From: a plasmid
Strand: one strand, 5' to 3'
Sequence record: NZ_CP023006.1
Length of the DNA: 39,282 nt
In this document: positions 1-39,282 of the stretch, piece after piece
How positions within the stretch are numbered: the first letter of the stretch is position 1
How the letters are laid out: every line of letters begins with the position of its first letter
Position numbers and translations under genes: made by a program
The notes under the pieces: generated by a model
The model's database searches: none
Told to the model about the DNA's origin: nothing
Seen by the model: only the letters and a program-made list of their open reading frames with translations

Positions 1-3000
1 TGAAAAATCAGCCCGCTATTAATACAACAAAAATAGTATACCCACAAATATACGCTTATACGTTACCAACCGAGAAAGAAGATTTAGGGTGGATTAAAAT
101 TGGTTACACTGAACGTAAAAATGTTGATGATCGTATCAAAGAACAGACACATACGGCTGCCATTCGTTTAACATATTCCAAATTATGGTCAGAACCAGCC
201 AAGTTTGCTAAAAATGAGGGTTGGTTTAAAGATAAGCAATTTCATTCCTATTTGCGTCGTTATAAGAAAGTTAGTCAGCGTCAAGGAACTGAATGGTTCT
301 ATTATGATGGTCATCCGCAAAAATCACATCAAGATTTCATGGATTTTCGTAACAACCAGAAATCTCAAATTAAAGAACAGCTGACTTATCAGCTAAGACC
401 TGAGCAAGTTGCAGCAGTTCACCAAACGTTAGATTATGCCCATAATCATCCTAATAGCGAATTCTTGTGGAACGCAAAACCACGGTTTGGAAAAACTTTA
501 ACTACATATGATTTAGCTAGAAAATTAGATGCTAAAACTGTTTTAGTTGTGACTAATCGTCCTGCGGTTGCTAACTCTTGGTTTGATGATTTTGAAAAAT
601 TTATTTCTTGGCAAACTAGTTACGCTTTTATTTCGACTAATGATACTTTAAAAGATCGTCCAGTTTTAACAATAGACGAATTTAATAATGAACCATTTAG
701 TGGCAGTAAAAAAGACAAAATGATTACCTTTATTTCCTTACAAGATTTGAAGGGAGCAATTTCATTTGGTGGTAACTATGACAAGCTCAAATGGGTTAAA
801 GATTCACATTGGGATTTACTAGTTATTGATGAGAGTCATGAGGGAGTAGATACTTTTAAAACTGATATTGCTTTCAATAATATTAATCGTGACTTTACTT
901 TAAATTTATCTGGTACGCCCTTTAAAGCCGTTGCATCAGGAAAATTTAAACAAAATCAAATTTATAATTGGACTTATGCTGACGAACAACAGGCAAAAGC
1001 AAATTGGCATGATTCAGAAAAAAATAATCCTTATAGATCATTACCAAAGCTGAATCTGTTTTCTTATCAGATGAGTCCCATGATCACAGATGAAGTTAAT
1101 CAAGGAGCACAAATCAACGGAGATAATATTGACTATGCTTTTGATTTAAATGAATTTTTCGCAACCAACCAAAATGGCCATTTTATTCATGAAATGGATA
1201 TAAAAAAATGGTTAGATACCTTAACACATAACGAGAAATATCCATTCTCTACTAAAGAATTAAGGAATAAACTAAAGCATACTTTCTGGCTATTAAATCG
1301 TGTTGCCAGTGCTAAGGCGCTAGAAAAATTATTAAAAGAACATCCAGTTTTTAAAGATTATGAGATTATTTTAGCAGCTGGAGATGGGCATGGTTTTGAT
1401 GACGATCAGACCATTAATGAAAAATCACTTGATAAAGTTAAAAGAGAAATTAAAAAAAATGATAAAACTATAACGTTATCCGTTGGCCAATTGACGACTG
1501 GTGTGACTATTCCTGAGTGGACAGCCGTATTAGTATTATCTAACCTAAAATCACCCAGCCAATACATGCAAGCGGCATTTCGGGCACAAAATCCGTGGGA
1601 ACACATGGTTAATGGTCAAGTTTATCAAAAAGAAAATGCCTACGTTTTTGACTTTGCCCCTGAACGTACGTTAACTATTTATGATGAATTTGCTAACGAT
1701 TTATCAAAACAAACATCAAATGGTAACGGAACGACAAAGGACCGTGAGAAAAATATCGGGAGGTTATTGAACTTTTTCCCTGTAATTGCTGAAGATAAGC
1801 AAGGCAAGATGGTTGAATTAAACGTTAACCAGGTCCTAACTATTCCAAGAGCCATTAAAGCTCAAGAAGTAGTTCGACGTGGTTTTATGTCTAATTTGTT
1901 GTTTGCAAATATATCAGGAATTTTTGCTTCAGCAGGGGCACGAGAAATATTGGAACAATTAAATCCGGTTGACACTGGTAAAAAAGTTTCGCATAAGACT
2001 GAAAAGAAAATCGATACAAGAAATGTCAAAGTCAACGATAAGGGTGAAGTTGAAGTCAATCCAGAAATTGTTGTAGCTAAAACGTCGGCCCATTTTGGTG
2101 AGAAAGTTTACGGCGATATAACTGATAAAATCGAACAAGCGTCAAATCAAGATATCAATTTGGTCAAACTTACTTCAGATACATTCAAGAAAAAAACTTT
2201 AGCAGCAGCAAAGAATATTGCTAAAGAAAATGGTTTGACTGCTACAACAGCAGAACATATTATCCAGCAACATTCAAATTTTTTGGCGCGTGAAGTTCAA
2301 GTTATTCAAAAACAAAAGAATATAAAAGAAGCTCAAAATAAAGTAGATTTAAAGCAAGCTATTGAAAAATCTCAAGATAATCCTGAAGAAATTGCTAAAG
2401 CTCAGACAGCGTTTGAAAATAGAAAACAACAAATTGAAAGGGGGTATAAAGAAAAATTAACCAAAAAAGTTGCTGATCAGACAAAACAACTAACCAATCA
2501 AACAACTGAAACCTTGTTAAAAAAGGCAGAAGAAAAGAAGAAAAATACGGTTGAGGATGATATTCGAGCACGTTTGCGTGGCTTTGCTCGCACTATTCCT
2601 TCATTTTTGATGGCTTATGGTGCATCCACTACAGAACTAGCTAATTTTGATCAAAATATAAAAGGTGATGTTTTCAAAGAGGTAACAGGTATCACACTTG
2701 ATCAGTTCCGATCCTTACGCGATACGTATCATTTTTTCGATGAAACAACATTTAATGAATCCGTTCAAGAATTTTTAAGAAAAAGATCTCAACTTGCTAA
2801 TTATTTTGACGAATCACAAGATGAGGACATTTTTGATTATGTTCCAGCCCAGAAGACCAATCAAATATTTACTCCAAAGAGAGTCGTTAAATTGATGCTT
2901 GATAAGCTTGAAGAGGAAGAGCCTAACATCTTTAAAGACAAAAACAAAACTTTTGTTGATTTGTACGTTAAATCTGGATTGTATTTAACCGAAATCATCA

Positions 3001-4232
3001 AACGTCTTTATATTGGTCTGGAAGATCAAATACCTGAGTCAAATGAACGTTTGACTCATATCTTAGAAAAACAGATTTATGGTTTTGCTCCAAGCAATAT
3101 TATTTATAGCATTGCAAAGAACTTTGTTTTTTCACCCTTTCCAAATTTAGATAATTCACATTTAAAACAGTTAGATATGATTCCTTATGCCAAAAGAGAG
3201 AAGAGGCTGGATATGAAATTTGACGTAGTGGTGGGAAATCCACCTTATCAGGAAACAGCAAATGGTAAAAGTACTAAAGACGTTCCAGTTTATAATTACT
3301 TTTATGATTTAGCAGAAAGAGTTTCAACAAAATATATTTTAATTTCTCCAGCTCGTTTCTTATTTAATGCCGGCAGTACCGATAAAAAATGGAATAAGAA
3401 GATGCTTTCAAATAAACATATAAAGGTTGTTTTTTATGAGCAAGATGCAGCAAAGATTTTTCCAAATACCGATATTAAGGGTGGGATTGCTATCCTATAT
3501 AGAAATAAAGATAAAGATTTCGGAAACATTGGATTGTTTACTCCTTTTGAAGAATTAGATTCCATCTCTAATAAAGTATCTAAGTTGACATATCGGACAC
3601 TAGACGAAATTATTTCTAATCGTGGTCAATATAGATTTTCAGATTTAATTTACAAAGAATATCCGAATGATATGAAGAAAATTTCAGACAGAAGAATCGC
3701 TTCTAACGCGTTTAATAACCTCCCAAATTTATTTACAGAAAAAGAACCACACAATAAGTTCAATTATATAAGGATATTAGGTCGTTTAGACAATCAACGC
3801 ATTTATAGGTGGTTTAGGCGCGATTATTTACAAGAACCCATAACTTTTGAAAAATGGAAAATAATACTACCTAAAGCTAATGGAAGTGGGGCAATTGGAG
3901 AAGTATTAAGTACACCCCTAATCGGTAAACCCCTAATCGGGTTTACCGAGACTTTTATTTCAATTGGTGTTTTTGATAATAAGTTAGAAGCTCAAAATGC
4001 TCTAAAATATGTCCAAAGTAAATTTGCACGAACTATGCTGGGAATTTTAAAAATTACACAGGACAATCCAAAGGATAAGTGGTCAAAGGTTCCTCTTCAA
4101 GACTTCACACAAAATTCAGATATAGATTGGACTAAGTCAATATCTGATATTGATCAGCAACTTTATAAAAAATATGGACTAAATCAAAAAGAAATTAATT
4201 TTATTGAAAATAAAGTTAAATCAATGAATTAA
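1..4232 (+). CDS. Large multidomain protein, copy A: T5orf172/GIY-YIG-like N-domain + SF2 DExH helicase + coiled coil + gamma-class N6-adenine DNA methyltransferase + TRD-like C-terminus. 5'-partial at the window edge; the start codon G lies at base 39282.
   Basis: In frame from base 3 (aaa aat cag = KNQ), identical to the 1410-aa ORFs at 13094 and 26188. The six-frame track shows only the 252..4232 portion because the window boundary cuts the start codon. Confidence 0.9.
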   Translation, partial: KNQPAINTTKIVYPQIYAYTLPTEKEDLGWIKIGYTERKNVDDRIKEQTHTAAIRLTYSKLWSEPAKFAKNEGWFKDKQFHSYLRRYKKVSQRQGTEWFYYDGHPQKSHQDFMDFRNNQKSQIKEQLTYQLRPEQVAAVHQTLDYAHNHPNSEFLWNAKPRFGKTLTTYDLARKLDAKTVLVVTNRPAVANSWFDDFEKFISWQTSYAFISTNDTLKDRPVLTIDEFNNEPFSGSKKDKMITFISLQDLKGAISFGGNYDKLKWVKDSHWDLLVIDESHEGVDTFKTDIAFNNINRDFTLNLSGTPFKAVASGKFKQNQIYNWTYADEQQAKANWHDSEKNNPYRSLPKLNLFSYQMSPMITDEVNQGAQINGDNIDYAFDLNEFFATNQNGHFIHEMDIKKWLDTLTHNEKYPFSTKELRNKLKHTFWLLNRVASAKALEKLLKEHPVFKDYEIILAAGDGHGFDDDQTINEKSLDKVKREIKKNDKTITLSVGQLTTGVTIPEWTAVLVLSNLKSPSQYMQAAFRAQNPWEHMVNGQVYQKENAYVFDFAPERTLTIYDEFANDLSKQTSNGNGTTKDREKNIGRLLNFFPVIAEDKQGKMVELNVNQVLTIPRAIKAQEVVRRGFMSNLLFANISGIFASAGAREILEQLNPVDTGKKVSHKTEKKIDTRNVKVNDKGEVEVNPEIVVAKTSAHFGEKVYGDITDKIEQASNQDINLVKLTSDTFKKKTLAAAKNIAKENGLTATTAEHIIQQHSNFLAREVQVIQKQKNIKEAQNKVDLKQAIEKSQDNPEEIAKAQTAFENRKQQIERGYKEKLTKKVADQTKQLTNQTTETLLKKAEEKKKNTVEDDIRARLRGFARTIPSFLMAYGASTTELANFDQNIKGDVFKEVTGITLDQFRSLRDTYHFFDETTFNESVQEFLRKRSQLANYFDESQDEDIFDYVPAQKTNQIFTPKRVVKLMLDKLEEEEPNIFKDKNKTFVDLYVKSGLYLTEIIKRLYIGLEDQIPESNERLTHILEKQIYGFAPSNIIYSIAKNFVFSPFPNLDNSHLKQLDMIPYAKREKRLDMKFDVVVGNPPYQETANGKSTKDVPVYNYFYDLAERVSTKYILISPARFLFNAGSTDKKWNKKMLSNKHIKVVFYEQDAAKIFPNTDIKGGIAILYRNKDKDFGNIGLFTPFEELDSISNKVSKLTYRTLDEIISNRGQYRFSDLIYKEYPNDMKKISDRRIASNAFNNLPNLFTEKEPHNKFNYIRILGRLDNQRIYRWFRRDYLQEPITFEKWKIILPKANGSGAIGEVLSTPLIGKPLIGFTETFISIGVFDNKLEAQNALKYVQSKFARTMLGILKITQDNPKDKWSKVPLQDFTQNSDIDWTKSISDIDQQLYKKYGLNQKEINFIENKVKSMN

Positions 4233-4252
4233 AGGCCAATAAGGAGGAAAAA

Positions 4253-5230
4253 ATGAACTTTACAGAGAAAAAATTAAAGTCTTTCTCGATGCCACTCAGT
4301 GATACAGAAGATCAAAAATGTAAGCATGCTATTCAAGAAGTTAGAAATTCTATGGCTAACTTGGGATTTGAGGAGTCTTCTAATGGAATAACTCGTGTAT
4401 TTGACAATACTAGTTCCTATCAAACATTCATGAAAAATAATGAATCGGGCGAAAAAATCAAAATTTTTCTCCAGGGATCCTATGCAAATAATACTAATAT
4501 CAAAGCAGAAAGTGACGTTGATGTTGCTATAGTAAGAGAAGAAATTTTTAACACACTTTTTCGTAGTGAAGGAGTATACCCTCAAAATAATGAAACGTTT
4601 GGATTTTATAATGTACCACAAAAGCCAATAACATTTAAAGATCGTGTAGACACATGCTTAAGAGCTAGCTTTCACGAGCAAGTAATAAGACATAATAAGT
4701 CAATTAGGGTTTTGGGAAATAGTTACAGAAAAAATGCTGACACAGTCCCAGCTAATCGTTACAGAAACTATCAAGGAAACTATTCAAATGATCCTGAAGA
4801 CTATGTTGGAGGGATAATAATTAAACCAGATTATGGAACTTCTATAATTAATTATCCAGAACAACATATACGCATGGGAAGGCAGAAAAACATAGCAACA
4901 AATCATTTTTATAAAAAACAAGTTAGAATAATGAAAAGCATTAAAAACTTAATGACTGATGAGGGATATACATCCGCACAAAAAATGTCATCTTTTGGTT
5001 TGGAGTCATTAACTTGGAATATACCTGATAACATTTTCACTAAATATGACCAGCTAAGATTTGTTTTCGATGATATTGTTATCTATTTGACCGACCATGC
5101 AGATAATGTAGCTAACTTTAAAGAGGCAAATGGTATAAAAAGACTTTGTAATGATGAAAATCAAGTTACGGATTATCTAAACTTTATTTCGGATTTAAAA
5201 TCATTCTATGAATTTGAAATAGGAGATTAG
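4253..5230 (+). CDS. cGAS/DncV-like nucleotidyltransferase (SMODS / CD-NTase-like), 325 aa
   Basis: RBS AAGGAGG 7 nt upstream of the ATG. Motifs: Q74-G75-S76 (hQGS) then 11 residues then S87-D88-V-D90-V, i.e. the GS-x9-13-[DE]h[DE]h pol-beta NTase signature. Third carboxylate in A-D163-T-V-P-A (hDhVPA-type). The size and an inferred helical C-terminal half fit CD-NTase/SMODS and not a 100-140-aa MNT antitoxin. Confidence 0.75.
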   Translation: MNFTEKKLKSFSMPLSDTEDQKCKHAIQEVRNSMANLGFEESSNGITRVFDNTSSYQTFMKNNESGEKIKIFLQGSYANNTNIKAESDVDVAIVREEIFNTLFRSEGVYPQNNETFGFYNVPQKPITFKDRVDTCLRASFHEQVIRHNKSIRVLGNSYRKNADTVPANRYRNYQGNYSNDPEDYVGGIIIKPDYGTSIINYPEQHIRMGRQKNIATNHFYKKQVRIMKSIKNLMTDEGYTSAQKMSSFGLESLTWNIPDNIFTKYDQLRFVFDDIVIYLTDHADNVANFKEANGIKRLCNDENQVTDYLNFISDLKSFYEFEIGD

Positions 5231-5231
5231 A

Positions 5232-5792
5232 ATGAAAAGTGAAGAGAAAGGACTTATTAAATATAGTGTTACTATAGGAATTATTGTTTTTGTTGTTCTT
5301 TGTGTTACACATAATTTGAATATTAGACTAAATACATTGAAGTCTATTACGGATTACGCGGGAGATTCTATATCTATTAGTGTAATTTTTGCATTTTTTT
5401 ATGAAAAATATATTTGGCGTTGGAATCCATTTGAAAAACATCCGAGACTTGCTAAAAAATATTCTGGTTATCTTATTTCAACCTTTGATGATAAAAAAAG
5501 AACACTCGAACTAGACTTGAAACAAACTTTAATGACTTGCAAAGTACATCAAAAAACTGAAGAAAGCGACAGCGATGCAATTAATACAAATATAATAGAT
5601 ATAAATGGACGAAGTGCCCTTGTTTACACCTATTTAAATGTTCCAAGGCTAAATGTCCGAGAAAGAAGCCCTATACATTATGGAAGTGCTATTCTTTTTA
5701 TTAACAGTCAAGAAAAACTTAATGGAGGATACTTTACTGATAGGAAAACGACCGGTCAGATAACTGCTGAGAAAAAGATTAAACCGATTTAA
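5232..5792 (+). CDS. Two-TM effector protein (Cap15-like: 2 N-terminal TM helices + beta-rich C-terminal domain), 186 aa
   Basis: Start is 1 nt after the NTase stop, with RBS AGGAGA. TM1 is about aa 11-29 (YSVTIGIIVFVVLCVTHNL) and TM2 about aa 48-63 (ISISVIFAFFYEKYIW). The C-terminal about 120 aa has alternating hydrophobic patterns (beta-rich). Its position directly after a CD-NTase matches the type I CBASS effector slot. Confidence 0.6.
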   Translation: MKSEEKGLIKYSVTIGIIVFVVLCVTHNLNIRLNTLKSITDYAGDSISISVIFAFFYEKYIWRWNPFEKHPRLAKKYSGYLISTFDDKKRTLELDLKQTLMTCKVHQKTEESDSDAINTNIIDINGRSALVYTYLNVPRLNVRERSPIHYGSAILFINSQEKLNGGYFTDRKTTGQITAEKKIKPI

Positions 5793-5871
5793 GTAATAAC
5801 TTATAAAAAATTCATAATATTTAATTACATTAGGGGCCATAATTAACAAATACCCCCTTGAAAAGACCGAT

Positions 5872-5918
5872 AAAACAGCCCCTAACAAATCAACTTGGTT
5901 TGTTAGGGGCTGTTTTTT
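5872..5918. terminator. Strong bidirectional rho-independent terminator
   Basis: Perfect 18-bp stem aaaacagcccctaacaaa / tttgttaggggctgtttt with a 9-nt loop. Flanked by an A-run on the left and a T-run on the right. Lies 80 nt after the effector stop. Confidence 0.85.
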
Positions 5919-5984
5919 AGATTATACTTAAAATAACGCCTATAATGGTTGGATTCTAATGCTTAAAAAAGAGGTGACTAGGTT

Positions 5985-6257
5985 ATGGTGCAATAACTTG
6001 TTTTACCAATCAAAGATTCTAACGTCCTAACAAGTGTCCAGGAGACGCTGTTGGATAGTTTTCGAGCTGGTCGGCGTAATTACACCATTTTTCAACTGGG
6101 TAAAGCGACCTTACTACGGGTCAGTGATGTCATGCAGCTGAAAAAGGTTGATGTCTTTAACGCCGATGGTACGATTAAGCAAAATACGTTTATCCTCGAC
6201 CAAAAAACGGGTAAAGCTAACACTCTTTATCTCAAACCAGTGCAGACTGTATATTAA
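5985..6257 (+). pseudogene. Tyrosine recombinase pseudogene fragment (N-terminal about 90 codons only; premature TAA at codon 4, 3'-truncated)
   Basis: ATG at 5985 with RBS GAGGTGA. It reads M V Q * then LVLPIKDSNVLTSVQETLLDSFRAGRRNYTIFQLGKATLLRVSDVMQLKK..., which parallels the intact recombinase at 8433 (MQQVVLPIKDSNVLKEVQDTLLNNFKAGRRNYTVFQVGKATLLRVSDVMRLKQ...). It ends at KPVQTVY*, where it abuts the 3' end of the convergent mrr gene. About 70-75% nt identity to the intact copy. Confidence 0.8.
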
Positions 6258-7243
6258 TCTTTTGGAAATATTTTTTCATTGATAACAACGACTGTTTTTT
6301 CGCTAATGCCCATTCTATATTCAAATAATAAATCTACTAATTCATCACCATCAACTAAGGTAATTAAATTAGCTCCTTGACGCGATCTACTGACAGCATC
6401 ATTTGTATAGGTAGAAGTCGTTACAAATATCCCTCTGTCTGCATTATGACCACTAATGGTACCAGCAAAATTACTGATATCTGGTCCTGTAACCGGACCT
6501 TTTGTAAATCGCTTAGTTTGTAACACAATTTTATATGTCATCAACTCAGGGGTTCTTAAATAACCTATGCCATCAATGCCACTATCTCCTGTTTTTGAAG
6601 TGGTATCCATTTTAATGCCTATTTTTCGCATAAGATTTACAATCAATTCTTCAAACTTATATGGATTCATTTCACTCAATCGCTGTAATAATTGATCTCG
6701 CCATAATTCAGAATCATCTGTTTCTTCTACAATGTCTTCGTCCAGATTGGCAATATTGACATTTGAAGATGATAGTATTTCATCTTTCTTTTTTTGATTA
6801 TTTAGCTTCTTTTTTTGCCAAACAGGAGTAGATATTGAGTATACATCGTCCCATACATCAAAGTTATTTATATCAACGTCTTCTCCCATCTGTGTCAAGG
6901 CCCATACTCCCCACTGTGGTGAATAAAGTAATCCGGCTTTCTTTAAATTAGACATAGACCACTGCAATCTAAAATCTAACTGACTTTGACCATTACTAGA
7001 CTTTTTCTCTCTATCTGCATCTGTAAAATAAGGATATTCAACAGCCTTTTCTTTGACAAGAGCAGCTTTAGTTGGCCCCCCATAAGACTGTAATGCTTGT
7101 AAAATAGCCACTACACCAAACTTCTCCATATAGTTCAAGTTTTTATTAGAATTCACGAAGCTGAGCCAATTCTTAGGCATATCAGCTTCCAATTCTGTTA
7201 TTTTACGAGTGATTCCGAAATGATCATACGCTAAATCTACCAT
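6254..7243 (-). CDS. mrr: Mrr-family type IV (modification-dependent) restriction endonuclease
   Basis: C-terminal Mrr_cat-like region with TGDSGIDGIGY (the GDGGIDG-type motif) and an N-terminal winged-helix-like region. Preferred start is ATG at 7243 (rc), with AAGGATGG about 10 nt upstream and a minus-strand TATAAT -10 at 7274-7279. The tool's ORF extends to a GTG at 7282 that has no RBS. Confidence 0.8.
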   Translation of the reverse strand: MVDLAYDHFGITRKITELEADMPKNWLSFVNSNKNLNYMEKFGVVAILQALQSYGGPTKAALVKEKAVEYPYFTDADREKKSSNGQSQLDFRLQWSMSNLKKAGLLYSPQWGVWALTQMGEDVDINNFDVWDDVYSISTPVWQKKKLNNQKKKDEILSSSNVNIANLDEDIVEETDDSELWRDQLLQRLSEMNPYKFEELIVNLMRKIGIKMDTTSKTGDSGIDGIGYLRTPELMTYKIVLQTKRFTKGPVTGPDISNFAGTISGHNADRGIFVTTSTYTNDAVSRSRQGANLITLVDGDELVDLLFEYRMGISEKTVVVINEKIFPKD

Positions 7244-7655
7244 GTTTAATCCATCCTTATAAATTTTATTTTTATTATACACTTACGTTTACAGATTATT
7301 TTAATGTGGTTAAGCTGACACCAGCTTGCCCGACGCGGGTAGCGTTCTGCATGACATGCTCCCGATGAAATCGACCATGCAACGGTAAATTGCCCTGTCA
7401 CGGCGTGACCCGCCGGAGGTTTTACGAGCCGGATAATAGGCGCTGTAAAATAGCAGTTTTCCCAGAAGGAAGGGAAAACGCTACTGTAATCGCTTGTCGA
7501 TTACTTGCCTCGCAGAGCCTGTCCAAAATATTATTTTGGTATAACAGGCTATACCAGATTTTTAACGGTGTTATACTGGTCTTGGAAAACCTTTTTCGAG
7601 GAGGCATTTTTGATGGCGCATTTACAAAATCGCCCCTCAAAAATATTGAAAGAAT

Positions 7656-7700
7656 AACCCCTAATATCTATAATGCAGATATTAGGGGTTATTTATTTTC
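7656..7700. terminator. Bidirectional intrinsic terminator downstream of the toxin gene
   Basis: 14-bp stem aacccctaatatct / agatattaggggtt with a 7-nt loop and T-rich flanks on both strands. Lies 22 nt beyond the minus-strand toxin stop. Confidence 0.7.
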
Positions 7701-7721
7701 ATATTATAAAAATGACTTCTT

Positions 7722-8078
7722 CTATTCGTCATTTTTTCGATACCTTTTAGAACGATTTTGACCAGGAAATAAACGATCATGCGATCCGACTCGAATGCCA
7801 ATTAAGACTAGTTCATCTTTATCAATCGTATAAACCACCAGGACATCGTTAGTTTCGCTTGGTGTTTTGTTTTTCGGGGTATCTCGCAAGTGAAATTCAT
7901 TATAACCGCTCATTCGCCGATTAAGCTCATGATCTTCAAATTCTGGTGGTAATTGTTGTTGCTCAAGCAACAGGTCAATGGCTGCTCGAACTTCATTAAT
8001 AATAGATTTGTCTAAACTGGCTAACCGTTTTAGATCAGCATTAAAGGTTGCACGTGGTTTAAATCTTAGTTTTTTCAT
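7722..8078 (-). CDS. Type II toxin, RelE/ParE superfamily (YafQ/RelE-like mRNA interferase), 118 aa
   Basis: C-terminal VLVVYTIDKDELVLIGIRVGSHDRLF matches the RelE/YafQ-type ending (..LLIY.I.dd.L.L.RTGTHSDLF). The start ATG overlaps the antitoxin stop (TAATG). Gene order is antitoxin then toxin. Confidence 0.7.
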   Translation of the reverse strand: MKKLRFKPRATFNADLKRLASLDKSIINEVRAAIDLLLEQQQLPPEFEDHELNRRMSGYNEFHLRDTPKNKTPSETNDVLVVYTIDKDELVLIGIRVGSHDRLFPGQNRSKRYRKNDE

Positions 8079-8365
8079 TATTTAAACTGGCCCCAATAAT
8101 CATCATCTGATTCAACAATTTCATCGTCAGGTAAAACATGGCGTTTAATTAACTGATCACGTGCAATTGCATATTCTAACGAACCTTCTTTAGCTTTTAA
8201 TGCTCTTTCTAGCCACTCCATTTTTTCTTGTGAAACAATGGCTACTGCGCGACTATTTGAACGAGCAATATAAACGGTTTCGTCTTCGTCATTAACTTGA
8301 TCTAAATATTTTTTTAGGTTAGCGCGAAAATCGCTCTGTGTTAATGCTAATGTCATATTTACCAC
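8078..8365 (-). CDS. Phd/YefM-family antitoxin, 95 aa
   Basis: N-terminal pattern TQSDFRANLKKYLDQV...ETVYIARSN.RAVAIVSQE is typical of Phd/YefM. Acidic C-terminal tail (DDEIVESDDDYW). Translationally coupled to the downstream toxin. Confidence 0.75.
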   Translation of the reverse strand: MVNMTLALTQSDFRANLKKYLDQVNDEDETVYIARSNSRAVAIVSQEKMEWLERALKAKEGSLEYAIARDQLIKRHVLPDDEIVESDDDYWGQFK

Positions 8366-8432
8366 CCTTTCATTGTACTTAATATTGTACTTTAATTTGT
8401 ACTAAAAATCAATTTTTTAAGGAGCTAAAACT
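8366..8432. promoter_or_regulatory. Divergent promoter/operator region between the TA operon (-) and the recombinase (+), with three TTGTACT repeats at 12-bp spacing
   Basis: TGTAC at 8374, 8386 and 8398 (GTAC-core operators are typical for YefM/Phd autoregulation). Minus strand: -35 TTGATT, 17-nt spacer, -10 TACAAT, RBS AGGGTGG. Plus strand: RBS AAGGAG before ATG 8433. Confidence 0.55.
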
Positions 8433-9020
8433 ATGCAACAAGTTGTCTTACCCATCAAAGATTCAAACGTTCTCAAAGAGGTGCAAGATACCTTACTCAA
8501 CAACTTTAAAGCTGGCCGGCGTAACTATACAGTTTTTCAAGTTGGCAAAGCAACACTGTTGCGAGTCAGTGATGTCATGCGCTTAAAACAAACCGATATT
8601 TTTAATCCGGACGGTTCTATTAAACAAAATGCGTTTATTCATGACCGAAAAACGGGTAAACCGAATACCTTGTACCTTAAACCTGTTCAAACAGAGCTCT
8701 TATTGTACCGTCAATGGCTGCTTGATCATAAACTGGATTCTGAATGGCTCTTTCCTTCAATTCAACACCCAGAACGCCATATCACGGAAAAACAGTTCTA
8801 CAAAATTATGAGTAAGGTTGGCGATCTTTTAAGCATTAATTATCTAGGTACTCATACGATGCGCAAAACTGGGGCTTATCGTGTTTACACGCAATCAAAT
8901 TACAATATTGGTTTAGTCATGCACTTATTAAATCATTCAAGTGAAGCCATGACTTTAGCTTATTTAGGCTTAGACCAAGCCAGTACCGAAACGATGTTAG
9001 ATCAAATTGATTTTGGTTAG
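8433..9020 (+). CDS. Short tyrosine site-specific recombinase (catalytic domain only), 195 aa
   Basis: Box I-like GKATLLRVSDVMRLKQTDIF (Arg). Box II THTMRKTGAYRVY (H-x-x-R) and LLNHSSEAMTLAYLG (H plus the nucleophile Tyr in the 'lGHss..tt..Y' pattern). Confidence 0.85.
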   Translation: MQQVVLPIKDSNVLKEVQDTLLNNFKAGRRNYTVFQVGKATLLRVSDVMRLKQTDIFNPDGSIKQNAFIHDRKTGKPNTLYLKPVQTELLLYRQWLLDHKLDSEWLFPSIQHPERHITEKQFYKIMSKVGDLLSINYLGTHTMRKTGAYRVYTQSNYNIGLVMHLLNHSSEAMTLAYLGLDQASTETMLDQIDFG

Positions 9021-9099
9021 TTTTATTTGGATTTTTAGTTGTTGCCGAAGGCAACTTCTGAGACAGATTTTAAGCACAAAACCTCCACTAATTTTTAGT

Positions 9100-9290
9100 G
9101 GCGTGTAAGTGCGCCTTGACCGAGATTTGCTCGGTTTGCGGACTCACATAGATGTTCTATGTGTAAGTGCGCATTAAACTCATTTCATTCCGTTTAATGA
9201 CGCTAAAAAATAGCTAACTTGATCATTAAAATAAAAGGTTTTTTTAGTTCAATGCGCATTTACACGTCAACTAACTTTGACGTGTTTCGA
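9100..9290. repeat. Cluster of recombinase-site-like repeats (candidate res/multimer-resolution site)
   Basis: gtgtaagtgcgcc at 9103-9115, gtgtaagtgcgcatt at 9160-9174, and inverted aatgcgcatttacac at 9250-9264 (rc gtgtaaatgcgcatt, 1 mismatch). Small IRs also occur at 9145-9159 (catag..ctatg) and 9262-9283 (cacgtcaa..ttgacgtg). Lies immediately downstream of the recombinase gene. Confidence 0.5.
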
Positions 9291-9436
9291 TACCCCAAAA
9301 ATTGTATTAGATTTCGCTGCGCTCAAACAAATCTTTTTAATTGCTTTACACCGTTTTTCTTTCTAAACTTAATCACAATCTTTGAATAACTAACTATAAA
9401 AAGATGCCTTTAATTTAAACCTGAAATAATTAGCTA

Positions 9437-9649
9437 ATGTTAGGAGTCATTAAGCTGGACGAAAAGAAAGTATTAAAACCAATTGATGAAATGCTTGCTG
9501 ATCCTTGGCAAGTTGATATTCAAGAATTGTTTGAAGCTTCTGTCAATGAACCTGACGAGATCAAAAGGAATTTGTATGATTCCCTATATACTTATATTTT
9601 ACAAAAAAGACAAGAAGATATTATTAATCGTCCTGGCTTTGCTATTTAG
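9437..9649 (+). CDS. Hypothetical small acidic protein, 70 aa (coding status uncertain)
   Basis: Clean ORF in an otherwise non-coding stretch. No convincing SD. Weak hairpin/T-run after the stop. Confidence 0.3.
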   Translation: MLGVIKLDEKKVLKPIDEMLADPWQVDIQELFEASVNEPDEIKRNLYDSLYTYILQKRQEDIINRPGFAI

Positions 9650-9729
9650 TCCTCTAAAAGCTCACTGAGGGCTTTTTATTTTTGCTTTGGTGTAAATGTA
9701 TATGAATAGTCTTAAAATCGCTGAGAACA

Positions 9730-10100
9730 AAAAATAAGGCCCTTAAAAAGTGACATAGCAGTTAAATCTTTATCAAGTTTTAGAAAAGCTAACTGTTTGC
9801 TGTCAATGGTAGCGGACGAGCAAAGCGTGGGAGCATAAGGAATTGACAGCTCTTAACTAGTCTTAACACTGAATTGGCGAAAGCCAAAGTTTCTATAAAA
9901 CTTTGCTTTCCTGCCTAACGGCGAGTGAAAAAGCGGTCAAGCTGGCTCAGCTTGGATGGGGTTCGGGGCGTTAGCGCCCGATTAAATGTGGCTTGCCACA
10001 CCTTTTTAGGCAACGAACGAAGTGAGGCGCAAGAAGCGTAGCGACTGGAGTTTAATGTGAGCCGGTTTTTGGCTCACTCCTTTGTGTTTTTTGTTTCTAG
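9730..10100 (+). other. GC-enriched, highly structured non-coding region ending in an intrinsic terminator (candidate about 350-nt structured RNA, or a cis-acting site such as oriT/ssi)
   Basis: Serial inverted repeats: gctgtcaat..attgacagc (9-bp arms, 9793-9844); caaagtt..aactttg; caagctg-gct-cagcttg; ggcg-ttag-cgcc; gtgg-cttg-ccac. The final gtgagcc-ggttttt-ggctcac (10057-10077) is followed by a T-rich tract (tcctttgtgttttttgtttc). No ORF. Confidence 0.35.
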
Positions 10101-10119
10101 ATTTTAATCTCGTACAGCG

Positions 10120-10345
10120 GTGCCTCTTATATACCTCTTTTATAAACCTCTTTTAAACCTCTTTTAGACCCCTCTTGAGCCTTACTCTCCCAAGGCTCAC
10201 AGAAGGTTATCAAGTACCTTTTGTCTGTTTATCAAGTACCTTTTGTCTGTTTATCAAGTACCTTTTGTCTGTTTATCAAGTACCTTTTGTCTGTTTATCA
10301 AGTACCTTTATAAGTTCTGTACTTGATAAAAAGGTACTTTTATTT
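10120..10345. repeat. Theta-replication origin: five about-12-bp direct repeats (wACCTCTTTTA) followed by 4.5 x 22-bp iterons (tatcaagtaccttttgtctgtt) and an inverted partial iteron overlapping the repB promoter
   Basis: CCTCTT at 10123, 10134, 10147, 10158 and 10171 (11/13-bp spacing). Iterons at 10208, 10230, 10252 and 10274 (full), with a partial fifth at 10296. Inverted copy ttgataaaaaggtactt at 10323-10339 overlaps -35 TTGATA (10323-10328), 17-nt spacer, -10 TAATAT (10346-10351). Confidence 0.85.
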
Positions 10346-10369
10346 TAATATGTGTTTGAGGTGATAATC

Positions 10370-11305
10370 ATGTCTAATGAGTTAGTTAAGTATGATCCTG
10401 AGTTGAATACTATTCCCTTGAGAAAATTTACCCCAATTGAGATGAATTTATTTTTTTCAATTGTTTCCCGCATGCGGGATCAAGGGAATAAAACTGTTCG
10501 TTTCTCTTTTGACCAGTTAAAAGAGCTTAGTAACTATAAACCAACCGCAAATAAACGTTTTATTGATGATATTGAAAATACATACCAAAAGATCCTCAGC
10601 CTTAGGTTTGGCCGTAGAAGTAAGAGTGGCTTAAATCGTGAATTTTTTGTTATGTTTACTGAATTTGAAATTAAAGGTGAAGCTGAAGAACCTTATGTTG
10701 ATATTCAGGTTTATCCCAAAGCATTGCACTTGCTAAACGATTTAGAAAGTTGGGTTCGTTATGCCCTAACAGAATTTAGAAATTTAAAAAGCAGTTACGC
10801 TAAAACAATGTTTCGTCTAATTAAGCAATTTCGAACTACTGGCTATTCTTATTTCTCTAAAGAAGATTTTTTTGAATTGCTTGATATACCTAAAAGTTAT
10901 TGGAATAGTCCTTCAAATGTTGACAAAAAGGTTATTAAGCCAATTAGAGAAGAATTAACCCCGCTTTTTAGAGGGCTAACGATTAGAAAAAAATATGGTA
11001 AAGGCAGAGGAAAACCAGTTATCGGTTATTCTTTTACTTGGAAACCTGAAAGCAAGGACGCAAATGATTTTTCTCAAGGCAAATTTCAAGATGAGCGTCA
11101 AAAACTCTTTAACATTCAACACAATGATGAATTATCAGATAAAGAAAAGTGGCGTGCAATTGACAAAGTTAAATGCTTGCCTTTAGGAACAACTGAAAAA
11201 CAGGTACTGGCTGAAAAACAAGCTGAACATGATCAAAAAATCAGAGATCAAGCAAGACAAGAAGCACTTGCTGAACTCCGAAAGGGGCTTGGAAATAATG
11301 CCTAA
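10370..11305 (+). CDS. repB: Replication initiator protein RepB (Rep_3-family, iteron-binding)
   Basis: Immediately downstream of iterons. RBS GAGGTGA 5 nt before ATG 10370 (the tool's GTG at 10352 lacks an RBS). The N-terminus MSNELVKYDPELNTIPLRKFTPIEMNLFFSIVSRM fits the Rep_3 pattern (vvk.n.Lnt....ls..E..l....is.i). Confidence 0.85.
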   Translation: MSNELVKYDPELNTIPLRKFTPIEMNLFFSIVSRMRDQGNKTVRFSFDQLKELSNYKPTANKRFIDDIENTYQKILSLRFGRRSKSGLNREFFVMFTEFEIKGEAEEPYVDIQVYPKALHLLNDLESWVRYALTEFRNLKSSYAKTMFRLIKQFRTTGYSYFSKEDFFELLDIPKSYWNSPSNVDKKVIKPIREELTPLFRGLTIRKKYGKGRGKPVIGYSFTWKPESKDANDFSQGKFQDERQKLFNIQHNDELSDKEKWRAIDKVKCLPLGTTEKQVLAEKQAEHDQKIRDQARQEALAELRKGLGNNA

Positions 11306-11390
11306 AACAATTAGAGAACTTGCTGATGAATTTGGTGTATCAAAACAAGCCATTAGGGAAAAAATAGATGCAAACTTTAGTTGTTGTTAA
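11298..11390 (+). CDS. Mini-ORF (30 aa) overlapping the repB stop; HTH-like, truncated paralog of the N-terminus of the downstream 187-aa protein (orfX remnant?)
   Basis: ATG inside aATGcc overlaps the repB end. MPKTIRELADEFGVSKQAIREKIDANFSCC* versus (M)GKTIRQLSEELKLSKQGINQRINSING at 11588. Confidence 0.35.
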   Translation: MPKTIRELADEFGVSKQAIREKIDANFSCC

Positions 11391-11483
11391 TTCGGGATAT
11401 TTGCTGTTAAAGCAACATTCATTGGTGGCAACAACCAGAACCAAATCAATTATATTTTAGCTTGAAGATTGATACCTAGTTTA

Positions 11484-11560
11484 AAAAACGACAAGAACGA
11501 CAACCAAGTTTAAGCTTTGCTTGTCGATTGGTGTTCTTGTCGTTTTTAACTTATAATTTA
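11484..11560. promoter_or_regulatory. Long inverted repeat (15-bp arms aaaaacgacaagaac / gttcttgtcgttttt) followed by -10 TATAAT; candidate operator-promoter of the downstream five-gene operon, or the repB terminator
   Basis: Arms at 11484-11498 and 11533-11547 enclose about 34 nt with further partial pairing. TATAAT at 11552-11557. Possible -35 TTGgtg at 11528-11533 lies inside the right arm. Confidence 0.5.
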
Positions 11561-11575
11561 AGGCGGATTAATTAG

Positions 11576-12139
11576 GTGGTGAAACTATTGGGCAAGACTA
11601 TTCGACAACTTTCAGAAGAATTGAAATTATCAAAACAAGGTATTAATCAACGTATTAATAGTATTAATGGCTTTCGAAGCAAACACACTTATAAAGTCAA
11701 AAACCATCTAGAAATAGACAACCAAGGCGTTAAAATGCTTGCTAATTTCGACAAGCAAAAACGACAAGAACGACAACCAAATCGGCAAGCTGAAAACGAC
11801 AAGGACAAAAATATTGATCATATCTTGCTAAAACAACTTGATGTTAAAGATCAACAAATTTCCAAATTACAAAAGTCCTTGGATCAGCAGCAACAACTAC
11901 AGTTAGCGACACTTGCCGAAAATCGTCAACTAAAGAACCATATTCAAGAATTGAGTGGTCTTCTTGAATCTTCTAATTCAATTCAAAAACGACAAGTAAC
12001 CAAGAAAAATGACAACTTTCCGAACAATGATAATTCCAGTCATATCAAGGATAAAAATGGTGTTGTCGGTACTGATGAAAAACAAAAGAAAATACATAAA
12101 AATAAAACCAATAAGAGTTGGTGGCATTTTTGGAAATAA
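11576..12139 (+). CDS. OrfX-like replication-associated/regulatory protein: N-terminal HTH + Q-rich coiled coil, 187 aa (true start possibly TTG 11588)
   Basis: AGGTGG at 11574-11579, then TTG at 11588 giving MGKTIRQLSEELKLSKQGINQRI (HTH-like; the same motif as the mini-ORF). The central region is Q/K/E-rich and predicted coiled coil. Confidence 0.65.
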   Translation: MVKLLGKTIRQLSEELKLSKQGINQRINSINGFRSKHTYKVKNHLEIDNQGVKMLANFDKQKRQERQPNRQAENDKDKNIDHILLKQLDVKDQQISKLQKSLDQQQQLQLATLAENRQLKNHIQELSGLLESSNSIQKRQVTKKNDNFPNNDNSSHIKDKNGVVGTDEKQKKIHKNKTNKSWWHFWK

Positions 12140-12176
12140 ATTTCAGAGCAGTTATCAAAACTTTGGAGGGGTATCC

Positions 12177-13091
12177 TTGAAAGAAGACCACAAACAATCA
12201 AGCGAGAATCTGAGCTCTAACGATATTCATGAAAATATAATAAGAAAATATATGCCTGATATTCTGAATATTTTACTTATTGATAGAACAACAAGCACAG
12301 CTAATGGTACTCATAATATAATTTGGGCAAATAAGAATTATCTAAAGTATGATTCCAAAAGATATGCTATGACAGCGGAAATCAAGCCCGAACTAATCAC
12401 GGGACTTATGGAAGGCATTATTCGTCCAAGAGCGTTAAAAACTAAAGAGATTCAAAAAAGACGGACTAAATCGAAAGCCGAGGTTTTTACACCAACTTGG
12501 ATAGTAAAAAAACAGAATGATGAAGTTGACAATGATTTTGCCAACGATGATTTAGAAACTTACGTAAAGCGAACCTGGCTTGAGATTACTTGCGGGGAAG
12601 CTCCTTATATGACAACTAGATATGATATGGACACCGGGAAAACTATTCCTATTGCTAAGCGTGTTGGATTCATTGATCGAAAGCTAGCTCGCATCAATAA
12701 GGAAGTTGACGGTAAATTGGAATGGCAACGGCTGGTTGAAGAATCTTATAAATCCAGCTATGGTTTTGAATGGAATGGGGATTCACTGCTATTAGCGCGT
12801 GAAAACTTGCTTTATACTTACCGTGATAATTTTTTGATTAAGTGGCATACAGAGCCAACTCTAATTTTGCTTAGATCAATTGCTAAAATCATTAGTTACA
12901 ATGTTTTTCAAATGGATGGCTTAAAATATACAATTCCTTTGACTGAAAGAAAAGAAAAAAAGATTGATCCACAAATGTCATTGTTTGAAGATTATAGTGA
13001 TGAGAAGTGGATAGTTAAGCCTGGAAAACGTGTAAAAATAATGAATTGGGAAAAAAATAAAATGGAATTTTTTGATCAAGGAGTGAAATAA
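12177..13091 (+). CDS. Hypothetical protein, 304 aa, translationally coupled to the large helicase-methyltransferase gene
   Basis: Strong RBS GGAGGGG 6 nt before TTG 12177. The tool's longer ORF from 12009 would overlap the upstream gene by 130 nt. The stop TAA at 13089-13091 is 2 nt before the GTG of the next gene. It contains EVFTPTWIV and ITCGEAPY segments loosely reminiscent of MTase motifs X and I, but has no NPPY. Confidence 0.6.
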   Translation: MKEDHKQSSENLSSNDIHENIIRKYMPDILNILLIDRTTSTANGTHNIIWANKNYLKYDSKRYAMTAEIKPELITGLMEGIIRPRALKTKEIQKRRTKSKAEVFTPTWIVKKQNDEVDNDFANDDLETYVKRTWLEITCGEAPYMTTRYDMDTGKTIPIAKRVGFIDRKLARINKEVDGKLEWQRLVEESYKSSYGFEWNGDSLLLARENLLYTYRDNFLIKWHTEPTLILLRSIAKIISYNVFQMDGLKYTIPLTERKEKKIDPQMSLFEDYSDEKWIVKPGKRVKIMNWEKNKMEFFDQGVK

Positions 13092-13093
13092 GT

Positions 13094-16000
13094 GTGAAAA
13101 ATCAGCCCGCTATTAATACAACAAAAATAGTATACCCACAAATATACGCTTATACGTTACCAACCGAGAAAGAAGATTTAGGGTGGATTAAAATTGGTTA
13201 CACTGAACGTAAAAATGTTGATGATCGTATCAAAGAACAGACACATACGGCTGCCATTCGTTTAACATATTCCAAATTATGGTCAGAACCAGCCAAGTTT
13301 GCTAAAAATGAGGGTTGGTTTAAAGATAAGCAATTTCATTCCTATTTGCGTCGTTATAAGAAAGTTAGTCAGCGTCAAGGAACTGAATGGTTCTATTATG
13401 ATGGTCATCCGCAAAAATCACATCAAGATTTCATGGATTTTCGTAACAACCAGAAATCTCAAATTAAAGAACAGCTGACTTATCAGCTAAGACCTGAGCA
13501 AGTTGCAGCAGTTCACCAAACGTTAGATTATGCCCATAATCATCCTAATAGCGAATTCTTGTGGAACGCAAAACCACGGTTTGGAAAAACTTTAACTACA
13601 TATGATTTAGCTAGAAAATTAGATGCTAAAACTGTTTTAGTTGTGACTAATCGTCCTGCGGTTGCTAACTCTTGGTTTGATGATTTTGAAAAATTTATTT
13701 CTTGGCAAACTAGTTACGCTTTTATTTCGACTAATGATACTTTAAAAGATCGTCCAGTTTTAACAATAGACGAATTTAATAATGAACCATTTAGTGGCAG
13801 TAAAAAAGACAAAATGATTACCTTTATTTCCTTACAAGATTTGAAGGGAGCAATTTCATTTGGTGGTAACTATGACAAGCTCAAATGGGTTAAAGATTCA
13901 CATTGGGATTTACTAGTTATTGATGAGAGTCATGAGGGAGTAGATACTTTTAAAACTGATATTGCTTTCAATAATATTAATCGTGACTTTACTTTAAATT
14001 TATCTGGTACGCCCTTTAAAGCCGTTGCATCAGGAAAATTTAAACAAAATCAAATTTATAATTGGACTTATGCTGACGAACAACAGGCAAAAGCAAATTG
14101 GCATGATTCAGAAAAAAATAATCCTTATAGATCATTACCAAAGCTGAATCTGTTTTCTTATCAGATGAGTCCCATGATCACAGATGAAGTTAATCAAGGA
14201 GCACAAATCAACGGAGATAATATTGACTATGCTTTTGATTTAAATGAATTTTTCGCAACCAACCAAAATGGCCATTTTATTCATGAAATGGATATAAAAA
14301 AATGGTTAGATACCTTAACACATAACGAGAAATATCCATTCTCTACTAAAGAATTAAGGAATAAACTAAAGCATACTTTCTGGCTATTAAATCGTGTTGC
14401 CAGTGCTAAGGCGCTAGAAAAATTATTAAAAGAACATCCAGTTTTTAAAGATTATGAGATTATTTTAGCAGCTGGAGATGGGCATGGTTTTGATGACGAT
14501 CAGACCATTAATGAAAAATCACTTGATAAAGTTAAAAGAGAAATTAAAAAAAATGATAAAACTATAACGTTATCCGTTGGCCAATTGACGACTGGTGTGA
14601 CTATTCCTGAGTGGACAGCCGTATTAGTATTATCTAACCTAAAATCACCCAGCCAATACATGCAAGCGGCATTTCGGGCACAAAATCCGTGGGAACACAT
14701 GGTTAATGGTCAAGTTTATCAAAAAGAAAATGCCTACGTTTTTGACTTTGCCCCTGAACGTACGTTAACTATTTATGATGAATTTGCTAACGATTTATCA
14801 AAACAAACATCAAATGGTAACGGAACGACAAAGGACCGTGAGAAAAATATCGGGAGGTTATTGAACTTTTTCCCTGTAATTGCTGAAGATAAGCAAGGCA
14901 AGATGGTTGAATTAAACGTTAACCAGGTCCTAACTATTCCAAGAGCCATTAAAGCTCAAGAAGTAGTTCGACGTGGTTTTATGTCTAATTTGTTGTTTGC
15001 AAATATATCAGGAATTTTTGCTTCAGCAGGGGCACGAGAAATATTGGAACAATTAAATCCGGTTGACACTGGTAAAAAAGTTTCGCATAAGACTGAAAAG
15101 AAAATCGATACAAGAAATGTCAAAGTCAACGATAAGGGTGAAGTTGAAGTCAATCCAGAAATTGTTGTAGCTAAAACGTCGGCCCATTTTGGTGAGAAAG
15201 TTTACGGCGATATAACTGATAAAATCGAACAAGCGTCAAATCAAGATATCAATTTGGTCAAACTTACTTCAGATACATTCAAGAAAAAAACTTTAGCAGC
15301 AGCAAAGAATATTGCTAAAGAAAATGGTTTGACTGCTACAACAGCAGAACATATTATCCAGCAACATTCAAATTTTTTGGCGCGTGAAGTTCAAGTTATT
15401 CAAAAACAAAAGAATATAAAAGAAGCTCAAAATAAAGTAGATTTAAAGCAAGCTATTGAAAAATCTCAAGATAATCCTGAAGAAATTGCTAAAGCTCAGA
15501 CAGCGTTTGAAAATAGAAAACAACAAATTGAAAGGGGGTATAAAGAAAAATTAACCAAAAAAGTTGCTGATCAGACAAAACAACTAACCAATCAAACAAC
15601 TGAAACCTTGTTAAAAAAGGCAGAAGAAAAGAAGAAAAATACGGTTGAGGATGATATTCGAGCACGTTTGCGTGGCTTTGCTCGCACTATTCCTTCATTT
15701 TTGATGGCTTATGGTGCATCCACTACAGAACTAGCTAATTTTGATCAAAATATAAAAGGTGATGTTTTCAAAGAGGTAACAGGTATCACACTTGATCAGT
15801 TCCGATCCTTACGCGATACGTATCATTTTTTCGATGAAACAACATTTAATGAATCCGTTCAAGAATTTTTAAGAAAAAGATCTCAACTTGCTAATTATTT
15901 TGACGAATCACAAGATGAGGACATTTTTGATTATGTTCCAGCCCAGAAGACCAATCAAATATTTACTCCAAAGAGAGTCGTTAAATTGATGCTTGATAAG

Positions 16001-17326
16001 CTTGAAGAGGAAGAGCCTAACATCTTTAAAGACAAAAACAAAACTTTTGTTGATTTGTACGTTAAATCTGGATTGTATTTAACCGAAATCATCAAACGTC
16101 TTTATATTGGTCTGGAAGATCAAATACCTGAGTCAAATGAACGTTTGACTCATATCTTAGAAAAACAGATTTATGGTTTTGCTCCAAGCAATATTATTTA
16201 TAGCATTGCAAAGAACTTTGTTTTTTCACCCTTTCCAAATTTAGATAATTCACATTTAAAACAGTTAGATATGATTCCTTATGCCAAAAGAGAGAAGAGG
16301 CTGGATATGAAATTTGACGTAGTGGTGGGAAATCCACCTTATCAGGAAACAGCAAATGGTAAAAGTACTAAAGACGTTCCAGTTTATAATTACTTTTATG
16401 ATTTAGCAGAAAGAGTTTCAACAAAATATATTTTAATTTCTCCAGCTCGTTTCTTATTTAATGCCGGCAGTACCGATAAAAAATGGAATAAGAAGATGCT
16501 TTCAAATAAACATATAAAGGTTGTTTTTTATGAGCAAGATGCAGCAAAGATTTTTCCAAATACCGATATTAAGGGTGGGATTGCTATCCTATATAGAAAT
16601 AAAGATAAAGATTTCGGAAACATTGGATTGTTTACTCCTTTTGAAGAATTAGATTCCATCTCTAATAAAGTATCTAAGTTGACATATCGGACACTAGACG
16701 AAATTATTTCTAATCGTGGTCAATATAGATTTTCAGATTTAATTTACAAAGAATATCCGAATGATATGAAGAAAATTTCAGACAGAAGAATCGCTTCTAA
16801 CGCGTTTAATAACCTCCCAAATTTATTTACAGAAAAAGAACCACACAATAAGTTCAATTATATAAGGATATTAGGTCGTTTAGACAATCAACGCATTTAT
16901 AGGTGGTTTAGGCGCGATTATTTACAAGAACCCATAACTTTTGAAAAATGGAAAATAATACTACCTAAAGCTAATGGAAGTGGGGCAATTGGAGAAGTAT
17001 TAAGTACACCCCTAATCGGTAAACCCCTAATCGGGTTTACCGAGACTTTTATTTCAATTGGTGTTTTTGATAATAAGTTAGAAGCTCAAAATGCTCTAAA
17101 ATATGTCCAAAGTAAATTTGCACGAACTATGCTGGGAATTTTAAAAATTACACAGGACAATCCAAAGGATAAGTGGTCAAAGGTTCCTCTTCAAGACTTC
17201 ACACAAAATTCAGATATAGATTGGACTAAGTCAATATCTGATATTGATCAGCAACTTTATAAAAAATATGGACTAAATCAAAAAGAAATTAATTTTATTG
17301 AAAATAAAGTTAAATCAATGAATTAA
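13094..17326 (+). CDS. Large multidomain protein, 1410 aa: T5orf172 (GIY-YIG superfamily) domain + SF2 DExH helicase + K/E-rich coiled coil + gamma-class N6-adenine MTase (NPPY) + TRD-like C-terminus; Type ISP-RM-like architecture
   Basis: GTG start with AAGGAG 11 nt upstream. aa 14-60 IVYPQIYAYTL..GWIKIGYTERKNVDDRIKEQ (T5orf172-like). Helicase motif I AKPRFGKT (aa 160-166), II VIDESH (aa 275-280), III LSGTPF, VI-like QAAFRAQN (aa 524-531). MTase motif X IFTPKRVVKLML (F957), motif IV FDVVVGNPPYQ (N1080-Y1083). Eco57I/TaqI-like post-NPPY region (YFYDLAERVSTKYILISPARFL) and C-terminal YKKYGLNQKEINFIE helix. Confidence 0.85.
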   Translation: MKNQPAINTTKIVYPQIYAYTLPTEKEDLGWIKIGYTERKNVDDRIKEQTHTAAIRLTYSKLWSEPAKFAKNEGWFKDKQFHSYLRRYKKVSQRQGTEWFYYDGHPQKSHQDFMDFRNNQKSQIKEQLTYQLRPEQVAAVHQTLDYAHNHPNSEFLWNAKPRFGKTLTTYDLARKLDAKTVLVVTNRPAVANSWFDDFEKFISWQTSYAFISTNDTLKDRPVLTIDEFNNEPFSGSKKDKMITFISLQDLKGAISFGGNYDKLKWVKDSHWDLLVIDESHEGVDTFKTDIAFNNINRDFTLNLSGTPFKAVASGKFKQNQIYNWTYADEQQAKANWHDSEKNNPYRSLPKLNLFSYQMSPMITDEVNQGAQINGDNIDYAFDLNEFFATNQNGHFIHEMDIKKWLDTLTHNEKYPFSTKELRNKLKHTFWLLNRVASAKALEKLLKEHPVFKDYEIILAAGDGHGFDDDQTINEKSLDKVKREIKKNDKTITLSVGQLTTGVTIPEWTAVLVLSNLKSPSQYMQAAFRAQNPWEHMVNGQVYQKENAYVFDFAPERTLTIYDEFANDLSKQTSNGNGTTKDREKNIGRLLNFFPVIAEDKQGKMVELNVNQVLTIPRAIKAQEVVRRGFMSNLLFANISGIFASAGAREILEQLNPVDTGKKVSHKTEKKIDTRNVKVNDKGEVEVNPEIVVAKTSAHFGEKVYGDITDKIEQASNQDINLVKLTSDTFKKKTLAAAKNIAKENGLTATTAEHIIQQHSNFLAREVQVIQKQKNIKEAQNKVDLKQAIEKSQDNPEEIAKAQTAFENRKQQIERGYKEKLTKKVADQTKQLTNQTTETLLKKAEEKKKNTVEDDIRARLRGFARTIPSFLMAYGASTTELANFDQNIKGDVFKEVTGITLDQFRSLRDTYHFFDETTFNESVQEFLRKRSQLANYFDESQDEDIFDYVPAQKTNQIFTPKRVVKLMLDKLEEEEPNIFKDKNKTFVDLYVKSGLYLTEIIKRLYIGLEDQIPESNERLTHILEKQIYGFAPSNIIYSIAKNFVFSPFPNLDNSHLKQLDMIPYAKREKRLDMKFDVVVGNPPYQETANGKSTKDVPVYNYFYDLAERVSTKYILISPARFLFNAGSTDKKWNKKMLSNKHIKVVFYEQDAAKIFPNTDIKGGIAILYRNKDKDFGNIGLFTPFEELDSISNKVSKLTYRTLDEIISNRGQYRFSDLIYKEYPNDMKKISDRRIASNAFNNLPNLFTEKEPHNKFNYIRILGRLDNQRIYRWFRRDYLQEPITFEKWKIILPKANGSGAIGEVLSTPLIGKPLIGFTETFISIGVFDNKLEAQNALKYVQSKFARTMLGILKITQDNPKDKWSKVPLQDFTQNSDIDWTKSISDIDQQLYKKYGLNQKEINFIENKVKSMN

Positions 17327-17346
17327 AGGCCAATAAGGAGGAAAAA

Positions 17347-18324
17347 ATGAACTTTACAGAGAAAAAATTAAAGTCTTTCTCGATGCCACTCAGTGATACA
17401 GAAGATCAAAAATGTAAGCATGCTATTCAAGAAGTTAGAAATTCTATGGCTAACTTGGGATTTGAGGAGTCTTCTAATGGAATAACTCGTGTATTTGACA
17501 ATACTAGTTCCTATCAAACATTCATGAAAAATAATGAATCGGGCGAAAAAATCAAAATTTTTCTCCAGGGATCCTATGCAAATAATACTAATATCAAAGC
17601 AGAAAGTGACGTTGATGTTGCTATAGTAAGAGAAGAAATTTTTAACACACTTTTTCGTAGTGAAGGAGTATACCCTCAAAATAATGAAACGTTTGGATTT
17701 TATAATGTACCACAAAAGCCAATAACATTTAAAGATCGTGTAGACACATGCTTAAGAGCTAGCTTTCACGAGCAAGTAATAAGACATAATAAGTCAATTA
17801 GGGTTTTGGGAAATAGTTACAGAAAAAATGCTGACACAGTCCCAGCTAATCGTTACAGAAACTATCAAGGAAACTATTCAAATGATCCTGAAGACTATGT
17901 TGGAGGGATAATAATTAAACCAGATTATGGAACTTCTATAATTAATTATCCAGAACAACATATACGCATGGGAAGGCAGAAAAACATAGCAACAAATCAT
18001 TTTTATAAAAAACAAGTTAGAATAATGAAAAGCATTAAAAACTTAATGACTGATGAGGGATATACATCCGCACAAAAAATGTCATCTTTTGGTTTGGAGT
18101 CATTAACTTGGAATATACCTGATAACATTTTCACTAAATATGACCAGCTAAGATTTGTTTTCGATGATATTGTTATCTATTTGACCGACCATGCAGATAA
18201 TGTAGCTAACTTTAAAGAGGCAAATGGTATAAAAAGACTTTGTAATGATGAAAATCAAGTTACGGATTATCTAAACTTTATTTCGGATTTAAAATCATTC
18301 TATGAATTTGAAATAGGAGATTAG
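17347..18324 (+). CDS. cGAS/DncV-like nucleotidyltransferase (SMODS/CD-NTase-like), copy B
   Basis: Identical to 4253..5230 (+13094). Confidence 0.75.
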   Translation: MNFTEKKLKSFSMPLSDTEDQKCKHAIQEVRNSMANLGFEESSNGITRVFDNTSSYQTFMKNNESGEKIKIFLQGSYANNTNIKAESDVDVAIVREEIFNTLFRSEGVYPQNNETFGFYNVPQKPITFKDRVDTCLRASFHEQVIRHNKSIRVLGNSYRKNADTVPANRYRNYQGNYSNDPEDYVGGIIIKPDYGTSIINYPEQHIRMGRQKNIATNHFYKKQVRIMKSIKNLMTDEGYTSAQKMSSFGLESLTWNIPDNIFTKYDQLRFVFDDIVIYLTDHADNVANFKEANGIKRLCNDENQVTDYLNFISDLKSFYEFEIGD

Positions 18325-18325
18325 A

Positions 18326-18886
18326 ATGAAAAGTGAAGAGAAAGGACTTATTAAATATAGTGTTACTATAGGAATTATTGTTTTTGTTGTTCTTTGTGTT
18401 ACACATAATTTGAATATTAGACTAAATACATTGAAGTCTATTACGGATTACGCGGGAGATTCTATATCTATTAGTGTAATTTTTGCATTTTTTTATGAAA
18501 AATATATTTGGCGTTGGAATCCATTTGAAAAACATCCGAGACTTGCTAAAAAATATTCTGGTTATCTTATTTCAACCTTTGATGATAAAAAAAGAACACT
18601 CGAACTAGACTTGAAACAAACTTTAATGACTTGCAAAGTACATCAAAAAACTGAAGAAAGCGACAGCGATGCAATTAATACAAATATAATAGATATAAAT
18701 GGACGAAGTGCCCTTGTTTACACCTATTTAAATGTTCCAAGGCTAAATGTCCGAGAAAGAAGCCCTATACATTATGGAAGTGCTATTCTTTTTATTAACA
18801 GTCAAGAAAAACTTAATGGAGGATACTTTACTGATAGGAAAACGACCGGTCAGATAACTGCTGAGAAAAAGATTAAACCGATTTAA
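18326..18886 (+). CDS. Two-TM Cap15-like effector, copy B
   Basis: Identical to 5232..5792 (+13094). Confidence 0.6.
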   Translation: MKSEEKGLIKYSVTIGIIVFVVLCVTHNLNIRLNTLKSITDYAGDSISISVIFAFFYEKYIWRWNPFEKHPRLAKKYSGYLISTFDDKKRTLELDLKQTLMTCKVHQKTEESDSDAINTNIIDINGRSALVYTYLNVPRLNVRERSPIHYGSAILFINSQEKLNGGYFTDRKTTGQITAEKKIKPI

Positions 18887-19078
18887 GTAATAACTTATAA
18901 AAAATTCATAATATTTAATTACATTAGGGGCCATAATTAACAAATACCCCCTTGAAAAGACCGATAAAACAGCCCCTAACAAATCAACTTGGTTTGTTAG
19001 GGGCTGTTTTTTAGATTATACTTAAAATAACGCCTATAATGGTTGGATTCTAATGCTTAAAAAAGAGGTGACTAGGTT

Positions 19079-19351
19079 ATGGTGCAATAACTTGTTTTAC
19101 CAATCAAAGATTCTAACGTCCTAACAAGTGTCCAGGAGACGCTGTTGGATAGTTTTCGAGCTGGTCGGCGTAATTACACCATTTTTCAACTGGGTAAAGC
19201 GACCTTACTACGGGTCAGTGATGTCATGCAGCTGAAAAAGGTTGATGTCTTTAACGCCGATGGTACGATTAAGCAAAATACGTTTATCCTCGACCAAAAA
19301 ACGGGTAAAGCTAACACTCTTTATCTCAAACCAGTGCAGACTGTATATTAA
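19079..19351 (+). pseudogene. Tyrosine recombinase pseudogene fragment, copy B
   Basis: Identical to 5985..6257 (+13094). Confidence 0.8.
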
Positions 19352-20337
19352 TCTTTTGGAAATATTTTTTCATTGATAACAACGACTGTTTTTTCGCTAA
19401 TGCCCATTCTATATTCAAATAATAAATCTACTAATTCATCACCATCAACTAAGGTAATTAAATTAGCTCCTTGACGCGATCTACTGACAGCATCATTTGT
19501 ATAGGTAGAAGTCGTTACAAATATCCCTCTGTCTGCATTATGACCACTAATGGTACCAGCAAAATTACTGATATCTGGTCCTGTAACCGGACCTTTTGTA
19601 AATCGCTTAGTTTGTAACACAATTTTATATGTCATCAACTCAGGGGTTCTTAAATAACCTATGCCATCAATGCCACTATCTCCTGTTTTTGAAGTGGTAT
19701 CCATTTTAATGCCTATTTTTCGCATAAGATTTACAATCAATTCTTCAAACTTATATGGATTCATTTCACTCAATCGCTGTAATAATTGATCTCGCCATAA
19801 TTCAGAATCATCTGTTTCTTCTACAATGTCTTCGTCCAGATTGGCAATATTGACATTTGAAGATGATAGTATTTCATCTTTCTTTTTTTGATTATTTAGC
19901 TTCTTTTTTTGCCAAACAGGAGTAGATATTGAGTATACATCGTCCCATACATCAAAGTTATTTATATCAACGTCTTCTCCCATCTGTGTCAAGGCCCATA
20001 CTCCCCACTGTGGTGAATAAAGTAATCCGGCTTTCTTTAAATTAGACATAGACCACTGCAATCTAAAATCTAACTGACTTTGACCATTACTAGACTTTTT
20101 CTCTCTATCTGCATCTGTAAAATAAGGATATTCAACAGCCTTTTCTTTGACAAGAGCAGCTTTAGTTGGCCCCCCATAAGACTGTAATGCTTGTAAAATA
20201 GCCACTACACCAAACTTCTCCATATAGTTCAAGTTTTTATTAGAATTCACGAAGCTGAGCCAATTCTTAGGCATATCAGCTTCCAATTCTGTTATTTTAC
20301 GAGTGATTCCGAAATGATCATACGCTAAATCTACCAT
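19348..20337 (-). CDS. mrr: Mrr-family type IV restriction endonuclease, copy B
   Basis: Identical to 6254..7243 (+13094). Confidence 0.8.
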   Translation of the reverse strand: MVDLAYDHFGITRKITELEADMPKNWLSFVNSNKNLNYMEKFGVVAILQALQSYGGPTKAALVKEKAVEYPYFTDADREKKSSNGQSQLDFRLQWSMSNLKKAGLLYSPQWGVWALTQMGEDVDINNFDVWDDVYSISTPVWQKKKLNNQKKKDEILSSSNVNIANLDEDIVEETDDSELWRDQLLQRLSEMNPYKFEELIVNLMRKIGIKMDTTSKTGDSGIDGIGYLRTPELMTYKIVLQTKRFTKGPVTGPDISNFAGTISGHNADRGIFVTTSTYTNDAVSRSRQGANLITLVDGDELVDLLFEYRMGISEKTVVVINEKIFPKD

Positions 20338-20815
20338 GTTTAATCCATCCTTATAAATTTTATTTTTATTATACACTTACGTTTACAGATTATTTTAATG
20401 TGGTTAAGCTGACACCAGCTTGCCCGACGCGGGTAGCGTTCTGCATGACATGCTCCCGATGAAATCGACCATGCAACGGTAAATTGCCCTGTCACGGCGT
20501 GACCCGCCGGAGGTTTTACGAGCCGGATAATAGGCGCTGTAAAATAGCAGTTTTCCCAGAAGGAAGGGAAAACGCTACTGTAATCGCTTGTCGATTACTT
20601 GCCTCGCAGAGCCTGTCCAAAATATTATTTTGGTATAACAGGCTATACCAGATTTTTAACGGTGTTATACTGGTCTTGGAAAACCTTTTTCGAGGAGGCA
20701 TTTTTGATGGCGCATTTACAAAATCGCCCCTCAAAAATATTGAAAGAATAACCCCTAATATCTATAATGCAGATATTAGGGGTTATTTATTTTCATATTA
20801 TAAAAATGACTTCTT

Positions 20816-21172
20816 CTATTCGTCATTTTTTCGATACCTTTTAGAACGATTTTGACCAGGAAATAAACGATCATGCGATCCGACTCGAATGCCAATTAAG
20901 ACTAGTTCATCTTTATCAATCGTATAAACCACCAGGACATCGTTAGTTTCGCTTGGTGTTTTGTTTTTCGGGGTATCTCGCAAGTGAAATTCATTATAAC
21001 CGCTCATTCGCCGATTAAGCTCATGATCTTCAAATTCTGGTGGTAATTGTTGTTGCTCAAGCAACAGGTCAATGGCTGCTCGAACTTCATTAATAATAGA
21101 TTTGTCTAAACTGGCTAACCGTTTTAGATCAGCATTAAAGGTTGCACGTGGTTTAAATCTTAGTTTTTTCAT
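20816..21172 (-). CDS. RelE/YafQ-like toxin, copy B
   Basis: Identical to 7722..8078 (+13094). Confidence 0.7.
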   Translation of the reverse strand: MKKLRFKPRATFNADLKRLASLDKSIINEVRAAIDLLLEQQQLPPEFEDHELNRRMSGYNEFHLRDTPKNKTPSETNDVLVVYTIDKDELVLIGIRVGSHDRLFPGQNRSKRYRKNDE

Positions 21173-21459
21173 TATTTAAACTGGCCCCAATAATCATCAT
21201 CTGATTCAACAATTTCATCGTCAGGTAAAACATGGCGTTTAATTAACTGATCACGTGCAATTGCATATTCTAACGAACCTTCTTTAGCTTTTAATGCTCT
21301 TTCTAGCCACTCCATTTTTTCTTGTGAAACAATGGCTACTGCGCGACTATTTGAACGAGCAATATAAACGGTTTCGTCTTCGTCATTAACTTGATCTAAA
21401 TATTTTTTTAGGTTAGCGCGAAAATCGCTCTGTGTTAATGCTAATGTCATATTTACCAC
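21172..21459 (-). CDS. Phd/YefM antitoxin, copy B
   Basis: Identical to 8078..8365 (+13094). Confidence 0.75.
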   Translation of the reverse strand: MVNMTLALTQSDFRANLKKYLDQVNDEDETVYIARSNSRAVAIVSQEKMEWLERALKAKEGSLEYAIARDQLIKRHVLPDDEIVESDDDYWGQFK

Positions 21460-21526
21460 CCTTTCATTGTACTTAATATTGTACTTTAATTTGTACTAAA
21501 AATCAATTTTTTAAGGAGCTAAAACT

Positions 21527-22114
21527 ATGCAACAAGTTGTCTTACCCATCAAAGATTCAAACGTTCTCAAAGAGGTGCAAGATACCTTACTCAACAACTT
21601 TAAAGCTGGCCGGCGTAACTATACAGTTTTTCAAGTTGGCAAAGCAACACTGTTGCGAGTCAGTGATGTCATGCGCTTAAAACAAACCGATATTTTTAAT
21701 CCGGACGGTTCTATTAAACAAAATGCGTTTATTCATGACCGAAAAACGGGTAAACCGAATACCTTGTACCTTAAACCTGTTCAAACAGAGCTCTTATTGT
21801 ACCGTCAATGGCTGCTTGATCATAAACTGGATTCTGAATGGCTCTTTCCTTCAATTCAACACCCAGAACGCCATATCACGGAAAAACAGTTCTACAAAAT
21901 TATGAGTAAGGTTGGCGATCTTTTAAGCATTAATTATCTAGGTACTCATACGATGCGCAAAACTGGGGCTTATCGTGTTTACACGCAATCAAATTACAAT
22001 ATTGGTTTAGTCATGCACTTATTAAATCATTCAAGTGAAGCCATGACTTTAGCTTATTTAGGCTTAGACCAAGCCAGTACCGAAACGATGTTAGATCAAA
22101 TTGATTTTGGTTAG
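21527..22114 (+). CDS. Short tyrosine recombinase, copy B
   Basis: Identical to 8433..9020 (+13094). Confidence 0.85.
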   Translation: MQQVVLPIKDSNVLKEVQDTLLNNFKAGRRNYTVFQVGKATLLRVSDVMRLKQTDIFNPDGSIKQNAFIHDRKTGKPNTLYLKPVQTELLLYRQWLLDHKLDSEWLFPSIQHPERHITEKQFYKIMSKVGDLLSINYLGTHTMRKTGAYRVYTQSNYNIGLVMHLLNHSSEAMTLAYLGLDQASTETMLDQIDFG

Positions 22115-22530
22115 TTTTATTTGGATTTTTAGTTGTTGCCGAAGGCAACTTCTGAGACAGATTTTAAGCACAAAACCTCCACTAATTTTTAGTGGCGTGT
22201 AAGTGCGCCTTGACCGAGATTTGCTCGGTTTGCGGACTCACATAGATGTTCTATGTGTAAGTGCGCATTAAACTCATTTCATTCCGTTTAATGACGCTAA
22301 AAAATAGCTAACTTGATCATTAAAATAAAAGGTTTTTTTAGTTCAATGCGCATTTACACGTCAACTAACTTTGACGTGTTTCGATACCCCAAAAATTGTA
22401 TTAGATTTCGCTGCGCTCAAACAAATCTTTTTAATTGCTTTACACCGTTTTTCTTTCTAAACTTAATCACAATCTTTGAATAACTAACTATAAAAAGATG
22501 CCTTTAATTTAAACCTGAAATAATTAGCTA

Positions 22531-22743
22531 ATGTTAGGAGTCATTAAGCTGGACGAAAAGAAAGTATTAAAACCAATTGATGAAATGCTTGCTGATCCTT
22601 GGCAAGTTGATATTCAAGAATTGTTTGAAGCTTCTGTCAATGAACCTGACGAGATCAAAAGGAATTTGTATGATTCCCTATATACTTATATTTTACAAAA
22701 AAGACAAGAAGATATTATTAATCGTCCTGGCTTTGCTATTTAG
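22531..22743 (+). CDS. Hypothetical 70-aa protein, copy B
   Basis: Identical to 9437..9649 (+13094). Confidence 0.3.
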   Translation: MLGVIKLDEKKVLKPIDEMLADPWQVDIQELFEASVNEPDEIKRNLYDSLYTYILQKRQEDIINRPGFAI

Positions 22744-23213
22744 TCCTCTAAAAGCTCACTGAGGGCTTTTTATTTTTGCTTTGGTGTAAATGTATATGAA
22801 TAGTCTTAAAATCGCTGAGAACAAAAAATAAGGCCCTTAAAAAGTGACATAGCAGTTAAATCTTTATCAAGTTTTAGAAAAGCTAACTGTTTGCTGTCAA
22901 TGGTAGCGGACGAGCAAAGCGTGGGAGCATAAGGAATTGACAGCTCTTAACTAGTCTTAACACTGAATTGGCGAAAGCCAAAGTTTCTATAAAACTTTGC
23001 TTTCCTGCCTAACGGCGAGTGAAAAAGCGGTCAAGCTGGCTCAGCTTGGATGGGGTTCGGGGCGTTAGCGCCCGATTAAATGTGGCTTGCCACACCTTTT
23101 TAGGCAACGAACGAAGTGAGGCGCAAGAAGCGTAGCGACTGGAGTTTAATGTGAGCCGGTTTTTGGCTCACTCCTTTGTGTTTTTTGTTTCTAGATTTTA
23201 ATCTCGTACAGCG

Positions 23214-23439
23214 GTGCCTCTTATATACCTCTTTTATAAACCTCTTTTAAACCTCTTTTAGACCCCTCTTGAGCCTTACTCTCCCAAGGCTCACAGAAGG
23301 TTATCAAGTACCTTTTGTCTGTTTATCAAGTACCTTTTGTCTGTTTATCAAGTACCTTTTGTCTGTTTATCAAGTACCTTTTGTCTGTTTATCAAGTACC
23401 TTTATAAGTTCTGTACTTGATAAAAAGGTACTTTTATTT
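23214..23439. repeat. Replication origin (short DRs + 22-bp iterons), copy B
   Basis: Identical to 10120..10345 (+13094). Confidence 0.85.
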
Positions 23440-23463
23440 TAATATGTGTTTGAGGTGATAATC

Positions 23464-24399
23464 ATGTCTAATGAGTTAGTTAAGTATGATCCTGAGTTGA
23501 ATACTATTCCCTTGAGAAAATTTACCCCAATTGAGATGAATTTATTTTTTTCAATTGTTTCCCGCATGCGGGATCAAGGGAATAAAACTGTTCGTTTCTC
23601 TTTTGACCAGTTAAAAGAGCTTAGTAACTATAAACCAACCGCAAATAAACGTTTTATTGATGATATTGAAAATACATACCAAAAGATCCTCAGCCTTAGG
23701 TTTGGCCGTAGAAGTAAGAGTGGCTTAAATCGTGAATTTTTTGTTATGTTTACTGAATTTGAAATTAAAGGTGAAGCTGAAGAACCTTATGTTGATATTC
23801 AGGTTTATCCCAAAGCATTGCACTTGCTAAACGATTTAGAAAGTTGGGTTCGTTATGCCCTAACAGAATTTAGAAATTTAAAAAGCAGTTACGCTAAAAC
23901 AATGTTTCGTCTAATTAAGCAATTTCGAACTACTGGCTATTCTTATTTCTCTAAAGAAGATTTTTTTGAATTGCTTGATATACCTAAAAGTTATTGGAAT
24001 AGTCCTTCAAATGTTGACAAAAAGGTTATTAAGCCAATTAGAGAAGAATTAACCCCGCTTTTTAGAGGGCTAACGATTAGAAAAAAATATGGTAAAGGCA
24101 GAGGAAAACCAGTTATCGGTTATTCTTTTACTTGGAAACCTGAAAGCAAGGACGCAAATGATTTTTCTCAAGGCAAATTTCAAGATGAGCGTCAAAAACT
24201 CTTTAACATTCAACACAATGATGAATTATCAGATAAAGAAAAGTGGCGTGCAATTGACAAAGTTAAATGCTTGCCTTTAGGAACAACTGAAAAACAGGTA
24301 CTGGCTGAAAAACAAGCTGAACATGATCAAAAAATCAGAGATCAAGCAAGACAAGAAGCACTTGCTGAACTCCGAAAGGGGCTTGGAAATAATGCCTAA
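23464..24399 (+). CDS. repB: RepB replication initiator, copy B
   Basis: Identical to 10370..11305 (+13094). Confidence 0.85.
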   Translation: MSNELVKYDPELNTIPLRKFTPIEMNLFFSIVSRMRDQGNKTVRFSFDQLKELSNYKPTANKRFIDDIENTYQKILSLRFGRRSKSGLNREFFVMFTEFEIKGEAEEPYVDIQVYPKALHLLNDLESWVRYALTEFRNLKSSYAKTMFRLIKQFRTTGYSYFSKEDFFELLDIPKSYWNSPSNVDKKVIKPIREELTPLFRGLTIRKKYGKGRGKPVIGYSFTWKPESKDANDFSQGKFQDERQKLFNIQHNDELSDKEKWRAIDKVKCLPLGTTEKQVLAEKQAEHDQKIRDQARQEALAELRKGLGNNA

Positions 24400-24669
24400 A
24401 ACAATTAGAGAACTTGCTGATGAATTTGGTGTATCAAAACAAGCCATTAGGGAAAAAATAGATGCAAACTTTAGTTGTTGTTAATTCGGGATATTTGCTG
24501 TTAAAGCAACATTCATTGGTGGCAACAACCAGAACCAAATCAATTATATTTTAGCTTGAAGATTGATACCTAGTTTAAAAAACGACAAGAACGACAACCA
24601 AGTTTAAGCTTTGCTTGTCGATTGGTGTTCTTGTCGTTTTTAACTTATAATTTAAGGCGGATTAATTAG

Positions 24670-25233
24670 GTGGTGAAACTATTGGGCAAGACTATTCGAC
24701 AACTTTCAGAAGAATTGAAATTATCAAAACAAGGTATTAATCAACGTATTAATAGTATTAATGGCTTTCGAAGCAAACACACTTATAAAGTCAAAAACCA
24801 TCTAGAAATAGACAACCAAGGCGTTAAAATGCTTGCTAATTTCGACAAGCAAAAACGACAAGAACGACAACCAAATCGGCAAGCTGAAAACGACAAGGAC
24901 AAAAATATTGATCATATCTTGCTAAAACAACTTGATGTTAAAGATCAACAAATTTCCAAATTACAAAAGTCCTTGGATCAGCAGCAACAACTACAGTTAG
25001 CGACACTTGCCGAAAATCGTCAACTAAAGAACCATATTCAAGAATTGAGTGGTCTTCTTGAATCTTCTAATTCAATTCAAAAACGACAAGTAACCAAGAA
25101 AAATGACAACTTTCCGAACAATGATAATTCCAGTCATATCAAGGATAAAAATGGTGTTGTCGGTACTGATGAAAAACAAAAGAAAATACATAAAAATAAA
25201 ACCAATAAGAGTTGGTGGCATTTTTGGAAATAA
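24670..25233 (+). CDS. OrfX-like HTH/coiled-coil protein, copy B
   Basis: Identical to 11576..12139 (+13094). Confidence 0.65.
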   Translation: MVKLLGKTIRQLSEELKLSKQGINQRINSINGFRSKHTYKVKNHLEIDNQGVKMLANFDKQKRQERQPNRQAENDKDKNIDHILLKQLDVKDQQISKLQKSLDQQQQLQLATLAENRQLKNHIQELSGLLESSNSIQKRQVTKKNDNFPNNDNSSHIKDKNGVVGTDEKQKKIHKNKTNKSWWHFWK

Positions 25234-25270
25234 ATTTCAGAGCAGTTATCAAAACTTTGGAGGGGTATCC

Positions 25271-26185
25271 TTGAAAGAAGACCACAAACAATCAAGCGAG
25301 AATCTGAGCTCTAACGATATTCATGAAAATATAATAAGAAAATATATGCCTGATATTCTGAATATTTTACTTATTGATAGAACAACAAGCACAGCTAATG
25401 GTACTCATAATATAATTTGGGCAAATAAGAATTATCTAAAGTATGATTCCAAAAGATATGCTATGACAGCGGAAATCAAGCCCGAACTAATCACGGGACT
25501 TATGGAAGGCATTATTCGTCCAAGAGCGTTAAAAACTAAAGAGATTCAAAAAAGACGGACTAAATCGAAAGCCGAGGTTTTTACACCAACTTGGATAGTA
25601 AAAAAACAGAATGATGAAGTTGACAATGATTTTGCCAACGATGATTTAGAAACTTACGTAAAGCGAACCTGGCTTGAGATTACTTGCGGGGAAGCTCCTT
25701 ATATGACAACTAGATATGATATGGACACCGGGAAAACTATTCCTATTGCTAAGCGTGTTGGATTCATTGATCGAAAGCTAGCTCGCATCAATAAGGAAGT
25801 TGACGGTAAATTGGAATGGCAACGGCTGGTTGAAGAATCTTATAAATCCAGCTATGGTTTTGAATGGAATGGGGATTCACTGCTATTAGCGCGTGAAAAC
25901 TTGCTTTATACTTACCGTGATAATTTTTTGATTAAGTGGCATACAGAGCCAACTCTAATTTTGCTTAGATCAATTGCTAAAATCATTAGTTACAATGTTT
26001 TTCAAATGGATGGCTTAAAATATACAATTCCTTTGACTGAAAGAAAAGAAAAAAAGATTGATCCACAAATGTCATTGTTTGAAGATTATAGTGATGAGAA
26101 GTGGATAGTTAAGCCTGGAAAACGTGTAAAAATAATGAATTGGGAAAAAAATAAAATGGAATTTTTTGATCAAGGAGTGAAATAA
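25271..26185 (+). CDS. Hypothetical 304-aa protein, copy B
   Basis: Identical to 12177..13091 (+13094). Confidence 0.6.
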   Translation: MKEDHKQSSENLSSNDIHENIIRKYMPDILNILLIDRTTSTANGTHNIIWANKNYLKYDSKRYAMTAEIKPELITGLMEGIIRPRALKTKEIQKRRTKSKAEVFTPTWIVKKQNDEVDNDFANDDLETYVKRTWLEITCGEAPYMTTRYDMDTGKTIPIAKRVGFIDRKLARINKEVDGKLEWQRLVEESYKSSYGFEWNGDSLLLARENLLYTYRDNFLIKWHTEPTLILLRSIAKIISYNVFQMDGLKYTIPLTERKEKKIDPQMSLFEDYSDEKWIVKPGKRVKIMNWEKNKMEFFDQGVK

Positions 26186-26187
26186 GT

Positions 26188-29100
26188 GTGAAAAATCAGC
26201 CCGCTATTAATACAACAAAAATAGTATACCCACAAATATACGCTTATACGTTACCAACCGAGAAAGAAGATTTAGGGTGGATTAAAATTGGTTACACTGA
26301 ACGTAAAAATGTTGATGATCGTATCAAAGAACAGACACATACGGCTGCCATTCGTTTAACATATTCCAAATTATGGTCAGAACCAGCCAAGTTTGCTAAA
26401 AATGAGGGTTGGTTTAAAGATAAGCAATTTCATTCCTATTTGCGTCGTTATAAGAAAGTTAGTCAGCGTCAAGGAACTGAATGGTTCTATTATGATGGTC
26501 ATCCGCAAAAATCACATCAAGATTTCATGGATTTTCGTAACAACCAGAAATCTCAAATTAAAGAACAGCTGACTTATCAGCTAAGACCTGAGCAAGTTGC
26601 AGCAGTTCACCAAACGTTAGATTATGCCCATAATCATCCTAATAGCGAATTCTTGTGGAACGCAAAACCACGGTTTGGAAAAACTTTAACTACATATGAT
26701 TTAGCTAGAAAATTAGATGCTAAAACTGTTTTAGTTGTGACTAATCGTCCTGCGGTTGCTAACTCTTGGTTTGATGATTTTGAAAAATTTATTTCTTGGC
26801 AAACTAGTTACGCTTTTATTTCGACTAATGATACTTTAAAAGATCGTCCAGTTTTAACAATAGACGAATTTAATAATGAACCATTTAGTGGCAGTAAAAA
26901 AGACAAAATGATTACCTTTATTTCCTTACAAGATTTGAAGGGAGCAATTTCATTTGGTGGTAACTATGACAAGCTCAAATGGGTTAAAGATTCACATTGG
27001 GATTTACTAGTTATTGATGAGAGTCATGAGGGAGTAGATACTTTTAAAACTGATATTGCTTTCAATAATATTAATCGTGACTTTACTTTAAATTTATCTG
27101 GTACGCCCTTTAAAGCCGTTGCATCAGGAAAATTTAAACAAAATCAAATTTATAATTGGACTTATGCTGACGAACAACAGGCAAAAGCAAATTGGCATGA
27201 TTCAGAAAAAAATAATCCTTATAGATCATTACCAAAGCTGAATCTGTTTTCTTATCAGATGAGTCCCATGATCACAGATGAAGTTAATCAAGGAGCACAA
27301 ATCAACGGAGATAATATTGACTATGCTTTTGATTTAAATGAATTTTTCGCAACCAACCAAAATGGCCATTTTATTCATGAAATGGATATAAAAAAATGGT
27401 TAGATACCTTAACACATAACGAGAAATATCCATTCTCTACTAAAGAATTAAGGAATAAACTAAAGCATACTTTCTGGCTATTAAATCGTGTTGCCAGTGC
27501 TAAGGCGCTAGAAAAATTATTAAAAGAACATCCAGTTTTTAAAGATTATGAGATTATTTTAGCAGCTGGAGATGGGCATGGTTTTGATGACGATCAGACC
27601 ATTAATGAAAAATCACTTGATAAAGTTAAAAGAGAAATTAAAAAAAATGATAAAACTATAACGTTATCCGTTGGCCAATTGACGACTGGTGTGACTATTC
27701 CTGAGTGGACAGCCGTATTAGTATTATCTAACCTAAAATCACCCAGCCAATACATGCAAGCGGCATTTCGGGCACAAAATCCGTGGGAACACATGGTTAA
27801 TGGTCAAGTTTATCAAAAAGAAAATGCCTACGTTTTTGACTTTGCCCCTGAACGTACGTTAACTATTTATGATGAATTTGCTAACGATTTATCAAAACAA
27901 ACATCAAATGGTAACGGAACGACAAAGGACCGTGAGAAAAATATCGGGAGGTTATTGAACTTTTTCCCTGTAATTGCTGAAGATAAGCAAGGCAAGATGG
28001 TTGAATTAAACGTTAACCAGGTCCTAACTATTCCAAGAGCCATTAAAGCTCAAGAAGTAGTTCGACGTGGTTTTATGTCTAATTTGTTGTTTGCAAATAT
28101 ATCAGGAATTTTTGCTTCAGCAGGGGCACGAGAAATATTGGAACAATTAAATCCGGTTGACACTGGTAAAAAAGTTTCGCATAAGACTGAAAAGAAAATC
28201 GATACAAGAAATGTCAAAGTCAACGATAAGGGTGAAGTTGAAGTCAATCCAGAAATTGTTGTAGCTAAAACGTCGGCCCATTTTGGTGAGAAAGTTTACG
28301 GCGATATAACTGATAAAATCGAACAAGCGTCAAATCAAGATATCAATTTGGTCAAACTTACTTCAGATACATTCAAGAAAAAAACTTTAGCAGCAGCAAA
28401 GAATATTGCTAAAGAAAATGGTTTGACTGCTACAACAGCAGAACATATTATCCAGCAACATTCAAATTTTTTGGCGCGTGAAGTTCAAGTTATTCAAAAA
28501 CAAAAGAATATAAAAGAAGCTCAAAATAAAGTAGATTTAAAGCAAGCTATTGAAAAATCTCAAGATAATCCTGAAGAAATTGCTAAAGCTCAGACAGCGT
28601 TTGAAAATAGAAAACAACAAATTGAAAGGGGGTATAAAGAAAAATTAACCAAAAAAGTTGCTGATCAGACAAAACAACTAACCAATCAAACAACTGAAAC
28701 CTTGTTAAAAAAGGCAGAAGAAAAGAAGAAAAATACGGTTGAGGATGATATTCGAGCACGTTTGCGTGGCTTTGCTCGCACTATTCCTTCATTTTTGATG
28801 GCTTATGGTGCATCCACTACAGAACTAGCTAATTTTGATCAAAATATAAAAGGTGATGTTTTCAAAGAGGTAACAGGTATCACACTTGATCAGTTCCGAT
28901 CCTTACGCGATACGTATCATTTTTTCGATGAAACAACATTTAATGAATCCGTTCAAGAATTTTTAAGAAAAAGATCTCAACTTGCTAATTATTTTGACGA
29001 ATCACAAGATGAGGACATTTTTGATTATGTTCCAGCCCAGAAGACCAATCAAATATTTACTCCAAAGAGAGTCGTTAAATTGATGCTTGATAAGCTTGAA

Positions 29101-30420
29101 GAGGAAGAGCCTAACATCTTTAAAGACAAAAACAAAACTTTTGTTGATTTGTACGTTAAATCTGGATTGTATTTAACCGAAATCATCAAACGTCTTTATA
29201 TTGGTCTGGAAGATCAAATACCTGAGTCAAATGAACGTTTGACTCATATCTTAGAAAAACAGATTTATGGTTTTGCTCCAAGCAATATTATTTATAGCAT
29301 TGCAAAGAACTTTGTTTTTTCACCCTTTCCAAATTTAGATAATTCACATTTAAAACAGTTAGATATGATTCCTTATGCCAAAAGAGAGAAGAGGCTGGAT
29401 ATGAAATTTGACGTAGTGGTGGGAAATCCACCTTATCAGGAAACAGCAAATGGTAAAAGTACTAAAGACGTTCCAGTTTATAATTACTTTTATGATTTAG
29501 CAGAAAGAGTTTCAACAAAATATATTTTAATTTCTCCAGCTCGTTTCTTATTTAATGCCGGCAGTACCGATAAAAAATGGAATAAGAAGATGCTTTCAAA
29601 TAAACATATAAAGGTTGTTTTTTATGAGCAAGATGCAGCAAAGATTTTTCCAAATACCGATATTAAGGGTGGGATTGCTATCCTATATAGAAATAAAGAT
29701 AAAGATTTCGGAAACATTGGATTGTTTACTCCTTTTGAAGAATTAGATTCCATCTCTAATAAAGTATCTAAGTTGACATATCGGACACTAGACGAAATTA
29801 TTTCTAATCGTGGTCAATATAGATTTTCAGATTTAATTTACAAAGAATATCCGAATGATATGAAGAAAATTTCAGACAGAAGAATCGCTTCTAACGCGTT
29901 TAATAACCTCCCAAATTTATTTACAGAAAAAGAACCACACAATAAGTTCAATTATATAAGGATATTAGGTCGTTTAGACAATCAACGCATTTATAGGTGG
30001 TTTAGGCGCGATTATTTACAAGAACCCATAACTTTTGAAAAATGGAAAATAATACTACCTAAAGCTAATGGAAGTGGGGCAATTGGAGAAGTATTAAGTA
30101 CACCCCTAATCGGTAAACCCCTAATCGGGTTTACCGAGACTTTTATTTCAATTGGTGTTTTTGATAATAAGTTAGAAGCTCAAAATGCTCTAAAATATGT
30201 CCAAAGTAAATTTGCACGAACTATGCTGGGAATTTTAAAAATTACACAGGACAATCCAAAGGATAAGTGGTCAAAGGTTCCTCTTCAAGACTTCACACAA
30301 AATTCAGATATAGATTGGACTAAGTCAATATCTGATATTGATCAGCAACTTTATAAAAAATATGGACTAAATCAAAAAGAAATTAATTTTATTGAAAATA
30401 AAGTTAAATCAATGAATTAA
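26188..30420 (+). CDS. T5orf172-helicase-MTase-TRD large protein, copy C
   Basis: Identical to 13094..17326 (+13094). Confidence 0.85.
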   Translation: MKNQPAINTTKIVYPQIYAYTLPTEKEDLGWIKIGYTERKNVDDRIKEQTHTAAIRLTYSKLWSEPAKFAKNEGWFKDKQFHSYLRRYKKVSQRQGTEWFYYDGHPQKSHQDFMDFRNNQKSQIKEQLTYQLRPEQVAAVHQTLDYAHNHPNSEFLWNAKPRFGKTLTTYDLARKLDAKTVLVVTNRPAVANSWFDDFEKFISWQTSYAFISTNDTLKDRPVLTIDEFNNEPFSGSKKDKMITFISLQDLKGAISFGGNYDKLKWVKDSHWDLLVIDESHEGVDTFKTDIAFNNINRDFTLNLSGTPFKAVASGKFKQNQIYNWTYADEQQAKANWHDSEKNNPYRSLPKLNLFSYQMSPMITDEVNQGAQINGDNIDYAFDLNEFFATNQNGHFIHEMDIKKWLDTLTHNEKYPFSTKELRNKLKHTFWLLNRVASAKALEKLLKEHPVFKDYEIILAAGDGHGFDDDQTINEKSLDKVKREIKKNDKTITLSVGQLTTGVTIPEWTAVLVLSNLKSPSQYMQAAFRAQNPWEHMVNGQVYQKENAYVFDFAPERTLTIYDEFANDLSKQTSNGNGTTKDREKNIGRLLNFFPVIAEDKQGKMVELNVNQVLTIPRAIKAQEVVRRGFMSNLLFANISGIFASAGAREILEQLNPVDTGKKVSHKTEKKIDTRNVKVNDKGEVEVNPEIVVAKTSAHFGEKVYGDITDKIEQASNQDINLVKLTSDTFKKKTLAAAKNIAKENGLTATTAEHIIQQHSNFLAREVQVIQKQKNIKEAQNKVDLKQAIEKSQDNPEEIAKAQTAFENRKQQIERGYKEKLTKKVADQTKQLTNQTTETLLKKAEEKKKNTVEDDIRARLRGFARTIPSFLMAYGASTTELANFDQNIKGDVFKEVTGITLDQFRSLRDTYHFFDETTFNESVQEFLRKRSQLANYFDESQDEDIFDYVPAQKTNQIFTPKRVVKLMLDKLEEEEPNIFKDKNKTFVDLYVKSGLYLTEIIKRLYIGLEDQIPESNERLTHILEKQIYGFAPSNIIYSIAKNFVFSPFPNLDNSHLKQLDMIPYAKREKRLDMKFDVVVGNPPYQETANGKSTKDVPVYNYFYDLAERVSTKYILISPARFLFNAGSTDKKWNKKMLSNKHIKVVFYEQDAAKIFPNTDIKGGIAILYRNKDKDFGNIGLFTPFEELDSISNKVSKLTYRTLDEIISNRGQYRFSDLIYKEYPNDMKKISDRRIASNAFNNLPNLFTEKEPHNKFNYIRILGRLDNQRIYRWFRRDYLQEPITFEKWKIILPKANGSGAIGEVLSTPLIGKPLIGFTETFISIGVFDNKLEAQNALKYVQSKFARTMLGILKITQDNPKDKWSKVPLQDFTQNSDIDWTKSISDIDQQLYKKYGLNQKEINFIENKVKSMN

Positions 30421-30440
30421 AGGCCAATAAGGAGGAAAAA

Positions 30441-31418
30441 ATGAACTTTACAGAGAAAAAATTAAAGTCTTTCTCGATGCCACTCAGTGATACAGAAGAT
30501 CAAAAATGTAAGCATGCTATTCAAGAAGTTAGAAATTCTATGGCTAACTTGGGATTTGAGGAGTCTTCTAATGGAATAACTCGTGTATTTGACAATACTA
30601 GTTCCTATCAAACATTCATGAAAAATAATGAATCGGGCGAAAAAATCAAAATTTTTCTCCAGGGATCCTATGCAAATAATACTAATATCAAAGCAGAAAG
30701 TGACGTTGATGTTGCTATAGTAAGAGAAGAAATTTTTAACACACTTTTTCGTAGTGAAGGAGTATACCCTCAAAATAATGAAACGTTTGGATTTTATAAT
30801 GTACCACAAAAGCCAATAACATTTAAAGATCGTGTAGACACATGCTTAAGAGCTAGCTTTCACGAGCAAGTAATAAGACATAATAAGTCAATTAGGGTTT
30901 TGGGAAATAGTTACAGAAAAAATGCTGACACAGTCCCAGCTAATCGTTACAGAAACTATCAAGGAAACTATTCAAATGATCCTGAAGACTATGTTGGAGG
31001 GATAATAATTAAACCAGATTATGGAACTTCTATAATTAATTATCCAGAACAACATATACGCATGGGAAGGCAGAAAAACATAGCAACAAATCATTTTTAT
31101 AAAAAACAAGTTAGAATAATGAAAAGCATTAAAAACTTAATGACTGATGAGGGATATACATCCGCACAAAAAATGTCATCTTTTGGTTTGGAGTCATTAA
31201 CTTGGAATATACCTGATAACATTTTCACTAAATATGACCAGCTAAGATTTGTTTTCGATGATATTGTTATCTATTTGACCGACCATGCAGATAATGTAGC
31301 TAACTTTAAAGAGGCAAATGGTATAAAAAGACTTTGTAATGATGAAAATCAAGTTACGGATTATCTAAACTTTATTTCGGATTTAAAATCATTCTATGAA
31401 TTTGAAATAGGAGATTAG
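30441..31418 (+). CDS. cGAS/DncV-like nucleotidyltransferase, copy C
   Basis: Identical to 4253..5230 (+26188). Confidence 0.75.
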   Translation: MNFTEKKLKSFSMPLSDTEDQKCKHAIQEVRNSMANLGFEESSNGITRVFDNTSSYQTFMKNNESGEKIKIFLQGSYANNTNIKAESDVDVAIVREEIFNTLFRSEGVYPQNNETFGFYNVPQKPITFKDRVDTCLRASFHEQVIRHNKSIRVLGNSYRKNADTVPANRYRNYQGNYSNDPEDYVGGIIIKPDYGTSIINYPEQHIRMGRQKNIATNHFYKKQVRIMKSIKNLMTDEGYTSAQKMSSFGLESLTWNIPDNIFTKYDQLRFVFDDIVIYLTDHADNVANFKEANGIKRLCNDENQVTDYLNFISDLKSFYEFEIGD

Positions 31419-31419
31419 A

Positions 31420-31980
31420 ATGAAAAGTGAAGAGAAAGGACTTATTAAATATAGTGTTACTATAGGAATTATTGTTTTTGTTGTTCTTTGTGTTACACAT
31501 AATTTGAATATTAGACTAAATACATTGAAGTCTATTACGGATTACGCGGGAGATTCTATATCTATTAGTGTAATTTTTGCATTTTTTTATGAAAAATATA
31601 TTTGGCGTTGGAATCCATTTGAAAAACATCCGAGACTTGCTAAAAAATATTCTGGTTATCTTATTTCAACCTTTGATGATAAAAAAAGAACACTCGAACT
31701 AGACTTGAAACAAACTTTAATGACTTGCAAAGTACATCAAAAAACTGAAGAAAGCGACAGCGATGCAATTAATACAAATATAATAGATATAAATGGACGA
31801 AGTGCCCTTGTTTACACCTATTTAAATGTTCCAAGGCTAAATGTCCGAGAAAGAAGCCCTATACATTATGGAAGTGCTATTCTTTTTATTAACAGTCAAG
31901 AAAAACTTAATGGAGGATACTTTACTGATAGGAAAACGACCGGTCAGATAACTGCTGAGAAAAAGATTAAACCGATTTAA
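31420..31980 (+). CDS. Two-TM Cap15-like effector, copy C
   Basis: Identical to 5232..5792 (+26188). Confidence 0.6.
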   Translation: MKSEEKGLIKYSVTIGIIVFVVLCVTHNLNIRLNTLKSITDYAGDSISISVIFAFFYEKYIWRWNPFEKHPRLAKKYSGYLISTFDDKKRTLELDLKQTLMTCKVHQKTEESDSDAINTNIIDINGRSALVYTYLNVPRLNVRERSPIHYGSAILFINSQEKLNGGYFTDRKTTGQITAEKKIKPI

Positions 31981-32172
31981 GTAATAACTTATAAAAAATT
32001 CATAATATTTAATTACATTAGGGGCCATAATTAACAAATACCCCCTTGAAAAGACCGATAAAACAGCCCCTAACAAATCAACTTGGTTTGTTAGGGGCTG
32101 TTTTTTAGATTATACTTAAAATAACGCCTATAATGGTTGGATTCTAATGCTTAAAAAAGAGGTGACTAGGTT

Positions 32173-32445
32173 ATGGTGCAATAACTTGTTTTACCAATCA
32201 AAGATTCTAACGTCCTAACAAGTGTCCAGGAGACGCTGTTGGATAGTTTTCGAGCTGGTCGGCGTAATTACACCATTTTTCAACTGGGTAAAGCGACCTT
32301 ACTACGGGTCAGTGATGTCATGCAGCTGAAAAAGGTTGATGTCTTTAACGCCGATGGTACGATTAAGCAAAATACGTTTATCCTCGACCAAAAAACGGGT
32401 AAAGCTAACACTCTTTATCTCAAACCAGTGCAGACTGTATATTAA
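32173..32445 (+). pseudogene. Tyrosine recombinase pseudogene fragment, copy C
   Basis: Identical to 5985..6257 (+26188). Confidence 0.8.
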
Positions 32446-33431
32446 TCTTTTGGAAATATTTTTTCATTGATAACAACGACTGTTTTTTCGCTAATGCCCA
32501 TTCTATATTCAAATAATAAATCTACTAATTCATCACCATCAACTAAGGTAATTAAATTAGCTCCTTGACGCGATCTACTGACAGCATCATTTGTATAGGT
32601 AGAAGTCGTTACAAATATCCCTCTGTCTGCATTATGACCACTAATGGTACCAGCAAAATTACTGATATCTGGTCCTGTAACCGGACCTTTTGTAAATCGC
32701 TTAGTTTGTAACACAATTTTATATGTCATCAACTCAGGGGTTCTTAAATAACCTATGCCATCAATGCCACTATCTCCTGTTTTTGAAGTGGTATCCATTT
32801 TAATGCCTATTTTTCGCATAAGATTTACAATCAATTCTTCAAACTTATATGGATTCATTTCACTCAATCGCTGTAATAATTGATCTCGCCATAATTCAGA
32901 ATCATCTGTTTCTTCTACAATGTCTTCGTCCAGATTGGCAATATTGACATTTGAAGATGATAGTATTTCATCTTTCTTTTTTTGATTATTTAGCTTCTTT
33001 TTTTGCCAAACAGGAGTAGATATTGAGTATACATCGTCCCATACATCAAAGTTATTTATATCAACGTCTTCTCCCATCTGTGTCAAGGCCCATACTCCCC
33101 ACTGTGGTGAATAAAGTAATCCGGCTTTCTTTAAATTAGACATAGACCACTGCAATCTAAAATCTAACTGACTTTGACCATTACTAGACTTTTTCTCTCT
33201 ATCTGCATCTGTAAAATAAGGATATTCAACAGCCTTTTCTTTGACAAGAGCAGCTTTAGTTGGCCCCCCATAAGACTGTAATGCTTGTAAAATAGCCACT
33301 ACACCAAACTTCTCCATATAGTTCAAGTTTTTATTAGAATTCACGAAGCTGAGCCAATTCTTAGGCATATCAGCTTCCAATTCTGTTATTTTACGAGTGA
33401 TTCCGAAATGATCATACGCTAAATCTACCAT
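32442..33431 (-). CDS. mrr: Mrr-family type IV restriction endonuclease, copy C
   Basis: Identical to 6254..7243 (+26188). Confidence 0.8.
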   Translation of the reverse strand: MVDLAYDHFGITRKITELEADMPKNWLSFVNSNKNLNYMEKFGVVAILQALQSYGGPTKAALVKEKAVEYPYFTDADREKKSSNGQSQLDFRLQWSMSNLKKAGLLYSPQWGVWALTQMGEDVDINNFDVWDDVYSISTPVWQKKKLNNQKKKDEILSSSNVNIANLDEDIVEETDDSELWRDQLLQRLSEMNPYKFEELIVNLMRKIGIKMDTTSKTGDSGIDGIGYLRTPELMTYKIVLQTKRFTKGPVTGPDISNFAGTISGHNADRGIFVTTSTYTNDAVSRSRQGANLITLVDGDELVDLLFEYRMGISEKTVVVINEKIFPKD

Positions 33432-33909
33432 GTTTAATCCATCCTTATAAATTTTATTTTTATTATACACTTACGTTTACAGATTATTTTAATGTGGTTA
33501 AGCTGACACCAGCTTGCCCGACGCGGGTAGCGTTCTGCATGACATGCTCCCGATGAAATCGACCATGCAACGGTAAATTGCCCTGTCACGGCGTGACCCG
33601 CCGGAGGTTTTACGAGCCGGATAATAGGCGCTGTAAAATAGCAGTTTTCCCAGAAGGAAGGGAAAACGCTACTGTAATCGCTTGTCGATTACTTGCCTCG
33701 CAGAGCCTGTCCAAAATATTATTTTGGTATAACAGGCTATACCAGATTTTTAACGGTGTTATACTGGTCTTGGAAAACCTTTTTCGAGGAGGCATTTTTG
33801 ATGGCGCATTTACAAAATCGCCCCTCAAAAATATTGAAAGAATAACCCCTAATATCTATAATGCAGATATTAGGGGTTATTTATTTTCATATTATAAAAA
33901 TGACTTCTT

Positions 33910-34266
33910 CTATTCGTCATTTTTTCGATACCTTTTAGAACGATTTTGACCAGGAAATAAACGATCATGCGATCCGACTCGAATGCCAATTAAGACTAGT
34001 TCATCTTTATCAATCGTATAAACCACCAGGACATCGTTAGTTTCGCTTGGTGTTTTGTTTTTCGGGGTATCTCGCAAGTGAAATTCATTATAACCGCTCA
34101 TTCGCCGATTAAGCTCATGATCTTCAAATTCTGGTGGTAATTGTTGTTGCTCAAGCAACAGGTCAATGGCTGCTCGAACTTCATTAATAATAGATTTGTC
34201 TAAACTGGCTAACCGTTTTAGATCAGCATTAAAGGTTGCACGTGGTTTAAATCTTAGTTTTTTCAT
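33910..34266 (-). CDS. RelE/YafQ-like toxin, copy C
   Basis: Identical to 7722..8078 (+26188). Confidence 0.7.
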   Translation of the reverse strand: MKKLRFKPRATFNADLKRLASLDKSIINEVRAAIDLLLEQQQLPPEFEDHELNRRMSGYNEFHLRDTPKNKTPSETNDVLVVYTIDKDELVLIGIRVGSHDRLFPGQNRSKRYRKNDE

Positions 34267-34553
34267 TATTTAAACTGGCCCCAATAATCATCATCTGATT
34301 CAACAATTTCATCGTCAGGTAAAACATGGCGTTTAATTAACTGATCACGTGCAATTGCATATTCTAACGAACCTTCTTTAGCTTTTAATGCTCTTTCTAG
34401 CCACTCCATTTTTTCTTGTGAAACAATGGCTACTGCGCGACTATTTGAACGAGCAATATAAACGGTTTCGTCTTCGTCATTAACTTGATCTAAATATTTT
34501 TTTAGGTTAGCGCGAAAATCGCTCTGTGTTAATGCTAATGTCATATTTACCAC
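34266..34553 (-). CDS. Phd/YefM antitoxin, copy C
   Basis: Identical to 8078..8365 (+26188). Confidence 0.75.
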   Translation of the reverse strand: MVNMTLALTQSDFRANLKKYLDQVNDEDETVYIARSNSRAVAIVSQEKMEWLERALKAKEGSLEYAIARDQLIKRHVLPDDEIVESDDDYWGQFK

Positions 34554-34620
34554 CCTTTCATTGTACTTAATATTGTACTTTAATTTGTACTAAAAATCAA
34601 TTTTTTAAGGAGCTAAAACT

Positions 34621-35208
34621 ATGCAACAAGTTGTCTTACCCATCAAAGATTCAAACGTTCTCAAAGAGGTGCAAGATACCTTACTCAACAACTTTAAAGC
34701 TGGCCGGCGTAACTATACAGTTTTTCAAGTTGGCAAAGCAACACTGTTGCGAGTCAGTGATGTCATGCGCTTAAAACAAACCGATATTTTTAATCCGGAC
34801 GGTTCTATTAAACAAAATGCGTTTATTCATGACCGAAAAACGGGTAAACCGAATACCTTGTACCTTAAACCTGTTCAAACAGAGCTCTTATTGTACCGTC
34901 AATGGCTGCTTGATCATAAACTGGATTCTGAATGGCTCTTTCCTTCAATTCAACACCCAGAACGCCATATCACGGAAAAACAGTTCTACAAAATTATGAG
35001 TAAGGTTGGCGATCTTTTAAGCATTAATTATCTAGGTACTCATACGATGCGCAAAACTGGGGCTTATCGTGTTTACACGCAATCAAATTACAATATTGGT
35101 TTAGTCATGCACTTATTAAATCATTCAAGTGAAGCCATGACTTTAGCTTATTTAGGCTTAGACCAAGCCAGTACCGAAACGATGTTAGATCAAATTGATT
35201 TTGGTTAG
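34621..35208 (+). CDS. Short tyrosine recombinase, copy C
   Basis: Identical to 8433..9020 (+26188). Confidence 0.85.
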   Translation: MQQVVLPIKDSNVLKEVQDTLLNNFKAGRRNYTVFQVGKATLLRVSDVMRLKQTDIFNPDGSIKQNAFIHDRKTGKPNTLYLKPVQTELLLYRQWLLDHKLDSEWLFPSIQHPERHITEKQFYKIMSKVGDLLSINYLGTHTMRKTGAYRVYTQSNYNIGLVMHLLNHSSEAMTLAYLGLDQASTETMLDQIDFG

Positions 35209-35624
35209 TTTTATTTGGATTTTTAGTTGTTGCCGAAGGCAACTTCTGAGACAGATTTTAAGCACAAAACCTCCACTAATTTTTAGTGGCGTGTAAGTGC
35301 GCCTTGACCGAGATTTGCTCGGTTTGCGGACTCACATAGATGTTCTATGTGTAAGTGCGCATTAAACTCATTTCATTCCGTTTAATGACGCTAAAAAATA
35401 GCTAACTTGATCATTAAAATAAAAGGTTTTTTTAGTTCAATGCGCATTTACACGTCAACTAACTTTGACGTGTTTCGATACCCCAAAAATTGTATTAGAT
35501 TTCGCTGCGCTCAAACAAATCTTTTTAATTGCTTTACACCGTTTTTCTTTCTAAACTTAATCACAATCTTTGAATAACTAACTATAAAAAGATGCCTTTA
35601 ATTTAAACCTGAAATAATTAGCTA

Positions 35625-35837
35625 ATGTTAGGAGTCATTAAGCTGGACGAAAAGAAAGTATTAAAACCAATTGATGAAATGCTTGCTGATCCTTGGCAAG
35701 TTGATATTCAAGAATTGTTTGAAGCTTCTGTCAATGAACCTGACGAGATCAAAAGGAATTTGTATGATTCCCTATATACTTATATTTTACAAAAAAGACA
35801 AGAAGATATTATTAATCGTCCTGGCTTTGCTATTTAG
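35625..35837 (+). CDS. Hypothetical 70-aa protein, copy C
   Basis: Identical to 9437..9649 (+26188). Confidence 0.3.
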   Translation: MLGVIKLDEKKVLKPIDEMLADPWQVDIQELFEASVNEPDEIKRNLYDSLYTYILQKRQEDIINRPGFAI

Positions 35838-36307
35838 TCCTCTAAAAGCTCACTGAGGGCTTTTTATTTTTGCTTTGGTGTAAATGTATATGAATAGTCT
35901 TAAAATCGCTGAGAACAAAAAATAAGGCCCTTAAAAAGTGACATAGCAGTTAAATCTTTATCAAGTTTTAGAAAAGCTAACTGTTTGCTGTCAATGGTAG
36001 CGGACGAGCAAAGCGTGGGAGCATAAGGAATTGACAGCTCTTAACTAGTCTTAACACTGAATTGGCGAAAGCCAAAGTTTCTATAAAACTTTGCTTTCCT
36101 GCCTAACGGCGAGTGAAAAAGCGGTCAAGCTGGCTCAGCTTGGATGGGGTTCGGGGCGTTAGCGCCCGATTAAATGTGGCTTGCCACACCTTTTTAGGCA
36201 ACGAACGAAGTGAGGCGCAAGAAGCGTAGCGACTGGAGTTTAATGTGAGCCGGTTTTTGGCTCACTCCTTTGTGTTTTTTGTTTCTAGATTTTAATCTCG
36301 TACAGCG

Positions 36308-36533
36308 GTGCCTCTTATATACCTCTTTTATAAACCTCTTTTAAACCTCTTTTAGACCCCTCTTGAGCCTTACTCTCCCAAGGCTCACAGAAGGTTATCA
36401 AGTACCTTTTGTCTGTTTATCAAGTACCTTTTGTCTGTTTATCAAGTACCTTTTGTCTGTTTATCAAGTACCTTTTGTCTGTTTATCAAGTACCTTTATA
36501 AGTTCTGTACTTGATAAAAAGGTACTTTTATTT
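36308..36533. repeat. Replication origin (short DRs + 22-bp iterons), copy C
   Basis: Identical to 10120..10345 (+26188). Confidence 0.85.
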
Positions 36534-36557
36534 TAATATGTGTTTGAGGTGATAATC

Positions 36558-37493
36558 ATGTCTAATGAGTTAGTTAAGTATGATCCTGAGTTGAATACTA
36601 TTCCCTTGAGAAAATTTACCCCAATTGAGATGAATTTATTTTTTTCAATTGTTTCCCGCATGCGGGATCAAGGGAATAAAACTGTTCGTTTCTCTTTTGA
36701 CCAGTTAAAAGAGCTTAGTAACTATAAACCAACCGCAAATAAACGTTTTATTGATGATATTGAAAATACATACCAAAAGATCCTCAGCCTTAGGTTTGGC
36801 CGTAGAAGTAAGAGTGGCTTAAATCGTGAATTTTTTGTTATGTTTACTGAATTTGAAATTAAAGGTGAAGCTGAAGAACCTTATGTTGATATTCAGGTTT
36901 ATCCCAAAGCATTGCACTTGCTAAACGATTTAGAAAGTTGGGTTCGTTATGCCCTAACAGAATTTAGAAATTTAAAAAGCAGTTACGCTAAAACAATGTT
37001 TCGTCTAATTAAGCAATTTCGAACTACTGGCTATTCTTATTTCTCTAAAGAAGATTTTTTTGAATTGCTTGATATACCTAAAAGTTATTGGAATAGTCCT
37101 TCAAATGTTGACAAAAAGGTTATTAAGCCAATTAGAGAAGAATTAACCCCGCTTTTTAGAGGGCTAACGATTAGAAAAAAATATGGTAAAGGCAGAGGAA
37201 AACCAGTTATCGGTTATTCTTTTACTTGGAAACCTGAAAGCAAGGACGCAAATGATTTTTCTCAAGGCAAATTTCAAGATGAGCGTCAAAAACTCTTTAA
37301 CATTCAACACAATGATGAATTATCAGATAAAGAAAAGTGGCGTGCAATTGACAAAGTTAAATGCTTGCCTTTAGGAACAACTGAAAAACAGGTACTGGCT
37401 GAAAAACAAGCTGAACATGATCAAAAAATCAGAGATCAAGCAAGACAAGAAGCACTTGCTGAACTCCGAAAGGGGCTTGGAAATAATGCCTAA
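36558..37493 (+). CDS. repB: RepB replication initiator, copy C
   Basis: Identical to 10370..11305 (+26188). Confidence 0.85.
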   Translation: MSNELVKYDPELNTIPLRKFTPIEMNLFFSIVSRMRDQGNKTVRFSFDQLKELSNYKPTANKRFIDDIENTYQKILSLRFGRRSKSGLNREFFVMFTEFEIKGEAEEPYVDIQVYPKALHLLNDLESWVRYALTEFRNLKSSYAKTMFRLIKQFRTTGYSYFSKEDFFELLDIPKSYWNSPSNVDKKVIKPIREELTPLFRGLTIRKKYGKGRGKPVIGYSFTWKPESKDANDFSQGKFQDERQKLFNIQHNDELSDKEKWRAIDKVKCLPLGTTEKQVLAEKQAEHDQKIRDQARQEALAELRKGLGNNA

Positions 37494-37763
37494 AACAATT
37501 AGAGAACTTGCTGATGAATTTGGTGTATCAAAACAAGCCATTAGGGAAAAAATAGATGCAAACTTTAGTTGTTGTTAATTCGGGATATTTGCTGTTAAAG
37601 CAACATTCATTGGTGGCAACAACCAGAACCAAATCAATTATATTTTAGCTTGAAGATTGATACCTAGTTTAAAAAACGACAAGAACGACAACCAAGTTTA
37701 AGCTTTGCTTGTCGATTGGTGTTCTTGTCGTTTTTAACTTATAATTTAAGGCGGATTAATTAG

Positions 37764-38327
37764 GTGGTGAAACTATTGGGCAAGACTATTCGACAACTTT
37801 CAGAAGAATTGAAATTATCAAAACAAGGTATTAATCAACGTATTAATAGTATTAATGGCTTTCGAAGCAAACACACTTATAAAGTCAAAAACCATCTAGA
37901 AATAGACAACCAAGGCGTTAAAATGCTTGCTAATTTCGACAAGCAAAAACGACAAGAACGACAACCAAATCGGCAAGCTGAAAACGACAAGGACAAAAAT
38001 ATTGATCATATCTTGCTAAAACAACTTGATGTTAAAGATCAACAAATTTCCAAATTACAAAAGTCCTTGGATCAGCAGCAACAACTACAGTTAGCGACAC
38101 TTGCCGAAAATCGTCAACTAAAGAACCATATTCAAGAATTGAGTGGTCTTCTTGAATCTTCTAATTCAATTCAAAAACGACAAGTAACCAAGAAAAATGA
38201 CAACTTTCCGAACAATGATAATTCCAGTCATATCAAGGATAAAAATGGTGTTGTCGGTACTGATGAAAAACAAAAGAAAATACATAAAAATAAAACCAAT
38301 AAGAGTTGGTGGCATTTTTGGAAATAA
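37764..38327 (+). CDS. OrfX-like HTH/coiled-coil protein, copy C
   Basis: Identical to 11576..12139 (+26188). Confidence 0.65.
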   Translation: MVKLLGKTIRQLSEELKLSKQGINQRINSINGFRSKHTYKVKNHLEIDNQGVKMLANFDKQKRQERQPNRQAENDKDKNIDHILLKQLDVKDQQISKLQKSLDQQQQLQLATLAENRQLKNHIQELSGLLESSNSIQKRQVTKKNDNFPNNDNSSHIKDKNGVVGTDEKQKKIHKNKTNKSWWHFWK

Positions 38328-38364
38328 ATTTCAGAGCAGTTATCAAAACTTTGGAGGGGTATCC

Positions 38365-39279
38365 TTGAAAGAAGACCACAAACAATCAAGCGAGAATCTG
38401 AGCTCTAACGATATTCATGAAAATATAATAAGAAAATATATGCCTGATATTCTGAATATTTTACTTATTGATAGAACAACAAGCACAGCTAATGGTACTC
38501 ATAATATAATTTGGGCAAATAAGAATTATCTAAAGTATGATTCCAAAAGATATGCTATGACAGCGGAAATCAAGCCCGAACTAATCACGGGACTTATGGA
38601 AGGCATTATTCGTCCAAGAGCGTTAAAAACTAAAGAGATTCAAAAAAGACGGACTAAATCGAAAGCCGAGGTTTTTACACCAACTTGGATAGTAAAAAAA
38701 CAGAATGATGAAGTTGACAATGATTTTGCCAACGATGATTTAGAAACTTACGTAAAGCGAACCTGGCTTGAGATTACTTGCGGGGAAGCTCCTTATATGA
38801 CAACTAGATATGATATGGACACCGGGAAAACTATTCCTATTGCTAAGCGTGTTGGATTCATTGATCGAAAGCTAGCTCGCATCAATAAGGAAGTTGACGG
38901 TAAATTGGAATGGCAACGGCTGGTTGAAGAATCTTATAAATCCAGCTATGGTTTTGAATGGAATGGGGATTCACTGCTATTAGCGCGTGAAAACTTGCTT
39001 TATACTTACCGTGATAATTTTTTGATTAAGTGGCATACAGAGCCAACTCTAATTTTGCTTAGATCAATTGCTAAAATCATTAGTTACAATGTTTTTCAAA
39101 TGGATGGCTTAAAATATACAATTCCTTTGACTGAAAGAAAAGAAAAAAAGATTGATCCACAAATGTCATTGTTTGAAGATTATAGTGATGAGAAGTGGAT
39201 AGTTAAGCCTGGAAAACGTGTAAAAATAATGAATTGGGAAAAAAATAAAATGGAATTTTTTGATCAAGGAGTGAAATAA
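38365..39279 (+). CDS. Hypothetical 304-aa protein, copy C
   Basis: Identical to 12177..13091 (+26188). Confidence 0.6.
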   Translation: MKEDHKQSSENLSSNDIHENIIRKYMPDILNILLIDRTTSTANGTHNIIWANKNYLKYDSKRYAMTAEIKPELITGLMEGIIRPRALKTKEIQKRRTKSKAEVFTPTWIVKKQNDEVDNDFANDDLETYVKRTWLEITCGEAPYMTTRYDMDTGKTIPIAKRVGFIDRKLARINKEVDGKLEWQRLVEESYKSSYGFEWNGDSLLLARENLLYTYRDNFLIKWHTEPTLILLRSIAKIISYNVFQMDGLKYTIPLTERKEKKIDPQMSLFEDYSDEKWIVKPGKRVKIMNWEKNKMEFFDQGVK

Positions 39280-39282
39280 GTG

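Follow-up and report, generated by a model that had tools for sequence, protein, structure and literature searches.

A 39,282-bp plasmid record composed of three exact copies of a 13,094-bp Rep_3 plasmid

The plasmid sequence analysed here (the whole stretch of 39,282 bp, hereafter the window) raises the question of whether a plasmid of this size exists in a cell, or whether a smaller plasmid has been written more than once. We approached this question through the geometry of the record, the completeness and relatives of its repeated unit, and the alternative ways in which multiple copies can come about.

Exact triplication and the geometry of the record

The window measures exactly 3 × 13,094 bp (3.000 units), and when its thirds were compared pairwise (a–b, a–c and b–c) we counted 0 mismatches in each comparison, which confirms the claim of an earlier note on this DNA that the three unit copies are identical. 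A SNP or indel distinguishing the copies, which that note had named beforehand as a refutation, occurs nowhere among the 3 × 13,094 bp. The length of 13,094 bp is the smallest exact period across the window, exact on one strand, and the period search detected no sub-period inside the unit. The window is written in A, C, G and T only (no N), with a GC content of 34.2%, and it is made of whole units only, with no flanking non-repeat DNA. A perfect 13-kb repeat cannot have arisen by chance, and the unique sequence is limited to one 13.1-kb unit, as had been proposed. An old tandem array with stable inheritance, such as a larger replicon would contain after taking up the plasmid in triplicate, would account for the tandem structure itself and nothing more, and the recombinase/toxin–antitoxin module of the unit does occur within ~3-Mb chromosomes. 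Such an array should display divergence between its copies and unique flanks; we found zero substitutions or indels and no non-repeat flanks, by which this explanation is effectively refuted already and its probability is close to nil.

The unit boundary splits the GTG (13094–13096) of the 1410-aa ORF, the largest of the unit, between bases 1 and 2 (the sequence reads AAGGAGTGAAATAAGTG up to the boundary and TGAAAAATCAG from there on), exactly where the earlier note had located the junction. As the cut leaves copy 1 without the initial G of this GTG, its version of the ORF is called only from a downstream TTG (252..4232). For arbitrary linear ends, the chance of an exact integer number of units is about 8e-5 (about 1/13,094), and the record was therefore either closed as a circle or deliberately concatenated. 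A start point that lies 1 nt into the GTG of the largest gene has a chance of about 3e-4. The integer length and the gene-start cut point to a circularised and, as we infer, software-rotated record, and the position of the cut would be as expected from software that moves the origin of a circular contig to the start of a CDS and makes a 0/1-based slip. Dnaapler would offer rotation to a CDS start or to the 'largest CDS'. A natural end shared with three PLSDB relatives was also considered and rejected: those records start elsewhere, and rotated pieces had been joined in the rows of the match table.

The junction is native contiguous sequence, i.e., an ordinary circular closure and not a novel joint. 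A 46-mer that spans it has an exact match in eight independent short-read contigs, and the joint is therefore nothing special; one of these eight contigs is identical to the window over 13000–18940. A search with the 46-mer in viral, genome and metagenome collections did not recover the source contig. Over the 5.9–6.1 kb compared, we observed no indels against independent short-read contigs (one being identical over 5.9 kb, another differing by 2 SNPs), and thus the bases themselves carry no long-read signature.

Table 1 Features of the window, with gene coordinates given on the second unit copy
Feature	Position	Strand	Remarks
Unit copy 1	1..13094	.	Identical to copies 2 and 3; its largest gene is cut and lacks the initial G of the GTG
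Unit copy 2	13095..26188	.	Reference copy for feature coordinates; +/-13,094 for copies 3/1
Unit copy 3	26189..39282	.	Final G (39282) opens the GTG that continues at position 1 if circular
Unit junction 13094/13095 within the GTG start codon	13092..13096	+	Repeated at 26188/26189
Restriction-modification fusion, 1410 aa	13094..17326	+	T5orf172 N-terminal, ResIII helicase, N6-adenine/Eco57I-type methylase
CBASS oligonucleotide cyclase (CD-NTase), 325 aa	17347..18324	+	PADLOC Cyclase 4.6e-86; Pfam NTP_transf_2
CBASS effector, Cap15-type two-transmembrane, 186 aa	18326..18886	+	Pfam Cap15_CD_rec 1.5e-15; PADLOC 2TM effector 8e-54
1,778-bp segment absent from closest relative	18944..20721	.	Recombinase gene fragment, Mrr, mobV-upstream region
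Terminator-like hairpin, 22-nt arms, after CBASS operon	18966..19010	.	
Second tyrosine recombinase gene, fragment	19083..19341	+	71% identical to 21528-21786
Mrr-family (Type IV) restriction endonuclease, 342 aa	19348..20376	-	Pfam Mrr_cat 1.4e-26 and Mrr_N; PADLOC mREase_IV
GC-rich non-coding stretch	20395..20720	.	Homologous to sequence that immediately precedes mobV relaxase genes
17-7-17 perfect inverted repeat past yafQ	20747..20787	.	Best read as a bidirectional terminator
YafQ-family toxin, 118 aa	20816..21172	-	
Phd/YefM-family antitoxin, 95 aa	21172..21459	-	
Tyrosine recombinase, 195 aa	21527..22114	+	Presumed multimer resolvase
Rfam RF01691 'Bacillus-plasmid RNA' motif	22893..22953	+	70.7 bits vs gathering score 31
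Replication origin region	23217..23403	.	11-13-bp repeats (CCTCTTTTAAA-type, 23217-23270) and 4.7 x 22-bp perfect iterons (23301-23403); immediately 5' of rep
Rep_3-family replication initiator, 317 aa	23446..24399	+	Pfam Rep3_N 2.3e-26, Rep3_C 4e-10
DUF536 protein, 187 aa	24670..25233	+	Usual rep neighbour in such plasmids
Companion gene of the restriction fusion	25265..26185	+	PADLOC MTase_II 5e-72; no Pfam match

The unit as a replicon and its monomeric relatives

A single unit is a complete replicon, with one origin, one rep gene, a toxin–antitoxin pair and a recombinase (Table 1). BamHI, KpnI, NdeI, BglII, ClaI and MluI each have one site in it. The plasmid is a Rep_3 iteron-type theta plasmid of Lactobacillaceae: its Rep_3 initiator contains both WH1 and WH2, tandem iterons lie upstream of rep (the 22-bp iterons end 43 bp before the gene), and its DNA is similar to plasmids typed as rep_cluster_1229, among them the two relatives described below. 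Altogether 771 PLSDB records match, mostly from Lactiplantibacillus, Leuconostoc and Pediococcus, while the exact Rep protein (311-aa form) had no match on record. Judging from family membership, the Rep_3 protein would bind the 22-bp iterons and thereby start theta replication, and daughter cells that fail to inherit the plasmid would be killed through the YafQ/Phd pair; the small tyrosine recombinase probably serves to maintain the monomeric form.

The earlier note had described this recombinase together with a res-like site. The first part held, as the gene is intact (Pfam Phage_integrase 2e-17) and its product carries HxxR at 141–144 and a C-terminal Tyr177; for the second, we identified no res site near the gene, and multimer resolution is a presumed role. 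The identical 195-aa protein is widespread (609 index blocks), and a PDB sequence search with it returned no meaningful match. Between the antitoxin and recombinase genes lie 12-bp TTGTAC repeats, which we take to resemble Phd/YefM-type operator repeats. The 17-7-17 inverted repeat was evaluated as a res site and rejected: it reads best as a terminator hairpin, since its pairing is kept by compensatory arm changes in relatives and T-runs follow on both strands.

The closest relatives are 10–12 kb monomers with a gene order in common with the unit. Lactiplantibacillus plantarum LZ206p3 (NZ_CP015969.1, 11,652 bp, rep_cluster_1229) aligns over 84% of the unit with an identity of 94.7%, rising to 98.6% in the restriction/CBASS block, and shares its gene order and backbone (rep/DUF536, the companion gene and 1410-aa fusion, CD-NTase and Cap15, and YafQ). 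It was deposited as a monomer and lacks the 1,778-bp Mrr segment (18944–20721 of the window), and about 19 indels break up its large gene, which is annotated as many short CDS; the genes of the window, by contrast, are all intact. Pediococcus pentosaceus pRS5 (NC_012031.1, 10,153 bp), also a monomer and also typed as rep_cluster_1229, reaches only 63% coverage at 86% identity; it shares the order Rep_3, DUF536, companion, a 1417-aa 'Eco57I restriction-modification methylase domain' protein, YafQ/Phd and a 195-aa site-specific integrase, and it has neither CBASS nor Mrr. This plasmid is described as theta-type (Alegre et al. 2009, as cited in PMC4490491). A phage origin of the unit was rejected, the only match being one of 178 bp to a single Lactobacillus phage.

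How the three copies may have come to be written

From priors and the geometry of the record, we infer that the window represents a single circular theta plasmid of 13,094 bp from a Lactobacillaceae host that was written three times, most likely in silico, and we regard this explanation as probable. Of its expected marks, we found head-to-tail copies without divergence, a unit that by itself is a complete autonomous replicon with an ordinary circular closure, and signs of processing (the integer unit count and the non-random start). Two routes may have led there: a long-read assembler could have closed the circular path only after three turns round the small plasmid, with polishing then removing any differences between the copies; alternatively, data handling could have multiplied the circular sequence. 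Software would then have opened the circle at the beginning of the largest gene, off by one base.

The assertion that long-read assembly yields plasmid concatemers is documented (PMC10589936, PMC6966772, PMC11165638). Flye/metaFlye plasmid concatemers are mostly <25 kb and lack raw-read support (PMC10589936), contigs roughly twice as long as the plasmid (about 200%) have been reported (PMC6966772), and in long-read-first assembly circularised plasmid contigs were found 'duplicated or multiplicated' (PMC11165638). Tripled references are in addition standard practice for circular alignment (PMC6966772). The window resembles the products of such assemblers (Flye/metaFlye, Canu and others) in that successive identical copies of a small circular plasmid (<25 kb) form one, often circularised, contig; it differs in having three copies, whereas the assembler concatemers are mostly doublings and tripling is covered only by the term 'multiplicated'. 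Rolling-circle (phi29) amplification before long-read sequencing, followed by assembly, was suggested in the earlier note and would likewise give identical head-to-tail copies. However, the ends and lengths of such physical concatemers are arbitrary, so that exactly 3.000 units would still need circular closure or trimming, and the window, with its period exact on one strand, shows no trace of the hyperbranching chimeras or inversions that characterise amplified libraries; we consider an in vitro origin very improbable.

A different possibility is a genuine covalent 39.3-kb head-to-tail trimer, produced by homologous recombination or failed resolution, present as the dominant form or in a subpopulation, and assembled correctly from its long reads as a circular trimer. 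Plasmid multimers are real and accumulate in recA+ hosts, where nanopore read lengths correspond to whole multiples of the plasmid as large as hexamers (PMC12012879), and a trimer formed recently would have copies without differences and a length of exactly three units. The window is like natural multimers (ColE1 cer/XerCD; recA+ E. coli, PMC12012879) in being composed of identical head-to-tail whole-plasmid copies. Natural multimers are expected to be resolved by a plasmid-encoded or host tyrosine recombinase, and the window plasmid encodes one; in comparison with ColE1 cer/XerCD-type systems, this recombinase is short (195 aa) and the multimer putative. The presumed nature of its resolution role, together with the empty res-site search, speaks for a trimer, but the missing or defective resolution function that would mark a genuine multimer was not seen, as the recombinase ORF (a presumed resolvase) is intact and its exact sequence widely conserved. 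Partition genes are absent from the plasmid, which relies on its toxin–antitoxin pair, and by the established reasoning of the 'dimer catastrophe' multimers should thus be counter-selected. The deposition of the relatives as monomers also argues against a trimer, as does the fact that assemblers make concatemers even without read support (PMC10589936). On this evidence we judge a genuine trimer unlikely. It would be known biology, making a modest point on multimer resolution in theta plasmids of lactic acid bacteria and adding no new element.

Identical copies and an integer length are equally expected of a real trimer that has been assembled and circularised, an observation that counts against an artefact.

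That the 39.3-kb trimer is the real and stably maintained form of the plasmid in its host, despite the intact tyrosine recombinase, seems to us decidedly improbable: with an intact recombinase gene whose exact product is widespread, a stable unresolved trimer is unexpected. It could persist, for example, if the recombinase had a role other than multimer resolution or if its target site had disappeared; three defence systems would then be present at triple dosage, with three iteron origins per molecule. If, as is probable, a single plasmid was written three times in silico, the record taken at face value inflates threefold the size (39.3 vs 13.1 kb), the gene, defence-system and origin counts, and the copy-number/dosage estimates, and if left uncollapsed it will seed spurious 'large plasmid' clusters in databases. 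For curation, the record should be collapsed to a single 13,094-bp circle.

Defence cargo and the Mrr segment

The rest of the plasmid would be anti-phage cargo. The C-terminal region of the 1410-aa fusion matches a Type IIG model, while a PDB sequence search with this protein gave no meaningful match. The stop codon of its companion gene lies 3 nt upstream of the fusion gene start; the companion ORF is open from 25103, and its annotated lengths in relatives range from 279 to 306 aa. Downstream of the fusion, the CD-NTase gene is followed by that of the effector, whose match is to a Cap15 cyclic-dinucleotide receptor domain, in the two-gene layout of type I CBASS with a Cap15 effector, and a CD_NTase_C domain was found on a protein identical to the 325-aa cyclase. 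Cap2/Cap3 or HORMA genes do not occur beside the pair, which lies between the restriction gene and a terminator. Domain content and gene order lead us to predict a CBASS with a Cap15 effector.

The 1,778-bp segment that holds the Mrr gene lies between two copies of an imperfect ~20-bp direct repeat. At its GC-rich non-coding stretch (20395–20720) we found neither a relaxase gene nor an Rfam match. A new structured RNA was considered here and rejected, as the 92–94% identity to the mobV-upstream region explains the stretch, which would be a putative orphan region of the transfer-origin type.

Exact repetition and the unit junction

The 39,282 bases of the window (GC 34.2%, 0 ambiguous bases) amount to exactly 3 × 13,094, and in pairwise comparison the thirds match at every position. 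The smallest exact period over the whole window was 13,094, and no sub-period was found inside the 13,094-bp unit. The claim of the earlier note that the window consists of exactly three identical unit lengths, with a single 13.1-kb unit of unique sequence, was thus borne out (0 differing positions, 13,094 bp unique); an old tandem array is scarcely credible.

The boundary between units (between 13094 and 13095, and again between 26188 and 26189) reads ...AAGGAGTGAAATAAGTG before and TGAAAAATC... after the junction. As had also been noticed earlier, it lies within the GTG start codon (13094-13096) of the largest open reading frame (ORF), which encodes a 1410-aa restriction-modification fusion protein, and separates the first base of the codon from the second. 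Because of this cut, copy 1 of the ORF is one base short, and an ORF finder places it at 252..4232 from a downstream TTG. Short-read (Logan) contigs encoding the identical 1410-aa protein cross the junction uninterrupted, from the companion gene (the ORF just before the fusion gene) into the fusion gene. A junction-spanning 46-mer had an exact match in 8 of the Logan contigs fetched, and no match in viral, genome and metagenome contig collections. The contig from DRR741456 equals the window base for base from 13000 to 18940, and that from SRR26413871 differs from it by two SNPs. Since the junction is contiguous in independent short-read contigs, the boundary is a mere opening point of a circle or tandem, and no novel joint. 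The exact window sequence at full length was found in no PLSDB record.

Origin of the three copies

An artefact and a real trimer both predict identical copies, and therefore the sequence alone has no power to separate them; we nevertheless consider it probable that the copies arose in silico, by the assembler or during data handling. If the ends of a contig were arbitrary, its length would hit an exact unit multiple with a probability of about 1/13,094, whereas in the overlap graph of a circular molecule every closed path is a whole number of turns. The exact integer length implies that the record was closed as a circle, or else purposely concatenated. The record opens one base into the GTG of the largest gene, where a random cut would fall with a probability of about 3e-4; we infer that rotation software slipping between 0- and 1-based coordinates would produce such a start. 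Flye and metaFlye are documented to produce plasmid concatemers, mostly from plasmids under 25 kb, that raw reads do not support (PMC10589936). Contigs of ~200% of plasmid length have been obtained from several assemblers, and tripling a circular reference for alignment is a standard trick (PMC6966772), while 'duplicated or multiplicated' circularised plasmid contigs are described from long-read-first pipelines (PMC11165638); the earlier statement that long-read assembly yields plasmid concatemers is in line with this literature. In-vitro rolling-circle amplification is a distinctly improbable source of the copies.

Real trimer molecules in the host are unlikely, even though recA+ hosts do form real multimers, which show up in long-read lengths as integer multiples (PMC12012879). 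Partition genes are absent from the plasmid, so multimers should be costly; moreover, the ORF of its 195-aa tyrosine recombinase is intact, with HxxR at 141-144 and Tyr177, and the identical protein is widespread, always adjoining Phd/YafQ, although its role as a resolvase is one that we infer. Neither candidate source of the triplication is new: an artefact of assembly or handling is familiar, and so is plasmid multimerisation, the less likely of the two. With only 13,094 bp of unique sequence present, as the earlier note concluded, the record is best collapsed to one circle.

A res-like site, which that note had proposed, could not be confirmed. The most site-like element is a perfect inverted repeat (17-7-17) at 20747-20787. 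In relatives, both of its arms change in ways that keep the pairing (CCCCTAATATCT/AGATATTAGGGG vs CCCCCAACATCT/AGATGTTGGGGG), and T-runs follow it on both strands, so that its behaviour is that of a terminator hairpin. Three 12-bp repeats containing TTGTAC, which seem to resemble Phd/YefM-type operators, lie in the intergenic region upstream of the recombinase gene.

Gene content and relatives of the unit

By its gene content, one unit is a complete small plasmid, with one origin, one rep gene and a coding fraction of ~82%.

Features of one unit, with coordinates in the second copy
Feature	Coordinates	Strand	Evidence or description
Restriction fusion, 1410 aa	13094-17326		T5orf172, ResIII helicase and N6-adenine/Eco57I methylase domains
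CBASS cyclase	17347-18324		PADLOC 4.6e-86
CBASS Cap15 effector	18326-18886		Second gene of two-gene CBASS
Mrr, type IV restriction endonuclease	19348-20376	minus	
YafQ/Phd toxin-antitoxin	20816-21459	minus	
Tyrosine recombinase, 195 aa	21527-22114		
Rfam RF01691 'Bacillus-plasmid RNA' motif	22893-22953	plus	70.7 bits vs gathering score 31
Origin	23217-23403		11-13-bp repeats and 4.7 perfect 22-bp iterons
Rep_3 initiator	23446-24399		
DUF536 gene	24670-25233		
Companion gene	about 25265-26185		PADLOC MTase_II methyltransferase model, 5e-72

The N-terminus of the fusion is T5orf172 (weak, E 6e-4), not a PD-(D/E)XK nuclease. A PDB sequence search gave no relative of the fusion; its family is present in 91 PLSDB records, with 'Eco57I restriction-modification methylase domain-containing protein' as the sole annotation. 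The companion gene ends 3 nt before the fusion start. Its ORF (25103-26185) matched no Pfam or NCBIfam family and showed no obvious NPPY-type catalytic motif when inspected by eye. Where it starts is ambiguous, the options giving 360, 306 or 279 aa, and the longest of these forms overlaps the DUF536 gene. Together with the fusion and the Cap15-type CBASS, the companion gene forms one ~7-kb block (25265-26185, 13094-18886), which recurs with the same layout and an identical cyclase protein in at least 23 short-read contigs with differing flanks. Counting this block, Mrr and YafQ/Phd, defence or addiction cargo makes up most of the 13-kb plasmid. The RF01691 match is full-length and falls in the interval that separates the recombinase gene from the origin.

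The unit shares DNA with 771 PLSDB plasmids, nearly all from Lactiplantibacillus, Leuconostoc, Pediococcus and related Lactobacillaceae; a phage relationship was ruled out, the sole match being 178 bp. The best match was LZ206p3 of Lactiplantibacillus plantarum LZ206 (NZ_CP015969.1; 11,652 bp, 84% coverage, 94.7% identity, gene order as in the unit), followed by pRS5 of Pediococcus pentosaceus (NC_012031.1; 10,153 bp). Both are typed rep_cluster_1229 and are monomers as deposited, whereas the window holds three copies. The unit adds a new mosaic to this well-known plasmid group. Compared with the window, LZ206p3 (4130-10897) has ~19 indels that break up the large restriction gene and the CBASS cyclase into many short CDS; this points to sequencing errors left uncorrected in that record and not to real pseudogenes.

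The Mrr segment and a GC-rich non-coding stretch

LZ206p3 and one short-read (Logan) contig lack a 1,778-bp segment (18944-20721) that is flanked by imperfect direct repeats of ~20 bp (ACAAATACCCCCTTGAAAAG / ACAAAATCGCCCCTCAAAAAT). The segment contains a fragment of a recombinase gene, Mrr and a GC-rich mobV-upstream region. In other contigs the Mrr gene, at >99% identity, adjoins many different defence genes, and the segment resembles a cassette that has been swapped at a conserved boundary. The fragment (19083-19341) is a truncated second copy of the recombinase gene 5' end, 71% identical to 21528-21786, and encodes a 68-aa remnant. The identical 195-aa recombinase and its Phd/YafQ neighbours also occur within ~3-Mb chromosomes, amid IS elements and heavy-metal or ABC transporter genes, at loci that look like integrated plasmid-derived islands.

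Upstream of Mrr lies a GC-rich, non-coding stretch of ~325 bp (20395-20720, also 7301-7626 and 33489-33814). Leuconostoc and Weissella plasmids have a counterpart of it, at 92-94% identity, immediately ahead of their mobV relaxase genes, and as single-stranded DNA the stretch folds strongly (z = -5.4). It is not accompanied by a relaxase gene and is probably an orphan region of transfer-origin or single-strand-origin type that could allow mobilisation in trans. A 123-aa ORF over this stretch looks spurious.

Follow-up and report, generated by a model that had tools for sequence, protein, structure and literature searches.

The block of five genes on one strand of a small Pediococcus plasmid raises the question of whether a restriction-modification (RM)-like enzyme and a CBASS pair work as one immune system or are independent neighbors. 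The first-pass annotation of this DNA favored a composite Type ISP-like/CBASS system and held a very compact defense island in reserve. These plasmids are in circulation among lactic acid bacteria of food fermentations, in which phage resistance is of practical value.

Organization of the locus

The window, which is the whole 39,282-nucleotide stretch of DNA analyzed, is a 13,094-bp circular Rep3 plasmid repeated exactly three times, and the small-plasmid setting is borne out. Further copies of the block thus lie at +13094 and, clipped by the window start, at -13094, and the five plus-strand open reading frames (ORFs) described here are those in copy 2 (Table 1). All five were found at the positions annotated earlier. 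The intergenic gaps from orfX through p304, the 1410-aa gene, the NTase gene, and the 2TM gene are 37, 2, 20, and 1 nt; only the first differs from the earlier layout, which had 38 nt. Searches with Pfam and PADLOC bore out the domain assignments (T5orf172, at a borderline score, ResIII, Eco57I, N6_Mtase, cyclase, and 2TM).

The first gene had been counted as an operon member of the system. However, orfX is a replicon-backbone gene outside the defense module, because homology blocks between plasmids break at 12158-12170. It is present in plasmids of the same backbone carrying other cargo and was absent next to the large gene in 80 of 80 diverse loci. The backbone (rep, DUF536, the YafQ/Phd toxin-antitoxin, and a small integrase) is common to hundreds of plasmids, and the other cargo on them includes ars, copper, and ABC transporter genes. 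At the right edge of the cargo, the truncated integrase copy, with an ORF at 19145-19351, is a recombination scar. The Mrr enzyme on the opposite strand is a third defense gene that was acquired separately; it is missing in LZ206p3 and in the L. hilgardii plasmid and was found in L. curvatus.

Table 1. Features of the defense block and its borders (copy 2; positions in the window)
Feature	Position	Strand	Evidence or remark
Terminator-like hairpin followed by U-run	11484..11547	+	Inverted repeat; RNA fold dG -28.3, z -5.2
TATAAT, -10-like hexamer	11552..11557	+	Read from sequence; no good -35
orfX-like DUF536 protein, 187 aa	11576..12139	+	Pfam DUF536, 3.1e-14
p304, 304 aa	12177..13091	+	TTG start; GGAGG 7 nt upstream
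1410-aa fusion protein	13094..17326	+	Pfam T5orf172, ResIII, Eco57I, N6_Mtase
NPPY catalytic motif, aa 1080-1083	16331..16342	+	GNPPYQ invariant in alignment
C-terminal methyltransferase half and target-recognition module, aa 1086-1410	16349..17323	+	Identity drop
Terminator-like hairpin inside 1410-aa gene	17016..17043	+	Terminator scan; 11-bp stem, dG -21.7, z -4.4
20-nt junction with AGGAGG ribosome-binding site	17327..17346	+	Sequence
Clade-E CD-NTase (CdnE), 325 aa	17347..18324	+	PADLOC Cyclase PDLC00801, 4.6e-86, full length
Cap15-like 2TM effector, 186 aa	18326..18886	+	Pfam Cap15_CD_rec, 1.5e-15, aa 71-181
Strong intrinsic terminator closing the unit	18966..19010	+	Terminator scan, inverted repeat; dG -32.3, z -8.3
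Site-specific integrase gene of the plasmid, truncated copy	19083..19351	+	Direct repeat, 71% identical to 21528-21786
Mrr-family Type IV restriction endonuclease	19348..20376	-	Pfam Mrr_cat, 1.4e-26, and Mrr_N; PADLOC mREase_IV

The NTase and 2TM genes

The NTase matched solved clade-E structures in the PDB with E values of 2e-37 to 4e-22 (EfCdnE, 2e-37; RmCdnE, 5e-31). Its orthologues match Pfam CD_NTase_C, NTP_transf_2 covers aa 62-97, and the active-site motif is intact in the translation (QGS, with G75-S76, and SDVDV, with D88-x-D90). The second protein combines two hydrophobic, TM-like N-terminal segments with a cyclic-dinucleotide receptor domain, and it matched the PADLOC 2TM effector (8.3e-54) and Cap15 in the PDB (7n34, 6e-4). 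The earlier CBASS assignment is supported by the two PADLOC matches and the Cap15_CD_rec match. Apart from a 123-aa ORF at 20484-20855, all ORFs of 80 aa or longer on the 13-kb plasmid belong to other families, with no Cap2/Cap3 or HORMA/TRIP13 gene among them. As read from the sequence, the pair is a complete two-gene type I CBASS.

In staphylococci, CdnE and Cap15 form a self-sufficient, RNA-triggered type I CBASS, and CdnE03 and Cap15 alone protect S. aureus; that pair, too, has a Type I RM system at its flank (PMC10686824). By analogy, the plasmid CdnE would sense infection through phage RNA, and the cyclic dinucleotide that it makes would activate the Cap15-like membrane effector, thereby aborting the infection.

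p304 and the 1410-aa protein

The 1410-aa protein carries a T5orf172/GIY-YIG-like N-terminus (aa 17-102) and a ResIII SF2 helicase with a DESH motif (aa 130-308), followed by a long linker, an Eco57I/N6_Mtase domain (aa 950-1250), and a C-terminal target-recognition domain (TRD). Pfam matched Eco57I (3.9e-16), N6_Mtase (3.3e-09), and, at a borderline score, T5orf172 (20.7 bits versus a cut-off of 20), and PADLOC REase_MTase_IIG (2.3e-44) matched only the C-terminal 340 aa. More than 8000 homologues occur across phyla, and in the family alignment the GIY-YIG-like, Walker A, DExH, and NPPY residues are invariant. A recombination breakpoint lies just 3' of NPPY, where DNA homology to pRS5, LP2025_7, and L. 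backii stops at 16344-16356; aa 1086-1410 are 22-38% identical to these relatives, versus 88-99% upstream. On this sequence evidence, the C-terminal methyltransferase half and the TRD are exchanged as a block between close relatives.

The partner, p304, has a gamma-class N6A-methyltransferase-like fold and no recognizable nuclease fold, and it gave no Pfam methyltransferase match. Its motif I is degenerate (LEITCGEAPY, versus the SAM-binding GxG), and the segment after beta-4 reads YGFEWNGDS in place of the catalytic (D/N)PP(Y/F/W) motif IV; no NPPY-like motif was present in 33 diverse homologues. Because motif I is degenerate and NPPY is missing, p304 is probably inactive as a methyltransferase. 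We regard this apparently inactive methyltransferase-like fold as the most interesting by-product of the analysis. The p304 gene is adjacent to the large gene in 66 of the 80 species-level loci (59 with E<1e-40), and all 16 plasmid records with p304 also carry the large gene. The two genes are a conserved pair.

We found no experimental characterization of this two-gene family in the literature. From its domains, the pair is probably a widespread two-gene, ATP-dependent RM-type system. The 1410-aa protein would recognize an asymmetric site via its TRD and methylate host adenines via the NPPY domain. Where the DNA is unmodified, its SF2 motor would come into play, and its T5orf172/GIY-YIG-like N-terminus would do the cutting. 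p304 would serve as an obligatory accessory subunit with an inactive methyltransferase fold.

On the other hand, the pair could act without restriction, as an epigenetic methyltransferase or relic like DnmA-YeeB-YeeC or as a non-cleaving BREX-like system, which would leave only CBASS and Mrr as lethal functions. The same domain set in B. subtilis DnmA-YeeB-YeeC gave no phage protection (PMC9973331), and the borderline T5orf172 match and the missing catalytic motifs and nuclease fold of p304 point the same way. We nevertheless consider such a role unlikely. Both proteins are 60-70% identical across phyla with invariant catalytic residues, the TRD is shuffled wholesale, a pattern typical of RM systems that experience diversifying selection, and the family consistently sits among defense genes. 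In addition, PMC9973331 cites V. crassostreae homologues of the split system as protective.

Transcription of the block

Directly 5' of the TATAAT, the hairpin at 11484-11547 appears to close the repB/truncated-orfX region and to insulate the unit from repB. The TATAAT that had been annotated as the -10 element is indeed present, but it lacks an acceptable -35 and did not appear in the promoter scan; no other element stands out as a promoter candidate for the unit. At the other end, the closing terminator is a strong one that spans 18966-19010 with a 21-22-bp stem (annotated earlier as 18966-19012 with a perfect 18-bp stem).

The 20-nt junction behind the large gene, which is too short for a promoter, forms the left border of the CBASS cassette, judging by its sequence and by comparison with the L. 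parakefiri and L. hilgardii relatives. The nearest CBASS relatives (L087 and L088) have a conserved leader of about 55 nt with a -10-like box, and this leader is missing on the Pediococcus plasmid. Since no promoter comes with the cassette, co-transcription with the orfX/RM genes by read-through is plausible. The cassette would have arrived promoterless and would most probably depend on orfX/RM transcripts that run on into it, so that the packing would reflect stacked cassettes with a common transcript rather than a common mechanism. The lack of a cassette promoter also enforces co-expression, which could be adaptive; this observation runs against the island reading.

Contrary to the earlier statement that there is no internal terminator, one terminator-like hairpin lies inside the 1410-aa gene. 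This stable hairpin with its T-rich tail, together with promoter-like matches at 16679-16707 (TTGACA-17-AATTAT) and 16921-16949, might mean that NTase and Cap15 have a promoter embedded near the end of the large gene, in its 3' part, and that the hairpin terminates or attenuates upstream transcripts. Such independent transcription is quite improbable. Promoter-like matches in this AT-rich region are at chance level (50 observed versus 48.8 expected), and both candidates lie upstream of the hairpin, where termination would leave the mRNA of the large gene itself 280 nt short of the stop codon. The hairpin sequence is made of the codons of PLIGKPLIGFT and is probably an incidental by-product of the coding sequence.

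Linkage of the RM pair and CBASS in other genomes

The composite reading had been made to depend on the large gene and the NTase/2TM genes recurring together. In a survey of 80 species-level loci (one genome per species, 8-kb flanks), sensitive to co-occurrences down to about 4%, NTase or 2TM relatives were found at 0 of 80 large-gene loci (tblastn, E<=1e-3; phmmer, E<=10, 6444 ORFs). Linkage of RM and CBASS was seen only in near-identical copies (at least 98%) of one block of about 6.8 kb that is spreading through Lactobacillaceae plasmids, present in several genera and in many metagenome samples; among the listed matches in 91 and 79 plasmid records, both genes occurred only in the near-identical LZ206p3. 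The 107 ORFs downstream of the large gene are heterogeneous, with no family appearing more than 4 times, and 7 of the 10 tightly following same-strand genes belong to other defense families (AbiP2, GmrSD/Orf5, PDC-S06, PDC-S11, and AbiD-like). The nearest CBASS relatives (60% amino acid identity) sit behind Type I RM hsdMSR genes, or behind GIY-YIG and Abi genes.

The slot 3' of the large gene varies among close relatives. In pRS5, LP2025_7, L. backii, and O. sicerae, the RM pair is present and CBASS is absent. In the L. hilgardii plasmid (98.9% identical), precisely the segment 17347-18814 has been deleted at a GGAGGA/AATG microhomology; the RM pair is intact, and the slot holds the scar that the loss of the CBASS pair left behind. 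In L. parakefiri (95.6% identical), KwaB/KwaA (Kiwa) genes begin 3 nt after the large-gene stop codon, and homology to this relative stops at 17320.

With the gene identities, the conservation of p304 and the large gene, the variability of the slot, and the deletion and replacement events directly observed, we think it very probable that the block is a compact defense island, in which independent modules occupy the cargo slot of this 13-kb Rep3 theta plasmid from Lactobacillaceae and stand head to tail behind orfX. The swappable modules and variable slot agree with what had been the fallback of the first-pass annotation. Besides the RM-type pair, module 2 would be a self-sufficient type I CBASS, and the oppositely oriented Mrr Type IV enzyme would add a third layer. 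The RM+CBASS unit at 98% identity or more across genera is compatible with selection for the combination, an observation that counts against an island.

The headline proposal makes the five genes one system in which the RM-like enzyme and CBASS are mechanistically coupled; CdnE might, for instance, be activated or primed by restriction events, by stalled translocation, or by DNA fragments. If true, it would be a new mode of immune signaling. Tight packing (20- and 1-nt gaps), the missing cassette promoter, and a 6.8-kb block kept at 98% identity or more across genera are in keeping with it. The evidence says otherwise, and we judge it highly improbable: there was no co-occurrence beyond a single clonal block (0 of 80 loci), natural variants with CBASS deleted or replaced by Kiwa keep the RM pair and a nearly identical large gene, the CBASS relatives sit behind unrelated defense genes, and CdnE and Cap15 are self-sufficient and RNA triggered in staphylococci (PMC10686824). 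There is likewise very little chance that, in this Lactobacillaceae lineage, the enforced co-expression goes beyond hitch-hiking and the position directly 3' of the RM-like gene is a docking slot for the exchange of promoterless two-gene Abi cassettes (CBASS here, Kiwa in L. parakefiri) that RM activity on phage DNA primes or potentiates, which would make a true two-tier system with cross-talk.

For the island, the natural series on near-identical plasmids (CBASS present, deleted, or exchanged for Kiwa) shows how cassettes are stacked and swapped 3' of an RM-type operon, and the slot variants are ready-made isogenic controls for additivity versus synergy.

Comparison with known systems

The 1410-aa protein resembles the Type ISP enzymes LlaGI and LlaBIII in its domain order (a nuclease-like domain, an SF2 helicase-like ATPase, a linker, a gamma-class N6A methyltransferase with NPPY, and a TRD on one chain); Type ISP enzymes are likewise plasmid borne in lactic acid bacteria and exchange TRDs among close relatives (PMC3553950). 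The Type ISP-like label given earlier holds for the domain order and not for similarity to LlaGI/LlaBIII: searches against all PDB chains, including 4xqk and 5ffj, gave no match at E<=1 (phmmer and profile hmmsearch). The N-terminus is T5orf172/GIY-YIG-like, not Mrr/PD-(D/E)xK; Pfam found no Mrr_cat there, and the plasmid's Mrr domain belongs to a different gene on the other strand. The large gene also comes with a conserved second gene, and since p304 is present in 66 of 80 loci, the system is not a single polypeptide like Type ISP. The two genes make up a relative of Type ISP enzymes that occurs very widely; its large protein begins with a T5orf172/GIY-YIG-like domain, and the partner has a methyltransferase fold that appears to be inactive.

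With Type IIG/IIL enzymes (Eco57I/MmeI-like), the protein shares the fusion of a TRD to a gamma methyltransferase of the Eco57I type that carries NPPY. In contrast to their motor-free arrangement with an N-terminal PD-(D/E)xK, it has a ResIII motor with Walker A and DESH, and the IIG profile matches in its C-terminal part only. Compared by domain types, DnmA(YeeA)-YeeB-YeeC also links an MmeI-like methyltransferase, a helicase, and T5orf172 in defense islands (PMC9973331), but in three genes in the order methyltransferase-helicase-T5orf172, whereas here T5orf172, helicase, and methyltransferase are fused and accompanied by p304.

The CBASS pair is like Type I-B CBASS (S. schleiferi Ssc-CBASS; Cap15 of Duncan-Lowey et al.) in its cyclase-then-effector operon, clade-E CD-NTase with GS...DxD, and Cap15-domain 2TM effector, without Cap2/Cap3 or HORMA/TRIP13; the staphylococcal locus also lies beside an RM system. 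It differs in its only moderate similarity to solved CdnE (EfCdnE, 2e-37) and in abutting another gene's stop codon without a leader and promoter of its own. Finally, the block shares its backbone with other Rep3/DUF536 plasmid defense islands, in which defense genes are also stacked on one strand, but the stacking here is unusually tight (20 nt), and the slot holds CBASS, Kiwa, or nothing in near-identical backgrounds.

Organization of the five-gene block

The window repeats a 13,094-bp circle three times in tandem, with no mismatches between the copies. The public contig as a whole appears to be a trimer, which would be a real multimer or an artefact from assembling a small plasmid. The coordinates of the five-gene block refer to copy 2 of this threefold repeat. 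The block encodes OrfX (DUF536), a 304-aa protein (p304), a large T5orf172-helicase-N6A-methyltransferase-TRD fusion that with p304 forms the RM-type pair, and a CBASS cassette. The intergenic gaps are 37, 2, 20 and 1 nt, and each gene is preceded by a Shine-Dalgarno-like sequence. These features and gaps therefore bear out, with small corrections, the anatomy described in the first-pass annotation.

Coordinates of the five-gene block and the surrounding plasmid features
Feature	Position	Strand
22-bp iterons	10185-10316	
Rep3 initiator	10352-11305	
orfX/DUF536	11576-12139	+
p304 ORF, 304 aa, TTG start	12177-13091	+
Large ORF, 1410 aa	13094-17326	+
Nucleotidyltransferase, 325 aa	17347-18324	+
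Membrane protein, 186 aa	18326-18886	+
Strong terminator	18966-19010	
Integrase copy, truncated	19083-19351	
Mrr-type enzyme	19348-20376	-
YafQ/Phd toxin-antitoxin pair		-
Small integrase	21527-22114	

Two further elements were observed outside the block. A perfect 17-bp hairpin in the interval between the Mrr and toxin genes (20747-20787) has a CCCCTAA core in common with the strong terminator and probably terminates transcription in both directions. In the region 5' of the replication origin, Rfam matched RF01691, a Bacillus-plasmid RNA, at 22893-22953 (+); the match scored 70.7 bits, where the gathering threshold is 31.

A CBASS pair of known type

The nucleotidyltransferase matched the PADLOC CBASS cyclase over its full length (4.6e-86) and solved CdnE structures at 2e-37 to 4e-22. 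Its GS and D88-x-D90 motifs are intact, Pfam CD_NTase_C was matched in its orthologues, and the protein is a clade-E CD-NTase. The 186-aa protein, which matched Cap15_CD_rec (1.5e-15), the PADLOC 2TM effector (8e-54) and, in the PDB, Cap15 (7n34), is Cap15-like. Since this cyclase and effector are accompanied by no Cap2/Cap3 or HORMA/TRIP13 genes, the pair constitutes a standard minimal (type I) CBASS and is a further member of an already known type. A CdnE03+Cap15 pair from S. schleiferi protects when cloned alone, and its trigger is phage RNA (PMC10686824).

The nearest relatives of the pair, with 60% amino-acid identity, are in C. futsaii and L. sakei, where they lie 100 nt 3' of a Type I hsdMSR operon and 42 nt 3' of GIY-YIG and Abi genes, respectively. 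In both species a serine recombinase gene is located 3' of the CBASS genes, a hint at the way in which the cassette is mobilized. The two loci also have in common a leader of about 55 nt with a TATAAT/TGTAAT box (4945-5000 in the C. futsaii locus L087 and 3453-3508 in the L. sakei locus L088), kept despite the differing upstream genes. In the window, the left junction of the cassette falls within 17321-17346. The search for direct repeats or att-like sites flanking the cassette returned only a 34-nt pair with 71% identity (17236/18523), which is at chance level.

Genes 3' of the large gene in close and distant relatives

The first-pass annotation had proposed that the five genes could form a composite RM-CBASS system. 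The most telling evidence on this linkage came from the closest relatives. In pRS5, LP2025_7 and L. backii pL11991-5, the DUF536-p304-large gene trio is kept and is followed by a toxin-antitoxin pair; a toxin-antitoxin pair also follows the large gene in Oenococcus sicerae, whose large protein is 79% identical. The L. parakefiri plasmid (NCXI01000056) is 95.6% identical to the window up to 17320 and carries Kiwa in exactly the slot of the CBASS cassette (11237-12433 in this locus, L085). Kiwa begins 3 nt past the stop of the 95%-identical large gene in the order kwaB, kwaA, and kwaA runs off the contig end. The L. hilgardii contig (MWIM01000076) is 98.9% identical to the window up to 17346, and homology resumes at 18815, so that the nucleotidyltransferase and most of the effector are exactly missing. 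The scar of this deletion of window 17347-18814 (8205-8260 in this locus, L086) has GGAGGA/AATG microhomology at the junction and retains, 3' of an intact RM-type pair, an ATG and the last 24 Cap15-like codons.

The neighbourhood survey covered 80 diverse species-level loci with 6444 ORFs. A p304 homologue adjoined the large gene in 66 of the 80 loci (E<1e-40 in 59 of these), in most cases directly 5' of it and in some directly 3'. Relatives of the nucleotidyltransferase or effector were found at none of the 80 loci (tblastn at E<=1e-3; phmmer at E<=10 against the full ORF set), which by the rule of three places large gene/CBASS adjacency below about 4% of species-level loci. Plasmid records numbered 91 for the large gene and 79 for the nucleotidyltransferase, and among the matches listed the sole plasmid with both was L. 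plantarum LZ206p3, where the block is 98.5% identical to that of the window.

The genes found 3' of the large gene were heterogeneous. Seven of the 10 tight same-strand followers belong to other defence families, including an AbiP2 reverse transcriptase and GmrSD/Orf5-like, PDC-S06/LmuB-like, PDC-S11 and AbiD-like genes; these lie at 9-65 nt on the same strand in unrelated bacteria (survey loci L013, L016, L017, L029, L031, L036 and L056). The results suggested a general variable slot 3' of the p304/large-gene family. Taken together, the survey, the close relatives, the neighbours of the related CBASS pairs and the published S. schleiferi pair therefore speak against a composite system and match the outcome that the first-pass annotation had itself named as refuting its proposal; the RM-CBASS linkage is incidental at the family level. 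A real cross-talk between the RM-type pair and CBASS is, in our judgement, very improbable. The block is best described by the fallback reading in the first-pass annotation, a compact defence island.

Spread of the block and mosaicism at its edges

The 6.8-kb block at 12158-18979 is one recently spread unit, shared at ≥98% identity by Pediococcus, Lactiplantibacillus, Latilactobacillus and a large number of metagenome samples. Because its left edge separates p304 from orfX, the latter is part of the backbone, which is common to many plasmids with unrelated cargo. The right side of the block shows further mosaicism. Directly 3' of the CBASS terminator, a partial integrase duplicate is 71% identical to 21528-21786, the 5' part of the small site-specific integrase gene of the plasmid, and the Mrr gene is inserted between this duplicate and the toxin-antitoxin pair. 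LZ206p3 and the L. hilgardii plasmid have neither the integrase fragment nor the Mrr gene.

The large protein and p304

The large protein comprises a T5orf172/GIY-YIG-like N-terminus, a ResIII SF2 helicase, a long linker, an Eco57I/N6_Mtase domain with an invariant GNPPYQ, and a C-terminal TRD. The T5orf172 Pfam score is borderline, yet the residues are invariant across the family. At E<=1e-20 the large protein matched more than 8000 proteins across phyla, many with 60-70% identity, and species-level genome matches of the gene numbered at least 589. The large proteins of pRS5, LP2025_7 and L. backii (loci L002, L003 and L089) are 88-99% identical to that of the window up to aa 1085 and 22-38% identical thereafter. 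The C-terminal region of about 325 aa (16344-17326) has been exchanged as a whole, with the DNA breakpoint directly 3' of the NPPY codons, an exchange that probably alters specificity.

The AF2 model of p304 was built on a 99-sequence alignment, and a 24-sequence version (pLDDT 48.6) was discarded. The modelled fold is gamma-class N6A-methyltransferase-like, with comparison scores of 9.0 for LlaBIII, 7.3-7.9 for Type I HsdM proteins, 6.4 for CamA, 6.2 for both BsaXI and PglX, 5.4 for DrdV and 5.3 for MmeI. Motif X (AEVFTP) is retained in p304, whereas the SAM and catalytic motifs are degenerate: motif I reads LEITCGEAPY, and NPPY is absent. Most likely p304 serves as an accessory subunit whose methyltransferase fold is inactive. 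The protein has about 8000 homologues and no Pfam domain, and a profile search for wider diversity returned the same clade of 65-70% identity.

Database names for p304 are inconsistent (MTase_II, restriction endonuclease, subunit M). Conserved residues of p304 are E102, E136, E141, D167, K169, E198, D202, R208 and N210; a set of its acidic and basic positions is invariant. A PD-(D/E)xK assignment (RYD...DRK) was ruled out because D150 varies and the modelled fold resembles that of methyltransferases. An hhalign comparison with the large-protein family aligned only 20 columns, at motif X (probability 0.8%), and was discarded as stand-alone evidence.

Transcription of the block

A TATAAT at 11552-11557 has no usable -35 and lies directly 3' of a hairpin and U-run at 11484-11547 (dG -28.3), which would stop repB transcripts. 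The first-pass annotation had seen neither an obvious internal promoter nor an internal terminator. Promoter matches within the block were at chance level, the same as in shuffled controls, which agrees with the former; the latter has to be amended by one terminator-like hairpin in the large-gene coding sequence (17016-17043), which combines a stable 11-bp stem (dG -21.7, z -4.4) and a T-rich tail. This hairpin arises because the GKP and GFT codons in PLIGKPLIGFT are mutual reverse complements, and it is probably incidental. Rfam matched no regulatory RNA within the block. The leader with a -10-like box of the CBASS relatives is absent here, which leaves upstream read-through as the one evident way for the cassette to be transcribed. 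Co-transcription of the block is plausible.

The 24-nt sequence AAAAACGACAAGAACGACAACCAA occurs at 11484-11507, upstream of orfX, and again at 11757-11780 inside orfX; an inverted copy at 11528-11547 makes the hairpin preceding the TATAAT. This repeat may serve in regulation or binding, or it may be the footprint of a recombination event. A 53-aa ORF (11229-11390) that overlaps the end of repB contains an HTH segment, MPKTIRELADEFGVSKQAIREKI, resembling the OrfX N-terminus. This ORF resembles a second, truncated copy of orfX, which would make it a remnant of recombination 5' of the complete gene.

Proposed action and comparison with known systems

The island probably provides three independent layers of defence. 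The ATP-dependent RM-type pair would be the first line, with restriction as its presumed activity. CdnE would act as an abortive-infection backup, producing a cyclic dinucleotide that leads to membrane disruption by Cap15, and Mrr would act against modified DNA. Restriction by the p304/large-protein family is putative. Our literature search found no experimentally characterised T5orf172-helicase-methyltransferase fusion, only work on the split DnmA-YeeB-YeeC relatives, which showed no activity in B. subtilis, with activity reported in Vibrio (PMC9973331), and a remark by the Type ISP authors, who had already noted relatives with other nuclease families, e.g., GIY-YIG (PMC3553950).

The RM-type pair is a widespread annotated family with an architecture related to Type ISP. 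The large protein matches Type ISP enzymes in domain order alone. It is without their Mrr nuclease, and searches of PDB sequences with the protein and with its family profile returned none of LlaBIII, LlaGI and MmeI at E<=1. The CBASS pair resembles S. schleiferi CdnE03+Cap15 in its setting as well, since that pair too is flanked by an RM system, in that case of Type I (PMC10686824).

Follow-up and report, generated by a model that had tools for sequence, protein, structure and literature searches.

A widespread two-gene restriction-modification-like system with a T5orf172 module and an exchangeable methyltransferase half on a Pediococcus defence plasmid

A reading frame of 1410 codons in a 39,282-nt stretch of plasmid DNA (hereafter the window) raises the question of whether an ATP-dependent restriction enzyme may be built around a GIY-YIG-type nuclease, and whether one polypeptide is enough for it. 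In a preliminary description, the protein, here called B, was read as a single-polypeptide enzyme with Type ISP-like domain order, in which a T5orf172/GIY-YIG-type module may have replaced the usual nuclease. Here, we present an analysis of B, its neighbours and its relatives, according to which B is one half of a widespread and uncharacterised two-gene restriction-modification (R-M)-like system, the other being the gene directly upstream (A). We consider it fairly probable that A and B together form a two-subunit ATP-dependent R-M enzyme, probably similar to Type ISP or Type I enzymes in its working, but differently built. A literature search found no experiment on this family.

The window is made up of a 13,094-bp Pediococcus defence plasmid repeated exactly, three times in tandem, and gene B therefore recurs as a second complete copy (Table 1) and at the window start, there minus its first base; further copies of gene A lie at 25271-26185 and 38365-39279. 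The triple repeat and the coupled upstream gene at 12177-13091 had been missed in the preliminary description. The reading frame itself was confirmed, with a GTG start and 1410 codons plus stop, and a stop-free run of this length has a chance of ~6e-47 at the base composition of the window. NCBI lists an identical 1410-aa protein from Pediococcus pentosaceus, encoded on a contig of 39,282 bp (P0121). Downstream of B, the plasmid carries a CBASS pair and an Mrr gene.

Table 1. Positions of genes A and B, their junction and the parts of protein B in the window
Feature	Position (nt)	Residues of B	Strand	Remarks
Gene A	12177-13091		+	304 aa; TTG start 7 nt after GGAGG
A/B junction	13079-13096		+	AAGGAG ribosome-binding site of B within the end of A
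Gene B	13094-17326		+	1410 aa; second complete copy 26188-30420
T5orf172 (GIY-YIG clan), candidate nuclease	13136-13405	15-104	+	PF10544
SF2 helicase-like ATPase	13466-15073	125-660	+	ResIII and invariant motifs
K/E-rich linker ("coupler")	15074-15898	661-935	+	presumed helical
BN, B's own pre-NPPY MTase half	15899-16297	936-1068	+	FTP at aa 957-959
CH, exchangeable cassette	16298-17326	1069-1410	+	opens at MKFDVVVGNPPYQ
TRD hypervariable core	16604-16963	1171-1290	+	from column conservation

Along its length B carries a T5orf172 module, the SF2 helicase with a K/E-rich linker behind it, an N6A methyltransferase (MTase) of Eco57I type and a variable target-recognition domain (TRD). The proposed order, which places the GIY-YIG-type module first, then the SF2 helicase, then the gamma-type N6A MTase and last the TRD, is correct. 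The Pfam matches extend over aa 17-102 (T5orf172), 130-308 (ResIII), 950-1249 (N6_Mtase) and 1059-1154 (Eco57I, PF07669, E 4e-16); of the domains expected for the C-terminal region, N6_Mtase and Eco57I were matched, whereas Pfam found no TRD of TaqI_C type. All motifs lie exactly where they had been placed, namely IYAYTL at aa 17-22, GWIKIGYTERKNVDDRIKEQ at 30-49, GKT at 164-166, DESH at 277-280, LSGTP at 303-307, FTP at 957-959, NPPY at 1080-1083 and YKKYGLNQKEINFIE at 1389-1403. In an alignment of 33 B relatives from several phyla (about 62% identity), the ATPase motifs Walker A GKT, DESH (DExH), SGT (aa 304-306) and QAAFRAQ (524-530, with its Q..R) are invariant, as are FTP and NPPY of the MTase. 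ResIII is found in 33/33 of these relatives, with Helicase_C and an SNF2-related domain weak and in few members, and phmmer against PDB chains gave no sequence relative of the helicase region among solved structures. The linker has a conservation of 0.54-0.73 and is the least conserved part of B apart from the TRD; its stretch of aa 701-850, previously termed a coiled coil, contains 17% Lys, 10% Glu, one Pro and three Gly, a composition compatible with long helices.

The candidate nuclease is borderline in the window protein, where PF10544 scores 20.7 bits against a curated cut-off of 20. However, the anticipated T5orf172 match is firm at the family level, because PF10544 is found in 33/33 aligned relatives at E<=0.01 (best 4e-6), two of which match MUG113 as well; among the distant relatives, it is matched in 4/7. 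Invariant residues of the module include Y18, Y20, K33, G35, Y36, T37, R45, H82, E98, W99 and F100. Of these, R45 and E98 (the latter in the motif EWF), unchanged in all 33 sequences, follow KIGYT at the expected spacing, and from the motif pattern they may be the equivalents of I-TevI R27 and E75 (Odn E180). T5orf172 was originally described as a DNA-binding module. Its role as a nuclease domain has been demonstrated in the phage ICP1 protein Odn (PMC8263062). Neither Mrr_cat nor another PD-(D/E)xK domain was found in B by Pfam and PADLOC, and no nuclease-type domain other than T5orf172 was found in the system. The suggestion that T5orf172 takes the Mrr position of Type ISP enzymes thus survives, resting on the sole nuclease-type domain found and its invariant Arg and Glu.

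Across phyla, neither the Arg and Glu of the nuclease-type module nor any of the ATPase motifs vary, which implies selection on catalysis. This invariance speaks against a non-cutting methylation system, in which the MTase would mark self DNA while helicase and T5orf172 would act by BREX- or DISARM-like binding, remodelling or replication block, and against an epigenetic relic with the MTase alone functional; the rapid exchange of cassettes described below, the presence of spare cassettes and the intact A and B genes of the window point the same way, and we regard such readings as rather unlikely. The genomic context bears on a further alternative. Many homologues are chromosomal and located within defence islands, and the neighbours at other loci include GmrSD, McrBC, AbiE, a nested Abi_2, TA modules and, upstream in one locus, a C-protein-like HTH. 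MTase-helicase fusions with an anti-restriction role exist, for example P1 DarB, and with A/B located on a small plasmid, a DarB-like or conjugative establishment methylase-helicase shielding a mobile element has to be considered. This we find highly improbable, as the genes reside in defence islands and on small plasmids rather than in conjugation modules, with chromosomal homologues beside GmrSD, McrBC and Abi genes, no adjacent conjugation genes and, in one locus, the C-protein-like HTH. Moreover, the helicase of B precedes the MTase, the N-terminus is of nuclease type, and PHROGs gave only two weak partial matches, both within the C-terminal MTase part. With T5orf172 matched and the gene placed in defence islands and on small plasmids, neither of the outcomes that would have undone the preliminary reading has arisen.

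The part of B beginning shortly before NPPY (CH in Table 1) comprises NPPY itself (nt 16331-16342), the remaining catalytic region, the TRD and a conserved C-terminal helix, YKKYGLNQKEINFIE. A PADLOC stand-alone model (PDLC03375) spans aa 1072-1409, and PADLOC assigns these residues to REase_MTase_IIG (2e-44). Within CH, column conservation falls to 0.44-0.56 over aa 1171-1290 compared to about 0.8 elsewhere, and by this measure the variable segment behaves as a TRD. Divergence of an Oenococcus allele is confined to aa 1201-1280, while an allele from L. backii shares 97-100% identity with the window protein as far as aa 1080 (NPPY) and 15-35% beyond, a drop that marks CH as a swapped specificity cassette. 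The same pattern of difference separates LlaGI from LlaBIII (PMC3553950). At one locus (L092), CH is present in two further stand-alone genes, which are identical at their ends but differ in the middle. Such quick replacement of cassettes, together with the keeping of spares, fits a specificity element in an arms race.

The cassette also moves between genes. In a survey of 85 loci from many phyla, 71 of them complete, the NPPY+TRD half forms part of B, forms part of A or stands as a gene of its own: 16 loci have A followed by B with CH, 19 have A-CH followed by a B without it (B'), seven have three genes and 27 have a divergent A-B pair. In E. hirae, an A-CH protein of 640 aa accompanies a T5orf172-helicase-linker-BN protein of 1102 aa, with 52-54% identity to the window proteins, and CH of the window B is 54% identical to the C-half of this A-CH. 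Since CH sits on A in 19 loci and on a separate gene in seven, the enzyme is of multiple subunits at least there. The family is large, with at least about 8000 clusters at 90% identity each for A and B, and for A about 1600 clusters at 50% identity, ranging from Firmicutes to the candidate phyla radiation. Its database names are generic or misleading ("Eco57I ... domain-containing", "DEAD/DEAH helicase", "restriction endonuclease" and, from defence finders, "RM type IIG").

Protein A corresponds to one half of an MTase and is no nuclease. Its fold combines a helical N-domain with the first three Rossmann strands, making it an MTase-like subunit; it carries EVFTP (aa 102-106), LEITCGEAPY (135-144), YGFE (195-198) and QMD (245-247), and NPPY is absent from it. 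The fold resembles the MTase domain of LlaBIII, and Type IIG enzymes are also among its structural neighbours. The NCBI name of A, "restriction endonuclease", does not fit, as neither a nuclease fold nor a nuclease catalytic motif was found in A and its fold is that of an MTase. The stop codon of A (TAA, 13089-13091) is separated by 2 nt from the GTG of B at 13094, with the same bases at 26173-26190, and from this arrangement the two genes look translationally coupled. Junctions of 2 nt or with overlap also occur in pRS5, pL11991-5 and the loci L004, L006 and L089-L092. The pairing is obligatory among the B-seeded loci, with A adjoining B in 9/9 (the window, pRS5, pL11991-5, Parasphaerochaeta, Gallibacterium and four more), and A is about 70% identical across genera.

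On paper, B alone has every activity, including a nuclease-type module, an ATPase, a complete MTase region with motifs X-I-IV and a TRD. The N6_Mtase match is continuous over aa 950-1249, and of the 71 complete loci, 43 have the catalytic half as part of B, so that B could be a complete single-polypeptide Type ISP-like nuclease-swap enzyme, with A no more than a regulator or a neighbour that it can do without. We judge this unlikely in view of the coupled and conserved 304-aa partner in 9/9 loci and the loci in which the catalytic half is carried by A or its own gene, and this genomic evidence does not support the single-polypeptide description. BN, the MTase half that belongs to B itself, also argues against it: motif I is non-canonical (FVDLYVKSGLY, with Lys instead of the first Gly; K991, S992 and G993 are invariant), and in YGFAPS no acidic residue follows strand 2, a pattern seen in all classes. 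BN stays at the C-terminus of B' even where the catalytic half sits elsewhere.

In the two-subunit enzyme that we favour, the C-terminal cassette of B, i.e. the second MTase half with NPPY and the TRD, would read a short and probably asymmetric site and methylate adenine, thereby protecting the host DNA. The SAM-binding half could come from BN, from A, whose motifs for SAM binding are closer to the canonical ones, or from the two together. We lean towards A being required for methylation, but as Pfam aligns the MTase region of B as one continuous domain, A might be unneeded for this step. At an unmodified site, the SF2 motor of B would hydrolyse ATP and translocate or loop the DNA, and the N-terminal T5orf172 domain would cut it, replacing the Mrr PD-(D/E)xK nuclease of LlaGI and LlaBIII; restriction, cleavage and translocation are what we infer from the domains and their conserved residues. 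Specificity would evolve when an entire NPPY+TRD cassette is exchanged at the FDVVxGNPPYQ junction, which is conserved. Against this R-M reading stand the original description of T5orf172 as DNA-binding, the B. subtilis dnmA-yeeB-yeeC result given below, an odd stoichiometry, in which a single catalytic half is set against two N-halves, A and BN, and the Mrr-type enzyme of the plasmid, which could be in conflict with m6A.

More tentatively, the MTase of this family could be naturally split and assembled from separate modules, a possibility to which we give limited credence. Here, the highly conserved A would be the SAM-binding half, providing Rossmann strands 1-3 with TaqI-like motifs I-III, and CH would contribute strands 4-7, NPPY and the TRD, while the degenerate BN would be a docking or decoy module through which the assembled MTase is coupled to motor and nuclease. 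A freely exchangeable subunit would in this case hold the specificity and part of the active site, fused to either partner or stored as spares, and the availability of A could gate modification versus restriction.

If the R-M reading of the A/B pair is true, the family would represent a major class, as yet uncharacterised, of restriction enzymes that depend on ATP and use a GIY-YIG-type nuclease, and would explain many orphan m6A motifs of methylomes. It would also offer a natural modular MTase with a cassette-swapped catalytic/TRD half for use in specificity engineering, and help to relate Type I, ISP and IIG enzymes. For lactic acid bacteria and food fermentation, the system is a plasmid-borne candidate for phage resistance, carried with CBASS and Mrr on a 13-kb replicon.

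Among known systems, B resembles the Type ISP enzymes LlaGI and LlaBIII of Lactococcus plasmids in its succession of SF2 ATPase, gamma-type N6A MTase and C-terminal TRD. Type ISP enzymes are further characterised by ATP-driven movement away from an asymmetric site and cleavage where two of them collide. Membership of Type ISP proper, however, could not be upheld: B has a T5orf172/GIY-YIG-type module in contrast to the Mrr PD-(D/E)xK nuclease of those enzymes, and phmmer searches with the whole of B and three regions against all PDB chains (including 4xqk and 5ffj) gave no LlaGI or LlaBIII match at E up to 10. Further, LlaGI and LlaBIII are single polypeptides, whereas the A/B system appears to have an obligatory partner and a CH that may reside on another protein, and its exchanged unit starts at NPPY, so that part of the MTase catalytic region moves and not the TRD alone.

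The concept is also not entirely new, as YeeA/YeeB/YeeC, which combine an MmeI-like MTase, a helicase and a T5orf172/GIY-YIG protein, were put forward in 2009 as resembling Type I systems, with modification of a single strand (PMC2731913). Compared by description, YeeA(DnmA)-YeeB-YeeC associates the same three functions, but in three separate proteins, whereas B fuses T5orf172 and helicase and usually the MTase too. The MTase of the Yee clusters is MmeI-like while that of the A/B system is of Eco57I type (Pfam found no MmeI-family domain, only Eco57I and N6_Mtase in B and Eco57I in A-CH fusions), and the half-MTase subunit A is additional. Phage resistance is conferred by yeeAB in Vibrio crassostreae (bioRxiv 10.1101/2021.05.05.442762), while restriction or phage defence was not observed for the B. 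subtilis dnmA-yeeB-yeeC cluster (PMC9973331), so such systems can be inactive or act differently. For B. subtilis DnmA, functionality of the MTase only has been argued.

With the Type IIG/IIL enzymes (Eco57I, MmeI, BpuSI, DrdV), the A/B system shares an Eco57I-type N6A MTase with fused TRD and typical C-terminal helix. Those enzymes, however, are single chains with an N-terminal PD-(D/E)xK nuclease and no ATPase motor, whereas B has no PD-(D/E)xK and an SF2 ATPase with invariant motifs. In comparison to Type I systems (HsdR/HsdM/HsdS), the A/B system has no separate TRD-only S subunit and one TRD instead of two, its exchangeable unit includes the catalytic NPPY region, its nuclease is of another type, and its motor is usually fused to the MTase.

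The open reading frame of B, which the preliminary description had taken as coding, is genuine: it starts with GTG, with AAGGAG 9 nt upstream, runs for 1410 codons and encodes a protein identical to one from Pediococcus pentosaceus in NCBI, and the chance of an ORF of this length at the base composition of the window is ~6e-47. The motifs quoted for the protein were all found at the residues named when re-checked on the translation, and Pfam returned both the T5orf172 domain that had been expected at the N-terminus and the N6-adenine methyltransferase (MTase) domains expected towards the C-terminus, in addition to an SF2 helicase domain (HEL; see the table). T5orf172 falls within the GIY-YIG superfamily, and it was matched in 33 of 33 aligned relatives of B (best E 4e-6), so that its assignment, weak for the single protein, can be taken as secure at the level of family profiles. 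The helicase motifs, i.e. Walker A (GKT), DExH, SGT and Q..R, are likewise invariant among the 33 relatives. Searches by sequence against PDB chains, using whole B and three of its regions, gave nothing meaningful and no solved helicase with similarity to B, while NCBIfam matched neither B nor A. In PHROGs, A had no match, and B had only two, both weak, partial and confined to its methyltransferase part at the C-terminus.

Features of the window and of related loci (coordinates in nt of the respective record, unless given as amino acids, aa)
Feature	Location	Strand	Remarks
Gene A	12177-13091	+	304-aa ORF, TTG start 7 nt after GGAGG
Gene B	13094-17326	+	1410 aa
T5orf172	B aa 17-102		Pfam, 20.7 bits (cut-off 20)
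ResIII	B aa 130-308		Pfam
BN, pre-NPPY MTase half of B	B aa 936-1068
N6_Mtase	B aa 950-1249		Pfam
Eco57I	B aa 1059-1154		Pfam
CH, NPPY catalytic half and target-recognition domain (TRD)	B aa 1069-1410
15-bp in-frame tandem duplication	17004-17034		inside CH of B; gives PLIGKPLIG
Copy of the duplication, one unit later	30110-30137		scores as terminator-like hairpin
CBASS-like pair	17347-18886	+	PADLOC Cyclase 5e-86; Cap15-type 2TM effector 8e-54
Terminator	18967-19009		sole strong one; 20-bp stem, after CBASS effector
Type IV (modification-dependent) restriction enzyme	19348-20376	-	Mrr_N + Mrr_cat
123-aa ORF	20484-20855	+	between Mrr and toxin genes
AT-rich repeats	23217-23270
Iterons	23301-23403		4.7 perfect 22-bp direct repeats (TTATCAAGTACCTTTTGTCTGT)
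Rep3 initiator gene	23446-24399		iterons just upstream
YafQ/Phd toxin-antitoxin pair			also on plasmid
Tyrosine recombinase			also on plasmid
B gene of L. plantarum LZ206p3	L001 4149-8965		annotated as ~ten small CDS
Cro/C1-type HTH (HTH_26), 74 aa	L004 4838-5062		Parasphaerochaeta coccoides, directly upstream of A
Nested Abi_2	L033 10978-11928		likewise L038, L039, L041-L043
Stand-alone CH genes	L092 7935-8966 and 9150-10196		Holophagaceae; downstream of the fused CH of B

B does not stand alone. Gene A stops 2 nt short of the B start codon and contains the ribosome-binding site of B, and the two genes were paired in all nine loci compared (window, pRS5, pL11991-5, a spirochaete, Gallibacterium and four more from the B searches); A thus belongs to the same system as its second gene. 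At least 7900 homologues of A were found, ~70% identical across genera, with at least 1597 representative clusters at 50% identity among the matches listed. NCBI names these homologues 'restriction endonuclease', and the PADLOC model matching A is labelled 'MTase_II'. Pfam had no match for A, and neither A nor its profile gave anything meaningful by sequence against PDB chains.

The nature of A was therefore addressed by structure prediction. An AlphaFold2 model built with 32 close homologues was unusable (pLDDT 49.5), and a 95-sequence alignment including A-CH fusions gave pLDDT 81.7 and pTM 0.83. This model has a helical N-domain followed by strands 1 (134-136), 2 (194-198) and 3 (243-245) and a small beta-sheet, and the predicted fold matched methyltransferases only. 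The invariant residues of A (EVFTP, LEITCGEAPY, YGFE198 and QMD247) agree with the motifs by which gamma-type MTases bind SAM and resemble motifs I-III of M.TaqI, and NPPY is absent from A. We also considered A as a PD-(D/E)xK nuclease, on the basis of 'RYD150 ... GFID167-R-K169' and its naming in NCBI. This candidate was rejected, as residues D167-K169 fall within a predicted helix and the fold comparison returned MTases only; the name 'restriction endonuclease' is thus left unsupported. Instead, the model shows A to correspond to a methyltransferase's front half.

B carries such a half of its own, BN. It features FTP and a motif I that is conserved and of unusual form, (D/E)-h-x-[SV]-K-x-G-x-[FY], and in all classes it is without the acidic residue after strand 2 that A retains. 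Pfam aligns BN with CH and likewise A with CH as continuous MTase domains, and either half may complete the fold with CH; we lean towards A as the SAM-binding part. Possible paralogy of A and the pre-NPPY region of B is suggested by an hhalign match, which covers 35 columns only, in the stretch from FTP to motif I, at a probability of 6%.

The joining of these modules varies among relatives. Many relatives of A are ~630-650 aa long and consist of the A module followed by 'MKFDVVIGNPPYQ ... TRD ... QLYKKYGL..FIE', a C-terminal part that is the same module as CH. In Enterococcus hirae, for example, a 640-aa A-CH gene precedes an 1102-aa gene equal to B aa 1-1065, and the identities to the corresponding parts in the window are 54% and 52%. 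HMMs built for six modules (A, T5orf172, helicase, linker, BN and CH) were mapped on 85 loci, comprising 80 retrieved with A and five related ones found earlier, and spanning Firmicutes, Proteobacteria, Bacteroidota, Fusobacteria, PVC, CPR and others. The window type, A with T5-HEL-linker-BN-CH, was found in 16 loci, A-CH with T5-HEL-linker-BN in 19, the three genes A, T5-HEL-linker-BN and CH in 7, and more divergent A and B genes in either order in 27; two loci had A-CH only, and 14 contigs were too short for classification. Since A and BN are both retained whichever of them carries CH, both are needed independently of their joining to CH.

Within the family alignment, column conservation falls to 0.44-0.56 at B aa 1171-1290, compared to ~0.8 elsewhere. 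The B protein of L. backii is 97-100% identical to that of the window over residues 1-1080 and 15-35% identical from 1081 to the end, placing the breakpoint at NPPY, while an Oenococcus allele differs from the window B at 1201-1280 only; A is 97-98% identical between the window and L. backii-type alleles. CH behaves, as judged from these alignments, as a specificity cassette. The same pattern of divergence has been reported for LlaGI and LlaBIII (PMC3553950) and resembles that of Type I hsdS alleles. The two stand-alone CH genes of the Holophagaceae locus each start at MRFDVVVGNPPYQ and lie in direct orientation, and its three CH copies have identical ends and differing middles, comparable to multiple hsdS alleles. 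No inverted or silent cassettes, as in phase variation, were found on the opposite strand in the 80 A-seeded loci. Some homologous cassettes carry the PLIGKPLIG duplication and others lack it (L092 alignment).

As A is not a nuclease, the system has no nuclease-type domain other than T5orf172. In the 33 relatives of B, with a mean identity of 62%, residues Y18, Y20, KIGYT 33-37, R45, H82 and E98-W-F are invariant. Of seven B proteins that are very divergent, four still gave the domain, and in none of the seven did a different nuclease domain occupy the N-terminal 'nuclease slot'. Nuclease activity has been demonstrated for the T5orf172 protein Odn of ICP1, with the conserved Glu mutant E180A as catalytic mutant (PMC8263062), and we infer such activity for the B subfamily.

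A 13,094-bp unit, present three times in tandem without any difference between the copies, makes up the window (3 x 13,094 = 39,282); the unit is a circular Rep3/iteron plasmid of Lactobacillaceae. The triplication probably reflects concatenation of the circular plasmid in a long-read assembly, a true plasmid multimer being possible. Its nearest database entries are L. plantarum LZ206p3 (94.7% identity), P. pentosaceus pRS5 and L. backii pL11991-5; the fragmented B gene of LZ206p3 is either a decayed copy or reflects a record with many sequencing frameshifts. Iterons and AT-rich repeats mark the replication origin. Because only 20 nt separate the B stop from the CBASS nucleotidyltransferase/cyclase, and the sole strong terminator follows the CBASS effector, A, B and the CBASS genes may form one transcript. 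A promoter scan was no better than chance (38 sites versus 36.4 expected from shuffled sequence). The 123-aa ORF had no match in Pfam, NCBIfam or PADLOC and may be no real gene, since it shares sequence with the end of the toxin gene, which lies on the opposite strand. An Mrr-type enzyme and an N6-adenine methyltransferase share a 13-kb plasmid; the two could conflict, or their specificities may be compatible. The plasmid is a small defence plasmid.

Elsewhere, homologues of A and B neighbour GmrSD, McrBC, AbiE, integrases and toxin-antitoxin modules, and no conjugation genes were adjacent to the A/B loci. In loci of the S. mitis group, an abortive infection gene (Abi_2) is nested between the A-CH and helicase genes, an insertion often seen in Type I R-M operons too, and the HTH protein of the Parasphaerochaeta locus is similar to R-M controller (C) proteins.

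The anatomy and conservation of the system, the pairing of A with B and the exchange of cassettes are directly visible in these loci, and each catalytic step would be as follows. A and B would act as one enzyme, in which CH recognises a short site and methylates adenine, with SAM bound by A and/or BN; an unmodified site would cause the SF2 motor to translocate, driven by ATP, and the DNA would be cut by the T5orf172 domain. Against restriction speaks the analogous dnmA-yeeB-yeeC cluster of B. subtilis, for which no restriction was found (PMC9973331), while the yeeAB genes of Vibrio protect against phage (bioRxiv 10.1101/2021.05.05.442762). On balance, we infer an abundant system resembling restriction-modification, ATP-dependent and made of two subunits, in which a GIY-YIG-type nuclease module is combined with a catalytic/TRD cassette that is mobile.

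The preliminary description had read B as Type ISP-like. The likeness holds for the proposed working, but the system departs from Type ISP enzymes in polypeptide number (two rather than one), in lacking an Mrr nuclease and in sequence homology. The label 'RM type IIG' of the defence-finder models is inaccurate for A/B because a motor is present and a PD-(D/E)xK nuclease is not. Our literature searches found no paper on this exact architecture, and the closest concept is the trio of helicase, GIY-YIG and MmeI-like MTase of Morgan et al. 2009 (PMC2731913). Compared by description with that trio, the window system has an Eco57I-type MTase, fuses nuclease, motor and MTase, and has an extra half-MTase subunit.

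Follow-up and report, generated by a model that had tools for sequence, protein, structure and literature searches.

A predicted type I-B CBASS operon of a clade-E CD-NTase and a Cap15-family effector on a small iteron plasmid

Two adjacent genes of the plasmid record NZ_CP023006.1, one for a CD-NTase of clade E and one for a 2TM/beta-barrel effector of the Cap15 family, very probably form an operon for abortive infection by a minimal type I (I-B) CBASS, carried by a 13.1-kb theta-type (Rep_3/iteron) plasmid that belongs to the plasmid pool of the Lactobacillaceae. We base this proposal on sequence comparisons, on structural models of both proteins and on analogy with characterised relatives. 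The window, i.e. the whole stretch of 39,282 nt that was analysed, had been searched before for open reading frames, and the two frames reported at 17347-18324 (325 aa) and 18326-18886 (186 aa) were found exactly there, both on the plus strand.

The cyclase

By profile, sequence and modelled fold, the 325-aa protein (17347-18324, plus strand) is a clade-E CD-NTase, that is, a predicted cyclic-dinucleotide synthase of the CdnE type. The PADLOC Cyclase model PDLC00801 aligned residues 1-322 with profile positions 2-295 of 295 (E = 4.6e-86), so that the original prediction of a CD-NTase is borne out over the full length, and 17 more PADLOC cyclase models matched the protein as well. A phmmer search against PDB sequences returned five strong matches, namely EfCdnE (2e-37), EmCdnE, LpCdnE, ClCdnE and RmCdnE, and a sixth one, 6wt9 (E = 7.3e-06), which was deposited as an NTP_transf_2 domain protein and is a STING-associated CdnE according to the Foldseek listing; all six are thus CdnE enzymes. 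In the AF2 model (pLDDT 92.4, pTM 0.87), a Pol-beta-like NTase core is followed by a C-terminal helical domain, the architecture of a CD-NTase and not the non-NTase fold that had been named as the outcome to watch for. EfCdnE was again the best match when this model was compared with the PDB by Foldseek (E = 1.7e-22, TM 0.81/0.86, 29% identity). CdnE enzymes filled ranks 1 to 14, with members of clades D, B, C, G and A only behind them; among the first 45 matches listed, every one was a CD-NTase of bacterial origin, cGAS or a cGAS-like receptor.

The general family collections gave a more restricted picture. The label "SMODS-like" did not hold when taken literally: the Pfam SMODS model (PF18144) scored 13.4 bits (E = 0.093, residues 58-91 only), which is under the gathering threshold of 26.5 bits, and for this reason the cyclase was kept out of PF18144. 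As Pfam SMODS itself stays below threshold, this literal test is misleading, and the model is evidently insensitive to the clade-E subfamily to which the cyclase belongs. The generic NTP_transf_2 model was the only one to pass in the local Pfam copy (24.7 vs 21 bits); the CD_NTase_C domain (PF26305) was found in a 93%-identical homologue. None of the NCBIfam models reached its cut-off, the best being the DS2_2_antiphage nucleotidyltransferase (153 vs 350 bits), with CBASS_cyclase_a and _b at about 23-25 vs 200 bits, and hence no equivalog name can be assigned.

Taken by themselves, the NTP_transf_2 match and the RefSeq habit of naming relatives simply "nucleotidyltransferase" would fit a generic Pol-beta-type nucleotidyltransferase (e.g. 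an MNT/KNTase-like resistance or TA enzyme) that happens to lie beside an unrelated small membrane protein. The probability of this reading is practically nil: it is refuted computationally by the full-length CD-NTase matches in profile, sequence and fold, by the presence of CD_NTase_C in homologues, by a partner protein that passes the Cap15 receptor model, and by a pairing that is kept in 77 of 80 loci (see below).

The protein also carries the GS...[DE]x[DE]...[DE] signature of CD-NTase catalysis, its elements following one another in the canonical order as G75-S76, D88-x-D90 and D163. The active-site segment (17566-17619, plus strand) comprises Q74-G75-S76 (17566-17574) and S87-D88-V89-D90-V91 (17605-17619), with D88 and D90 as predicted metal-binding residues, and the third catalytic aspartate, D163, is part of A162-D163-T164-V165-P166-A167 (17830-17847, plus strand). 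The hQGS, SDVDV and ADTVPA motifs had been placed correctly beforehand; 10 residues lie between S76 and S87, or 11 between S76 and D88. EfCdnE carries QGS...SDIDV and ADCIPS in the aligned segments, and the catalytic residues align to the same residues in EfCdnE, EmCdnE and LpCdnE. Together with N200 and H205, the residues Q74, G75, S76, D88, D90 and D163 are invariant in all 68 homologues.

N200 and H205 (17944-17961, plus strand) are the predicted lid 1 and lid 2 residues, since they align with N174 and H179 of EfCdnE, the nucleobase lid 1 and lid 2 residues of that enzyme (PMC10442399). The third lid is different. Residues R279/W281 of EfCdnE and Q274/W276 of LpCdnE align to N303/V305, so that N303-Q304-V305 (18253-18261, plus strand) occupies the position of the lid-3 (R/Q)xW gauge, but the motif is absent. 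No residue dominates these columns in the 68 homologues; S/T/N and V/I are commonest, with R, Q and W outside the top six.

The effector

The 186-aa protein (18326-18886, plus strand) is a Cap15-family (S-2TM-beta) 2TM/beta-barrel effector according to sequence and model, and a role in membrane disruption is assigned to it by analogy. Pfam Cap15_CD_rec (PF18153) covered residues 71-181 with positions 4-122 of its 122-position profile (1.5e-15, 58.0 bits vs a cut-off of 31.2), the PADLOC 2TM effector model PDLC00708 matched over the full length (8.3e-54), and Cap15 (7n34) was retrieved from the PDB sequences (6e-4). Judged by the two PADLOC E-values (4.6e-86 and 8.3e-54), these features of the two proteins are not due to chance. 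The AF2 model (pLDDT 93.4) has helices at residues 3-26 and 35-59, followed by eight strands (76-83, 89-98, 103-109, 112-124, 127-138, 149-159, 162-169 and 174-181). In Foldseek, the best match was YaCap15 (7n34), with a TM of 0.79 when measured over the crystal construct and an rmsd of 2.6 A; the barrel superposes best on this structure, and the Cap15-type assignment made earlier could be retained. A SLATT-type or otherwise helical effector, which had been considered as an alternative, was rejected: the C-terminal domain is modelled as an all-beta, eight-stranded barrel that matches Cap15.

The N-terminal helical hairpin (18347-18505, plus strand) consists of TM1 at about residues 8-26 (18347-18403) and TM2 at about residues 43-60 (18452-18505), as read from Kyte-Doolittle profiles and the AF2 model. 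In 15-residue windows, TM1 reaches 2.73 and TM2 1.47, the soluble domain not exceeding 0.74. Of the two predicted TM helices, the first is therefore strongly hydrophobic, whereas the second is moderately hydrophobic and falls short of the family median of 1.85, yet in the model it forms a helix that packs against TM1; a second hydrophobic peak of at least 1.5 is present in 74 of 90 Cap15-family members. The beta-rich domain was likewise found as predicted, except that its eight strands (residues 76-181) account for about 106-115 aa instead of about 120. This barrel (residues 71-181; 18536-18868, plus strand) is the predicted cyclic-dinucleotide receptor. Two of its segments, S146-P-I-H-Y-G151 and Y167-x-T-D-R171-K-T-T-G175, are conserved, with invariant columns in 90 homologues.

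Operon layout and expression signals

Upstream of the cyclase, a restriction-modification (RM) gene ends with a stop codon at 17324-17326, which leaves only 20 nt before the cyclase ATG. From the sequence, we read a ribosome binding site (RBS) AAGGAGG at 17335-17341 (plus strand) in this gap, 8 nt past the RM stop and 5 nt 5' of the ATG. The cyclase stop codon TAG (18322-18324) and the effector ATG (18326) are separated by one base, exactly as first described. The RBS read for the effector, AGGAG (18315-18319, plus strand), lies 6 nt 5' of its ATG within the last codons of the cyclase gene, which suggests that the two genes are translationally coupled. A terminator-like hairpin with a T-run (18967-19019, plus strand; 20-bp stem with 8 G-C pairs, 3-nt loop) follows 80 nt past the effector stop. 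With their 1-nt spacing, internal RBS and shared terminator, the two adjacent and co-oriented genes have the layout of a single operon. Promoter-like matches were no commoner than in shuffled sequence (31 vs 30.1 +/- 4.6), and we therefore do not claim a promoter. An Rfam scan gave no match inside or adjoining the operon; its sole match was a Bacillus-plasmid RNA near the origin.

The inventory of the 13,094-bp replicon contained neither Cap2/Cap3 nor HORMA/TRIP13 nor other CBASS accessory genes. This absence had been anticipated and is consistent with a type I system.

The replicon

The window is made up of a 13,094-bp unit that occurs exactly three times in tandem, with 100% identity between the copies, so that the cyclase-effector pair is likewise present in triplicate. 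Identical copies are located at 4253-5792 in the first repeat and at 30441-31980 in the third (both plus strand). A perfect 22-bp repeat occurs 4.7 times at 23301-23403, upstream of the Rep_3 gene. The description as a small iteron plasmid is thus correct, but the view that carriage on such a plasmid is notable was overstated, as 79 PLSDB plasmids encode relatives of the cyclase and functional CBASS on plasmids of Lactococcus is published.

Further genes identified among the ORFs of at least 70 aa encode an MTase, the RM protein (1410 aa), Mrr, YafQ, Phd, an integrase, Rep_3 and DUF536; the remaining ORFs are short and unassigned (70 and 123 aa, the latter having been left out of the scan), plus one in antisense. 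MTase, RM, Mrr, YafQ/Phd and the CBASS pair together make up about 65% of the plasmid length, so that modules for defence and addiction are stacked compactly on it. A truncated integrase copy at 19145-19348 flanks the CBASS cassette. We also observed that cassettes differ between otherwise similar plasmids, which makes this plasmid a tidy case of modular exchange.

Pairing, distribution and sequence divergence

Of 80 species genomes from across the Bacillota, 77 have an ORF recognised by the Cap15 HMM directly beside the cyclase and in the same orientation; in two of the remaining three, the locus lies at a contig end. The pairing was also found on plasmids of L. sakei and C. futsaii, where the relatives are 60% identical, and on the chromosome of Lederbergia lenta. 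Most homologous pairs are chromosomal and reside in defence islands together with RM, BREX, Abi and similar genes. This distribution bears on the proposal that the pair mainly serves plasmid maintenance or competition, through post-segregational killing or exclusion, and not phage defence. Such a role could be imagined for a potential membrane toxin encoded on a small plasmid with addiction-type modules (RM, YafQ/Phd). It is extremely unlikely, however, given the mostly chromosomal location in defence islands, the phage-triggered behaviour of the characterised relatives, and a pair in which nothing resembles an unstable antitoxin.

As to the upstream RM gene, the 20-nt gap and the co-variation of the RM C-terminus with CBASS hint at a coupling of the two, and RM neighbours occur beside the homologous pairs of C. 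futsaii, L. lenta and S. schleiferi. A functional coupling was nevertheless rejected. At 70 loci, the nearest upstream ORFs were mixed defence genes (type I R and Eco57I, four each, BrxL, also four, S8 peptidase, six, as well as Abi, GmrSD and others), which argues for a generic defence-island context and not for a dedicated RM-CBASS unit.

Within PLSDB, a near-identical copy of the pair occurs on one plasmid only, LZ206p3 of L. plantarum. Three 1-nt deletions break both the cyclase and the effector gene in this copy, indicating that the CBASS module can be lost or inactivated. The DNA shared with LZ206p3 stops inside the terminator, at 18979. Relative to the nearest variant, the cyclase differs at 22 of 325 aa, compared with 20 of 1410 aa for the adjacent RM gene, and is the fastest-diverging gene of the cassette; the codon changes comprise 27 synonymous and 22 non-synonymous ones, and no key residue is changed.

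In view of the broken copy, and of the recombination scars that flank the cassette (the end of LZ206p3 similarity at 18979 and the truncated integrase at 19145-19348), the question arises if the pair is a decayed, non-functional CBASS remnant hitch-hiking in a recombining plasmid cassette. We regard this as very unlikely. Both ORFs are full length, all family-invariant catalytic, lid and receptor residues are kept, the RBSs and the terminator are intact, synonymous changes outnumber non-synonymous ones without touching key residues, and intact 325-aa and 186-aa versions are present in independent read assemblies.

Comparison with characterised systems

One of the closest counterparts is the type I-B CBASS of Staphylococcus schleiferi, Ssc-CdnE03 plus Cap15 (Banh et al., Nature 2023, PMC10686824), in which infection leads to cGAMP synthesis and cGAMP to membrane damage by Cap15. 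The product of Ssc-CdnE03 is 3',2'-cGAMP, and a basic spine of the enzyme (K9, K13, K20, R83) binds cabRNA, K9 being essential for binding and immunity (PMC10686824). There as here, a clade-E cyclase gene is followed by a closely coupled Cap15 gene in a two-gene operon beside RM; the genes of S. schleiferi overlap by 8 nt and are chromosomal, whereas those described here are separated by a 1-nt gap and plasmid-borne. Sequence comparison was made with 64 residues of Ssc-CdnE03 rebuilt from published primers, of which 49 could be aligned in two fragments. In these primer-derived fragments 25 of 49 residues are identical, with matching N-terminal length and register. Ssc D86/D88 correspond to D88/D90, Ssc K9 aligns with K9, and the basic position ahead of the active site, R82/83 in Ssc, is filled by K84, whereas Ssc K13 and K20 are replaced by M13 and D20. 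Among the 68 homologues, the K9 position is basic (K or R) in 63 and the K84 position (R or K) in all, and further basic residues near the cyclase N-terminus are K6, K7, K22, K24 and R31. Other subfamily members reach 34 of 49 identities against the Ssc fragments, and the Lactobacillaceae branch, at rank 66 of 68 in similarity to Ssc, stands near the bottom of the subfamily. The comparison suggests that the cyclase lies in or beside the Ssc-CdnE03 subfamily, the fragments being compatible with E03 or a neighbouring cluster.

EfCdnE, ClCdnE and LpCdnE are cyclic di-pyrimidine synthases (Nat Commun 2023, PMC10442399; PDB 7x4c, 7x4a, 7x4f), in which the (R/Q)xW lid-3 motif restricts the donor pocket to pyrimidines (PMC10442399). 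EfCdnE shares with the present cyclase QGS/DxD/D, the lid-1 Asn, the lid-2 His, the lid-3-pairing Glu (E267, corresponding to E291) and a Cap15 partner. It differs in lid 3 (R279/W281 instead of N303/V305), and the active site of the present cyclase lies about 23 residues farther from the N-terminal helix (D65/D67 of EfCdnE vs D88/D90). Although the lid-1 Asn is present as N200, we did not file the cyclase as a di-pyrimidine CdnE because lid 3 lacks (R/Q)xW; as this motif is also unconserved in the subfamily, a cUU/cUC product is not expected.

For the effector, the reference is Cap15 of Yersinia aleksiciae (YaCap15; PDB 7n34/7n35; Duncan-Lowey et al., Mol Cell 2021), which, as far as it is described in PMC10442399 and PMC12657218, combines two N-terminal TM helices with a minimal eight-stranded beta-barrel, as does the effector modelled here. 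The two barrels are only about 20-22% identical, and TM2 is here below the family median of hydrophobicity. Regarding habitat, CBASS of types I and II has been described from plasmids of Lactococcus, where it protects against phages (NAR 2024, PMC11381338). These systems share with the present pair the location on plasmids of dairy/food lactic acid bacteria. In gene content they differ: the type I system combines a CdnB-like cyclase with SLATT, the type II system SUa-2TM with Cap2, and neither is CdnE-Cap15 (PMC11381338).

The Panoptes system OptS/OptE (Nature 2025, PMC12657218) works with inverse signalling and an mCpol (Cas10-palm) synthase domain. It, too, is a two-gene operon of synthase and effector, and its effector OptE is, like Cap15, a member of the S-2TM-beta family. 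One may thus ask if the present pair is an inverse guard, in which a constitutively made nucleotide restrains the effector until phage sponges or nucleases deplete the nucleotide and release it. According to the Panoptes authors, subtle differences may decide whether a ligand activates or restrains an S-2TM-beta effector (PMC12657218), and EcCdnE01, a clade-E enzyme, is robustly active in vitro without ligand. We consider an inverse guard highly unlikely, however, because the synthase encoded here is a CD-NTase and not an mCpol protein by profile, sequence and fold, and because the characterised CD-NTase plus Cap15 systems, that of S. schleiferi included, run in the canonical direction. If this were true, the pair would represent the first "guard" of the nucleotide pool to be built on a CD-NTase.

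Proposed mechanism

For the canonical type I-B CBASS reading, we propose a mechanism modelled on the CdnE03-Cap15 pair of S. schleiferi, on EfCdnE-Cap15 of E. faecalis and on Yersinia Cap15 (PMC10686824, PMC10442399). By analogy with these relatives, the cyclase would be inactive until phage infection and would then make a cyclic dinucleotide. Binding of this signal to the Cap15 barrel would cause Cap15 to oligomerise and disrupt the cytoplasmic membrane, and the infected cell would die before phage progeny are released.

The two ends of this signalling route are predicted with different confidence. The trigger may be structured phage RNA that binds along the basic N-terminal "spine", of which K9 and K84 are kept and K13 and K20 are not; we are somewhat hesitant about this step, because two of the three N-terminal RNA-binding lysines of Ssc-CdnE03 are M13 and D20 here. 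As for the signal, the absence of the (R/Q)xW donor-pocket gauge leads us to favour, with some reserve, a molecule with at least one purine (a cGAMP isomer or cUMP-purine) over a cyclic di-pyrimidine. As a speculative extension, which we find rather unlikely, the Lactobacillaceae branch might respond to something different from staphylococcal cabRNA, or its cyclic dinucleotide might differ from those of both relatives. The basis of this idea is the lack of two of the three Ssc RNA-binding lysines and of the EfCdnE pyrimidine gauge in what is the fastest-diverging gene of the cassette.

Significance

This type of system is well described, and plasmid-borne CBASS in lactic acid bacteria has already been published (PMC11381338). 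The differences between the pair and its characterised relatives are modest and open no new mechanistic question. Identification as CdnE-Cap15 is mainly of annotation value for the relatives on LZ206p3 and in L. sakei and C. futsaii, whose public labels read only "nucleotidyltransferase" or "hypothetical protein". At best, the pair would provide a Gram-positive, plasmid-borne relative of Ssc-CdnE03 with which the generality of RNA sensing, and the product of an enzyme without the pyrimidine gauge, could be tested. For food-fermentation lactobacilli, in which phage resistance is of industrial value, it would enlarge the set of phage-resistance systems by one that is mobile and acts through abortive infection.

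The CdnE-Cap15 pair

We found both ORFs of the original prediction, one for a 325-aa cyclase (17347-18324, + strand) and one for a 186-aa effector (18326-18886, + strand), with the claimed single base between the cyclase stop codon and the effector ATG. The cyclase motifs are likewise positioned as predicted (QGS at residues 74-76, SDVDV at 87-91, ADTVPA at 162-167). AAGGAGG is located upstream of the cyclase start, and AGGAG within the last cyclase codons, 6 nt ahead of the effector ATG. A terminator-like hairpin with a 20-bp stem, followed by a T-run, lies 80 nt past the effector stop (18967-19009). A unit of 13,094 bp makes up the window, repeated head to tail in three exact copies (100% identity at period 13,094). 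The stretch is a circular plasmid given in triplicate, every feature included, and identical copies of the pair thus occur at 4253-5792 and 30441-31980 as well.

That the 325-aa protein is a CD-NTase was confirmed by profile, PDB sequence and fold comparisons. The PADLOC oligonucleotide-cyclase model PDLC00801 matches it over its full length (4.6e-86), and 17 further cyclase models gave hits. In our local copy of Pfam, the generic NTP_transf_2 alone exceeded its threshold, SMODS staying below (13.4 vs 26.5 bits); the newer model PF26305 (CD_NTase_C) is present in homologues of the cyclase, one of them 93% identical. The best NCBIfam match, NF053871 ("DS2_2_antiphage anti-phage nucleotidyltransferase"; 153 bits, under the cut-off of 350), appears to represent a related yet distinct clade-E-like family. 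All five strong PDB sequence matches are clade-E CD-NTases (EfCdnE of Enterococcus faecalis, 2e-37; EmCdnE, LpCdnE, ClCdnE and RmCdnE), and a sixth, weak one (6wt9, E 7.3e-06) is likewise a CdnE. The AlphaFold model, built from 68 homologues (pLDDT 92.4, pTM 0.87), gave EfCdnE as best Foldseek match (TM 0.81/0.86), followed by ClCdnE, LpCdnE, RmCdnE and EmCdnE, with clades D, B, C, G, A and cGAS ranking behind the CdnE structures. Residues Q74, G75, S76, D88, D90 and D163 are unchanged in 68 of 68 homologues.

The proposed Cap15-type effector, with two TM helices and a beta-rich domain, is borne out by Pfam, PADLOC, AlphaFold and Foldseek. Cap15_CD_rec covers residues 71-181 (58 bits vs a cut-off of 31.2), PDLC00708, PADLOC's model for 2TM effectors, is a full-length match (8.3e-54), and the sole significant PDB sequence match is the Yersinia Cap15 crystal construct. 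The model, built from 90 homologues (pLDDT 93.4), shows helices at 3-26 and 35-59, then eight beta-strands at 76-181, forming a barrel that superposes best on YaCap15 (7n34; TM 0.79, rmsd 2.6 A), which excludes a helical SLATT-type domain. TM1 is strongly hydrophobic; TM2 is moderately so, at 1.47 vs a family median of 1.85 (15-residue windows), twice the soluble-domain maximum.

CBASS type and genomic context

Scanning 185,579 species genomes, we confirmed 201 relatives of the cyclase and scored the pairing in the best 80 of them, almost all from Bacillota. In 77 of these 80 loci the cyclase has a co-oriented neighbouring ORF that matches a Cap15 HMM; of the three exceptions, two run into a contig edge. 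The same pairing occurs on plasmids of L. sakei and C. futsaii (60% identity), in Lederbergia lenta and in another chromosome. In two of the genome loci the Cap15 gene lies upstream, not downstream, of the cyclase. Neither Cap2/Cap3, HORMA/TRIP13 nor other ancillary CBASS genes were found in the plasmid gene inventory, so that the pair is a type I CBASS, as originally claimed (termed "I-B" in PMC10686824).

In 67 of 70 genome loci, the first ORF upstream of CdnE-Cap15 has the same orientation as the pair; defence genes are frequent at this position, with Peptidase_S8 (6 loci) and BREX BrxL (4 loci) recurring. A dedicated link between CBASS and restriction-modification (RM) was rejected because these closest upstream ORFs are mixed defence genes, which points to ordinary defence-island behaviour.

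Predicted mechanism, product and trigger

The components are what is established here; the pathway is transferred from characterised CdnE-Cap15 systems (PMC10686824, PMC10442399). By analogy, infection would switch on the cyclase to produce a cyclic dinucleotide, which would bind the Cap15 barrel; Cap15 would then oligomerise and disrupt the membrane, and cell death would precede phage release.

CdnEs producing di-pyrimidines have Asn in lid 1, His or Asn in lid 2 and a C-terminal (R/Q)xW gauge, which is R279/W281 in EfCdnE, paired with E267; mutation of R279 or W281 admits purines to the donor site (PMC10442399). In the plasmid cyclase N200, H205 and E291 are invariant, whereas the gauge residues are replaced by N303/V305, both columns being variable across the subfamily. 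Since the gauge is absent, a cyclic di-pyrimidine is an unlikely product; the better guess would be a purine-containing dinucleotide, either cUMP-purine or a cGAMP isomer as from Ssc-CdnE03, the Staphylococcus schleiferi cyclase.

Ssc-CdnE03 binds structured phage RNA via K9, K13, K20 and R83 (PMC10686824). Our comparison covers the fragments rebuilt from cloning and mutagenesis primers (supplementary file 5 of that paper): MLFTEEQLKLYSKPLSESEKEK (residues 1-22), YATNTNVRQNSDVDIAVVKESEFFDKY (75-101) and the C-terminal end ...DVKNYFEYSGEKKYE (stop). They align with the plasmid cyclase without gaps, 25 of 49 residues being identical; K9 aligns with K9, and D86/D88 with D88/D90. Other subfamily members reach up to 34/49, and the plasmid cyclase sits on one of the more divergent branches. 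Ssc-CdnE03 probably belongs in or beside this subfamily, a placement for which the N-terminus and the common register count most because the active-site fragment is equally similar to EfCdnE (14/27 identical, vs 13/27 for the plasmid cyclase). K9 and K84, a basic residue ahead of the active site, are conserved, whereas K13 and K20 correspond to M13 and D20. RNA sensing by the plasmid cyclase is at most plausible; other type I CBASS respond to capsid-assembly proteins, or lack any stimulation by RNA.

Plasmid backbone and neighbouring genes

The replicon is a Rep_3 theta plasmid (initiator gene at 23446-24399), and the claimed iterons are indeed present: 4.7 perfect 22-bp copies (TTATCAAGTACCTTTTGTCTGT) at 23301-23403, lying 43 nt ahead of the Rep_3 gene. 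The origin region (23217-23403) begins with A/T-rich degenerate 11-24-bp repeats (23217-23270). Between it and the integrase gene lies a match to Bacillus-plasmid RNA (Rfam RF01691; 22893-22953, + strand; 70.7 bits vs a gathering score of 31). The backbone, matched by 771 PLSDB records mostly from Lactiplantibacillus, Leuconostoc and Pediococcus, is widespread in Lactobacillaceae and includes a YafQ-family toxin (118 aa) and Phd/YefM antitoxin (95 aa), whose genes overlap by one base (20816-21459, - strand).

Directly upstream of the CBASS pair, a single-chain RM enzyme of 1410 aa is encoded (13094-17326, + strand), with N-terminal T5orf172 (GIY-YIG-like), a ResIII/Helicase_C motor and an Eco57I/N6 methyltransferase. 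The layout is type ISP/IIG-like, with T5orf172 in the position that an Mrr-like nuclease occupies in type ISP enzymes. Within this gene, about 300 nt ahead of its stop codon, a 15-bp tandem repeat (2.1 copies) overlaps a terminator-like hairpin with an 11-bp stem (17004-17043, + strand); it may have matched by chance, or may serve the CBASS genes as an internal attenuator or promoter-proximal element. A 360-aa type II methyltransferase ORF (25103-26185 = 12009-13091, + strand; PADLOC MTase_II 5e-72, no Pfam family matched) ends 2 nt ahead of the RM start. As its 5' end overlaps a DUF536 ORF (24670-25233), the gene probably begins further into the reading frame.

Between the CBASS terminator and the gene for an Mrr-type restriction enzyme (Mrr_N + Mrr_cat; type IV, modification-dependent; 19348-20376, - strand) lies a truncated tyrosine integrase copy (19145-19348, + strand); it matches residues 22-87 of the intact 195-aa integrase (21527-22114) at 76% identity and is probably a recombination scar at the cassette boundary.

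Modular exchange among related plasmids

Comparison with related plasmids shows a modular structure. P. pentosaceus pRS5 and L. backii pL11991-5 have the backbone in common; similarity is interrupted from about 16350, within the RM gene, to about 20720. The last ~320 aa of the RM enzyme show no detectable DNA similarity to the pRS5 and pL11991-5 genes, which are otherwise 91-98% identical, suggesting a swapped target-recognition region. The nearest PLSDB record to the replicon, L. plantarum LZ206p3 (84% coverage, 94.7% identity), shares 15500-18979 (RM 3' end and CBASS, ending within the terminator hairpin), then jumps to 20722 and thus lacks the integrase fragment and Mrr. Both are also missing from pRS5, so that the Mrr gene constitutes a separately variable module.

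Among public plasmids, LZ206p3 (NZ_CP015969.1, 9288-10855) alone carries a near-identical copy of the pair, with 40 substitutions, one 3-nt deletion and three 1-nt deletions (window 17975, 18387 and 18759), owing to which the annotation splits the cyclase into pieces of 213 and 98 aa and gives the effector 153 aa. The RM gene of this record is likewise broken, into about ten pieces, which suggests assembly indel errors rather than real decay.

A Logan contig (SRR32661544) is 98.4% identical to window 12205-18962. Of the genes compared, that of the cyclase has diverged most (22/325 aa; 27 synonymous and 22 non-synonymous codon changes), compared with 20/1410 aa in the RM enzyme and 7/186 in the effector, and its nucleotide identity falls to 90% around 18117-18270; no catalytic or lid residue is changed relative to this contig. 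The divergence could reflect recombination or faster sensor evolution.

Plasmids of L. sakei, C. futsaii and S. epidermidis encode a small serine recombinase roughly 100-520 nt beyond the 3' end of the cyclase and the small ORF paired with it, which fits recent reports of such recombinases as markers of defence cassettes (PMC13552941).

Relation to known systems

Neither the components nor their architecture are new, all having been characterised by experiment in relatives. PADLOC models dating from 2023 recognise both proteins, and a 97% identical DNA copy was already public in LZ206p3, under-annotated and frameshifted. For lactic acid bacteria, plasmid-borne CBASS has been shown to work in Lactococcus (PMC11381338), with cyclase and effector types other than those of our pair. 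The finding is the correct identification of a further, uncharacterised CdnE-Cap15 CBASS.
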